Source of the DNA: Leptogorgia sarmentosa
Taxonomy: Eukaryota
Assembly: GCA_964658305.1 (NCBI GenBank)
Contig: OZ210885.1
Span: 7,006,001 to 7,070,000, forward strand
Reading direction: 5' to 3'
Length of the DNA stretch: 64,000 nt
Of the stretch, positions 1 to 64,000 are shown one piece after another (position 1 is the stretch's first letter; each line of letters starts with the position of its first letter). The notes beneath the pieces are model-generated. The model did not search any database, was not told where the DNA came from, and saw nothing but the letters and a program-made list of their open reading frames with translations. A program made the translations under genes and the position numbers.

Positions 1-300
1 TGTTGTTGCTTTAAGTATCTTCACTTCGTCGTAGAATGGTATCCAATTTAGTTGCTGAAACATGTTGACTGTTCGTGCTGACATGTCCAAATCTAAAATA
101 ACCCGTGCTGCTCTTTTCTGTAACCTAAAAACTCTGTTTAGGTTTTCTTTCGAGGTTGTTGTCCAAACAGCTGAACCATAGAAAATAATATGCTTTATCA
201 TAGCATTATAATAAAGACAGCGTTCTCTAAATGGGAGGCAACGCTTTATTTTGCAGAGTACCGCGATTCGTTTAGATAGTTTCTTACATATATTGTCAAC
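1..300 (-). mobile_element. Non-LTR retrotransposon (CR1/L2-like) ORF2 C-terminal fragment, running off the window edge
   Basis: Minus strand gives 100 stop-free codons VDNICKKLSKRIAVLCKIKRCLPFRERCLYYNAMIKHIIFYGSAVW...RVFRLQKRAARVILD...FQQLNWIPF. This matches the post-RT 'YxSxVW...RLQKRAARxI...LxWxP' signature of CR1/L2-group ORF2. Confidence 0.85.
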
Positions 301-697
301 GAATAATGAAGATGCAGGTCGTTGCCAGATTTAAACTGGGGTCCTTGCAGTGTTAGAAGCGTGTAGTAACCAGTGCACTACAAGAAATGTAAAGCAATCC
401 CCAAATTTAACCCTCCCAAACACTAACAAGATAATACAAAAACACATAAACACAGTATTTCCGATGACCATTGAAAATTCGCAATAGTATTGGGATCGTT
501 CGATTTTAACTGCGATTGATTGAAAAAATTCCAATAAAATAATGTGTGCCTCCGTCACGTAAATTGATTTTGTTGACCATGTTTAAGGTGTAACAATTTC
601 CTAGAACTTACTCTGATTTATTATTTGAAGGTGTTTGGTGAAAATGTTCGGCATCTTGTGGAATATGAACATTATAACGAAAGAATTGGGCAACTTT

Positions 698-768
698 GCG
701 TTGGTGGTTCAGTGGTAGAATTCTCGCCTGCCACGCGGGAGACCGGGGTTCGATTCCCCGCTAACGCA
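698..768 (+). tRNA. tRNA-Gly(GCC), apparently intact
   Basis: GCGTTGGTGGTTCAGTGGTAGAATTCTCGCCTGCCACGCGGGAGACCGGGGTTCGATTCCCCGCTAACGCA; acceptor and T stems pair, anticodon GCC. Confidence 0.95.
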
Positions 769-858
769 GATTATTTTCATTTTGTTGCATTTCAATTTCA
801 ACTGCAACACGGGAAATAAACTGGCTTGGTAACATAGAAATAGTCAACAAGTTATCAC

Positions 859-930
859 TCCCATGTGGTCTAGTGGTTAAGATCTGGCGTTTTCACCGCC
901 ATGGCCCGGGTTCGATTCCCGGCGTGGAAA
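859..930 (+). tRNA. tRNA-Glu(TTC) with one acceptor-stem mismatch
   Basis: TCCCATGTGGTCTAGTGGTTAAGATCTGGCG-TTTTCAC-CGCCATGGCCCGGGTTCGATTCCCGGCGTGGAAA; C2.A71 mismatch. Confidence 0.85.
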
Positions 931-1016
931 TTTTTTGATAAAATTTCAATTTGAAGCAGCTTGTGTTCACATTCTCAAACTCGTTCTCTGAAACCAAACC
1001 ATTTTAAAAGCGCTAC

Positions 1017-1089
1017 GACCTTGTGGCGCAATTGGTAGCGCGTCTGACTCCAGATCAGAAGGTTAAGTGTTTAATTCACTTCAAGGTCA
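1017..1089 (+). tRNA. tRNA-Trp(CCA) with T-loop/B-box substitution (possible pseudogene)
   Basis: GACCTTGTGGCGCAATTGGTAGCGCGTCTGACTCCAGATCAGAAGGTT...CAAGGTCA; T-loop reads TTTAATT instead of TTCAATT. Confidence 0.85.
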
Positions 1090-1185
1090 AGCACTTCTGG
1101 CCACGCTGTCTCTCGAAATTTTCTTCCAAATTCAAATTAAAAATGTTATCGTTATTTTCACATTGCGAGAAAAGACAAATGTTTC

Positions 1186-1257
1186 TCTCATGTAGTCCAG
1201 TGTTCAGGATGTGGCGCTCTCACCGCCAAGGCCCGAGTTCGATTCTCGGCATGGGAA
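1186..1257 (+). tRNA. tRNA-Glu(CTC) with damaged D-loop/A-box (possible pseudogene)
   Basis: TCTCATGTAGTCCAGTGTTCAGGATGTGGCG-CTCTCAC-CGCCAAGGCCCGAGTTCGATTCTCGGCATGGGAA; the invariant D-loop GG is GT. Confidence 0.8.
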
Positions 1258-1289
1258 TAATACTTGCGAGAGCATTTCAACAGCGCTAC

Positions 1290-1323
1290 GATCTTGTGGC
1301 GCAATTGGTAGCGCGTCTGACTC
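1290..1323 (+). pseudogene. 5' half of tRNA-Trp, truncated in the anticodon loop
   Basis: GATCTTGTGGCGCAATTGGTAGCGCGTCTGACTC with the same upstream flank (agcgctac) as the 1017 copy, followed by unrelated sequence. Confidence 0.85.
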
Positions 1324-2007
1324 AATTCCCTAGCCCTATTATTTCGTTTAAATTTGGAAATTAAGTTGACATATTTTATCAAATTAATAGGGTTTATATT
1401 AGCTGTCTCGCGTTTGTGCCACTTTCTGGTATAAAAATTCACGTTATAAAAAAAAGAACTTTTTTAAAATTTTCCAGCAAAATTTTGGATTCTAACTTAG
1501 ATTATAAGTTTCTTATTCACGTCTGAAGTTCACAAATCGTTCAAACTGTACGAAAAATCTGTATTTTAAGAATAAATGTTGCCTTGTATATGTTTTCCTA
1601 TTGTTTTTGTTATATATCTCGCGCAATGCAGTTGGCTGAGGCGAGTATAATTAATTCAAGTGGCGACGATTTCAGGCGATGATTTGGAATTAACATGCAC
1701 CATTGAGTTTTGCAAAGATCTCAAATTAGAAACAGTCCCAAAGACGAGTGCAACTGGAGGTCGTTGGAAACCTCGCGAGTGCATTTTTATCCGAATTTAC
1801 GAGAAACCACACTATTACAAGTTAATAGTTTGCAGAAAAGTATTGGAGACAACTGTCGTTTTTTCCGTTATAAGAAAAAGATAAAAGCTATATTTGCGAA
1901 CCGAAGATAATTTTTGCTTTGCATAGCGCGGCAGCCATGTTTGTTTTGTTTTGATGCAAACTGTAGCTTGAGCTTTAATTTGATTGGTTTAAAGTAATAA
2001 CGTTAAA

Positions 2008-2167
2008 AAGCACTGTGATAACAGAAAATTGCACTGTGATAAAACAAAATTGACTGTGATAACAAGAAATTGCACAGTGTGATTACAGAAAATTGCATTG
2101 TGATAACACAAATTTGCACTATTATTACAGAAAATTGCAGTGTGATTACACAAAATTGCACTGTGAT
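2008..2167 (+). repeat. ~21-bp minisatellite (ATAACAGAAAATTGCACTGTG), about 8 copies
   Basis: Tandem units read directly from the sequence. Confidence 0.9.
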
Positions 2168-2352
2168 TTGGGAGTAACACAGTAGCACAGTCGAGTAATA
2201 GTTTTATCTATATTATCAAGAAAGAAACACCCAAAAGAATCCATATTATTCCCAAGCAACCTTGGGCCTACGTCCCACGCGGTCACCTCAGAGTAGATGT
2301 TGTAGATGTGAATGTTTAGTTCTACAACGCGAAACCTGTTGGTTGTAGCAAT

Positions 2353-2377
2353 GTAGTCGTGGCCGAGCGGTTAAGGC
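2353..2377 (+). pseudogene. 5' fragment of tRNA-Ser, truncated by a repeat element
   Basis: GTAGTCGTGGCCGAGCGGTTAAGGC, preceded by about 440 bp of flank paralogous to that of the intact Ser gene at 7177. Confidence 0.8.
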
Positions 2378-2800
2378 AGTGAACTATATTAATACCTGGA
2401 ACGATAACTCCTATAATTTGTCCTATGATTGGCTGAAGTCGGCGGGCAAGAAAATTAACATTCAAAAGGACTGGGGAGAGTTCGAAGGAGCGAGAATTTT
2501 TTCACCCGGCTTGTTTTTGAGCAAAAATGGCAAGAAATAACACGGTTTTTAGGAGAAAAACATCGATGTTTTGGATTCATACCAGATTTCCTGTTTAGTT
2601 CCAACTATTTTACGTCCATCTGCCGGAAAAAGTGAGCATTTTTATTTTTATATTTAAAAAAATGACAAAAATGTTTTGGTGTGTCAAAAAAACTTTGCTC
2701 TTCAAGCGACAAAAATATATATTTTGAAACGTTTAGACAGTCCCAAACCTATTTTGCAATAAACGCCAAGTATCCTTCTTGATTTTAAACGTTTTATTGC
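2377..2800 (+). mobile_element. Partial copy of the TIR element found complete at 55167-55698
   Basis: 2391-2795 aligns by eye with 55180-55563 (atacctgga...gattggctgaag...cccggcttg...gattttaaa). Confidence 0.75.
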
Positions 2801-3270
2801 TGCTTTATATCATATAAAACATAAATAAATCAACTTTTTCGAATGGTGTTATTTTCGGCTTCGGACTTTCAGTGGGCCCGAGTATATTGTAAACAAAACC
2901 TTGGTTTTTGTTGTGAAAAATGTCAAAAATACGTTGTTTTGAGCCGCAATATAGGGTTTTGATGCCTAAAAACCATGTTTTTGTATAGCTCAGTGTGATT
3001 CACGTCTGTCTGTGTAGATAACGTTCCTGGTACCACTCTTGTACCGAAATTATTTCAAAAAAAATCATTTTCATTTTCGACGTGCATGAAAACCTCTCAA
3101 ACTCCATCGATGCGCGAAAAAAATTATTAAATATTAAATTTCAATCTATTTAAAGATATTTAGCTTAAAATGAAGTAAAAAAGGCATCATTTTAAGGTCA
3201 AAACCAGGGTTTGAAAATTGTCACTTTTTCGCTTCGTGGTTGTCAATGGCGGCGTTGAATTTGACATTCC

Positions 3271-3502
3271 ACGTATGAATCTTTCGCCTTCCGTGGATGA
3301 GAATAAGGCCTGTTTCAAACGTCGAACTTTAGTCGCGTCGAATGCAATTCAGACAAAGGATAATGAGCTGATAATGAGGCAAGTTATCTCATTATCTATT
3401 GTTTTAATTGCATTCGACGCGACTAAAGTTCGACGTATGAAACAGGCCTGACTGAATGAATTCATAGATTAACTTTTCGTGACCCTGCCTAACAGCGGGG
3501 TG
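3271..3502 (+). pseudogene. Degenerate U5 snRNA copy, loop I partly deleted and interrupted by a MITE
   Basis: gtatgaatctttcgcctt[deletion]ccgtggatgagaa...[MITE]...ctgaatgaattcatagattaacttttcgtgaccctgcctaacagcggggtg aligns to the U5 copies at 3793 and 4561. Confidence 0.75.
3307..3448. mobile_element. PIF/Harbinger-type MITE
   Basis: About 43-bp TIR ggcctgtttcaaacgtcgaactttagtcgcgtcgaatgcaatt and its reverse complement; flanked by TAA/TGA. Confidence 0.85.
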
Positions 3503-3792
3503 TTTTTACCATGCAAAATAATTCGATTAATAAGATTCGATTCATTGTTTCAATTCATTGTTCCACCATTTTAATAATTGGCATTTTTTTTAACCACGGC
3601 GTGTTCAAATTCAACAAAGTGAAATGTTTCAGACTGAAAGCCTCTAGTCTTCGTAATTGTCAGCTTTGAAACTACATACTTTCTTGCTGATACGTTAAAT
3701 GCGCGCGCATGCGTGGGCTTAATTCTGCGCCCCACAAGCGAAAGGACGTGGTTTGTAGTTTAAGATCCGTGAAAAACTTTGTGGTTGATATC

Positions 3793-3915
3793 AAACTCTG
3801 GTTTTCCTTCAATCCGCGTATAAATCTTTCGCCTTTTACTAAAGATTTCCGTGGAGGAGAACATCAGAATGAGTCTATAGACTAATTTTTCTTCACCCTG
3901 CCTTAACGGCGGGGT
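3793..3915 (+). ncRNA. U5 spliceosomal snRNA, variant Sm site
   Basis: AAACTCTGGTTT...AAATCTTTC-GCCTTTTAC-TAAAGATTTCCGTGGAG carries the invariant loop I; Sm site reads AATTTTTC rather than AATTTTTG; 3' stem-loop present. Confidence 0.9.
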
Positions 3916-4478
3916 CTTACCCTACAAAATTACCAAACGAACATTAAACAGTTTTATAAAACATTATGCGGCTGGATTTGCGACAGAGTGTGCGGCTGAC
4001 TGCAAAAGGTCGGACTTTGAACGCGGCTTACTTTACTAAACCGCTTCCTTTATTAAACCTTTTCTAAAACGGTTTCGTTCATGTGTTGAGGCGTACTGAA
4101 AATAAAGAATCATTTATGAATGGTGGATTATGGAATGCTATCACTGTTTCTTGTCAATTCAGTCGGATTTTATTTTGACTGCGCGTGTTTCTATTCGGCC
4201 AGTGAAAGGAAGTCACAGATCTGATGGCTTTCCAACCAAATGATGCTCTATGTTCTAGTGAGGCCAAAGCTACTGTTGAATTATTTAAACATCTTAAATC
4301 GCTTTTCATATGGTTTTATATATATATATGATTTATTTTACAATTCAGTACATTAAGTACGCCAGTTTTGGCGTCACCGGCACATACAACATAAAAGTTT
4401 ATACTTTTCGATAATTGCATGTAGAATACAAGTATTTTTCTGTAACTGCGCATGCGTAACATCCATCCCACAAGCTTT

Positions 4479-4560
4479 GCGTGGGTTCAATTCTGTGGCC
4501 CACAAGCGAAAGGACGTGGTTTGTAGTTTAAGATCCGTGAAAAAGTTTGTGGTTGATATC
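4479..4560 (+). promoter_or_regulatory. Conserved U5 upstream region with candidate PSE (also at 3711-3792)
   Basis: About 80 bp nearly identical upstream of both U5 copies; CCCACAAGCGAAAGG lies at roughly -62 to -48, where snRNA PSEs sit. Confidence 0.5.
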
Positions 4561-4683
4561 AAACTCTGGTTTTCCTTCAATCCGCGTATAAATCTTTCGC
4601 CTTTTACTAAAGATTTCCGTGGAGGAGAACAACAGAATGAGTCTATAGACTAATTTTTGGTCACCCTGCCTAACGGCGGGGTG
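4561..4683 (+). ncRNA. U5 spliceosomal snRNA, canonical
   Basis: Invariant loop I GCCTTTTAC, internal loop CCGTGGAG, Sm site AATTTTTGG, 3' hairpin CACCCTGCC-TAAC-GGCGGGGTG. Confidence 0.95.
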
Positions 4684-4689
4684 TTTCTA

Positions 4690-4906
4690 CACGCCTAAAA
4701 ATTATGAGCCCACTGTCAACAGCATTGAACAATGTTGTGCTGCCCATGTTGTTCACACTTGTTAACAATGTTGAACAACGTTGAGACTGAATCGGGTGTA
4801 ACAATATTGCATCAATGTTGTTGACAACTGTGAACAATATGGGCAGCACAACATTGTTGCATCCTGTTTCATCAATGTTGCAACAACCTGAGCGTTTTTA
4901 GCCGTG
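4690..4906. mobile_element. CACTA/EnSpm-like MITE
   Basis: CACGCCTAAAAA...TTTTTAGCCGTG termini, TA on both sides, internal caatgttg/caacattg subterminal repeats. Confidence 0.7.
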
Positions 4907-5084
4907 TAGACAGATTAAGAGGACCGGATGTATAACAAGGGCTCTGTCATAATCGATATACGTCGTCCATCGCGCGACGTTTGAATTGATTGTTAAGCTG
5001 CGTGGACGTCGTGGTCAGTTTGACAGTTGTGACTTGTGATTTTTTGCATAATTGTCCTTGACCTAATATTACAATTTTGTCAAC

Positions 5085-5364
5085 ATGCCGAAATTACGAG
5101 TGGTTAGAGATTGCTTACTACTCTGTCACGATCAAAACTATGTTAATGACGAAGTCACGAAGAGTTTCTTCATCTCTATGACATAAACGAATCGAAAAAT
5201 CCGCTGCATGCTTTACGACGCCTTCGAAAATGGCCTTTGGGCGGTGTCGACTCGCGAAGGATGCCTTCCAGCCTGCCACGACGCATGCTCACTTCAAATA
5301 TTACGTCACATGCTGTCGAAAAGTCGAAGTCGTCCGTCAAAATCCGTCCTTGCGTAAGCTCTCT
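5085..5364 (+). mobile_element. Internally deleted Harbinger-like transposon remnant
   Basis: MPKLRVVRDCLLLCHDQNYVNDE/EEFLHLYDINESKNP (frameshifted) resembles N-termini of invertebrate Harbinger transposases; ends in ttgcgtaagctctct, a Harbinger-like terminus. Confidence 0.45.
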
Positions 5365-6021
5365 ATTGCCTTTGGCAAAAAATGAGATTTTGAGCAAAAA
5401 TAATATCCATTATTTTTTTCCGGTCCGTAACTCCCGGTCCGTAACCTAAATAGAGCTTTCTGATTGGTTGCCGAGCGGTCCGTAACCTACTTTACGGACC
5501 GCTCACATGCATTCTCGTAGATTTAATACAAATATAGTCAATGTTTTTGTTTTTTAAAACTGAATGGCCGCTTATTAAAATATTCAAAACGAATTTAGGC
5601 GATAAAGAACACATGAAAGTCCATTTTATTATGCTACGGGATATTTTAGGGGGTATTTACAGCGACAAAAACAAAAGACAAAAGTCTCGTTAGTATCAAC
5701 AAAACAAAACAAAACATTCTCGGCGAAATATTTCGGTGTCTAAAGCGTATTTTAACCATGTTTCTATTGTGAAACGACCGGGAAAATAAATAATCTTAAC
5801 AAGTTTACCTTTTTCATCGTAATGTTGAGTGGAAATGCGTGAATATTGAAGAAAATGCGTCAATATTGAAGGGTTTTCCCTCACTTCGTCTTGGCTGTTT
5901 AGCAGCCATACTTGCGATAGAGTAGCAAAGTAAACAAACAAACTGATCTCAAAATCTAGTTCGCAACACTGGAATTTTTGACGAATTTTATCACAACATC
6001 GAGGAGAAAAAAAATAAATAA

Positions 6022-6161
6022 GTTATTTACCATTTAGGTCGGTCCGTACTGGAAAATATTTTGTCTCGGTCTCAAAAACGTCCCTCGGCCTTCGGCCTCG
6101 GGCCGTTTTTGAGACCTCGACAAAATATTTTCCAGTACGGACCTCCCAGCTGGTAAATAAC
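6022..6161. repeat. Fold-back hairpin with three TC/TC (GA/GA on minus strand) mismatches and TTC (GAA) triloop
   Basis: ggtccgtactggaaaatattttgtc-tc-ggtctcaaaaacg...ggcc-ttc-ggcc...cgtttttgagacc-tc-gacaaaatattttccagtacggacc. Confidence 0.9.
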
Positions 6162-7176
6162 ATATATATATTAAGTATTTATATATGTAGGCAGTTTAAA
6201 CTTTCAATCGAACGATTTGTTAAACTTAAAATGCTAACGGCATTACCTTATTATGGCCATATATATGCATACATATCTTGGTCTGATGAGATATAAAGGA
6301 AATCTACGCCGAAATCCATCCGATGCACGCGAAATCAACATTTCATCGGCTGCGAAATCCTAATATTTTCAATTCGCAAATTTATGTTGTTAACTTGTTA
6401 TTGAAATATCAACAATATTACAAGAAGCCAATCAGAGGAGACGTTCTTTACCTTACTTTGCGCAAAATAATCCAATCACAACCCTCCATGCAACTGCAGG
6501 ATTAGTAAAAAAATCCACGTGGTTTAGTCAAAATTTCGCAATGATTATAGTCAGAATATTTTTGACCAATCAACACGTCTGTAATGTGTGGCTTGAGCAA
6601 ATTGGACCAATCAAATTACATTATCTAAAACGCAGATTAGTCAATTCTCATTCGAATACCGCTTATTTGACTAATCAGTTGACTAATCAATCGCTGGCTC
6701 AAAATGTGCAAAAACTGATCGCATTTGAACGCTGGAGTGTGATGGATTTTGATTGCGTAATTGAAATTTGAGAGGAGTTTCAATCAATTGGAAAATAATT
6801 TCGAAACCTTGTTCCAAATTCCAGTTTTTGCTTTTGTATAGCCCGGCCGCCATGTTTGTTTTGTTTTCGGAAACAATCTGTAGCCTTAGCTCTAATTTGA
6901 TTGGTTCAAAGTAATAACATAAAATTGCACTGTGATTTGGGATTGACTGCGCAGAAATCAACAATCACAGTCAAGTAATACGTTTATTTATATCATCAAG
7001 AAAGAAACACCCAAAAGAATCCATTTTATTCCCAAGTAACCTTGATCCAGGTCTCACGCGGTCACCTCTTCTCACAAGTCTACTTCATATTATTCACAGT
7101 GTAGCGCTGAGAGTGTAGGTCAGTTGTAGATGTGAATGTTTTGTTGAACAACGCGAAACCGTTTGGTTGTAGTAAC

Positions 7177-7258
7177 GTAGTCGTGGCCGAGTGGTTAAGG
7201 CGACAGACTAGAAATCTGTTGGGAGTTTCCCGCGCAGGTTCAAATCCTGCCGACTACT
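7177..7258 (+). tRNA. tRNA-Ser(AGA)
   Basis: GTAGTCGTGGCCGAGTGGTTAAGGCGACAGA-CTAGAAA-TCTGTTGGGAGTTTCCCGCGCAGGTTCAAATCCTGCCGACTAC; long variable arm, stems pair; discriminator is T rather than the usual G. Confidence 0.92.
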
Positions 7259-7747
7259 TTGTGCAATGTCTTCAACATTTTGGTCTCGAAGATAAACATG
7301 AATTGTTTTTGGGAAAAATTCGATAACAGGAAGTTCTGTTCTCGGTGGTGGTGGCTGAGCATTTAAAGTGACAGATTAAATGTCCAAGTTTTTCCAACAA
7401 CAAATTCAACGGAAAGAACTCCCGTTTGTATTGTATTGTATCAATTGATATATATAGTTATGAAATATGCCAATTAAGAATGATTTTCTATTTGTGTTTC
7501 AATTGAAATTGAAAGGCAACAAAATGAAAATATTCTGCGTTACAAGTTCTAGGAAATTGTTGCACTTTAAACATGATCAGTCTAATCATTTTTTTGTGGA
7601 AAAGCAAGATCATGGACTTAAATACAGAAAACACCAAAGGAATGGAAACACCAAAAAAACACCAAAAGAGGGATAGAGCTAGTAAAATAGCAACGGTTTT
7701 GCTATTTTCTGGAATTGCACATTTTTTCCCTTCTCTCGTAAGTATTA

Positions 7748-7819
7748 TTCGCATGCCGGGAATCGAACCAGGGTCTTGGCGGTGAGAGCGCCATATCCTG
7801 ACCACTAGACCACATGGGA
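7748..7819 (-). tRNA. tRNA-Glu(CTC) with acceptor and T-stem mismatches (possible pseudogene)
   Basis: Reverse complement TCCCATGTGGTCTAGTGGTCAGGATATGGCGCTCTCACCGCCAAGACCCTGGTTCGATTCCCGGCATGCGAA. Confidence 0.85.
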
Positions 7820-7869
7820 GAAACAAATTTTCGAAGAAAATTTCGAGAGACAGGGTGGCCAGAAGTGCT

Positions 7870-7942
7870 TGACCTTGAAGTGAATTGAACACTTAACCTT
7901 CTGATCTGGAGTCAGACGCGCTACCAATTGCGCCACAACGTC
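7870..7942 (-). tRNA. tRNA-Trp(CCA) with one acceptor-stem mismatch
   Basis: Reverse complement GACGTTGTGGCGCAATTGGTAGCGCGTCTGACTCCAGATCAGAAGGTTAAGTGTTCAATTCACTTCAAGGTCA. Confidence 0.85.
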
Positions 7943-8028
7943 GCACTGCTGTTAAAATGGTTTGGTTTCAGAGAACGAGTTTGAGAATGTGAACACAAGC
8001 TGCTTCAAATTGAAATTTTCAGAAAAAA

Positions 8029-8100
8029 TTCTCGCGCTGTGAATCGAACCCGGGCCATGGCGTTGAAAACGCCAGATCCTAACCACTAGACCACATGGGA
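8029..8100 (-). pseudogene. tRNA-Glu(TTC) pseudogene
   Basis: Reverse complement TCCCATGTGGTCTAGTGGTTAGGATCTGGCGTTTTCAACGCCATGGCCCGGGTTCGATTCACAGCGCGAGAA; two T-stem and two acceptor mismatches. Confidence 0.8.
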
Positions 8101-8184
8101 GTGATAACTTGTTGACTATTCCTGTTTTACAAACCCAGTTTGTTTCTCGTGTTGCAGTTGAAATGCAACAAAATGAAAATAATC

Positions 8185-8255
8185 TGCGTCAGCGGGGAAT
8201 CGAACCCTGGTCTCCCGCGTGGCAGGCGAGAATTCTACCACTGAACCACCAACGC
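8185..8255 (-). tRNA. tRNA-Gly(GCC) with one T-stem mismatch
   Basis: Reverse complement GCGTTGGTGGTTCAGTGGTAGAATTCTCGCCTGCCACGCGGGAGACCAGGGTTCGATTCCCCGCTGACGCA. Confidence 0.88.
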
Positions 8256-8749
8256 AAAGTTGCCCAATTCTTTCGTTATAATGTTCATATTCCACAAGAT
8301 GCCGAACACTTTCATCAAACATGATGTTCTCAACAGCTCGCTAAATGCAAGGAAGAAAAAATGAGAGAATTTATTATGCATTTAATATATGTATTCTCGA
8401 TGTTCATTTGTCAAAAAGCACCAGCTAATTCTCATTATAATATAAGTAGGGTAAAAGCTGCAACGTGATTGGCTAATGAGCGTGCATTATAACAGCGTAA
8501 TGCACGCATCTAGCTATTAAATTTCTCACGCGACTTTTTGGTTTGACAAAAAGACAATAAAAATACATATATACTAAAAATACATCCATAAAAAACGCTT
8601 GAATTGTTTGCTTTCGCTCAGCTAAAGGAATAAAGCTGTGTTGCTGCTTGGCAACATTTGAGAACACGCTTGATTACATGTAAAGAGAATTGTAATTTTG
8701 ATCTTCCTAACGAAATTTTTTGTTGCGCTAATATTCTCTTATATTATAA

Positions 8750-8940
8750 AAGAAATAGAAAAACTCGTCGCGTGCCATTATGCTGTTATAATTACACTCG
8801 GGCAATGTTGTGAGAATACTCGAGAATCGCGTAAAACACTCGGCTACGCCTCGTGTTTTACGCGATTCTCTCGTATTCTCCCAACATTTCCCTCGTGCAT
8901 TATAACAGCATAATGGCACGCGACTCGTTATCTATTTCTT
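8750..8940. repeat. Fold-back hairpin with four TC/TC mismatches and TAC (GTA) triloop
   Basis: ...gagaatcgcgtaaaacac-tc-ggc-tac-gcc-tc-gtgttttacgcgattctc... Confidence 0.9.
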
Positions 8941-9410
8941 AAATATTCCATATTCAACTGCTGCGTAGCTAGAGTGTTAATTGAGGGGGAGGGGGGAGTG
9001 TGGGGGTGGGGGGGGGATGGTCTATTCACATATTCGTGTTCAGTGCCACTACTCCTAGATTTACGAAAAAATTATGCAGTAGGCCGTCCCTTTCACGCTT
9101 TGCTTGAATAGTTACGTCAACGAACTGGCAAATAAGTGTAACGCCATGGTAGTCTACGCTCTTCAAGTTAAATTTTTAAATTCATTAAATTTTTCCAAAT
9201 AAAAAAATCAATTTAGCTTTTTGCTATTTAAAATCTTTTAACAGGCAAGCAGTATAGCGCACGTAGCTGCCACATTTGAAATTCATGCAATTAGTAGAAC
9301 CGATCGGTCGTCACTGTTGTGGAAATGTACTACTCTGTAAAAAGTTGTAAAAATGCTATATGAAAGACTTGAACGGTTGAACATGTGTAATTTCGAGTTG
9401 ACAATCTTCA

Positions 9411-9802
9411 ATGGATCGATTGCTTGATAGAAAAGTTTTTTAAAAATCTCGAAATAGTATAATTCATAGCAACAGCGTTTAAGAGCATCTCAAAATTAGT
9501 AAAAATATAAAGTTTGGGAGCTAAATGTTCTAAAATGTGCAAGATATGACCCTATAAAGTTTGCAATTTTTGTGTATTTTAGTATTATGCACGGCAAATT
9601 GTACCCCTGTCGAGAAAAGGATTAAAGGATATCAAGTTTGGATGCGTAATACTAAAATATATAAAATTTGCAAACTTCACAGGAGTATATTTTTCCCATT
9701 TTACAACATTTCGCAATTTTGAGATGCTCTTTAACGCTGTTATTATGAATTGTACTATTTCGAACTTTTTAAAAAAATTGTCTATTAAACAATCGGTCCG
9801 TT
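9411..9802. mobile_element. MITE (AATGGAyC...GGTCCrTT family; relatives near 29768, 57670, 59880-60044)
   Basis: Imperfect TIRs; absent from the paralogous site at about 20010 (tcttcaat|taaacttaat). Confidence 0.75.
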
Positions 9803-10373
9803 AAACTTAATTTACTTGATGATTGTTATGTATTCGAATATTTTAAAATATGCAAGTCAATTTATGAGCGGAGTTCTCTGTCAGGACTCGGGCACAATTT
9901 CATGCCGTCCTGTTTATATTTAACAATAGACCGGCCTTAACACGATTATAAAGATTTTATCTCCGTTGCTCATCGTGTATAGATTTGTTGAAAATAATAT
10001 TTTTCATGTCTGAACTATAGCATGTGAATTTGTTTTCATTCGTATATATACTACTTTGTTTCTCACGGTCCTTTCATATTCTGAACTACGAGATATTATC
10101 AATTATATATATTAATCCTTATTTAAAAGTTTTAATTAAAAAGGCCGACCGTTGCTATAGTCGGCACTGTGTCCTGACAAGCATGTTGAGAAATATTTAA
10201 AATGGGAAACGCAGTTTTAGGCATTGCTAGAGTTAGTATTGATACTACAAGAAGAAAACCTAAACTATCTTTTCCTTTCTATTGAGTACCCTATCATTGT
10301 TTATTACTCTTAAATGAAAAGTGACACAGCAAGATTATAAACACATTTCAACTTTATTATATAATTATTCCTA

Positions 10374-10687
10374 GGGGCTGTTTATATATGATCCCACTTA
10401 GGGATTAAATGAAGCGTTAAATGATTTTGAGGTATTGAAATGAGTCATTTTATGAAACGAAACAACCAAAGTTAGATCATTTCTGACTCTGGTCAATAGA
10501 AAAGATAAATTTTACCACCAAGTATCAATGCCCAACAGCATTTTTATTATCTGTTTGACATTGAAGCAGAACAAAATCTCAAGCAATCAGGAATTCAATA
10601 CTGTCTTCAAGTCATAAACTTCAATACCTCAAAATCATTTAACGCCTCGTTAAATCCCGGGTAAGCGGGATCATATCAAACAGCCTC
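10374..10687. mobile_element. PIF/Harbinger-type MITE upstream of gene 1
   Basis: ggggctgttt...aaacagcctc TIRs, CTA/TTA flanks, absent from the paralogous promoter at about 20660. Confidence 0.8.
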
Positions 10688-10824
10688 TTACAGTATATCA
10701 TGCAGGTGTTTTGAACTGCGATAAAATAATAAAATATTATTGCTGGAATAAAACATCTGCATAACAGACGAAGATGTTACCAAAGTCTTGAATCATTGTC
10801 AAGCACCTTTTTGCTCAAAGCACT

Positions 10825-10872
10825 TTACGTCAAGAACTCCGCAAGTCCGTCCACGTTTTTCAAGAGTATAAA
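10825..10872 (+). promoter_or_regulatory. CRE-like TTACGTCA and TATA box of gene 1 (paralogous sites at 20792 and 20833)
   Basis: TTACGTCA at 10825 and TATAAA at 10867, 63 nt before the ATG; both motifs are conserved with near-identical spacing in gene 2. Confidence 0.6.
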
Positions 10873-10929
10873 GAGCTTCTTATTATCTCATCGAGACAAG
10901 AAATATTTGGGAATTATAAATGTTTGAAA

Positions 10930-13900
10930 ATGAATTTCCCTGCATTGTTACTGGTGACATTTTCAACGTCCACTGCCCTGGGAACTGTCTTCAAAGACGA
11001 AAAGTCATGTACTTGGAGACATTTCATGAAAACCAGCTTAGGTAACTATTCTTCATATGGTTTTAACTTTCCTATGCTTTGCACTAAAGACCAAGTCAAC
11101 CTGGCGGGTATTATAGATCCAGCGGCTAAATTGCACTTATAGTATGGGCGTAATAATTAAGGTGACCTTCGGTGGTAGAATGTTTCTGTGGACGAAATTC
11201 AAGTCCAATCGGTCGGGATGTTGGGCATATTTGACTTAACTAAAAAAATCATTAAAGTACTGCTATGTCAATTACTGAGCAGAAAGGGGGTCTTTTTTGC
11301 AAACGAGATTTCTAGATAACAATTTATTATAATAGCGCGGAATAACTTTGTGACTGCTATAAATAAATATGTTTCATACATATATGTTTGTCGCGAATCT
11401 TATTTTTAAGCTCACTATCGAGATCAGGGCGTTATTATTATTTAATATATGGCAAGCATTTGTTTTGGCGAATGGCGCAATCTGATTGGCTGCTTACTCG
11501 GCAGGATTTTCACGCAATTTTTTATATTTGCCCTATAGGAAAACAATCACAAAAAACTTTCAAATTCAATGAAATTTTATTTATTTAAGTAAAAAAGTGT
11601 TAAAATGAGCGACGAAATAAGTTAAAAATAGGTACCCAAGTGTACATGTATCTGCGCCTATGTAGCTTGGTTACCAGCGATGTATAAAATGATTTATTGC
11701 CAGGAACAGGCGAATAGCGCAAATACTTATTTCTTTTTTGACGTGAGGTTTTGCATGGTTAAGACGTGAGACGTATTCAATACTTGATATAAGCTTTCTC
11801 GCATTCCGGAATTCGCGCGATTCATATCAAATTGCATAATGAATTTAAACTTGACGAAATATGATATCGCATTTTATGCTATTGCGTCCTTAATACTTAA
11901 TAGACAGCGCTTTGCGATTGTTTGTGAAAAATGTGGCTTACTAAAAACCAAATTTACTCTTTTCAAAACCATATTATAATAATATATTTATATGCGCTAT
12001 ATTCTATCCATTCATGCAGCATTTGCCTAGACGCTCAAGTGTATGATGGGTATGCATGCGCGTAGGTTTAAAACAGAATACTTGAAACTATATATGATTT
12101 CGTTTGTTTTGTCTCGCGCTTAACAAACGCGTTTCATTACAAGCTACAAAATCTATTTTCCTGGGATTGAATGTTTCAACCATTCTGTATGGCGAAGCGT
12201 CAAAATATAGTAGATATTCCGTGATCACAATGACAACGCGTGCAGTCCAAACATGTACAAATGTGTCAGTGCTGACTGCTGACACGCTAAAGTATCGTAG
12301 GGAAAATATACGAGCAATTTTGTCAAGACATAAACCTCTTCATAACGTGTATAATATTCGCTGTGCGAATAATGTGTAATATTACCGTGTATTAAATACA
12401 ATGTATAATTTGCGTCATGATATTTCTGCTTTGATGATCTAAATTCCATAGCAAACCTCTTTAATATCTTTAAAAGCAATGCCAATGTATGATTTGCGTC
12501 GTGATATTTTTGCGTATCTGCGTATAAATCTGTGGCACGCAGTGTCTCATTTCTATCCTACTTTTGATATCCAAACAACCCGTAAGACCTGCTGTAATTC
12601 TGTCATGTTTACCCTTACCAGATCAAGATATGTCTCCGTATAAAATGGCGACAAAAGTAGGATGGAAATGAGAAAAAAGTACAATATTTTAAACGATTTA
12701 CCAAGCAAGCTTCGAAGTTCGGAGTATTTGCAAATGGCGGGACATCAGAATTCAGAATCGACATGCGAAAAGCTCTGCTCTGATTGGGTACAAGCTAACA
12801 GCGCGAAGCTCTGATTGGCTAGAAGCTAACAGCACGAAGCTCTGATTGGCTGCAAGCACGGTTACAGTTACAGTTACAGTTACAGCTAACAACACGATAG
12901 CAATATATCTGCGTCACTACGTCACGCAGATACAAAAACATGTTTGAACATTGTGTTCTTTTTTTTGGTAGCCAATAACATTTTAGAGAACAATTTTTGC
13001 GACCGTGCAGTATCCTCCAGTACGGATCTCACACTCAGTCAATGAAATATATGTATGTCCAGAAAGTTTGGTATTGAATTCTCGAATATCAGTTGTAGCA
13101 AAACTACACAGCTTTATTCTTTTTATATATCACTCTAGCAATTCAAATGTGTTTGCTTCAGGGGCGCACGTACGTCAGGCATGAATGTCGAGTCAACACA
13201 CTCCCTTAATTCAAAAGATTGAAAATTTCAATCTTCAACAGTTTGAAAAAGAAATCAGTCTACTATATATTATTGAATTTAGAGTGAAAAATACTGTCAG
13301 TGGATAAAGACGACTGAGAACCATTTCAATCTTTGTAAAGATTAAAAATTTTAAGTCAATCATATTGCTCAAACTTCGCGTGTGCGGCAATAGCAGAATA
13401 AGCTTCTTTGAATCGAAAATCGATTGAAATTTGATTGAAAAGTCACTCTTTTAGATTGATTTTTTTTCAATCGCCCATAGAATTGATTTTCAATAGAAAA
13501 AGTTTGGTCCGTAAAAACAATCCTAAAGAGATTGTTCTTACGGATAAATAGATTGAATTTTCAATCGTTGGAATTTAGAGAGCAGCGTTTTTGTTCTTTG
13601 TCAGGAAACCAAGCACTTCGTCCATCAAACTTGATCTCAAGTCACAACGTTCATCTTTTGGCAGAATGTCATCTTCTCTGTGTAAATGCAAGCAATTGCT
13701 ACGGTTATAACTTCAGAGTCAGACCTAGCAGTGTTAATACAGCCAACTGCCAGTTGAGTAACAGCTCCGTGAAAATGAACGGTACAGAGATGAGAAATGG
13801 GTCTTGGATTTTCTACGAGGATGTTTTGGTAAGAATATATCAGTGAATCAAGACATATTTATTCAGCCGAGACGATTTTGAGCATAGGCATTTTGCTTGC

Positions 13901-16900
13901 TTACGCAAGGAAACAGTAATCAACTGAATTTTCCGTAGTTGTTTGAAAATACTACAGTAGCAAGCTATGACAAATAGTCTGCTCAGCCAATCAAAATGAT
14001 GAATTCGGAACAGCATAGTACAAAAAAAATCGCACGTGAGATTAATTAGTAGAGCAAAAAAAACTTTTCGAGCTACGTCCTTCAAATAAGAGTTACTATA
14101 TCTAAAGAGGAATAACTCATGTTGATAGAATATTAATAGATGTATCCAAGTTTCAATTCCAAGTAGCATTTATTGCAATGCCTAAAACTAGGCAGTGAGG
14201 TCAACTGAACATGTAACTTGAACACATTACTTATATTTATTTGTCTAGAAATTGTTAAGCACAGAAAATAAATAACAGACCGAAACATATCTATGCACAA
14301 AAGCGTGCACCCCCATATTTGGGCTCTGACCGTATTTCATGCCTCAGTGTGTAGCTACTAAAAATTCTTACGCAAAATTCTATCACATTGTAGGTCACTG
14401 AAGGTAAGCGAAAATTATGAATTACTGAGGACTCTTTCCACAAAGGTAAATACGTGACGCTCGTGCAATAACCACATGAGAGTGACATCTAATTTTGTGA
14501 ATACAATTACTTTTTATTGCGTTTCTTTTATCAATCATAAAAGTTTCGATTCAAACTACATCAAGCGGGGCGACATAGAGTGCCCTGGCTTGTTCCAATA
14601 ACCAAAAAGGGTACTGTTTTGATACTCTATTTTGAGCTTTTTAATCATTGTTTCAGGTTTCAGCTGCCTAGCTGAGTTTTGGGCAGTGACCTCTAAAGGC
14701 CCGTTTACACTTGCAACTTCCACTTCAATTTTTATTGTGATTTTCTGCTTTTGATGGATGTTCACGACGGAGACATGCACTCAGCACATTCGTTGTTAAT
14801 CCGCTCATTCACATCCATCAAAGGGAGAAAATCGTATTGGAAATCGCCGCAAAAATCGCAAGTGTAAACGAGCCTTAAGTTCACTCGCTCTTTGGCCGGA
14901 TTCTATCTCCTAAAGTTCAATTATTTCAGACATTGACGAATGCTCACAGGGTAGCCACAGATGTCATTTCAATGCAACATGTATCAACACTCCAGGTTCT
15001 TACGACTGTCAGTGTAGAAGTGGATACACAGGAAATGGCCGCACTTGCACAGGTATTGGCATATGATATTTGTAATGGAAATGTAACTGGTTCCAATACT
15101 ATAATGGAACATGCATGATGTATTATAACCGAAACTACCTTTCTGACGGCATAATCTTAAATTAAAGAATGAGCTCACTAATTTTTGTGTATTACGTTAG
15201 ATATTGACGAATGTCTGGACAATTCCACACATTGCGACTCGAATGCAAACTGCACAAATACTGACGGTTCATACAAATGTAAATGCTCTCAAGGTTACCG
15301 AGGAAATGGACAGAATTGTACAGGTAACTATCTTGGCATCTTCGGCAAAGTTCCACTAAAAATTGAAACTGTCAAACAGCAAATTTTTCAGACATTGACG
15401 AATGCTCTGAAGGCAGCCATGGCTGTCACGCTCACGCTGACGCAACCTGTAACAACACTCAAGGATCATACAACTGCACATGTCCCAGTGGAAAATATTG
15501 CCAGAATCTCAAAGGTGATTTATTTCGTCGTGAAACGATGTATTTCAGTTTTGTTTGGTGTGACGTGTAGACTGTGGAGACCAGTGGCGAAGCTAGCCCG
15601 AAAATTTGGTTATGTTCATTCCTCTAGAACTTGATTGTTTTCGCGGTATTTAAGGCTTTGTTACACAACGGATTCTTACAACTTGCAAACCACGTTTACT
15701 GTTGAGAGATGTGAAATTAGCTAATGTCTTCGCTAGATTTTATTTAGGAATTTTTTACAATACAAACAGCCTTCACTATTATTGACTTCTTGCAACTGCG
15801 TCGCAAGCTGCGAGAAATATTGCAACGTGTGACAGGGCATTTAAACGCACAAAAAATTGCATACCATGACCAAATCGTCGGTCTGCACGGCTTCACAACT
15901 AGCGGAGATGTGTTTTCATGTCTACAATGATTAATTTGACCCTATACAAAAGTAATATATCAATCAACAGTAGCGCTGGAAGGTTGACGATGGGTAAATC
16001 GGCAAAATGGGGAGAGGGGGGACAGATTTATATATACTCCTGTTTACAGACCTTGAAAACAATTGATTTCAATAGAAATTAGTAAAGCAAAAAAAGGAGT
16101 GCACGAATATGATCCCCTCCCCCCCGAATTATCGATCTTCCGCCACTACTGTTAAACTAATGTTAATGTTTTACTATAAGGGCTGTAGCTAGAGCTAGTT
16201 CTTTTGAAATCAGTTGTTATTAATTTTAAAAGAAATCCGTATGCTGTCGTACGTCAACATCGACATCAACACATGAACATAAATCCCCCTCAAAGAAAAC
16301 TAACTATCAATTCCTATTCGACATTGTTCGATTAAATTTATACTCACCTAGACGTGTCAGAGATATTGAAAAATGAAACAAACGAATTCGAAAATAAGTT
16401 GAAAGAATGGTTGCCAAGAGCAGGATATTGGAGCATTTGTTGGCGAGCAACACGCGATGGTTGGGCTGCGAGTACATTTCATTCAAGATGCGATGGAAAA
16501 TCACCGACCTTAACTATCGTTCAAGTTACCAACAAAAATAAAACGTACGTTTTTGGTGGTTATGCTAGTGAGCCGTGGAACACTGACAGTAAGTTTGATT
16601 AATCACTCCATCATTTCGCCGCTGCCGCAGAAAAGAATGCTATGCGGGGTGCTATTATCCCGCTATTGGAAATATTTTGTGAAATAAAACTCGGCTGCTA
16701 TAATTTCTTTCGCTTTTTAAAATAGAACTTGACTGCTCGAAATATAGTTGTTTATATTTGTGTTTTTTAAAGCCAGTTACGTTCTTGTTTTCGATAAACT
16801 TCTGGTTTATTTTGTGTCTGTATTTCGGAAAGAGGAAAGAGTTATCAAACCTAGGCCTCATTAGATTTACTATATACATGCAGGATGTATAAAAGTCAAA

Positions 16901-17737
16901 CTGCCATAGTTTGTTTTTCGCTCAACTTACATCTTGTTCTTTCATACATCTTGCGAACGAAGGTCCGGTTTTTATGCAAATTTTGGGCTAAAACTAATCG
17001 AAGCAGATTATTCCCGTTATTAGCATTTCGGAGCGCATAATTTGCATTGTGGCCTTAGTAGTATCATGCATATTAAGTAAGTACAAGCGCTCGTTTTCAG
17101 ATACTTCAAAATATTAATGGACTTAGTTAAACGTAGTTTGCGAGCATTCACAATGCTGTTGTTTAAAACTTCAAAACACCATTCATCATGCCACAGCGAA
17201 CAATTCCGAAAAGAACATTCATTCTTGAAAACTAGAGCCATATTCACTTGGAAACTTACACTTCTTTGTGAATGACTCCTTATACACCCTGCATACGACA
17301 GTTCGCTGCCCGAGTAATCGCATATATATAGTACGTTAAGAACCATTTTAATAAAGCGATAGTTCGTAAGTTTGAGATAAATCAATATTTTATTGCTGAC
17401 AGGGTTTATTTTTACAGGTGGTTATGGATCTGCTCCAGGATCATTTTTGTTTTCCCTGCGCAATAAAGATGACCTTCCACCATTCAAGGCTCCGCTGAAA
17501 TACCAGAATCACGAGAATGCACTTTACTGCTACAGTACATATGCACCAACATTTGGTGGTGGTCACGACTTGCACATTGCCAACGATGCGAAATCAAACA
17601 CCAAATCCTACACCCATCTTGGTTACTCCTACCGAGTTCCATCCGGATACACTTACGGCCAAGCCAACACACAATCCCTCCTGGCAGGAAGCTATCACTT
17701 CACTCCATCAGAAGTTGAAGTGTTATATTTAAAATAA
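10930..17737 (+). CDS. Gene 1: predicted secreted protein, signal peptide-PAN/Apple-3x Ca-binding EGF-TLDc, 423 aa, 8 exons
   Basis: Exons 10930-11041, 13605-13828, 14394-14403, 14930-15052, 15201-15323, 15392-15514, 16352-16588, 17418-17737. All introns are GT-AG and the total of 1272 nt is in frame. Motifs: [18 protein letters not shown] signal; [17 protein letters not shown]...NCQL PAN; DIDEC...CxNTxGSYxCxC cbEGF; WRATRDG...[10 protein letters not shown]...VFGGY...SFLFSL...PTFGGGHDL...EVEV TLDc. Confidence 0.9.
12771..12885 (+). repeat. Short tandem repeats (31-bp GCTCTGATTGGCTAGAAGCTAACAGCACGAA x~3 and GTTACA x4) inside an intronic repeat
   Basis: Read directly from the sequence. Confidence 0.75.
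14698..14874. mobile_element. PIF/Harbinger-type MITE in gene 1 intron 3
   Basis: ggcccgtttacacttgc...gcaagtgtaaacgagcc TIRs. Confidence 0.75.
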
Positions 17738-18761
17738 AAACCTACTTGTTGTACTACTCCATAAAGTAAATAATTTTACAAATAAGAATGAGATACTGTA
17801 AAGTGTAAATGCCGTTTGGGAATGGAAACAAATGCTATTGTAGTTGCTTTATTGCAATATTGTTGAATAAATATTACTCATGAATAAACTTCGTTTAATC
17901 GTTTTATATAGCTACGTGATGATATTATAGGTTTATTCAATAAATTTACTTAATTATTAATAAAATTGCTTCAAGCTAATTCAATATGTTGATAAGCCAT
18001 TAAATGTCCGACGTGAAATGATCATGAGCACAAAAACATTCTGAAATTTAGCCACTCAGGTTTTAGTAATTTTGCCCTCCTTATGCATGATTAGTATAGG
18101 AAATTACACGGACCACACGGTTCGAGAAGTATTAATGAAATCATTTCGCCAAACACAAGTGCAATTTTTCATTAATACTTCGAGAACAAGTGTAATTTCG
18201 TATTAATATTAATGTAGTACACGTTCACTAAACTTTTTTGTCCAAAGTTGACAAGAAATGGCGGGGGAAACAAGAATTTTAGCGTTGATAAGCGTTTATT
18301 TATTTGTTTTTATAATGTATCGCGGGCTCGAAACCGTGCAATTAAGTTTAATTTGCACAGTTGTTGAAGCTTTTTAGCCAATCAGCGTCCAGGAAATTGA
18401 CAACAATGATATTAGATCTGAAATCAAGTGCGTGATTAGAAAATTTCACAACTATACTCCCTATACTCCCCATGTCCTCACTAGTGAAGATATAAATCAC
18501 GTGATCATTTCCCGCCAATAAATTTATTTTAAAATAAATTTGTTTGTCTAAGAGCGGCAATTGCCGGCGAACCATATTTTATCTTTGTTCAAAGAAAAAA
18601 GAACATGTTTTTGTCGAGAAAATGAAAATATTACGAGTAATACTAAACTGATGCTCAGGTATTCTTTGCATTTAGATAATTTGATGTATTTGATAAATTC
18701 AGCATTATCGATCAAAAATTAATTTTACGACGTTTACGACTATAGCTACAATAAAAAGAAA

Positions 18762-18897
18762 ATTACACGGCGGTGCGAAGATATGGATTTTATCTTCCCG
18801 TGCTAAAATGATGTTTTACTCATTCGCTGCGCTCATTCGTAAAATACTGTTTTTGCCACTCGAAGATAAAATTCATATTTTAGCACCACCGTGTAAT
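18762..18897. repeat. Fold-back hairpin with TC/TC mismatches and TGC (GCA) triloop
   Basis: ttttac-tc-at-tc-gc-tgc-gc-tc-at-tc-gtaaaa core, with outer arms attacacgg...ccgtgtaat. Confidence 0.8.
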
Positions 18898-19096
18898 ACC
18901 CTCTATTTATTCACTTTTAGCAACGTGTGGAGATAGGCTTGTAACTGATGATCAGGATGATTAGCTATATCTGCTTGGTTACATCGAAACAAAACCAGTA
19001 AACGACTAAAATATTAGTCACTCACAATCTTTGGCAAAATTATTTAAATTATTATAATGCGTATACTCAATGCTACTGCTGTCAATCTATGCAATA

Positions 19097-19248
19097 CAGG
19101 GTGTCCCAATAAAGCCCCAAAAATTGTTAGAATTTCAATTTTCAGAATTTCTCATTTCATGCATTCTTGGGTTGAATTAATCGTGCTAGGCATTGATTTC
19201 TAACAATAGATTATTTTTAATGGTGGCGTTTTTCTTGGGACACTCCTG
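19097..19248. mobile_element. Tc1/mariner-type MITE
   Basis: TA-cagggtgtcccaa...ttgggacactcctg-TA. Confidence 0.7.
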
Positions 19249-21080
19249 TAGAGTGAGGTGACCACCGTGTACAGGCTAGTTTACACCAACAAATTTTATT
19301 TGACAAATTTTCTGTGACAAGTCTACTTGTTGAAAAACTGGCATGCCAGTTCTTAAACATTGAAGTACACTTGTCAATGAAAATTTTATCATTTTTTTTA
19401 ATTCACACCAACAAATAAAAATTATTAAAGACGAACTTGCCAAATAAACTTGTTGGTGTAAATGAGGCTTACGAAGTTGAAACTATAGTGACGCCGTTAA
19501 TATTTCGCTAGAATGTTTGGGTTAAAACTTTTAAAGCGCTGAACACCGGTAAATGAAAAATGTCCGACTGCCGTCTACGGAATCGATATTTGCAACGGCA
19601 ACCGTGTTTACACAACGCCATCTGCCATTCGGTATTCACCACGGCAAAAGTGACGTTTTTGAGCCCCATTTTGTTATTCTTTTGCGCCGTTTTTAGATCG
19701 ATGAGGAGTTGTCTAAAGTCACGGTAGGCTAAAGTCTTCAGGTTAGTCTGGATGGAAATTTTTACCTAAAATTCTTTATTTTTCTCCACATGAAAAAATC
19801 AATTAACTTCTTGCTATGCTTTAAAATATTCAAACAGGTAAGCTGTTTCGTTGCAAGCAGTATATAGCTACACTTAGGTGGCATGAAATTCATACAGCTA
19901 GTAAAACCGATCAGTCACTGTGGTTGAGAAATTCACTTTGTAAAAAATTGTAAAAATGCTATATGAAAGACTAGAACGGTTGAACATGAGTAATTTCGAG
20001 TTGACAATCTTCAATTAAACTTAATTTATTTAATAAATTACATCAATTACACAATTTGTCTTCATGTCTGGCCTCAAACATAAGTTCGGGTAAATATTTT
20101 AATGATTGTTATGTATTCGAATATTTTAAAACATAGCAATTCAATTTATGAGCAGAGTTTGTCTGTCAAGCACAATCGTTTTGATCCTGTCCTGCATGTA
20201 TGTATTTCACAACAAACTCCCTAAAACAGTTTATCTCCTCGATGACTCGTTGTGTCAAGATAATGTGTTGAAAAGGACACTCATTCATATTTGAACGTAA
20301 TGGATGTGAAATTCAGCATGTGAATCTGTGTTCATTCGTGTTTATGTACTATTTTGTTTCTCACGGTGTTTTCATAGTCAGAAATACAAATTATAATCTA
20401 TAATTAATCCTTATTCAAAAGATTTAATTAAAAAGACCGACTGTTGCTATAGTCGGCACTGTGTCCTGACAAGCATGTTGATAAATATTTAAAATGGGAA
20501 ACGCAGTTTCAGGCATTGATAGAGTTAGTATTGGAACCACAAGAAAACCATAACTATCTTTTCCTTTATATTGAGAATCCCTATTATTGTTTATTATTCT
20601 TACATGAAAGTGACACAGCAAAATTAACGATACATTTCAACCTGATTACATAATTATTCTTAGCAGCATTCCGTGCAGGTGTTTGGAAATAAGGCAAATA
20701 ATTATATTATTGCTGGAATAAAACATCTGCATAACGCAGCGACGACGTTAGCAAACTGTTCAATCTATTCCAAGCACTTTTCTCCAAGCACTTACGTCAA
20801 GAACTTCGCAGTCCATCCAAGTTTTTCAAGAGTATAAAAATAGCTCAGCTTATTGGGACGTCATCGAGACAAGAAATAGGAATTCGAGGTTATACATTCA
20901 GGAATTCTAGATTAAGTATCGCAACACTTAAATCGGACAGTTTCGTAACATGGAAGGTTGAAGAGGTCACGATTTATTCAGTTTTCTAAGAGTAAAAAAA
21001 AATAGCTCAGCATACTGGAACCTCATTGAGACAAGAAATATTTTGGTGAATCAAAATTTGAAATTTATCAGTTTTTGAAG

Positions 21081-24000
21081 ATGAACTTTCTTCCATTGTT
21101 ACTGGTGATACTTTCAATGTCCGCTGCCCTGGGAACTGTTTCCGAAAACGAAAAGTCATGTATTCGGAGACATTTCAAGAAAGTCGGCCTTGGTAAGTAT
21201 TTTAACGTTTTCTTTGCCCTGCACTAAGGACAAAGTTAGGCTGGCGCGTTTAAAGTCCAGCAGCAAAGTGGATTATTCACGATTATTCCGTTTACAAATC
21301 ACACCAAAATACGATTGGAAGTTTGCCGTTTGCGGTTAGCCGTATGCCGTAAACGTAAATCTTAAAGTGCCTAATGTTTTTTGTGGTCCACTCGGCCATA
21401 ACTTTGGGTGATAACAAAATCGTTCAAATGTTTAATGAGGAGCGTAGCGACGACTGTGTGATTGGGGGTAGGGGGTGGGGGGGCTGGGTGCACGACTCAA
21501 TTTTGCCGTCAAAATGGGCGTGGTCGGGGTGTGGTTTGGATGTGGTCAACGTCGTTATCAGCTTAATTTCTGCTTAAATTCACTCTTGCCGACAGAGGCA
21601 AAATTGGGGGCAAAAGTGCGACGCCCCCCCCCGCCCCGCACCACCCATTCGCTACGCCCCTGTGTTTAATAATTACTTATGCAGAAAAGTGGGTCTTTTT
21701 GGTCGGATAACGGGTTATGATAATAGCGCGAAATAACTTAACTGCTATTCTGAACAAGGTCCAGGGAATAAACCTAAAAAAATATCCATAATTCATACCA
21801 CGGTCATTATGGTAATTTATGATAATTTATGGTAATTTAGTTAATATAGATAGAGCAAATAGTATAGCTTGGCCTCAAAATGGTGCCACTACAGTCAGTT
21901 TCATCAGCACACGCCATGCATGAATATCTGTGATTCAATGACTACAGTTACGTTTGTGTTCTTTGGCAGGAAACGAAGCATTTCGTCCACGAAATTTAAT
22001 CTCAAGTCACAACGTTCATCTTTTGGCAGAATGCCATATTCACTGTGTAAATGCAGAGAATTGTTACGGTTATAACTTCAGAGTCAGACCTAGCAGTGTT
22101 TATACAACCAACTGCCAGTTAAGCAACAGCTCCGTGAAAATGAACATGACAAAGATGAGGAATGGGTCTTGGAATTTCTACGAGGATGTTTTGGTAAGAA
22201 TAATGTCAGTAGCGGATTACCCAATATGCTATGTAGGCTGAAGCCTACAGGTCCGGGCTTTCGAGAGGCCCGTGATTTGTAGAACTTATATTTTTACTTC
22301 AGTTCATAAAACCCGAAAGCCCGGATTCCATTTCAACCATGGCTTAACGAAACGTAACGTCTATCATTATTATGTCATTTCTACTAGACGGTTGAAGTGG
22401 AAAGCATGCAAGTTCGAATCCCGCTTCAGTCGACGCAGGCGCGGATCCAGCTTTAAATCTGACCGTGGCAGGGTCGAAAATTCGCATAACCAGGGGGGGG
22501 GGGTTCGGGGCACCACCCCCCCCCGTAAATTGTCGAAATTTGAACACATTTCCCTGCGTTCAGAGCATCGAATTCTATCATATAATTCGCCATTAATTCC
22601 GCCATATTTTAGAGAGAAATAACGAATCGCACTCAATGAACTTAAATCGAGATCATATTACTATTTGACCAACTTCAAATAATTTACATATAAAATTTGC
22701 ATACACAAATATTCCCTGGCCCTAAGGCAATTGCAAATTTAATATAAATCTATTAAAATTTCTTACTTAACACGGATATTAGGCCCAGATCTTTCAATTT
22801 GACTCTTGGGGAACTGCAGTTTGGAAAATTCGCACACTCGCAGCACGATGTCGCCTGTAGATTTTATACGGCGCAGCTTTCCTTCAGTGATAAATTTATA
22901 TTTATCACACTGTTGCCTCAAGAGCGATAACTCCCCTGAAATATCTTCGCCCTGGTTCAATTTTGGAAAGATTTCAACGAGCTTCTTGAGAACATCGACC
23001 TTTTCAAAAGCCTCCATTCTAACAGCATTCGATTCAGCGAACTGATCAATATAGCTTGTTATGAAATTCTACCCGTCAAGTCCGACGAGTACCCGAACTC
23101 ATCGTTCATCATTTGCATTGCGCAATAAAAATACGCTCACCGTGGCGCACCGTGGCGCACATGACCACATCTAGCCCTGTGATTGGTTTGCACCTCTGCA
23201 CCGTGGCAGAATGTTACTATATTTAGTAACAATTGCGAAACTTTTTGCACGCTGACCGTGGCAAAATTTGTGGCTGTGATCGCAGGCGGCAGCTTCAAAT
23301 TTGCGAGTGTTTACCGAACATATTCGGCACACTTCGGTACGGTTTCGGCTGTTCTTATAGTTCAGTGTTAACTGAATGATTATGCTATAGAAAAAACATA
23401 ATATTTCGGCGTTTTCATTGCGTTTGACGCGAAATACTACACCACATAAAATAATGTGAACAATCCGGGAAAATGTTATTCAAATTGGCTGTTTTAGAGT
23501 TTAGATGCAGATTTCCTTGATTTTGAACGATTTATTTCAAATTATTATTCATATATATACTTTAATCTAATTTGCGAAAAAGGTGAACCCCGGAAAATCT
23601 AAGGTGGGAAAAATCTGACCGTGGCTCGCGCACCGTTCGCCACGGTCTGGATCCGCGCCTGCGACGAATTAGTCAATCGTTGTCTCATACCAGTGTCATT
23701 TTATCATGAAAACTAGCTGCTTAAATTCATAAGTAAATTTAGTGACTGGTGGCATGGGAATAGATATCATCTCCAAGGCCCGTAATTTCTTCTTTAGCCT
23801 ACAGGACCCGGAACTAGTAACCCGCCACTGAATAATGTATCTGCAAAATGAGTCATATTTATTCTGCTGAGCTGATTCTGGGGAAATAGCTGTGTTTACA
23901 TAATCTCACATCAACACGGCTGTTAGTCAATCACGTGCGCGCAATCTTTTTCACTTAGCTACTTATTAGCACCGGTTATTTTATAAATAGGAATAATGCA

Positions 24001-27000
24001 TGGCTCGATAAAAAATGTCGTATCAACGTTTATCTTCGCTTCAAATTTATCAAATCAAACGTTTCAAATTTATCTCTTACAACGCTGTATATCATTTAAT
24101 AAAAAATTAGTCCAACATGTTTAGCACCATTTTTTCAAATTGTTTATCTGTTTTGTACGATATTTTGAAAAACACCAGGGGCCGGTTGTATAAAAACGTA
24201 CACAGTAAATTTTTAGGGGTAAAAATTACCCCGAAAAACGAGGGCAACTGAATGTCCACAGAACGCCCCGTTTTTTGAGGGAAAATCTTATGGGGGTAAA
24301 AATTACCCCTGGTGGGCAATTCGCAAGTGGGGTAAAAATTACCCCATATACAGAGGTTTATTCACAAGCTACCCCAATTTGGGGTGAAATATTTTTCACC
24401 ACATTTAGGGGTGAAATTACTTGATTGGATTTTTTTCCAATAACAAAACGAATAAGATAAATGCTAACGCGTAGTTTATTTATAAATACATTACCAAAAT
24501 ATAGATAAAAATATATAAATTAGGTATTTACTTCTATAAATACATTAACAAAATATAGATAAAAAATATATAAATTTAGGTATTTACACACAATTATTTT
24601 CATTTACATGATATATACACATAGTTACATGCAATAACTTATTTCAATAGCATGCATGCAGGTTAACGTGCCTGCTGTAAGTTACAAGTTTAAAACGTAC
24701 TTTCATCGACGGAACGGTGTGTATAAAGCTTAACTTAATCTATATTTGTTAAATCATTCAGCTTTTGCACAAATTTTTGTAATGTTATACAATTGGCTAT
24801 GGATGAGCACCCAACTCGACCTGAGGTACTCAACCCGAGAAGCACGTTGTCGAGGAAACCGAAAAGATTTTTGTACTCCCTAGGGTATTCCAAGTTGAAT
24901 ACGTAGAAGCATTGATGTAATGCGAAAAAAACGCTTTCGAACGGAAAACCTGTTCCGTTCAAAAGTGTTTGCCCTTCAATGGCAAGGGCCAAACGATCAA
25001 CTTTCATTACATTTTCTGCTATACCTATGATGGTAGGGGATTTTGTCTTCCTTATTTCGTCCTCAAAATCATCATCTTCCTATAAATAGTACAGGGAATA
25101 CAATAATATACGTTAATTTTACGAACCTATATGTGTTCATTATCTTAGTACGTAAATAGGTATAGGCTACCAGTATTACGCATGCAAGTGTTGATTAGGG
25201 GACAGTTTTTTCTTTTCACAGCCACATTTCAAAAAGTGTAAATAAGTGCACTCAACAATTTTTTCCAAAAATAAATTACACCATGATAATCCCCAACAAG
25301 AGAACCCAACATTTGTGTCATATGCACTGTAACATTTTAGAGATGGGGGATTAGGCTGTGAGCATGCAAATGTGATGATAGCTATGTTGGTAATCCTAAA
25401 TGTGTAACAAGTGTATTCAGTAGATGACAACAATAGGCAACCAAAGTTCTACTAGTGTGCTAGTGTTCTAGAACTTTTGCTTTTATTGTCTAAAATAATA
25501 ATGGTACAGTGTTATCATTCACACCCAGCTATTATCATTCACATACTTTCAGAATTCTTCTTTAGGGGAGAGGGATCCACTCAGCCTTTAAAGTCTCCCA
25601 CACTTCAGGGAGGTGTTGTGTTTGCAGTATATTAGGAGGATTAGCAGTTAATACCAGTAGTTCCTGAGAGATGTATATAAAGTTCTTGCAATATTGGAAC
25701 TTTTGGTTAAAATTTTCTGGTGGCATTCCTGCTTTCATTACCACTTGAATGAACAGCATATTACCAGCAGACAAAGGTGAATGTCAGTGCATGATTACTG
25801 TCTAGCAGTCCTCATTGTGTACATCTAACGTTTTTCAAGTGATTATTATAATTACACATAATTAGTTGAGTGCAGGTTGATAGGAGACTCTGCCTCCATG
25901 GCTAAGTCATATGTAAAGTTCTGGTAGTTTTTGGTTACATAAATACAATGTTCAAAAATACATTAACATTCTTCATTCTTCTTCTTAACATTCTACAACA
26001 ATTATAAGGATAAGTTCAAGATGTAATATGTGTTGCAAAATTAAAGAACTTATAATCACTTAAATTTGCATGTTACCTAGTTACACAAAATTTGATTCTG
26101 GATAATAACTTCTAATCATACCACGGCACTCATGTCCTTGTGTTTTGTCAAATTTTATACAAAATTGTGCAATTCAACAACCTAAAGCCTTCTTTTTCCC
26201 ACCATGAAATATAAATCAATCTAGTACAGAAAATTGGAGCATGAACATTCCGAAATAGTTATATATTGGTTTTTAAGGCTTATTGTGATTATATAAATAA
26301 GGCTGTATCAATTAAGATTTTGTTTCACTATTTGTTTTTTGTACAAGGATATTGTTAGTGTAATTGTATTCTACAATAATTAATGCCAAAGTGGTCGTTT
26401 CACAGTACAAAGCTGGAAACTTTACTTGTTTGTGTAAATTTAATTATTAGTTTATATAACTGCCATTCTCCGTAATACACCTGTAATATTTTGTCTATTT
26501 AATGTAGAATTGTTAACCTACCTTTTCTCAGATTCAATAATACATCAAGCCTTAGCAAAATTGGTATTTAATTTTGTCTTTCCATGTTGATTTGACTTTC
26601 ATGTTTATAATATAAAAGATCACTCGTAGTGTAACTCCTTGAAATCCGCCATTTTGAAAGTTTTCATGTTACCCAACCCGTATGGGGTAACTCTACCTAG
26701 GTACCTTCACCCTGTAAATTGGGGTAAATTTTACCCCATCGTTTACCCTAGCAGGGGTAGTTAGTGATGATTTCACAACTACACCTTTGAAGGGGGTGAA
26801 ATCACGATGACAGTTGAATTTTACCCTAAGTATTAGAGTAATTTTTACCCTAAATTAATTTACTACAGTAGAAAGGGTAAAATTTACCCAGCTTCAGAGT
26901 AATTTTTACCCCCCAAAATTTACTGTGTACTTAAAATTAACTTTAGTTAAGTGCGAAACTTGACCAATCAGAAACGCGTATTGCAAAGTTAACTACCATT

Positions 27001-30000
27001 TAACTGCAAAACGGATAGTTAAAACGTAGTTAAGAGTTTTATACAACTGGTCCCAGATCTATTTCTCGTGTGAAACGTGATATCTCACGCGTGCGAGTGG
27101 GATGTCATGCTCAACACTGGAAATAAATTTTCGTGTTGTCGGAAAAATTAGGTTGCTCCTAAATCTATCTGCATAATATTGGTTTCCAAGCACTAAATCA
27201 AACTAAAACTAACCCTAAATATAAAACTAACCCAACTCTAAAGCTAAACCCCTTACCCTAAAAACCCCCAAAAAACTTATTTTATTTCATGAAAAATTCT
27301 TAAGCTAAATTTTGTTACTCTGTAGGTCACTAAAGGTAAGCAAGAATTATGAATTAAAATAGAATCTCCTACAAAGGTAAACTCGTAAATAATTATGTCA
27401 AAATTGATAACTTACTACTACCTAAGGGTGAAGGGCCTTCGTGTTTTAAGGAGTCGACTATACAGGGTTAATAAAAAGACGAAAACAAATATGAAGTCCC
27501 AAGACGGTTCGGGGTACGAGAACCTTACGAGATAATTAGCTTTTCCCATGCTAATTTGACACTTGTCCTTAATTTGCATATGCATATTAGATAATTATGC
27601 ATGCAAAGCGTTTGCTCGAAAAGTCGAATTTTCATCCTCTTTAGATAGTAAGTGTAACTTTAAATGTTATTATTCAAAATACACACTGGATACAGATCAA
27701 AACATGTAACATAACATAACATAAAATGACATGTCGTAGAATATATGAATATATAATTGATATTCATTGAATATATAATATGAATATATAATTGTTTATC
27801 GAGCTCCTTTTATCCTTCCGTAAAAGTGTCCATTCAAACTACATACAAAGGGGGTTATATAATAAACATACATGCAGGGAGGTGAGTCCGGGTTTGCGTC
27901 CAATCACGGAATTACCGAACCTTGCAGGTATGTTTAGTTTTTATCCCATGCCATTTCGCTAAAAAGATTTATCTGGACTGCCCGTGCCGAACAAATTTTG
28001 GCGGTCATCTTTCTTTTCTTTCATCTTTTTCTTCACTTCCACTTTGAATATAAAATATTCCATTTTCAATCATGAACCCACCTCCTAAACATACGTCAGC
28101 GGGTGGGCTCGAGTTCGAACGCACCTCCTCTTAGCCAATATGGAATCCTCTAATACGCAAGGTATGGGATAATGTAGAATACCCTGGTTTGTTCCAATTA
28201 CAAAAAATAGGCACGCACCATTGTGCGTGCGTATTTTTTGTAATTGGAACAAAACAGGGTGCATGCGTCTACGTTGATGCTACATTTTGAAACTCACTGT
28301 ACGATCACTAATATTGCGATCCGAAAATATAGGGAATGTGACGCAACGAAGTTCCAATTGTTATTCTAAATCTCCTCATCCAGGTCGGATGAGTGAAAAT
28401 GTTTTAGAAATCGCTTTACCGAAGCTTTGAAATGAGTCCTTCGAATGAACGTTAGAACAACGCACACTGACACAGCTTGACAGTGAAACACGCCACAGTA
28501 AATCATATACGTCACCAGTTAATTTGCTGACAGTTCGATACATCGTCGGTAGAGATAACAACGTTTGAGTGTTAGTGTTTACCTTGAGAGCTCGTGACGT
28601 CAAAATACGTCATATGCGTTGTTGAAACACAGCCAGCCAGAAATTTTACGCTTACATAGCCTCTACGTTGCTTAGCAACGTAGACGCAAAAAGGGCAATG
28701 CATGATTTCTTTTGAACTTTTTAATGATTGTTTTAACTGCCTCCTAACTCGCTCGCCCTTTCTGTCTCTCAATTATTTCAGACACTGATGAATGCTCTCA
28801 GGATAGCCACAGATGTCATTTCAATGCAACATGTGTCAACACTCCAGGTTCTTACGACTGTCAGTGTAGGAGTGGATACACTGGAAATGGCCGCACTTGT
28901 GCAGGTATAAGATATTTGAGATCAAAATGCAATATGTACCAATAACATTATTACGCATTTAAAAACAACGCACTACATACTGCAACTTTTTTGTATATCG
29001 GAAGTTACTTTCAGATTGCATAATCTTAAATCAAGGAATGAGCTCGCTAATTTTTGTCATTATGTTAGATATTGACGAATGTCTGGACAAGTCCAATCAT
29101 TGCGACCCGAATGCAAACTGCACAAATACTGACGGTTCATACAAATGTAAATGCTCTCAAGGTTACCGAGGAAATGGGCAGAATTGTACAGGTAAATATG
29201 TCGCGAATCTTTTCTTCGGCGAAATCCCGCAAAAAAAATTGAAATTGTCAAACAAAAATATTTATATTATTTTTAATTTTTCAGACATTGACGAATGCTC
29301 TGAAGGCAGCCATGGCTGTCATGCTGACGCAACCTGTAACAACACTCAAGGATCCTACAACTGCACATGTCCCAGTGGAAAATATTGCCAGAATCTCCAA
29401 GGTGATTTATTTCGTCGTGAAACGATGTATTTCAGTTTTGTTTGGTGTGACGTGTAGACTGTGGAGACCAGTGGCGAAGCTAGCCCGAAAATTTGGTTAT
29501 GTTCATTCCTCTAGAACTTGATTGTTTTCGCGGTATTTAAGGTCGTGTTACAACTGTTGAGTTGAGAGACGTGAAATTTGCAAGTACTTGTCTCCATTAC
29601 ATTTTCCTAATGATTTCCTTACAAGTCAGATATAGGTTCACTAATTAACATCTCTTAACAAATGCGTTGCAAGTTGCAAGATCACGAATTCACGATCATC
29701 CCAAATCGTGGGGATGCACGGCTTCTCCACTAGTGGAGATGTGTTTTCATGTCTCCAATGAAGTCTTAAATGGACCAATTGCATAATAGAGAAATTTTTA
29801 AAAAGTTCGAAATAGTACAATTCATAACAATAGCGTTAAAGAGCATCCCAAAATTACTAACATTGCAAAGTTTGGGTGCAAAATGTGATAAAATACGGAA
29901 AATATAACCGTGCAAAGTAGGGAAAATTTGTATACTTTTGTATTAGCTACGTGCGTCAATTGCTAACTAAATTAGTTACTTCATTTCGCACGTAATACAA

Positions 30001-32583
30001 AAGTATACAAAAGTAACGGCCGTAGCTAGGGCTATTTATTTTGAAATCAGTTCTCTTTAATTTCAAAAAACATCTGCAGAATATCAATATAATTATGAAC
30101 ATTCACCACCCAAAATTAACTCCCTAGCCTGGGCCTTGTCCGACATTGTTCGATTAAATTTATATTCACCTAGACGTGTCAGAGATATTGAAAAATGAAC
30201 CGAACGAATTCGAAAAGAAATTGAAAGAATGGTTGCCCATAACAGGATATTGGATCATTTGTTGGAGAGCAACACGAGATGGTTGGGCTGCGAGTACATT
30301 TCATTCAAGATGTGATGGAAAATCACCGACCATAACTATCGTTCAAGTTACCAACAACAATAAAAAGTATGTTTTTGGTGGCTATGCCAGTGAGCCGTGG
30401 AATACTTACAGTAAGTTAATTACAGTTATACTAGAAATGCATACCTGAGGCATCAGTCTACTCTCGCCTTAATAACAGAAGATGCGAATTTATTTTTTTG
30501 TAAATCAGCAGCGGACGGAATCATAGCGTTAAATTAACTTAAGGTTTGCAACCCTTGCGGCTCTTGGAAATAGACCCAAAACAAATCCGACGTTTATCGA
30601 AAACAAAACACCAAACGGCTTTAGAAAGAACACAACTTGAAAAGTAGTCTTTACTTTTAGCCTAGTCCAAAATTTGACACAATAATATATTGATAAAAAT
30701 ATTCTGGCTTCAAAATCGGGTCGCAGAATACAATAGGATCATAGGTGTAGAGTTGGGGGGGGGGGGGGCTCTGGGGCTGGGGGCCCCCCAGAAATTTTAT
30801 ACTGGGGGCTCAGCCCCTGCAGAAATATTGCTGAAATTTGTAAGTCAACTGTACGAAAGAACATTTTCATGCCATCTAATAAATAGACTCAAGTAGTCAA
30901 ATAAGATTACTTTAAGCTCTTGTACGTTGAAGTTTTGTTAGTACATTTTGTTAAATTGCTATATACAACCTAAATAAAATTTCTTGGGAAATTCTGGTGG
31001 TTTAAGTCAGTTCTAGTTAAAATGTTTGCAAATGTTGTATTACAATTCACCTATGTTTTTCACACCCCCTAAACCCTTAAGAGTTAAGGATGTTTGTTGC
31101 TTGTACTACGGTAGTCGATGTTATGTGTAACCAGGTATGAGCCCCCCCCCCAGACAAAACTAAAACTCTACACCTATGAATAGGATGGTGGAATCCAGTC
31201 TCAACGGTATCTCAAAAACCGTTAACAATACGACAATGAGCTGGTTAGTCAAAAATATTCCAAGATTTGTTTCATCTTTCCAAAGGCCAGAAAAGTGATA
31301 TGCTGCTGTGGCATACCACTTCAGCTGTTCAGCCAATTGCCTATGACTTGGGTGACAGAGAGTTGTAGAATTTGTGTGTGGCAAATGTAACAACACATGC
31401 TGGAAAAGTACTGTTGATTAAAGATAGATAGCTTTAAACTTGTGCCGTGACAATATAAAATATTTCAAAATGTCTTAACTGCAGATACGTGCATGTGGTA
31501 GGCATCAATTGCAACAGTTGTGTCTTTTTGCCCAGATAATCTACCGTGTTATATAATTTATTTAGTTGATGTAAAGTAAAAATGCATGCCCGTAATATTA
31601 GAGGGTCGTCGTGATCGGGTATTCTCTGCAATACCCTGACAATGGGATGGAATTTTTAATATTTTCAATTTTAAAGAGCATTTTTCGTTTTACACTCAAA
31701 ATTTACTTATGCTAGCTTGTCCATACAATCAAACAACTAAGGGGGTTACACTGTCTACATATTTTAGAAATCGTTTTCTTTGAGATCTATAAGATGCTCA
31801 CTTCTTCAATATAAAAGCCCATGATTTCGGTCAACCATATTGCTCTACATCATCCGTCTTGGCTATACGCACGCGGAATCTTATTCAGTTACACCTCAGC
31901 TTTTAATACTTCATTTATATGCTAGAAAATGTCATGCTTCCTGACGATGCATTGTGCGCTCACAGTTGAACGTTTATTGTTTTGGGAAGGGGCAACTTCT
32001 TTGAATTCGCTGTATATGAACTAAGGTTACTCACTCATTTATGCATTTGAACTTTGAACCACTTAGACTAATTAAATAAAAATCTGTGTCACTGAGAGTT
32101 TAGAATTTAAATATGTATTTCCTGGATTGCAAAAAATCCACAGCCAGGCAATATTTATAGGCTGCAGCCTACTTTTCCGAAACTAATGATCTTCATCACG
32201 AAATATTCGATTAGCAAGATCAATCATATCTACCCAAGGCCAAGTTAACAACGTTAATTTTTACAGGTGGTTATAGATCTGCTCCAGGATCATTTTTGTT
32301 TTCCCTGCGCAATAAAGATGACCTTCCACCATTCAAGGCTCCTCTGAAAGACCAGAATCACGGGAGTGCATTTTACCGTCACAGTACATATGGACCAACA
32401 TTTGGTGGTGGTCACGACTTGTACATTGCCAGCGATGCGAAATCAAACTCCAACTCCTACACGAATTTTGGTTACACCTACCAAGCTCCATCTGGATACA
32501 CTTACAACCAAGGCAACACAAAATCCCTCCTGGCGGGAAGCTATTACTTCACTCCATCAGAAGTCGAAGTCTTATATATCTAA
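21081..32583 (+). CDS. Gene 2: tandem paralog, signal peptide-PAN/Apple-3x Ca-binding EGF-TLDc, 420 aa, 8 exons
   Basis: Exons 21081-21192, 21970-22193, 27326-27335, 28782-28904, 29069-29191, 29285-29401, 30174-30410, 32267-32583. All introns are GT-AG with the same phases as gene 1; 1263 nt in frame; signal MNFLPLLLVILSMSAALG. Confidence 0.9.
21437..21662. mobile_element. hAT-type MITE in gene 2 intron 1
   Basis: gaggagcgtagcga...tcgctacgcccctg with a perfect 8-bp TSD TGTTTAAT. Confidence 0.85.
22207..23830. mobile_element. hAT-type non-autonomous element (outer), 14 nt into gene 2 intron 2
   Basis: cagtagcggattac...gtaacccgccactg TIRs with a perfect 8-bp TSD AATAATGT. Confidence 0.9.
22436..23661. 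mobile_element. Nested DNA transposon with 5-bp TSD (hAT5-like) carrying a coding remnant
   Basis: Perfect 15-bp TIR CAGGCGCGGATCCAG, TSD CGACG, repeated accgtggc subterminal motifs, minus-strand ORF remnant at 22763-23017. Confidence 0.85.
24179..27053. mobile_element. PIF/Harbinger-type MITE (outer), split by a CACTA-like insertion
   Basis: gggccggttgtataaaa...ttttatacaactggtcc with a 3-bp TSD CAG. Confidence 0.8.
24201..26927 (-). mobile_element. CACTA/EnSpm (CMC)-like transposon, internally deleted
   Basis: CACAGTAAATTTT...AAAATTTACTGTG TIRs, TA TSD, many ggggtaaaa-ttacccc subterminal palindromes. A terminal exon at 24735-25079 (-) encodes EDDDFEDEIRKTKSPTIIG...CFYVFNLEYP...FLDNVLLGL. 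Confidence 0.85.
28180..28260. repeat. Near-perfect 81-bp palindrome in gene 2 intron 3
   Basis: accctggtttgttccaattacaaaaaata-ggcacgcac-catt-gtgcgtgcg-tattttttgtaattggaacaaaacagggt. Confidence 0.85.
30740..31178. mobile_element. hAT-type MITE in gene 2 last intron
   Basis: CATAGGTGTAGAGTT...AACTCTACACCTATG with a perfect 8-bp TSD AATAGGAT. Confidence 0.9.
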
Positions 32584-35500
32584 TTAATTAAAAACCTACT
32601 TCAACAATGCCATAAGGTAAATAATTTTAACATAAAGCAGAATATACCGAAAATGATTTGAAAAAAAGCCTACTCCCATGTAATCTCCATGATTGTAAAA
32701 CACACCTCAATCAATTTTATAATTTAGGGAACTTTATATGTTTAGGGAACATAAAATTTCCGTGTCTAAAAATCGACAAGTTTTAGCAATCTATAGAGAC
32801 TTCTTCCTAAAATACATAACAGCCCTAAACGTTTATTGAATCATTTGCGGTAATTTGTTTATAGAAAAGTAGATAAAGTTTTGCTCTTGTAGCTATATCC
32901 AGCCTCATTATGATGACAATTCGTCCATGAAATATTGTAGAAATGCCTCAATATAACCAAAGAAAGAACAAATTATTTTCGCTAAACTATAATGAGGAAA
33001 AAATATAAAACACTTTTGCTATTTTTTATAAATGCAGTTAACATTAATTACTTTTTACTATGCAACAAACCTAATTACCGGGTTTAATTTAACTAAAAGT
33101 TAATTGCTTTAATTACAATTAAAATTTGCCATATTTGCAACATTACAAACTAAGAACTCCAAATATTTTTACCTGCATGGAGTGTAGCGTGGTCCAAAAT
33201 CACAATGTTTTTTATAACAATAAAAAAGTCAAAGTTGTAAATGTGAGCAATAAAGTTTCCGTCTCCTATTGTCCCATTGTAGACAGAATACAATAAAATT
33301 AAACTCTGTCTATAGTTCACGATTGCTTTAAGATTGCTTCTTGTTCCATTTTCCAATCCTTACTTTATTTTTTATTATAGTTGTTTTTCAGAACGTGAAA
33401 GGAGGCATCATGTTTATGTCTTGATATATGCCTCCAAAATTCCAATACATTGGACATCGATCTCGCTTAATTCAGCTTGTTGCATGATGCCATTTGGTTT
33501 TTTCTTTGGTATCATGTAATCTGGTAACATATAACTTAAATTCTTAACTTTCTTATCTTATTTGCACATTTTCATTATAAAGGTTGTAGATATATACGTA
33601 CATCCTGTATGATTGTAATAATTTAGAGATAATGTAGCTATAGCTACTACGCTAGCTTGTTAAAAATCTGGTTACTTGTAGGTTAAATGACATAGCGATA
33701 AAAACGTCATTGTTTCAAGTTTCCTAGACATTTAAATCTGTAGTCAAATCTGTAGCAAATTGTGCTTTACTCCACGTTTATAACGCATGCATGATTACAT
33801 GCTTGAAATGTGATGCCATTCAGCAGTATAATCACAGATATAGCGTGGACGTACAAAATCGACTTGACTATTGGTATAAATTAAGTTCTGCATGACATGT
33901 TCAGAATTGTTTCTTTAATTGTTATAAGGGCAACAATTAACTAGTTTGGAAGAACTTTTCTTTTAAAATTGCATGCATAATACACTCGCACAAATAGAGA
34001 AACACTGTAGTATTTAACATTGTATGCATGGGTTCATTTGTTAAATAAAAATTTGCGAAATTCATAGTTGTCTGAATATGTATTATGAATTGTTTCACAA
34101 TGTACAACCAAACATGATGATCTACATTAATAATACATCTTTTTGCGAAGAATAAAGTCAGTAAATTCGAAAACGAAGCTGATCACCAACTTATTTTAAG
34201 AATAGCAATTTCTCTTGTATTTCAACAAAAAATGTGAAATTTGTCGAAGGTACTGTGCCGTTGCTAACTGCAACAATAGAGTAATTCTTGCTGTCTTAAT
34301 GACGGATTCGTTTATTACAACACTTTCACATGCTTTAATCCGAAAGGGTATAGCTTTTGTAGAACTTGTCCTTGGAAATTTGGGACGCTTTGAAAATGAA
34401 TACACGAACAGAAATTTACTGCATGCACACCATCGATATATTCCACATGCTGAATTATGTGGCCAAATGTGCGGAAATGTACCCAGAAGTACTGCACGTG
34501 AAAGTATAAACTGAAAATCGACTAAGATGTACCTAAATGTCACCAAATGTACACAGTGAACATCACCGAGCCCGTTTCTGACACCTACGAGCGACGAAAA
34601 CACGCGCATTTTAAGACTCTGCTCAACTCTGCTCTGCTACACATGGCGGAGTAAATACGACAGTATATCATGTTGCTACTTGCTAGAAGATAGTTGCACT
34701 AAGTTGACTGTAGTCATAAATTGCAAGTTTCAACGGACCTTAATTTGGTGTTGTACAGAGCGAGGGCTATAGGGATTTTAAATATGCATAAAATTTAATC
34801 ATGGAATTAGATTAAACTCTTTTTATCGACTGATTGTTTGTCATTATATTAATGGCGGTTGCTGTTATACAAAATGCCGTCTTAATAAATAGCTCTCATA
34901 ATTATGCACTCTCTTTAATTTCACTCATGGGGGTAAAAAAGTCATACCCCTAAAACATAACTTGTTTCAACAGCTAGCTTTGTTCACCACCAGCAGACAC
35001 GAGAGTATTTTTAATCTGCTACAGAGTGAACTACCGACTTACAGGGATAAAATACACTTCTTAAACCCCCAATAATAGAAAAGTATGTAGCCCCGGAGTC
35101 TGCTCATGCTATGCACGTATTTTTATGTGTTTAAAGACCTTGAAAACAATCGATTTTAAAATGAACGATGATAATGAATATTCAAAAGAGACAAAACTTA
35201 CGTCATTTTTTATGATCAAGTTCTCGGGCCGGCTTTGCTATACTGACCTAAACTTACTGTAAAATAATTGAAAAGGCTGGCTGAATATCAATTTTCCCAT
35301 TTTTCAATTAAGGCGCTTAATTATATAAGCCCACTTAATAAGGACAAATTCAAACATCGTCACTTTTAGAATTAAAAACGTTTCTTTTGCAAGAAGAATT
35401 GCATGTTAACAATTATTTGATATAGAAAAAGGAAAGAAAGAACTGCCATTTCTGACAGCGTCGTTTTAGGATTCTTTCAACTGGCATTTTTACCAATTAA

Positions 35501-37197
35501 TGCCTCACGATGATGCATGAATAGTTAAGTGCAGTAAAAAACTGAACGCAATTATTTAATTATTACACCACCTGCTTCGTACTGTATAAGCAGCAAAGTT
35601 TAATTGTAGCTGTTGAAATTGCTGTGAAGATTTTCAATCCTTCTTTCGTAAGCTTTTATTGCAGATTTGCAGGTAATTCTTTTTATTTCATTGTAGTGTA
35701 GTTGCTTCCGTATGCAAATGTATCTCTGACCCAAATGTCTTCTAAAAATGGACCTCATTACAGAAGTTATTGAATGATGCGCCTATTACGGCTTACGCGC
35801 TCAGAGTTCAAAGATCAAGGTTCAGGGATTGTAATTTTGCAAAGGATATACCCGTTTTGGACAATATTGGCACAAGTAAAAATTTTTGATGGATATATTA
35901 TGACTTCAAGCCGTAAATTTTGTTTTCATTTGCACTTTATACTGTTGTTTACATCAGTAATGGGGTAAACATAAAATTCTGAAGCAACACGCCAAGTTTT
36001 TGTAAAGTATGTTAGGAGTTGAAAAAGATCCATATAGAGGTTCTTATAGCGAATTCCTTTTCATAATCTTTGTTTTTTTGTCTTTTGTTGTAAGCTATAA
36101 CACTAAAATTTTGCAAAATCTTCGTGCACGATATCAAGTTGTTAGGCGCCATCCTGAAAAAATGTTCTACATCCCATAGCGCCTGAGAGTCGTGCTTTTT
36201 CGACCAATCAGATTGCAGGAAATGTTATTATCGCTTTACAGCGATCTGCCAAACCATATTTTTCATGGTTTTATTTTGTTGAATATTTAATTCGTAACGA
36301 TGCATGTATGTATATCGGCAACAATTTGAAAACATTTCTATATTCATCTTGTAGATAATTGAACTCAAATTTCATTAACTAAATGTTGACAACGTTGCCG
36401 AGTGCGTAATTGTTTTAGTATATAGACTCCCACCTAAAATGCAAAGTGTAAACGTAATTTGGAAAAATTGAACAAAATTCAAAACCTGCGCAAATTAAAT
36501 GATTGTCATCATATTTCGTTGCCGTTGGCATTTGGTGTTATACAACTATACGGGGTGGCGCAAAAAATTTTACACGTTTGATTTAAAGACAGATATATTT
36601 CTTCAAATACACGATGTCATATCAAGCAAGAAAGGCTTAACTTAAATTTTGATAGGCAGATATCGAAGATAGGGCGGATTTAATTAAAACTGGCGGTAAT
36701 TACAATGCTTTAAATCAGCATCTATTTAGAATGGCTTATTGAACTAATTTCATATTTATTGCCATTGGCTCGTCTCTATATCGTATTTCGGGGTAAAAGA
36801 CTAATGTCTCGCAGTATTTAATTGTAGCTTCGTAAGTAATTTGTTTTGACGTTATGAACAAGGAATGAAAGCTATTGCATTTAAACTCGTATGGCTGGCA
36901 GCAAAATGGCATGACATCGAAGAAACGTGAGAAGTAATTGCGCGCGATTTGTCTGGGAGCTATACAAGATTCGCAACAACGAATTAATTTGTGTGCAAAA
37001 AATTTCCCTCCAATCGTAGGTATCCAAGAAAGTATAAATCCACGTAAGGAACCTTCAGCGTATAATGTAGTTGTGTTATGAATATCTTCTGTTTTTACGC
37101 GAGAAGAAAGCTGTTGCAGTTTACTACCGTAAATCCAATGTTACACAAAACGATTTTCAACGACAATTCCCACCGCAACGGGCTGCTTAACGAATCA

Positions 37198-37412
37198 CGA
37201 ACAGGAGCAGGAAGGATAATCTCAATACCAAAACGATAAAACAGATTCGACGTTTCGACCGAAGGGCCTTCGTTGGGAACTAGTAGGACGTCCCGACGAA
37301 GACCCTTTGGTCGAATCGTCGAATCTGTTTTATCGTTTAGGTAGTGAGATTATCCTTCCTGCTTTTGTTCGTTATCCTGAAGTGCTACCTACACTGGCGA
37401 CGTGTGCTGTTA
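37198..37412. mobile_element. Inverted-pair retroelement terminal fragment (Penelope-like pLTR?) with hammerhead-like motifs, inserted in a MITE
   Basis: About 81-bp inverted arms at 37198-37278 and 37291-37371; 12-bp direct repeat CTTAACGAATCA at 37186 and 37413; arm consensus CCGACGA-A-GACC-nnnn-GGTC-GAAAC-GTC. Confidence 0.65.
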
Positions 37413-39927
37413 CTTAACGAATCAAGTCTCGTGCAACTTCACTAGCATTGCGAATTGTCGTTGAAAATCACACCGTGTAACATCAGCTTAAATGTTGTTA
37501 GTTTGTCCTATTTCTGTCTTTTCTCTTCCACGTTGTTTTTTTTTGTTTGTAGTTCGTTGAGTTCAGTTTTTGCAATTCCACACTAAGCTATAACCGAACA
37601 GGAAAGATAAACACGGCACATAATTGGAATATATTGCCACCTGCAGGCACAATTTATTGCGCACAATTACCAATGCAAAATGGTGTTGGTGGTAAATGTT
37701 GCAAAATTGCTCACAGAGATCTTTACACAATTCGCAATGCTATCATAAAATAACCGCGCCATCTGGAGGCAAGGAAAACTGACCTCACGGTGCAAGGTAG
37801 CCTGGGTCGGGCGATGGTGTTGCGGTGCCTCCCGTCAAGTGTTAAACGACTTCTTTATTTGATGTTTTATGATAAATTACGGGATCGTCGAGGCCGTTAG
37901 GGGGACAACTTATTCAACTACTTCTTTTATAATATTTCTTTAATGTTGTTCCAGTGCGTGTGACCTTCCAACTCTGTTGTCTAACTAATGTGCGTAGTGA
38001 TATCTTTTACATATGACAAGGTGCATTGTGCATTGTTCATTGTTCATTGTTTATGGATGCGAGCGCATCCTAACTAATTAATAAGGTTCAAAGTTCCTAT
38101 ACACAAGGCAATCTAGCGCAAATTATATAACAAACAAAAATTCAGTTCTTTTTAGCGTCCGAGAAGACCACTTTCTTCGAGCACCCCGCTTTTATATCTT
38201 TAGTATGAATAATTATTATAATAGTTATGCTAATGCATGTGTTGTTAATAATCGATTAATTGTATAGAAATACATTCTCTCCTAATGGTGCGCAATCGCA
38301 GAGAATAGACTATGCCATAGCCTTTACGTCGGTCTACGTCTACTGACTATGATTGAAGGTCCTTTTACACGACATGATTTGTCTAGCACGATCCGTATTT
38401 TAGCGTATGAAAAATACCGCTGGTTTCTCCGCTCAATTTGTCGAGATTAAGGCATATGGATTTGAAATGTAACTTTTTCATGCGTGCTGACTCGATTACA
38501 TAAGCTAGAATGCGAAGCTTAGCGCGTAAATGTGTCTTGAGATAAACAGCTCATTATATCTGATAATAACAGTCGAGCAGATCTTTTGCGCACGCCGTGA
38601 ACAGCAAAGCCTGGAATGTTGAATGGCAACCAATCAGCGTTGAGGTTTTGTAGTTTGAACCCTCGTTCCAGCCCTCATCTTGTTTGTTTCTCTGACTCAA
38701 GTTATATACTCATTCTAATAATACTTAAGTCGTTGAAACTAGACTATAATTTAATAAGAAAATGTTCAAACTATAAGTATCTAAACTTACAGTTTTATGA
38801 AGTAACTCTGTTACTTCTTACTCACAGTTGCTTCAGGGTTCTGCATAGTGTAAAAATACGCAAGAGATTATCACACCCAATTCCATGTATACTAATGAAT
38901 AACTCTAATAATAATTAATAATAATTATGATTATTATTCACTTTATAATATTTTCACTTTTGTCTGGTTAATTTTCCTGCAAATAACTGCGTGCAAATAA
39001 TAGTCTGAGCATGCGCAATGTCTTCAAGACATAGAGGCTCTCTTTCCTGAACTTGCAAAAGACGATTTGTCGTCCTTTTTTGGAGAAAAAAATGCAGCTA
39101 AATTGACCAAACAAAAATGAGAATACTATAAAACTTATTGAACTCGGTTCTCGGAAAATATCGTGATTTGTCGGGAGTTCGCAGATCTATTATTTTTCTC
39201 GCAAATCATAGGCGTACTGGCACATTTTTTGGGGGGGAGGGGGAGGGGCTGGGCTGAATTTGCCCGAATTATATGACGTCATAGATTTCGTGACGTCATC
39301 ATAATACTGTATAATCTGAGAATACTATAAATGAAAAGCTTTCCTTTGAAGATTGATATACAGTTACTGCCCAAAAGTCCAAATACAGACCTACTCCTTG
39401 ACAAAAATGACCCTCCTTTTTACTTATATTGGAGATAATATTCCTGTCCCGCTCGTTATATGAGCAACGAAACCTTTGCATTTATAGCATGTATAACATC
39501 CTTGAACCAGTTGTTTAATACAGAAAGAGTTATTTCTTTTCATATAGATGATTAAATCAAATTAAACTTCTGGGCAGTAACTGTAAAAAGAAATATGTCG
39601 TCCCTAGCCATTTCAATTATAAGCTAAATATATCCATTACCATTTACAGAGAAAGAGGAAGTTACTAACGTAACAACATTTTATTTGATATATGAATTCT
39701 CTGATGTACGACACTAGACATGCAAGGAACTTTAGTTTAGCAAAATGACAAATCAGACAATTTTGGCCCGAATAGATGAATTCTCAAAAATTTGCGACTA
39801 TGTCCCAAATCACGATATTTTGCTGATGATTATTTTCTCTAATTAACTCTAACTATTTTTTCCTAGAGTAATATATATATTGAATAATCTCCCCGAGTAT
39901 TGCTTCAAAATTGGCGGAAAGGCAACG

Positions 39928-42892
39928 ATGCATATAAAGTTCCATTTGTTGACCATTTTTATCGCATATACATTACGAGTAGGAATTGTCGCGAAAGACC
40001 AAAATGCTGAGAAAAACGGAATTCCTAACTTTTGCTTCAATGCAAGTTTAGAGGGTAAGTATACATACAAGCTGTGGAAGTTGCACCACGAAGTTCAGTC
40101 GCTTTTAGGCATCTTCTAAAACATGTCACATTGAAATCAATTGATTTTTACAGTGACAAAGCTATAGAAGGTTGATTGGGGGAGGGGGAAATTGAATGGG
40201 TGTATACTCATTCATTCGTATTCTATTCGACTGAAAGTTTATTTCATAAATTAAGAAATCAATCGTGGAGAACAAGAATGTATGAATATACCCCCCCCCC
40301 CACCCCCCAGATAATGTCCCAGTCACAGTACGACCTGATGTTTCCTATTTTTTTAAGACACAATGCGTTTTACACGCCAGGCGTACCGGTTTTGAAATTT
40401 TTGTAGGGCGGAATTCAAATATAGTGTCTGAAATACCATTTCCTGCGTTTTGGTGGCAAAATATTGTGCATGAAGCCTGTGGGAAAAGAAGAAATAAATG
40501 TTGGCAATATTGCTAAAACAGGATAATTGCCTGACTTTTAAGTAGGAATTGTCCAACTGATGTGGGGAGTGTGGGGAGAGGGGTTTGCCCCCGTGCTCTC
40601 TCGCCTCAAACAGCTATGCTCATTAATGATGCTTCAATTCCGTAGGTTTCAGACTTAATGTGACAGTTTTCATGAGGAAAGTGGTTCCTGATTGGCTTGC
40701 CTGTGTGTTGGAATGTGTCACAGAGCCATGCTGTCGATCAATCAATTATAAAAACACATTGAACTTACAGAATGAATCAAATTGTGAAATGTTGCATAAT
40801 ATGGTCTACAATATCTCTCAGGAATTCTTGGAAGCCAATTTTTCTTATAACCATGTTTACCTCAATAATCCTCATAAGGTAACAACAGAGAATTGCTCTT
40901 TTTCGCACATGTGTACAAACATTATATCAGTTTTGTTGAAAACCAAGATGTAAAGGTTGAGAAGTATAATCAGAAGAAAATAATGTTGACAACTTTTCGG
41001 ATGTCAGAAATGTGAATATGCATTCGTTTGGGAAACTTGGGTAGTCACGTGCATTCATCATGCAGGAGCTTCAAATAAAAAATAACCAATAAATCCATAA
41101 TTCGTAATATCCTTTGATCTTTGTCTTATTATATAGGAATACAATGAAAAGTGTTTTCCGAAGTTCCCAAATCACAAATTCAAAGGTAAGTATCTGAATT
41201 TTTTTGGCTATTTCAACTAGTTTTATCCATCACAAACGGCGTCAATGTTCTTACTAGCTATAATTTATTGTATCATAGGCAGCCCAGAAATGAGCTGTTT
41301 TCTTTATATAACCTAAAATCAATCGATTTTATGCATGATATAGCTTCTATCGAATGGCTGCATCGATAAGTTGTCGCGCGATATATATATATAACTGACA
41401 GCACTAGCTACGTACGCGAGCGTCGCCCGAGATTAACCGACAAATTATCGATGCAGCCATTCCAGAGAAGGGATATCGTGCATGAAATCGATTGATTTTA
41501 AGGATATGTAAAGAAAACAGCTCATTTCTGGGCTGCCTATGATTGTATTAACTTTCTTCGCTTTTCCATCAGTATTTTAAAAATCAATTACATGAACTTT
41601 GAAACTGCTAATGACCGACGCCATGTTGGATTTTGGTTCTTCGCTCATTCCTTGTTCAGAAATATTACCGTGTGTATTACATCAATAATCTCCAAGCCAA
41701 GGTCAAGCAATGCCTTGCATTGCCAAGCAATCTACTATAATATATTTCTGTCTGAAATTGATCAGTTAAATTCATGTATTTCTAGGCGTATCAAAGATAT
41801 TGCAAAATGAACCAAAGAATTTCGCAAATAAGTTGAAAGAATGGCTGCCGAAAACAGGATATTGGAGCCTTTGTTGGCGAGCAACACGAGATGGTTGGGC
41901 TGCGAGTACATTTCATTCAAAATGCGATGGAAAATCACCAACCATAACTATCGTTCAAGTTATCAACAACAATAAAAAGTATATTTTTGGTGGTTATGCT
42001 ACGGAACCATGGGATATCAACGGTAAGTTGAATTTAATACAGTTTTATATGTAATCAGAAGTGAGAGGCCCTCAGCCCACCCTGCCACCCTCGTCCGACG
42101 CCCCTGATATTAACTGCTTTATTAATGATGTACCTACCTGCACGTTATGCAATATGCATTCTCCTGCAATCACGAAATAAATGTATAGCACTTTATTCTA
42201 AATTGGATTTTAAAGTCGCCAATTTCCTTAATTTATTGTTCTGATGTTAAATTTGAATCATATTTTTATTTCGTTTGATTCTAAACTAGCCCAAACACAA
42301 CAAATGCAATTTTTTTGCGAAATAATAGGATTCAGTTTTGTTTAAATTTAACTTAAACTTATCAAGTCCACTGCTTTCGATGGAATTGAAACATATTTTA
42401 AAAGTGTTACATTTGTGCTGATTTTAAAAGTGTCATATTTTTGTGATGTAGTGATGATTTAATTTTTGTCGCAATCTTATTTCCTCACTTTCATGCCTTG
42501 TTAGCTACTTTTTGTCACTTTTCATCACAAATAATTTTTATATTGAAAGTGATATGTTTATTTTAGCGGATTATTTTACATCTGCTCCAGGATCATTTTT
42601 GTTTTCTCTGCGCAATCACGATGATCTTCCGCCATTCAAGGCTCCACTGAAAGATGAAAATAGTGGGCAGGCAATTTTCCTTGATAGTGAAAACGGACCA
42701 ACATTTGGTGGAAATTTTGACTTACATATTGCGAACAACGCAAAATCGAATGCTCAATCCTTCACAGAATTTGGTGGCACCTACCAAGCTCCATCCGGAT
42801 ACACTTACAAACAAACCAACACACAGTCCCTCCTTGCAGGAAGTTTTGCCTTCACTCCATCAGAAATTGAAGTCTTAAATTTGAATGAATAA
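39928..42892 (+). CDS. Gene 3: predicted secreted protein, signal peptide-PAN/Apple-TLDc (no EGF), 323 aa, 5 exons
   Basis: Exons 39928-40054, 40646-40878, 41137-41185, 41786-42022, 42567-42892. All introns are GT-AG; 972 nt in frame. Motifs: MHIKFHLLTIFIAYTLRVGIVA N-terminus; ACVLECVTEPCCRSINY...NCEML PAN; TLDc exons paralogous to genes 1 and 2. Confidence 0.85.
41274..41541. mobile_element. P-element-like palindromic MITE in gene 3 intron 3
   Basis: CATAGGCAGCCCAGAAATGAGCTGTTTTCTTT long TIRs with a 7-bp TSD ATTGTAT. Confidence 0.85.
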
Positions 42893-43614
42893 CCTACTAC
42901 TTATACTATACCATAAGATAATGAAGACGGTCTAAGAGGATCTTTCTCAGTGGACTATTGTGACATAAATTTGATATTTGGATTTTAAAGCATGTTCAAG
43001 TATTCATGGTTGACCTGTAATTGGCCAATCGGCTTATATATCTTTATTTCCTTAATGCGATGCAGTTCAGGCACGTTTACACGCCAAGTTTTGTCTGGTA
43101 CAATTCGCACTTTGGCGTATGTAGTAGAGTGAGAACTTGTAAAGAATTCGCATTTCAAATCAAACGCACTCGAACGATGGCGTCAGCAGTATGTTGCATA
43201 TACCAGAAGAAGAATCATGCTCCATGAAACTCGTCTTTCGTACTCGTGCTATTTTGAGGTCTTTAGAAAACTCACTCGTGCATGTTAATTCGAAATTGCA
43301 TTCGAAACCATACTATTACCTATACAAACCGTAGTTTTCCCGCCAACAAATTTGTTTTAAAAATAGCGTCTACGAGCGGCGAACCAATTTTTGTCTTTGT
43401 TCAAAAGTATAACAACCTGTTTTTCTCGAGAAAATGAAAATGCAAGAAAACACTAAAATGATGCGCAGTTATTTTTCAATTTGGACAATATGATGTAATT
43501 AGTTCAAGAATTTAGCAATATCAATCAGAACTTTTGCCGACTGGGTTTTACGACTATTTATAAAATAACCGGAAGTAAGTGAAAAAGATTGCGCGCGCGT
43601 GATTGGCTAACAGC

Positions 43615-43799
43615 CAGGGCCGTCGCTAGAACGTTAATTGGGGGGGGGGGGGGGGGCATATTCATATTTTGGCGTTCTGCCGACTGATTTCTTTTGAAAT
43701 CAGTTGTTTATGAATTAATTTCTAAAGAAATCAGTCGACAGAACGCCAAAATATGAATATGCCCCCTCTCCCCCAATTAACGTTCTAGCGACGGCCCTG
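43615..43799. mobile_element. hAT-type palindromic MITE (degenerate relatives near 8960, 15968, 40152)
   Basis: CAGGGCCGTCGCTAGAACGTTAATTGGGG TIRs, TSD (c/t)taacagc; the empty site is visible in the related repeat at 23881-23956 (reverse strand). Confidence 0.9.
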
Positions 43800-45102
43800 T
43801 TAACAGCCGTGTTGATGTGAGATTATGTAAACACAGCTATTTCCCCTGCTTCTCGCTATTGCGTTATTCCGCTTTTGTTAACGTGTTATTTTACTTTCGT
43901 GTTATTTTGTTACCTGTAATTCAACAACATGCACATTTGGCTTTGTAAGTTCTCACGCAACATTCCAAATTTGGTAATATATAGTTGGGAATATATTCAA
44001 AACAAATATAGGAAACGTGCTTTGAAAAGTGACCTGTAATCGACTGTAAGGCCGTCTTGGGCCAAAATTAAAATAACGAAACATGAACTTGGGAAATTTT
44101 CAGCGTTTAATCCTAGAAAATGAAGCTTTTATCCGAAGAGAAACAGCTTTTTATGATCAGTAATCTTGCATTAATACGGCCACTACTCTTGAGATTCAAG
44201 AGGTTGCTCACAGCGACCCTTTATTTACCTTTCATGACACCAATAACACAGTTTACCAAGTTTAACTCGGTCGATTTAAAGAAGTCTTTTTTCCTCTTTA
44301 CGAACAGACAGTCGACGAATTTGTAATACTTATTCTCTACTATCAACAGTAACTTACTTCAAACAACAGCATGTTATGCTTGGCAGTTGACATTTTGGAA
44401 ATATCATAGACAGGTGTTTTTTGTTTAGCATACCGAGAGGAACAAAATATGACTGAAATAAAACCATGCAACTAAATATTAAAATATTAAAATTATAAAC
44501 ATTTATGTGGAAAGATCCAGTTTAAGGCCGTTTCAGAGGAAAAGAAACAGACAAGAATTTTAGATTCCCTGAATATTACTCGGCAAATAATAAAAAACCT
44601 CAGGTCGGTGGCCTTTGTCAACCTCTCATTATTGACACACAATACAGTCAAATTTCAAGAGAATTTTAAATTTATGATATGAAAAACTTGTAAACTGAGA
44701 ACCACTAGGAGATTGTTTAGCTACGTTTATTTTAATTAAACTTTTACCATCTTTACGAACTCACTTAGATGAATTTCACCCAGCGAATAAAGCTATTCAA
44801 TCAAAAGTTAACAACATTTCGGAGTTTTCGGAAGATCAGGTTGTTCAGTTGTTGTATAATTCCAAGAACACCTGTTCGCAGGCTAATGGTCGACATCTTA
44901 TCCACCCCATGACTTAAACACCCGACGAAAAGAACGCTCAAAATAACACGCGCGAAAGAGTGCGACAAAAATCGGATTTTGCTAAAAGATCACGGCTTGG
45001 ATTATTTCAGATATGGATCAGGATTATAACAATTGAATTACCCAACAGCAAATGTTCTACTCACTACTTAAACGATACAAACATGCATCTGGTCAACACA
45101 CT

Positions 45103-45140
45103 AATTCCCGACGAAAAGCGTTTGCTTGAAACGTTGAATT
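45103..45140 (+). ncRNA. Minimal hammerhead-ribozyme-like motif with variant core
   Basis: AATTC-CCGACGA-A-AAGC-gttt-GCTT-GAAAC-GTT-GAATT: stem I 5 bp, stem II 4 bp, CCGACGA in place of CUGANGA. Confidence 0.5.
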
Positions 45141-45726
45141 TGTCTGTCCAACTCAGATTTTGAGCAGAACTTTTGCTGCTGGTTGATGTTGTTATTTGCT
45201 ACCTGCACCGGCCACTTGTTCAAAATTCAATTGCATCTCAAATCTTGAATTCACATGTGTTCCGCAAGTTGCAGAAGAAAATGGAGAATTTTAAACACAA
45301 CAAGCATGTTCGTTTATTTACTGTTTATTAAAACTACTGATACCTTCTTTCATATTTAACATCAAACACTATAAAATTTTATCAATGTCGTATGTCATAA
45401 CATATCCATGTTTTGGTTTCATTGCTTATATTAGCATTACATATATAAACCATAAATTAAAACAAATCCTTTAATATTTACGGATATACAATCAATAAAT
45501 AAATCTTAATTATCTCTATAGTATCCAAGGAGTCAATAGTTCATTCAATGTGTTCATTTACAGTTATATTTTTTTCAAAGCAAAATCTTCTGAAACTTCT
45601 TCAGAAAATTCGGGGCAGAATTATAATTTTCTTCGCCAGGAATATTTATAAGCAAATATCGCCATATAGCAATTCAGTTCGTAATTCATTCAATGACTTG
45701 GTTTTCCAGTTTCGTGCAAGAAATGT

Positions 45727-46653
45727 TTAATGTTCCGGTGATCTCCGTCTCTTCGTGCTGGAAGATCTCCAAAACCTGAACAATTTTTTGTCCAACGTTC
45801 CATAAATGAGAGGATTGACTGAATGCCAGCCAGCAATGCTCAAAATGAATCCAGAATAAGCAATCCAAAAATATTTTAGTACCAAACGAGATCCTCCAGC
45901 GATCTCCATAATCAGCCACACAGCAAGAGGAATATTTCCTACTGCATAACAAAGAACTGTGAGGAGACAAACAAAGAAAGTTTTTCGATTTCGAAAATAT
46001 GTCAGAATACTGAAAGAAGAACTAAGTGCCCTCCGTCTCAAAGGATTTGAAGAAACGCTTTTTATGTACTTGTTTTGTTTCATCAGTGCACGACCAATTT
46101 TCATGTAAACCACGGCCATAAATAGGACTGGGATGAAAAAAACGATTATTAAAGAATAACCAATCCAACGATAACGGCTATAAACAATTGTGTCATCGCT
46201 CCAAGGCAGCAAACATAACGGTAGACTCGATCCATAACCCGCAATGAAACCAACAATGTACACCACAACACAAACAACTTTCAATTTTCGTCGACTGACG
46301 GCAGGTTTTAAGGGATGCAACGTTGCACGATAACGAAGAACTGAAATGAACAACATCATGCCTATTCCAGAGACTTGAAAGAAAAATATTGCATAATTAG
46401 CAATACAATAGAATTTGGTATAATGGAAAACTGGTTCTTCGAGGAACGTGAAGTTGATGACATCTAAAAGGCAAAGGATGAGTGCTCCCAGATCACAGAT
46501 GGCTAGTTGTAAAACAAGGAAGTAGTAGTTGTTCTTCAACATATTCTTTTGTCTCAGTATGGAGATGATAACCAAGAGATTACCGAGAATCCCAAATATA
46601 TCTACAACAAGATAAGAATATCTGTAAGCATCATATTCCGTGTCGCTCATCAT
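45727..46653 (-). CDS. Intronless orphan class A (rhodopsin-like) GPCR, 308 aa
   Basis: Seven hydrophobic segments; TM1 GN, TM2 LAICD, TM3 Cys and ISVLRY, TM5 FFIP...Y, TM6 CYAVGNIP, TM7 NPLIY, helix 8. Confidence 0.93.
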   Translation of the reverse strand: MMSDTEYDAYRYSYLVVDIFGILGNLLVIISILRQKNMLKNNYYFLVLQLAICDLGALILCLLDVINFTFLEEPVFHYTKFYCIANYAIFFFQVSGIGMMLFISVLRYRATLHPLKPAVSRRKLKVVCVVVYIVGFIAGYGSSLPLCLLPWSDDTIVYSRYRWIGYSLIIVFFIPVLFMAVVYMKIGRALMKQNKYIKSVSSNPLRRRALSSSFSILTYFRNRKTFFVCLLTVLCYAVGNIPLAVWLIMEIAGGSRLVLKYFWIAYSGFILSIAGWHSVNPLIYGTLDKKLFRFWRSSSTKRRRSPEH

Positions 46654-47928
46654 TCCACTCGAAAGTTAATTTCTGAATGCAGTCAATTAATGATCAAGCT
46701 TGTAGCTGGTTTGTGCAGTTACTTCGAGAAATGCGTCAAAATGACAAATAAATATTAATAGTTTTACTGCGAGATTAAACACAAAAAGCAGATGCGTTCC
46801 ACCAATAAGAAACCGACACATAAGGACACTGTTGACTGTTCCCATGGTGTCTTCTGCTATTCGAGCTGTGTTTGTTAAACAGAGGAAAGAACAAACGTTT
46901 TACATCGATCACCTCTTCATTATTCAATACGTGTTTTTATTTAATGACACGCGCCAAGTTAAGCATCTGTTCTAAAATTAACAACTCATACATAATTATT
47001 AAATCGAAGAGTTTGCAGCAGATAATAAAAATCGACGAAGAGTTGTTCGCCTAAGGAAAATGATGTTACATTCCATTTCCAAAGAACATCACATTATACC
47101 ACATAAATTTCTTGTAATTTCAACAATCTCCGAATGTTTCTTGATTTGAATGAAATTATTCATGCACTGTTGTGCAAAACACCCTCAATCAAGAGTTGAC
47201 AGATTTGTTTTATTCTTGACTAAGATGCGCTGCATAACACTGCATGCCAATCAACGAGCAGATGTATCACGTTCGTTGAGGAAGTTTACATTCTTTATTA
47301 TTATATGGCTTTTCAAAATTCTCTATAATGATTGGTTGACAGGCGATCCGTAAAAGCCCATATCCGGACGGTGGTGTATCTGGACGGGTGGCAAATTTAA
47401 GTTATTTGTTAAGAAGTTGTCTGATCGATGTGTAGAAATTTAAGTGGAAACATAGAAGAAAAAGATGGAAACACGCTCTCAAAACTTCACCGGGACCGTC
47501 CCACTGAGCTATACTTAATATATCTGGAGATCGGGTCGTAATACCACGCCGTACAAATAGGCCGTCGTCTGGGGCCCCAAAATGTTTAGTTTCGTTGCAC
47601 ACCTCTTTAAACTAAAAAAAATTTACATATTCTTATAGATTAAATGACGCTGAATCCAAATCTAAAAAGTTCTTGCGGGTTCACCCTGCAGTTTTTTTGT
47701 AAATGGCGATCAAAATCTTAAAATTTACCAGTTTCGCAATAGCATTTTTACTGTATGCCATACCTCAAGATGCGAACTTTCGGAACCAGTCACTGACGCG
47801 CCATAGTGAAATTATACAGGATAGGTCACTTCCGCCTACTTTTGAGATATGTGAATTCAGATTTGATGTAAACAATGAGCGACACGATTTTCAAGGTTCA
47901 TATAATAGTAAACTATTATATGAATGTA

Positions 47929-48157
47929 AGTCAACTCGGCCCACATACCAACTGGGCCCAATATTAATATATGGCAATTCTAACTCTAAACAGAAAATAT
48001 TGTCTTCTGTTTTTCTAAATATTGTTTAATCCAGGCCCAAACACTGACCCTAACAACAAAATGTTGAGAAAAAAAGCTTGAAAGAAATTGGGCCAAGTAG
48101 GTTGGGCCAGGTTGGTTGGGCCGAGTTGGTATGTGGGCCGAGTTGACTGGTTACCAA
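47929..48157. mobile_element. MITE remnant with ggccgagttg repeats (Merlin-like terminus)
   Basis: agtcaactcggcccacataccaact...agttggtatgtgggccgagttgact inverted arms ending in ggttacc. Confidence 0.55.
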
Positions 48158-48384
48158 CTACATAAAGTCATCCTCTTCATCACAGTCATTGTCAATCAGC
48201 TCTTCTTCATCAATCAGCTCTTGTTCATCAATCTCACTGTTCTCACAATTGTTCTCACAATTCTTCACAAGAGGAAGCACCACACAATACAACTACCACC
48301 GATCCCCTCAATCGAAATCTAACCCCAACCCAAACCCTAAACCTGACCCTAACCACCTCCAACCTAAATGGACCCCTGTCCTCA

Positions 48385-49300
48385 CCCAATCCTTAATCTG
48401 ACCCTAACCAATCAAATCCGAACCCTTCAGGACAACCTCAACATAACCCCAACCCAATCCTTAATCTGACCCTAACCAATTTCACCCTAACCCTCAAACA
48501 CACCCTCGACATAATCCTAACCCAATCCTTAATCCCACCCTAACCCTTAAACACACCCTCAACATAACCCCAACCCAATCCTTAATCTGACCCTAACCAA
48601 TTCCACCCTAACCCTTAAACACACCCTCGACATAACCCCAATCCTTAACCTGACCCTAACCAATTCCATCCTAACCCCTAAACACACCCTCGACATAACC
48701 CCAACCCAATCCTTACTCTGACCCTAACCAATTCCACCCTAACCCTTAAACACACCCTCAACAAAAACCCCACCTAATCCTTAATCTGCCCCTAACCAAT
48801 TCCACCCTAACCCTTAAACACACCCTCGACATAACCCAAACCCAATCCTTAATCTGACCCTAACCACTTCCACCCTAACCCTCAAATACACCCTCGACAT
48901 AACCCCACCTAATCCTTAATCTGCCCCTAACCAATTCCACCCTAACCCTTAAACACACCCTCGACATAACCCCAACCCAATCCTTAATCTGACCCTAACC
49001 AATTCAACCCTAACCCCCAAACACACCCTCGACATAACCCCAACCCAATCCTTAATCTGACCCTAACCAATTCCACCCTAACCCTCAAACACACCCTCAA
49101 CATAACCCCAACCCAATCCTTATTCTGACCCTAACCAATCAAATCCGAACCCTTAAGAACACCCTCAACACAAACCCGACCCAATCCTTAATCTGGCCCC
49201 AACCAATTCCACCCTAACCCTTAAACACACCCTCAACACAACCCCAACCCAATCCTCAATCTGACCCTAACCATCAAATCCGAACCCTTAAAAACACCCT
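48385..49300 (+). repeat. 68-bp CCCTAA-rich satellite, about 14 monomers
   Basis: The anchor ccttaatctgaccctaacc (or a close variant) recurs at 48391, 48459, 48527, 48580, 48643, 48711, 48779, 48847, 48914, 48982, 49050, 49118, 49186, 49254. Confidence 0.95.
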
Positions 49301-49969
49301 GAGCACGCAGAGTCGGTCCCTCAACTGCCTTTAAGTTTTTCAGTTCCATCGTTGCAATAAACCCGACCCCAGGCCCTCCACCGCCTCAGGCAATACGTCA
49401 CTCCACACGTCATTTACATACCACGCGGCCAGCAAACACGCGCAAAAAAATTTTCTGTGCTCTAAGCTACGAAAACTGCGAAAAGCGAAGCTTCTGCCTC
49501 GAAGACACAAAAGGATCAACCTCCGTCCCAAGAGATCGAACCAAGTAGGGTCAACATGTTTCTAATTTACTTGTTATCACAATTTACTTGTTATCACAGT
49601 TAACAAACGTTATTAATTCGCCATCTATCACACCAACGCAGCGGGATGACCCAACACACAAACACCCATTCATCATCCAAATCACGATTAAAACCACCTA
49701 CCACTCGTCAACGAAAAATAAATACACTCACACACCAACCACAATGTGTTAAACCTAACACCCAATATGCGAGCACGTCGTTCCAAGACCAGCTAGCAGG
49801 TTAGAAACGTGCTTTCCCAGTTATGCTTGGGGCCTGATGAAACATAACTACGAGTTTTCAACGGAAAACCAAGGGACAGGGCCCGGTGATAATTGGCAAT
49901 CACTACGGCCCAGGCATTCACACAAAACATCACTATAAACCCGGGCTTTGCCAGTACTACACGCAATAC

Positions 49970-50049
49970 AATTCGTTTTAATATAATTCGTTTTAATATA
50001 ATTCCTTTTAATATAATTCCTTTTAATGTAATTCATTCTAATATAATTC
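49970..50049 (+). repeat. 15-bp minisatellite (ATTCGTTTTAATATA) x~5
   Basis: Read directly from the sequence. Confidence 0.85.
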
Positions 50050-51750
50050 ACTTTACTAAAACCTTCCATCCTACCATAACATTCAACCCCATCCACCATC
50101 AAACTCCATGGTGTCACCCATCAATCCACAACCTCAATGAGGACACAGCTATTTGAACCACAGTCCAGGATCCGAATACCTGCATAAAAAACACTGTATT
50201 ATTTAACAACCACCACAAAAAGTAATTTTAGCTTTTGACTTACAGAACAAGTATATGTGAGCTCTGCCTTTTTGCAAATAAGGCATGTTCTTGGATCAGG
50301 ATTATAAAAATTGAATTGCCAAGCAGCAAATGTTCTACTCACTACCTAATCGATACAAACATGCGTATTTGACGTTTCAGTTTTGGCGTGTGTTTTTCAA
50401 TTTTGGTGACGTTTCAATGAATTTTAAATTTTGACATGCGTTTGGCAAGAAAATGGAAAAGTCCGAACACACGTTTATCTCTTATTGAAACTATTGATAT
50501 TTTTTTTCTTATTTAAGACGAGAATTTTCTGTATGTCACGTATCTCGCGGTCAAAACTCAAATTCGTCGAAATATAAATTTCAAAATTTGAGGATTCTCA
50601 GTCGGCAGACTCACTTAAAAAGTTTGATGCATTCATAATTAATGATATAAAGCGAAATTAGAAAGATTTTGGAAGGTACGCCAAAGAGAAAACTACGTTT
50701 GGAATCTTGCATTTATTGCTGAAATCAATAAGGCTTCATTCATGTTGCGCTGGTTTACGACCATTGATGTTCATAATTTTTGTTCCTTTTAGTTTCTCAA
50801 TACCCAGACATAGTTTCGAAGATAGCAAACAGTTTTGTCGATATAATAATCATAGAATAATTTGATTTTGAGAGGAACGCCAAAAAGATTTCGGGTTTTG
50901 AACACATTTCGTCGAAAATATGCGACGTGCAAAAAATTATCCTCTTAACGCGAAACACTACAAAATTTGATCAATATCTAATGTCACAACATATCGATAG
51001 GTTTCGTATTTTGTCTCACTGCTTATATAGTATAACTATATGCCCTGAATAAATGAAATGAAATGCAATATCGTATGTCACAACATATATATATTTTGCA
51101 TGGTCTCATTGGTTATATAGCAGCATTACATATATTATATACATTCAAATTAAATCAAATGCTTAAATATTTACGGATGCAATCAATAACTAAGCCTAAA
51201 TTATCTCTAGTATCTAAGAACTCAATAGTTCATTCAATGTTTTCATTGAGCACCTATGTAGTCAAAATTTCAAATTGAGTAAAACTAAAATCTTTATAGT
51301 TATATTTTTTTCAAAGCAAAATCTACTGAAAGTTCATCAGAGAATTTGCGTTACAATTACAATTTTCTCCGCCCGGAGTAGTCATTGTTGTGTTTGTCAA
51401 CTAATATTTAATTCAAAATTTCAAATCGTAAAGGTACGACAAGTTGTGAAGCATTTGATAATCAACCTTTGATATATATGGATTAAATGTCGGCACAATT
51501 TTACTGGTAATCACTTATGCATAATTATGTAGCTACGATTTTACGCATGAAACTTGCGAATCAATTCGCTGGCGGAGATATGCAGACTGTCTGAATTGTA
51601 TCTAGCTAATGTTCTTATCGTCTGCAGTGCAAATGAGGAATTACGTACTGGAGAAATGTCTCGTCCAGGATAAGCAAATATCGCCATATACAAATTCAGT
51701 TGGTAATCCATTCAAAGACTTGGTTTTCCAGTTTCGCGTGCAAGAAATGT

Positions 51751-52671
51751 TTAATGTTCCGGTGATCTCCGTCTCTTCCTGCTGGAAGATCTCCAAAACC
51801 TGAACAATTTTTTGTCCAACGTTCCATAAATGAGAGGATTGACTGAATGCCATCCAGCAATGCTCAAAATGTTTCGACAATAAATAATCCAAGAATATTT
51901 CATCAGCAAACGATATCCTCCAGAGATATTCATAATCAGATACAGAACACCAGGAACATGTCCTACTGCATAACAAAGAACTGTGAGGAGACAAACAAAG
52001 AAAGTTTTTCGATTTCGAAAATATGTCAGAATATTGAAAGAAGAACTAGGTGTCCTCCGTCTCACAGGATTTGAAGAAACACTTTTTATGTACTTGTTTT
52101 GTTTCATCAGTGCTCGACCAATTTTCAAGTACGCCACGGCCATAAATAGGACTGGGATGAAAAAAACGACTATTAAAAATCCAATGTCAACATAACGGTG
52201 ATAAACAATTGTGTAATCGTTCGAAGGCAGCAAACATGACGGTAGACTCGGTACATAACCCGCAATGAAACCAACAATGTACACCACAGCACAAACAACT
52301 TTCAATCTTCGTCGACTGACGGCAGGTTTCAAGGGATGCACCGTTGCACGATAACGAAGAACTGAAATGAACAACATCATACCTATTCCTGAGGGTTGAA
52401 AGAAATATATTGCATAAAGAGCAATGCAATAGAATTTGGTGAAATGGAAAACTGATTCTTCGAGGAACCTGAAGTTGATGACATCTAAAAGGTAGATGAT
52501 GAGTGCTCCTAGATCATAGATGGCAAGATGTAAAACAAGGAAGTAGTAGTTGTTCTTCAACATATTCTTTTGTCTCAGTAAGGAGATGATAACCAAGAGA
52601 TTACCGAAAATCCCAAATACAATTACTACAAGATAAGAATATCTGTAAGGATGATATCCTGTGTCTCTCAT
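51751..52671 (-). CDS. Intronless orphan class A GPCR, tandem paralog, 306 aa from the ATG at 52671
   Basis: MRDTGYHPYRYSY aligns with MSDTEYDAYRYSY of the 45727 copy; same GN, LAxxD, LRY, NPLIY motifs. The longer ORF-track start is a non-ATG codon. Confidence 0.93.
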   Translation of the reverse strand: MRDTGYHPYRYSYLVVIVFGIFGNLLVIISLLRQKNMLKNNYYFLVLHLAIYDLGALIIYLLDVINFRFLEESVFHFTKFYCIALYAIYFFQPSGIGMMLFISVLRYRATVHPLKPAVSRRRLKVVCAVVYIVGFIAGYVPSLPSCLLPSNDYTIVYHRYVDIGFLIVVFFIPVLFMAVAYLKIGRALMKQNKYIKSVSSNPVRRRTPSSSFNILTYFRNRKTFFVCLLTVLCYAVGHVPGVLYLIMNISGGYRLLMKYSWIIYCRNILSIAGWHSVNPLIYGTLDKKLFRFWRSSSRKRRRSPEH

Positions 52672-53372
52672 CGTGCACTCGAGTAGAAATTTCAAATATA
52701 GTTTCGTTAGTTCCTGAATGCAATCAATCAATGATCAAGCTTACAAAGCTTGTAACTGGTTTGTGCAGTTACTTCGAGAAACGCGTTAAAATGACAAATA
52801 AATTAGTTTTACTGCGAGATTAAAAAGAAACCAGATGCATTCCACCAATAAGAAACCGACAAATAAGGACACTGTTGACAGTTCCCATGGTGTATTGGAG
52901 CTTTATTTGATCAGAGGCAAAGCAAATTTTTGCACGGAAAAGAGGATTTCAGCATTTAAAAATTGCTGGGTTTTCTTTTGGATATAACTACATCATTCAT
53001 TGTTTGTTGAAAACACCGGGTGAATTTCGTTACAGTAACTGAAAAACTATTGATTATCACTTCAATACGTGTTTTCATTAAATGATATGACGCGCGCATC
53101 TCTTCCAAAATCAACAAATCATACATAATTATTAAATCGAAGAGTTTGCAATAATAAATATAAATCGAGGAAGAGTTGTTCACAGAACCAAAATGATATT
53201 ATATTCTATTCATAAAGAACTGTACATTAATTTTTATCTACTTTCTTGTAATTCAAAGCGTCTCTGAATGTTTCTTGATTTGAACGAAATTATTCATGCA
53301 CTGTTGTGAAAAACAGCCTTAATCCGAAGAGATGACAGATCTGTTTTATTCTTGAATGATATGGCAAATACT

Positions 53373-53473
53373 AAACAATTATTGAATGAGGTCGAGTAGG
53401 ATATGAGGAATTATTAAGGCCAAGACCTTAATAATTCAGCATATCCTACGAGAACCGAATTCAATAATTGTTT
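53373..53473. repeat. Fold-back hairpin with GA/GA mismatches
   Basis: aaacaattattgaat-ga-ggtc-ga-gtaggatatg...catatcctac-ga-gaacc-ga-attcaataattgttt. Confidence 0.8.
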
Positions 53474-54298
53474 TATTATTTATTTGTATCTTAATCGGAC
53501 TTAGGGTAAACGCATTGTACACAAGAACTTTCTTTGAGAAAGCCATTTGTATTTTTCAGCTTTTAGCATAAGCAGCATAAATTAGTCGACGTCCTAATGT
53601 CGTATAGTTTTCAATATACGACATAATTACGTCATAATGTCGTATACGAGGATTTATTGCACTGCTCTTGACCAATCAAAACTCTTGAATTATTTGAAAT
53701 AAATAATAATACACATTATAAGTAACACTGTATGCAAATCAACGAGCATATGTATCACGTTATTTTATTTATATTACATTGCTTTTCAAAATTCCCTATT
53801 CTGATTGATTCACAGGCGTTCCGTAAAAAGCCATAGTCCTGATCCATACTAATACTAGATCGAACATCCTATTGTGTTCAGCGACTCAATTCTGAAGCCG
53901 GAATATTTTTAATGGGATTCGGTTTATAAATGTGTCAAATTTTCGACTAGGCTAAAGCGCTTTCTTTTTAAATTAGGTAGGCTATAAGCAAACACATTTT
54001 CCGGTGTAACTTGTGAAATACAGCTCCAAATATTTCATATTATATAATACCTCATTACATTCAGGTCGTTTGATTGGTTAATTACGGTCACGTGATATTG
54101 AATAAAAAGTTCCATTTCCCAAGAGTGCAACAGTACGAATACTATTGCACTCTGGAGAGTGCAATAGTATTCGTACTATTGCACTCTGTGTTTTGAGTAA
54201 CTCCCATCCTTCAAAACGCTCTTCAGACAGTGATCGCAGTTTATTTACCCCCAAAATGGCGGAAGCTTGCAATAAACCTTTTGTTATTTTGGTATTAT

Positions 54299-54478
54299 AT
54301 AAAACAAATAATGAATGTTTTTATTCGTGCAATGGTAAGAATATTTTCATTCGGTGAAAGATGGAATGTTCCATTCAACTCGGCTATCGCCTCGTTGAAT
54401 AGTCAGAATAGAACATTCCATCTTTCACCTCATGAAAATATTCTTACCATTGCCCTCATGAACATTCATTATTTGTAT
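54299..54478. repeat. Fold-back hairpin with three TC/TC mismatches
   Basis: ttttcat-tc-ggtgaaagatggaatgtt...ttcaac-tc-ggc-tatc-gcc-tc-gttgaa...aacattccatctttcacc-tc-atgaaaa. Confidence 0.85.
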
Positions 54479-54952
54479 ACTATTAGCCTTAGCACGTTTT
54501 AAACACCACGTAATGAGGCATGGCAGGTATATTGGAAGGCCCCAATTACTTATTCATTGGCAAATAAATAATAAACTAGGAAATTTATATATTTAGCAAA
54601 TTTATATTGTTTACACTGAACTATTTCTCTCGCGAGCAGACACTTAAAAATTATTTACCGATGCCGAGGTGATTATCGGTTAATATTATACCTCAAATTC
54701 AAATTGTCCAATGAAAAAACAGCATTTGTACCACGTGATAGTGTGATTTTTCAATCCAGCGTGGGATACTATAATATCCTACGGCAGATCCACCGTGGGA
54801 TATTATAGCATCCCACGCTCACGCGTGACGCGTGGGCAACACGCGCTTAGCATAGCTATGGAAAATGGCGGGAGAGCAAGACTCGACGAAGAAATAGACT
54901 TCTTCAAAACAAAGATGCAAAAATGTTTCGTTCGGTATAATCAGCTAATTTC

Positions 54953-55059
54953 GCTCAGGGGATTCGGCGATATTTCCCTCAGTGATGATATTTTCCTCGG
55001 GGCAGAGCCCCTCGGAAAATATCATCACTTCGGGAAATATTACGCCGAATCCCCCTCGC
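54953..55059. repeat. Fold-back hairpin with three TC/TC mismatches
   Basis: tttccc-tc-agtgatgatattttcc-tc-ggggc-aga-gcccc-tc-ggaaaatatcatcact-tc-gggaaa. Confidence 0.85.
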
Positions 55060-55166
55060 TCCAGGTCTATAAATGATAATTGTTATATAGCTATTACAAA
55101 ATGGTAGTTGTGATTGGCTAATTTGCGGTCACATGTGCTGATTAAATGCAATGTTTCCAGCGCGGG

Positions 55167-55698
55167 CATTGAACTAAAAATACCTGGAGTGATAACTCCT
55201 ATGATTTGTCCTATGATTGGCTGAAGCCGGCGCGCAAGAAAATTAACATTCGAAGGACTGAGGAGAGTTTGAAGGAGCGAGAATATTTTTACCCGGCTTG
55301 TTTTTTAGCAAAATGTGGCAAGAAATACACGGTTTTTAGCAGAAAAACATCAATGTTTTGGAATTATACCAGGTTCCCCGTTTAGTTCCAACTGTTTTAC
55401 GTCCATCTGCCGCAAAAGTGAAGATTTTTATTTTTATATTTCAAAAAATGACAAATGTTTTGATGTATCAAAAAAACTTTGCTGTTCAAGCGACAAAAAT
55501 ATATATTATGAATTATTATTTTGCAATAAACGCCAGGTATCCCTCTTGATTTTAAATGTTTTATAAGCCGGGTGAAAAAATTCTCGCTCCTTCGAACTCT
55601 CCCCAGTCCTTTTGATTGTTAATTTTCTTGCGCGCCGGCTTCAGCCAATCATAGAACAAATCATAGGAGTTATCATTCCAGGTATTTTTAGTTTAATG
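55167..55698. mobile_element. Non-autonomous TIR element with ~133-bp inverted ends (CA...TG)
   Basis: 55167-55299 and 55565-55698 are reverse complements. Confidence 0.8.
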
Positions 55699-56436
55699 GT
55701 TTATGATCATGAAATGTGAATGAAAATGATCGAAAATTGTAATTTCTCGCTCTTCTTTCTAGCTCCTGAGTTTTAACTTGTCAAACAATTTCTTAATCAT
55801 TTATACTTGTCAAAAAGTTTAACCAATTTTTTTTAGTCTTGTGTAATTGAGTTATTCTTCAGTATTTTCTCAAAATCGATAAGAAAGGAATAGAAACAAT
55901 TTTCGGCAGCCATGCTGAGAAATGCCTTCTAGTGAATAATGCCTCAGATTTACTTGACAGAGTCAGACAGCCAATCAAAATGCTTGAAAATGGGGAGTTA
56001 TTACTACTGTTGAGTCAAACACCAAAACAAGTAGGAGACAACCTTAAGAGTTCGTATATATTTATAGCTACTAAAATATTTCCATTTCCCTTGAGAACTC
56101 TCAAGAATTCAATTCTAAAGCATTACAATTTCTAAAAAAAATTAAAAATACAAAGATAAATTAGCCTTGATTTCTAAAAGGATAAAATATATCACATATA
56201 CACAACTCAGATTAGTAATTATGATTAAATTTGTTTCCCTCCGGCTTATTTTTAAAGTTCAAGTGTCCAAGGTCTGTAGTCGATTGATCCATTCTTTTGC
56301 TTCTTCTTCGGATGACGCGTACAGGCTGTATGAACGCTTGTCTGTTCGAAGCTGTAATGAACGAAATTATCGTAAATTAAAATCATATTTTATTCAGACA
56401 GAGGGTTGTCCTCAGCGCATGCGCACCACTGATATA

Positions 56437-56823
56437 CAGGGTGTCCCAAAAAAGGGTTATATTTCCATGTTACGCATTCACGAAAACGGTTAGGGTTAGA
56501 TAGGGATAGGGTTAGGCATTAGCCTTGAAGTTAATGTTATAGTGAGGGGGATAGGATGTGATAGAAATGAATTAGTGTGCGTAACATAGAAATATAACCA
56601 AAAAAGTGACCTCAATAGAAATCACTCTTTTGTTGTTAATCTCGGGTTATTGCACCTCTGGAAATTCAAATTAGCTTCTGACGTACAGCAACAAAAGCGC
56701 GTGCTGTTATAAATACTTCTGTCGTTCATGAGCCATTCAATTATATTCTTAAAGGCATAACAACGCACGTTTGACAACAAAAGAGCTGATTTCTATAGAG
56801 GACACTTTTTTTGGGACAACCTG
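56437..56823. mobile_element. Tc1/mariner-type MITE with a nested Merlin-like MITE (56455-56599)
   Basis: Outer element TA-cagggtgtcccaaaaaa...ttttttgggacaacctg-TA. Inner element ggttatatttc...gaaatataacc, flanked by (c/a)aaaaaag and containing ggttag repeats. Confidence 0.8.
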
Positions 56824-59800
56824 TATACCAAGACAGGATAGTGCATCTGCTATGAATAAATGAAGCCACTGGCGGCCATATTGGATGGCCCCACTCAAAT
56901 CTATTTTGATGTTTCCATACGTTTTTAGTTGCTAGTGTTAATGGAAAAACATTTTCCAGATAATTGCTTATCAGTAGTTGGTCTTATTTCTTGCTAATTT
57001 TGCCAATGAACAAATAATTGAGGCCATCTAATATGGCTGCCAAAAGCCTCATTATGTGGTGTTTAAAACCTTCTAACGCCAATATTATGAAATATTTGGA
57101 GCTGTATTTCACAAGTTACATCGGAAAATTATAGCCTACCTAATTTAAAAAGCAAGCGCTTTAGCCTAGTCCAAAATTTGATACATTTATAAACCGAATC
57201 TCAATAAAAATATTCCGGCTTCAAAATCGAGTCTAAACACAATAGGATGTGCGATCCAGCATAAGTATAATAGATCAGTGATGCGGACAAAGTTGATTGT
57301 AGATTGTAGCTATCAAGACTGTAAACTAGATGGTCTCAGCTTTTCTACGATGATTTACAAAATTAAAACACGGAAACCAAAAAAACAAAATACAAACAAA
57401 ATTTTTCATTTACTCGAAATTGCGTTTCACTTCCACGGATATTTCTCAAACTTTATACAAACACAGAAAATGTTTTCTATTTCTTATGCATGTACTATAC
57501 ACTATTTATTTTTAAATATACTGGCATGAAAAATACTTACATCAAAATAAACTTGTTTCTCACTGGAAGCTACAAGGAAAATATGATGGGTGAATCACAT
57601 GAAGTGCAAAATACATTGGAATTAATGGCCAGTAAATTACGCTAACTTTACTCTACGAATATTCTTAACAATGGACCTTTAACTTTATAACTAAAATTTG
57701 AAAAACTTAGGGAAAATCCATTGCCACAGCTTGAAAGAGCATCTTACATTTAGTATTAAATGGCGTAACGTTTTTCCGTGCGTAATACTAAAATATACAA
57801 AAATTGCCAACTTCGCAAGATCAAAGTTTTCTTTACATTACAACATTTTACAACCAAAACTTTGCAATTCTATTAATTCCAGGATGCTCTTTCAAGCTGT
57901 TATAATATCATTTCTTATTCCAAATTGTTTTAAAATTTGGCCTATAAGGTTAAAGGTCAATTAGAGGTTATAGCTGATTGGGAGAAATCTCGAACGCGAG
58001 CAATATTCCTCGAAATATTCACCAGGAAATGCATCATGCATTGAATGAGTCATGTTTTCAAGCCTAGATTGAAGGGCATTTCACTCCAAAAATCCCGTAC
58101 ACTTTGCCAAGAATTGCGCTAGAAATCCGGAAAAATCCAGGGATTAAAAAAATCCATAAAAATGCCGACAAAATCCATAGGAAATCTACAAATCCATAAA
58201 CTTTGGATCGAGTTTATTCTGCAAAACAATCCGGGAGAATCCGCGAAAGTCCGCATCCGGATTTTTAAAAACCCGAAAATGCGGTACGCTTTTTTTAAAT
58301 GTGAAATGCCCTTCCCCCCGTCCCGGGCTAGATCTTTAAATTTCGTTCGTGACCAAGTAATATCAAAAGTTGTAGGTAACATGAAAATAATATGGATGAT
58401 TGACGTGGGAGAATATGCCCGCTAGGCTGGCTGATTTCAGATAGTTTGGAAACTTATTAGAATAACAATACAACTCATTATCGATATTGATGAATTTTAT
58501 GTGAAAATATGGTCACTTCATCATCACGTGGGTATTGTATTTTTGTCAAATCCTCCAATAGAAAAGCATGCTCAAATTACTCAAAACTGCTATTGGCTAG
58601 ATGGGGGAAAATACAGTAAACACGTGACAATGAAGAATCTTATTTCTGCATAAATATGACTTCTGGCAAAATATTTTAATACTGAAAAAACACATGTAGA
58701 CGTAAAATTAATGAATTTAAAAGCTCTTTTGAGTAAAACAAAAACGTTGAAAAATTCATTCAAAATTGTCCAGAATTGTTGCAAGGATTTCACACTTCTA
58801 ACCATGATTTATGACAAAGAAATGCTTTTGAAAACAAACCACCATACGTACCAGTTTGTTGTGTGAGTTCACACGATATTATTTCTGATAAATTGACTAC
58901 ACCCTGGCAGTGAATATCCCCTTCAGCGTCGTAATATCGTAGCTAGAAAATGAGCAAAATTGAAATATTAGACGCTTGTTACACGATGCCAGATAGACTT
59001 TTGGGTACATTGAAATATTAGACCTACAATCATAGAATGTCCGAGACAAATATTGCAGAAATACCAACATTTTTTGAAAAATGTTCATATATTCTTCACA
59101 TATTTCTGGACCCCCTCCCATCAAAACAATTTTGATGAATTCTTGAGTAATTTTGACGACAAAATAGGCCTTTGACGTTTTTACGTCACACGGGGTTTTC
59201 CATGCATGTAAATACAGTTCAATTTATTCCCACATGTTTCCCACATTGCATTGCGATTCATTGTTTTGACACTGGCGTGACGTATCCACTTCAAAGGTCC
59301 ATTACGATAACAATTGCAACAACATTGCAACAGGGGAGCAGGAAATACGCATGTTAATTATATAGTAGACAGTGACATACTGAAAAATACATAGCGAGAT
59401 ATTTTCCATCGATCATGTGATCATTTCTCGCCAAAATTTTTTTTCAAAATGGCGACCCTTGTTTAAGAGACTTGCAGATAAATAAGCTAAATAGAGGAAA
59501 TACACATCGGTCGCCATGTTGGTTTCACCGCGCTAGAGGCTGGGAATGACAACTTCAGCTACACTGCATGCATGGCCGCATATTCATGTTTACTTAGTTA
59601 TACAAGCATACCTGATGTCTTTCCGTATCCAATACGAAGTATCTAGGCTTCCACTGTTTGAAGAGGGCACCTTTCTTCCAAAGATAACCACACAGGAACT
59701 TGGATGATTTGTTAATACTTGATGGCTGAAAAAAAAATACTCAATCTCGAATGTTCATGATGTCCTGATGTACCCAGGTGCAAAATGTTATTGTGATGTT

Positions 59801-60816
59801 ACTCTGAGTATATATCCACACCAGGCAGGCGGAAAAGTTAGCCTGGCCTCGGTGGAAATCGAACCCACGATTTCGAATGTCGCTTCTCCGTGCGAAATAC
59901 AAAAAGTACAAAAGACTGTAAGACAAAGTTTACGATATTTGCAACAAAACTTCACAACTTTACAAAATTTGTATGATGCTGTTTCCAACTGTGCTGACGA
60001 AATTTCGTAATTGAAAAGATTGTCTGAAAGGGAAAGGTCCATTCTATTTCAGGAACACTGACACTGCAGCGAAGAATGAAAAGTAGTCTGCCCGCTTCTT
60101 ACAAATAGACAATTTAAGCCAGCGAAAAAGAACGAAATCTATCTCCACAGCTTAAAACAGCATCTCGTAAAAAATCTTAAAATTTCCTAGCGGAAATGTT
60201 TCGAAATGCGCAAAATACAATTCGTGTGATATTTGTGAATTCTTAGTATTTTTGTAAAACGCACGAAAAAATAACAACTTCTAAAGCTGAAAGTGGTGCA
60301 AACTTTACCACATAATACAAAAGCGTACAAAAAACAGGGCTATATATTTTCCCATTCGCACCATATCCCAATAAAACTTTGTACTAATTATAACAAATCT
60401 GGAGTATTCTTCCTGGCTGATAAAAAAAATATCGTCTACAGCCCGAAACGTTTTCGCCAATTAATCGAACTATTTGAGCAAAAAACCCGGCAATGAAATC
60501 TATTTACTTCAGAATTTCATATAAATCTTACCTCTTGTAAACTCTTGTTACTTGTAGATGGCACATTGTCGTTTTGCTCTTTTAGATTTCGATAGTGACG
60601 ACACGTTTGGGGAACACGCGACAGACATTTCTCATGGCAGTTAAACCCACATTCTTTGCATTTAAAACCTGGAAATGTGAATGATGTGTTATTTTAGGAG
60701 GTAGTGAAGGGCGAATTGAAAATAGCAAATCTAAGTTCTTTAAGTAGAATCATACTAGTATAGTATTGAAAATGCTGCAATTGGATTGACTACCCTACAT
60801 GATAGATTTCTATTTA

Positions 60817-60897
60817 ACAATTAGTCGCCGAAGGCGAGGTGATTACAAGCCTGTGAATATAGGCTGTAATCACCGAGCCTGAGGCGACTAATTGTTT
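60817..60897. repeat. Fold-back hairpin with two GA/GA mismatches
   Basis: aacaattagtcgcc-ga-aggc-ga-ggtgattaca...tgtaatcacc-ga-gcct-ga-ggcgactaattgtt. Confidence 0.85.
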
Positions 60898-61352
60898 TAG
60901 TATAAATTTCCAGGTCAAACTGATTTGATTCAAACTGTCTTTTAAGTAGAAATTCAAGTTTTGTTTACTTTGCTTATAGTTTGTTTACATAAAATAATTC
61001 ACGCTCATATCACCACTTTGCTAGTGAAAAAAGCTAGTTTTGTTGCATAAAAAAAAAACACTAAATATAATATTTTACTTTGAAAGATTTTTAAACAATA
61101 TTTTGTCGCTTGTTTGGTTTTCTTGGGGATGCTTTCTTGTTTAATTTTGTCAATTTCCTCCTGCGAAATTCAGCAAACCGAGCGGTCATTTTGAATTTTA
61201 ATTATGAAAATTGTTATAGTCACCTCCTAGGAGGTGACTATAACAAGAGAGAAATCAATTCTTGTCCAATCAAATTGCAGGAAATGTTATAGTCACCTCA
61301 AGATTTATACTAATTGAATATAGATAACGAGTAGCAAAACATGTGAATTTTC

Positions 61353-61646
61353 GTTATTGTGATGTTTCTCTGAGTATATATCCACAACGGGCAGGCTGAA
61401 AAATCAGCCTGGCCTCGGTGGGAATCGAATGCGCGACCTTTGGTTTACTAGTCCAATGCTCTACCAACCGAGTACGAGGTCAAGTCGGTTCGAATGTATG
61501 ATATTTCGGAACTCACTGGTTCCTTCGATATCTGTAAGTTTCTGATATAATATGGTAGAGCATTGAACTAGTAAACCAAAGGTCGCGGGTTCGATTACCA
61601 CACCTGCCCGGTGTGGATATATACTCAGAATAACATCACAATAACA
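61353..61646. mobile_element. Repeat made of two divergent tRNA-Thr(AGT)-derived heads (partial relative at 59787-59870)
   Basis: Minus-strand tRNA-like unit at 61410-61481 (GACCTCGTACTCGGTTGGTAGAGCATTGGACTAGTAAACCAAAGGTC...TTCGATTCCCACCGAGGCCA) and plus-strand head at 61553-61602, each followed by the same cctgcccg...ggatatatactcaga...catcacaataac tail. Confidence 0.75.
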
Positions 61647-62044
61647 TTCTACACCTGAGTACATCATAACATCATTCATAACATTCATGTGAATTTTCGT
61701 CTTCAGAGACACGTTTTAAAATTATTTTTTGTAATATTTTCATGTTTCGTTTCTGATTCTACTAAAACAAATCGATTACTCCCTCTCGATACTTACGAGA
61801 TGGTAGTTTATTTGGGCTTCGCCCTCATCAACTATCACCTCTTAGAAATCTCCAGCTCGTAATCTAACTGTTAAATAGTAGAATTTCTACCAGAACATTT
61901 CGATGAATCAGACCCACGATCTGAGTAGTTCCACTTACTGTAAAGAAAGCATTGACAAGGTCGGTTTAAACAAGACCATGTTTTTCTTGTCGTTTTGTTT
62001 TCAAAATTAAATAATACTGTTATATCAGTAATATTTGTATAAAA

Positions 62045-62179
62045 AATTACACGGTTCGAGAAGTATTAATGAAAAATTGCACGCGTGTTTGGCGAAATAC
62101 CGCGAGTGCGAAGCACGAGCGGTATTTCGCCAAACACAAGTGCAATTTTTCATTAATACTTCGAGAACAAGTGTAATTT
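62045..62179. repeat. Fold-back hairpin with GA/GA mismatches and GCGAAGC triloop (deleted paralog at 18102-18198)
   Basis: tgtttggcgaaataccgc-ga-gtgc-gaa-gcac-ga-gcggtatttcgccaaaca; the downstream ~250 bp is nearly identical to 18144-18414. Confidence 0.9.
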
Positions 62180-62392
62180 CGTATTAATATCATTGTAGTA
62201 CACGTTCACTAACCTTTTTTGTCCAAAGTTGACAATAAATGACAGAAAAAACAAGAATTTTAGCGTTGATTTAAGCGTTTATTTATTTGTTTTTATAATG
62301 TATCGCGGGCTCGAAACCGTGCAATTAAGTTTAATTTGCACAGTTGTTGAAGCTTTTTAGCCAATCAGCGTCCAGGAAATTGACAACAATGA

Positions 62393-62628
62393 CACAGTAT
62401 ACCTATACAGTAGTCCAACTCATTGTTTTTTTTGTAAGCTGTATACGTCATGATTCGTCACTCAGCAAGTGCCCTAAACAGAAGCATTCACCCCCCTGGC
62501 AATACTCAAAATGAATAATATTCAGGGGGGTGAATGCTTCTGTTTAGGGCACTTGCCGAGTGACGAATCATGACGTATACAGCTTACAAAAAAAACAATG
62601 AGTTGGACTACTGTATAGGTATACTGTG
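62393..62628. mobile_element. Young P-element-like palindromic MITE
   Basis: About 105-bp near-perfect TIRs CACAGTATACC...GGTATACTGTG with a 7-bp TSD ACAATGA; the paralog at 18403 shows the empty site. Confidence 0.92.
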
Positions 62629-63289
62629 ACAATGATATTAAACATGTACATGCACTGCAAAAACATTGCCACGTGTCCCAATGCTCAATTTTCATTGGAC
62701 AATTTGAATCTGAAATCAACTAATTATATTAAATACTGTACAATGCGTGAATATCGAGCAATTTATATTGACGTACCTCCCTTTCCAATATACCACATCA
62801 TTTGCAAACAGAAATCACAGTTCGTTGGCGTTACGAAACTATGAGCTTCGAAGGTGTGGGGTTGGGTAAAGCCTTGTTGAGTATAGTCGTTGATTTGTAG
62901 TTTGCCCTAAACAAAAGTATAACTAAGTGTTAGCGAATAAAGGGCCAAATCGAACAGTTTTAATTTCAACAGCACGTACAGCCATTAAGAATTTCAGCGC
63001 GAAACACATCAGGGCTTTCAGCTTATAGCACAATGCCATTCATTTCGTCACTTATGGCGTAAATATGCAGCATGTTGGAACAAAGGGCGATGAAATCCAG
63101 AACTTAACGCACAACTCAACAAAGCACATGCGTATCAGCGACTGTAAACGGAACAAAATGGCGCAAAAGGTCAGAAAATAGGTGTCTTTTGAAAATAATG
63201 GAATGGATAGACGACCATTGGAAAATATTCATTCCGCCATACCGCCATCTTGTTTCGCCTACTGTCGCTGATGCATGTTGAATGCATGT

Positions 63290-63638
63290 TGAACAGAACA
63301 GAACAAAACAGAACAAAACGGAACAGAACAGAACAGAATGGAACAGAACAGGCGAAATGGAACAGAACAGAACAGAACAGAATGGAACAGAACAGAACAG
63401 AACAGAACGAAATGGAACAGAACGGAACAGAACAGAACGGAACAGAACGGAACAGAACAGAACGGAATGGAACAGAACAGAATGGAACAGAACAGAATGG
63501 AACAGGATAGAACAGAACGGAATGGAACAGAATGGAACAGGACGGAACAGAACAGAACAGGACAGAACACAACAGAACAGAATAAAACAGAACGGAATGG
63601 AACACAACACAAAGGAACAGGAGAGAAGAGAACAGAAT
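63290..63638 (+). repeat. Degenerate pentanucleotide microsatellite (GAACA)n with GAATG/GAACG variants
   Basis: Read directly from the sequence; it explains six overlapping low-complexity ORFs. Confidence 0.95.
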
Positions 63639-64000
63639 ACATGAAAAAATCACATCAAGGCATTACGCTTTATACATTTATGTAATTGTACAAACCTTGA
63701 GAACAATATCCATGGTATCTCTCTTGTGCAGAACAGCACTGCGGTGTCGTGAAAGAATTGTGTTGAATGTGACTACCTGGATATGAGCAAAATGGAAAAG
63801 AAACGACATTGAGCATAAATTGTTTGACGCTTTTCCAGGGTAAATCTCAAAATGCTTCCTTTGATAAATCGTGACTTCCAACTCTAATCAACTGTCGCCC
63901 TCGTTTTACCCGCGGCCTTTAGTTATTTTATATTGTACTTTTCTCGATGAGGGAAAGCAGTTACCAAAGAGGTCATATTTTACATTTTCGGTGTTCACTG

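Follow-up and report, generated by a model that had tools for sequence, protein, structure and literature searches.

Tandem Leptogorgia sarmentosa genes predicted to encode secreted PAN-TLDc and PAN-EGF-TLDc proteins with a candidate ligand-binding TLDc head

The 64,000-nucleotide stretch of Leptogorgia sarmentosa DNA analyzed here (the window) carries three tandem genes on the + strand, whose models were built by script from the window coordinates. Genes 1, 2 and 3 lie at 10930-17737, 21081-32583 and 39928-42892, contain 8, 8 and 5 exons, and encode 423, 420 and 323 amino acids, respectively (Table 1). The domain order is predicted signal peptide-PAN-cbEGF x3-TLDc in genes 1 and 2, and predicted signal peptide-PAN-TLDc, without EGF, in gene 3. 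The models require a 10-nt micro-exon in genes 1 and 2 and a 49-nt linker exon in gene 3. As had been predicted, all 18 introns are GT-AG with compatible phases and no internal stops were found; judged by sequence, the genes are tandem paralogues, all three intact. P0002, an intron-free homolog of gene 1 (325 amino acids on a 2,139-nt ENA contig), is 74% identical to residues 98-422 of gene 1 with a single 2-residue gap. The alignment spans six of the seven gene 1 junctions, including micro-exon/EGF1 and EGF3/TLDc.

Table 1. Exons and encoded modules of the three TLDc genes (window positions)
Gene	Feature	Position	Strand	Remarks
1	Exon 1	10930..11041	+	ATG; predicted signal peptide, about residues 1-18 (heuristic only); spare Cys C27
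1	Exon 2, PAN/Apple module	13605..13828	+	Pfam PAN_1 22.7 bits (cut-off 21.4)
1	Exon 3, 10-nt micro-exon, phase 0 to 1	14394..14403	+	Matching residues in P0002
1	Exons 4-6, cbEGF1 (14930-15052), cbEGF2 (15201-15323), cbEGF3 (15392-15514)	14930..15514	+	All phase 1-1
1	Exon 7, TLDc first half	16352..16588	+	Pfam TLD E 2.4e-12; C-W-R and F-H-x-x-C-D cysteines are C268 and C285
1	Exon 8, TLDc second half and stop	17418..17737	+	Pfam TLD E 2.6e-06
2	Exon 1, predicted signal peptide	21081..21192	+	Heuristic
2	Exon 2, PAN module	21970..22193	+	Pfam PAN_1 21.7 bits
2	Exon 3, 10-nt micro-exon	27326..27335	+	Gene model
2	Exons 4-6, cbEGF1 (28782-28904), cbEGF2 (29069-29191), cbEGF3 (29285-29401)	28782..29401	+	
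2	Exon 7, TLDc first half	30174..30410	+	Pfam TLD E 1.6e-11
2	Exon 8, TLDc second half and stop	32267..32583	+	79% identity to gene 1 exon 8; alone no Pfam match
3	Exon 1, predicted signal peptide	39928..40054	+	Heuristic; gene 3 alignable to Dendronephthya P0157 from residue 16 onward
3	Exon 2, PAN-like module	40646..40878	+	PAN_4 E 0.019; model weakly matches apple domains
3	Exon 3, 49-nt linker with Cys, phase 0 to 1	41137..41185	+	Gene 3 residues 16-130 49% identical to P0157
3	Exon 4, TLDc first half	41786..42022	+	Pfam TLD E 1.9e-13
3	Exon 5, TLDc second half and stop	42567..42892	+	68-71% identity to gene 1/2 exon 8; alone no Pfam match

A Pfam profile search was run on the exon-level frames of the three genes, with curated cut-offs of 24.5 bits for TLD and 21.4 bits for PAN_1. 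PAN_1 passed in genes 1 and 2, and EGF_CA was above cut-off in the frames scanned (44 and 77.1 bits). Genes 1 and 2 each contain three D-[IT]-D-E-C starts, and all three modules in each have the D-x-D-E-C start, six cysteines and N...Y/F motif of cbEGF modules, predicted to bind calcium. Together with the TLD matches and a heuristic signal, these profiles agree with the original prediction of signal peptide-PAN-(cbEGF)3-TLDc for genes 1 and 2. For the PAN module claimed for gene 3, Pfam offered PAN_4 alone, but the top nine Foldseek rows for its model were all apple/PAN proteins (probability 0.97-1.0, with weak E values of 0.1-0.3). The four cysteines of the PAN/Apple core (C-x3-C-x5-C...C) are invariant across 13 of 13 rows.

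Signal peptides were judged solely by a heuristic of hydrophobicity and the (-3,-1) rule. It was positive in all three window genes, yet it also passes one of four cytosolic controls (the TRIM protein P0070). Hydrophobicity of the h-region was 2.34 in gene 1 (the weakest), 3.26 in gene 2 and 2.40 in gene 3, and a cleavage-like site was scored in each. The absence of transmembrane segments from genes 1-3 was confirmed, the best 19-residue Kyte-Doolittle means past residue 45 being 0.89, 0.68 and 1.20. Many sequons had been claimed, and 12, 8 and 5 were counted in genes 1, 2 and 3, but nearly all lie within the PAN/EGF part and only two, both in gene 1, fall in a TLDc domain. The number of cysteines ahead of the first EGF or TLDc domain is odd (five in genes 1 and 2, seven in gene 3). 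The window proteins are predicted to be secreted.

The first TLDc exon matched Pfam TLD (PF07534) above cut-off in all three genes (47.5, 44.9 and 51.1 bits for genes 1-3). Alone, the second TLDc exon passed only in gene 1 (27.9 bits) and gave no match in genes 2 and 3. P0002 scored 73.7 bits against TLD, covering profile positions 15-166 of 170. For fold comparison, a model of P0002 (74% identical to gene 1) stood in for the spliced window proteins; its pLDDT was about 90 or more across the TLDc domain. Foldseek gave E 1e-8 to NCOA7, Skywalker and OXR2, and comparison with six TLDc chains gave Z 14.4-20.1 and rmsd 2.0-3.1 Å, the next best non-TLDc chain having Z 4.4. On this model the head of window-type proteins has a complete TLDc fold, in accord with the complete C-terminal domain originally described. 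No lectin signal was seen in the structure comparison of the P0002 model, in which non-TLDc matches stayed at or below Z 4.4. The fibrinogen-like (FReD) chains FGL1 (Z 3.4) and Angptl3 (Z 3.2) were within background, with Foldseek E of 0.11 or worse.

The studied TLDc proteins OXR1, NCOA7, TBC1D24 and MEAK7 act inside cells. All five TLDc proteins of mammals show interaction with the V-ATPase (PMC8608904), and the solved contacts involve V1 subunits A, B, C and E, which are cytosolic. The window genes share the fold and the Pfam TLD match with the V-ATPase-binding proteins (OXR1/Oxr1p, NCOA7, TBC1D24/Skywalker, MEAK7 and Rtc5p), and the core glycines and C-terminal Glu appear to be kept. Equivalents of G815 and G845 (NCOA7 numbering) are present in the first-half alignment; those of G896, L926 and E938 were assigned by motif position only, the second half having no significant alignment. 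Unlike the V-ATPase-binding proteins, the window genes combine a predicted signal peptide with partner domains of extracellular type, and their clade has an extra cysteine. The head of the P0002 model is 12-21% identical to the solved V-ATPase-binding domains, with the second half not alignable by sequence. G276 of mEAK-7 is kept, whereas H277 is W in window-type heads, P316/Q317 map onto a variable loop at the TLDc exon junction, and NCOA7 S817 is A in all three window genes; this comparison covers alignable residues, and mEAK-7 Y341, T354, Y367 and K384 lie in the C-terminal part without usable alignment. As to the suggested loss of the V-ATPase-binding surface, these alignments show changes at H277, P316, Q317 and S817 but not at G276, and by them the window-type TLDc lacks several contact residues of the solved domains. 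Prediction speaks against a cytosolic location with access to V1 in all three window genes, on account of the hydrophobic N-terminus with its cleavage-like site and the disulfide-type PAN/EGF modules.

Sequence comparison indicates that the closest relatives of the window TLDc are not OXR1, NCOA7, TBC1D24 or MEAK7. Nearest to the head are uncharacterised BTB/BACK/TRIM-TLDc proteins of protists and cnidarians (for example Copromyxa P0022, Montipora P0168 and Dendronephthya P0070), in which TLDc comes after BTB, BACK or TRIM modules, a slot that usually binds a target. The octocoral member P0004 shares 38-45% identity with cytosolic BTB-TLDc proteins, and the motifs R-A-S/T-R-D-G, F-H-x-x-C-D and G-P-T-F-G-G-G-H-D are common to the window clade and these relatives. 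The residues conserved most strongly also occur in cytosolic BTB-TLDc proteins, so that the conservation comparison revealed no pocket peculiar to secreted members. In contrast to the window genes, these relatives are cytosolic and mostly have Leu or Ile at the extra-cysteine site.

The window genes belong to an anthozoan TLDc clade with 15 named species of octocorals, stony corals and anemones, and a search for other secreted TLD architectures found many extracellular chassis in it. PAN-(EGF)-TLDc models occur in six named species (of Dendronephthya, Xenia, Stylophora and Oculina, and two of Montipora). Of the 62 members of one ESM Atlas cluster, 98% have TLD and 94% EGF, and the commonest phylum is Cnidaria. 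One branch holds all 44 animal-type extracellular rows plus two TRIM/B-box rows (SH-aLRT 97). The clade includes P0048 (signal peptide-H-lectin-Kazal-C-type lectin-EGF-TLDc); P0075, P0068 and P0087, which combine part of the LePin domain set with the clade TLDc; and fusions with TSP1, fibrinogen-like, ZP and F5/8-MAM domains. P0053, P0064 and P0069, also members, are membrane anchor-collagen-Ig-Sushi-TLDc proteins, with a layout like that of class A scavenger receptors. The idea that TLDc had been moved into a terminal slot outside the cell thus holds for the slot and for predicted secretion, but the arrangement is clade-wide rather than a local relocation. Predicted surface TLDc proteins were found also in choanoflagellates and giant viruses, and probably occur in bacteria too. 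No description of the PAN-(EGF)-TLDc architecture was found in literature searches. A 2026 review casts TLDc as a conserved regulator of the V-ATPase and of redox, and the terms "secreted", "extracellular" and "signal peptide" do not occur in it (PMC13570293).

The extra cysteine, in a C-W-R motif, is present in 46 of 47 animal-type extracellular TLDc copies. Among extracellular TLDc proteins 63 of 83 have it, against 4 of 53 intracellular ones, counts that ignore kinship; once kinship is counted, its link with secretion is not significant (three independent pairs, sign test p = 1). Nineteen of 36 non-animal-type extracellular proteins do not have it, and two cytosolic TRIM/B-box proteins within the animal-type clade do. 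It is a possible disulfide partner of the conserved F-H-x-x-C-D cysteine. Between genes 1 and 2, amino-acid change is faster in the second TLDc exon (dN/dS 0.94) than in the first TLDc exon (0.20), EGF (0.23) or PAN (0.44), a contrast that comes from one gene pair picked post hoc, with Fisher p 0.025-0.045 and dN/dS never above 1. The whole-gene value is 0.49, and the second TLDc exon gives 0.39-0.44 against gene 3.

Collectins, ficolins and class A scavenger receptors combine a stalk with a terminal head. Cnidarian proteins in which D8C or COLFI accompanies EGF or PAN-EGF have this design, as do the window genes, in which the head is TLDc, without a supported fold relation to fibrinogen-like or lectin domains. 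D8C or COLFI ends the EGF or PAN/EGF stalk in cnidarian sister clusters (scores 0.75-0.77, leads only). LePin, a secreted alga-binding lectin of Xenia shown to initiate algal uptake, is according to the accessible parts of its reports (bioRxiv 10.1101/2022.12.13.520278; PMC7332420) also a modular anthozoan protein with cbEGF, and P0048 has its domain set with TLDc added. The window genes, unlike LePin as described there, lack H-lectin, C-type lectin and Kazal domains, and only EGF is common to both; TLDc is not mentioned in those parts of the two papers.

We consider it fairly probable that the TLDc of the window proteins is an extracellular ligand-binding head on PAN plus zero or three cbEGF modules, and not a V-ATPase regulator. 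The signal peptide would be cleaved and the protein glycosylated and released. The cbEGF run would act as a Ca2+-stiffened spacer, the C-W-R cysteine would pair with that of F-H-x-x-C-D, and the variable TLDc loops would determine ligand specificity, while the spare N-terminal cysteine may join chains. The pair of TLDc exons starts in phase 1, as do the EGF exons, so it could be shuffled onto different stalks. The ligand would most likely be a glycan or protein on the surface of microbes, algae or host cells, with about equal chances among these and matrix ligands.

Another reading makes the proteins structural components of mucus, mesoglea or the sclerite matrix, in which TLDc serves assembly or oligomerisation and not recognition. 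The D8C and COLFI heads on similar stalks (leads only), the occurrence of TLDc with ZP and collagen, and the odd N-terminal cysteine counts are consistent with it. However, tandem expansion, variable loops and fusions to lectin and Ig chassis suit recognition at least equally, and we regard a structural role as unlikely. Less probable again are extracellular antioxidants in which the two TLDc cysteines buffer reactive oxygen at the surface of the coral, in parallel to the part that OXR1/NCOA7 play in oxidation resistance. The clade does have a second cysteine, and the residues on which NCOA7 protection depends, glycines and buried positions, seem to be conserved, but G845, G896, L926 and E938 are buried and required for folding (PMC8608904). 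In addition, a structural disulfide would account for the cysteines equally well, and a scavenger has no need of a PAN/EGF stalk.

We give very little credence to a luminal V-ATPase role in the secretory pathway or symbiosome. It would keep the link to acidification suggested by the mammalian interactions, and the V-ATPase acidifies the coral symbiosome according to one report (10.64898/2026.04.08.717340). But a luminal protein cannot reach the solved contacts, because these V1 subunits are cytosolic; the identity is low, and the alignable contacts are mostly changed. Equally improbable is that the models are chimeric or dead, with PAN/EGF and TLDc expressed apart or the main product ending by read-through past EGF3. 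The donor site after EGF3 departs from consensus (GTGATT), and reading on into the intron would give genes 1 and 2 an identical 18-residue tail, inside a 144-nt identical tract. Against this, P0002 crosses the EGF3/TLDc junction without an intron, as expected from the predicted joining of PAN/EGF to TLDc exons. No Met is encoded in the TLDc exons, which open in phase 1 and hence cannot begin a gene by themselves; the whole-gene dN/dS, the lack of stops and the homologous one-protein models in six species also argue for intact genes.

Beyond the ligand-binding head favored for the window proteins, a wider proposal, which we hold only tentatively and think doubtful, is that the anthozoan branch is an unrecognised family of extracellular pattern-recognition domains, like C-type lectin, fibrinogen-like or SRCR domains. 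It would predate the octocoral-hexacoral split, have acquired a new disulfide, have spread by shuffling to stalks of the PAN-EGF, LePin-like, collagen-Ig and thrombospondin types, and diversify its loops for microbes or algal symbionts. If this is true, TLDc would be a general binding module and V-ATPase binding one specialised use of it. A large extracellular TLDc clade would give the fold a second, unstudied job. Because it is carried by proteins with the LePin domain set and by scavenger-receptor-like proteins, the clade TLDc is a new candidate for symbiont or microbe recognition in corals, and the PAN-TLDc and PAN-EGF-TLDc proteins of the window would be the simplest ones for a ligand search.

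The window has a GC content of 33-46% and reads as animal DNA. When g1, g2 and g3 were spliced by coordinate, all 18 introns were GT-AG with compatible phases and there were no internal stops, which bears out the original prediction of three intact genes. A translated search of the 64-kb window found no fourth copy. The closest named homologues come from the octocoral Dendronephthya gigantea, which makes a soft-coral origin likely. That the genes are mis-joined or dead is very improbable, because P0002, a 325-aa homologue of g1, is encoded by an unbroken 325-codon ORF in a 2,139-nt ENA contig and runs without a break over the EGF3/TLDc junction. Its alignment (74% to g1 residues 98-422, one 2-residue gap) crosses six of the seven g1 junctions, including that of a 10-nt micro-exon, and we infer that the contig derives from cDNA. 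The TLDc exons contain no Met and start in phase 1, which argues against the same explanation. Residues 16-322 of g3 are 44% identical to Dendronephthya P0157, and Xenia P0292 shares the g3 layout of hydrophobic N-terminus, PAN (recognised by eye) and TLDc; the NCBI homologues are themselves predicted gene models. Another reading, that the short TLDc-only ORFs (P0008, P0011, P0013 and P0016) represent cytosolic isoforms, was rejected: their gene calls probably begin at an internal Met. Three sequencing runs of one sample, of unspecified kind, covered introns as in DNA and were uninformative on expression. For g3, run X1 showed summed depths of up to 4,257-5,634 in the PAN and TLDc exon bins versus about 80-300 in most intron bins; this depth is not a copy number and certain intron bins were high as well, and it gives a hint of additional paralogues.

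Features of the window, with positions and strands
Feature	Position	Strand	Details
g1	10930-17737	+	8 exons, 423 aa
g2	21081-32583	+	8 exons, 420 aa
g3	39928-42892	+	5 exons, 323 aa
Segment ahead of first EGF/TLDc, g1	10930-13828		5 cysteines
Segment ahead of first EGF/TLDc, g2	21081-22193		5 cysteines
Segment ahead of first EGF/TLDc, g3	39928-41185		7 cysteines
g2 intron before micro-exon	22194-27325		5,132 nt vs 565 nt in g1
Transposon-like open frames in that intron	22766-23068, 24738-25079	-	by eye
Opening of EGF3-TLDc intron, g1 and g2	15512-15655, 29399-29542		144 identical bases
Four-tRNA block (Gly, Glu, Trp, Glu)	697-1257	+	inverted copies, 86% identity
Four-tRNA block, other copy	7748-8256	-	
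tRNA-Ser	7177-7258		
Two tandem intronless rhodopsin-family GPCR genes	45727-46653, 51751-52671	-	88% alike at DNA level
68-bp C/A-rich tandem array	48384-49300		about 11 or more copies
GAACA microsatellite	63291-63637		about 70 copies
Probable LINE reverse-transcriptase fragment	1-330	-	recognised by eye

All three genes have a Pfam TLD match in their first TLDc exon, and the second TLDc exon alone exceeded the cut-off only in g1. The PAN module, claimed for all three genes, gained profile support in two. PAN_1 was slightly over the Pfam cut-off in g1 and g2, where EGF_CA was matched too; in g3 the PAN match was under the cut-off, and the predicted structure (pLDDT 75) had apple/PAN proteins as its best nine structural matches, with weak E-values. 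As predicted, no transmembrane segment is present in g1-g3. The hydrophobic signal peptide stands as the prediction of a simple heuristic, which also passes one of four cytosolic controls. The number of cysteines ahead of the first EGF or TLDc domain is odd in each gene, so one Cys may make an inter-chain disulfide.

The head of the window genes is a genuine TLDc, though a divergent one. An AlphaFold model was available for P0002, which stands in for this head; its pLDDT is about 90 or more across the domain, in agreement with the complete TLDc domain originally described. The model matches NCOA7, Skywalker, OXR2, mEAK-7, Rtc5p and Oxr1 with Z scores of 20.1-14.4, rmsd of 2.0-3.1 Å and 12-21% identity, and the best non-TLDc chain among the 48,161 compared reached Z 4.4. 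Kinship to the fibrinogen-like fold, prompted by ranks 17-18 of the structure search, was dropped (Z 3.2-3.4). By sequence, the head is nearest to cytosolic BTB-TLDc proteins, which are 38% and 45% identical to octocoral P0004, and its sequence alignment to NCOA7/mEAK-7-type proteins covers the first half only. V1 contact residues are listed for mEAK-7 (PMC9263379) and NCOA7 (PMC8608904). At these positions the window genes retain G276/G815 and carry W for H277 and A for S817; P316/Q317 of mEAK-7 map to a variable loop at the TLDc exon junction. This comparison, which addresses whether the V-ATPase-binding surface is lost, spans the first half of the domain, with four second-half contacts unplaced.

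In the coral proteins, the second residue ahead of the conserved Arg is a Cys (that of the C-W-R motif, C268 in g1); in the cytosolic relatives it is Leu or Ile. This extra cysteine occurs in 46 of the 47 animal-type extracellular proteins, in 17 of the 36 other extracellular ones and in 4 of the 53 intracellular ones, counts that kinship makes non-independent; after correction for kinship just three independent pairs bore on a link with secretion, and the sign test was null. Across 409 domains, the Cys of the F-H-x-x-C-D motif (C285 in g1) is kept in 134 of 135 with the extra cysteine versus 241 of 274 without it. The pattern fits a gained disulfide, possibly a candidate signature of secretion.

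The TLDc sequence search gave 10,278 matches at E 0.001 among 1.84 billion representatives. Sequence searches, with Pfam scans of 29 proteins and of 103 of 135 new representatives, placed this kind of TLDc on extracellular proteins from 15 named species of Anthozoa. The extracellular partner domains, or chassis, are PAN-(EGF)-TLDc in six species, H-lectin/Kazal/C-type lectin/EGF-TLDc, membrane anchor-collagen-Ig-Sushi-TLDc, TSP1-TLDc-TLDc, fibrinogen-like-TLDc, TLDc-ZP and TLDc-F5/8-MAM. In Oculina and in Actinia, proteins with different chassis are encoded on contigs of equal reported length, which suggests that their genes are clustered. P0053, P0064, P0069 and P0062 (Montipora, Actinia, Exaiptasia, Oculina) consist of an N-terminal membrane anchor, collagen, three Ig, Sushi and a C-terminal TLDc, a build that we take to resemble class A scavenger receptors with TLDc replacing SRCR. 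All or part of the domain set of LePin, followed by a terminal TLDc, makes up P0048, P0075, P0068 and P0087 (Oculina, Acropora, Actinia, Stylophora). A TLD + EGF cluster of 62 members, with Cnidaria as the commonest phylum, is present in the ESM Atlas, so the family has already been catalogued by automatic databases, without a name.

We sorted 136 proteins by hand according to their partner domains (one further protein had no usable domain) and removed ten near-duplicates before building a quick IQ-TREE tree (LG+G4, midpoint root, OXR1-type sequences absent). All 44 animal-type extracellular rows, together with two octocoral TRIM/B-box rows, formed one branch (SH-aLRT 97), whose members without a species name were taken as anthozoan by assumption. 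The window genes lie in a 6-row subgroup alongside P0002, P0014 and P0157, and their locus is one of many in a broad clade. P0070 and P0300 of Dendronephthya, cytosolic RING/B-box-TLDc(-Death) proteins, are nested among the extracellular members of the clade and retain the extra cysteine.

Outside this clade, TLDc proteins with a predicted surface location are found in two choanoflagellates, Salpingoeca and Microstomoeca, and in a rotifer, and giant-virus contigs carry PAN_4-TLDc at 45 loci. P0104, P0111-P0127, P0120 and P0122, in which TLDc is combined with WSC, with MopE-like repeats and EGF, or with a type IX secretion tail, are probably viral and bacterial surface proteins. When the MopE-EGF-TLDc alignment was scanned against genome contigs, the patterns came from the repeats and most of the matches listed fell short of the TLDc part; the domains of these proteins point to a bacterial origin.

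The differences that separate g1, g2 and g3 are concentrated at the junction loop and across the second half of TLDc. Between g1 and g2, dN/dS was 0.23 for EGF, 0.20 for the first TLDc exon, 0.44 for PAN and 0.94 for the second TLDc exon, a post hoc contrast (p 0.025-0.045), and 1.25 for exon 1 (37 codons); the second TLDc exon compared with g3 gave 0.39-0.44. This pattern is compatible with either shifting ligand specificity or relaxed constraint. The EGF value may be lower because of gene conversion around EGF3; EGF3 is 98% alike in g1 and g2 and the neighbouring introns about 80%. Either a conserved element or a recent gene conversion would account for the identical bases opening their EGF3-TLDc introns. 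In both genes, read-through after EGF3 would add an identical 18-residue tail before a stop, and its product may be a TLDc-less isoform.

No functional description of the architecture had been known when it was first noted, and none was found for secreted TLDc proteins in open-access full texts, from which subscription papers and closed supplements could differ. A term search for 'secreted', 'extracellular' and 'signal peptide' gave zero occurrences in the accessible text of a 2026 TLDc review (PMC13570293). 'TLD' as a domain name was looked for in two papers on octocoral skeletomes (PMC7853314, PMC7533068) and did not turn up in either main text, in 11 supplements out of 13 for the former or in one for the latter; tables of this sort often give names rather than domains, and the result does not count against the presence of such proteins. 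Two of ten matches to the string in the PMC7853314 supplements were displayed, both peptide sequence. The TLDc domain is known and the architecture automatically catalogued; the extracellular use appears to be undescribed.

Several roles can be considered for the window proteins. V1 subunits are cytosolic, and the solved TLDc contacts, in the accessible accounts, are all with them; a luminal V-ATPase partner is hardly to be expected. We regard an extracellular antioxidant as improbable, and a TLDc that serves as a matrix-assembly domain as rather unlikely. The secreted lectin LePin binds algae in Xenia, and the accessible text of the papers describing it (bioRxiv 10.1101/2022.12.13.520278; PMC7332420) makes no mention of TLD. 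Structure comparison of the P0002 model gave no ligand clue from the head fold. The slot after BTB or TRIM modules is the usual target-binding position. Because the TLDc of the cytosolic relatives sits behind such modules, and because the anthozoan clade caps chassis whose other versions bear recognition domains, including the LePin domain set, these analogies lead us to favor as probable a secreted stalk-and-head protein whose TLDc would bind an extracellular ligand.
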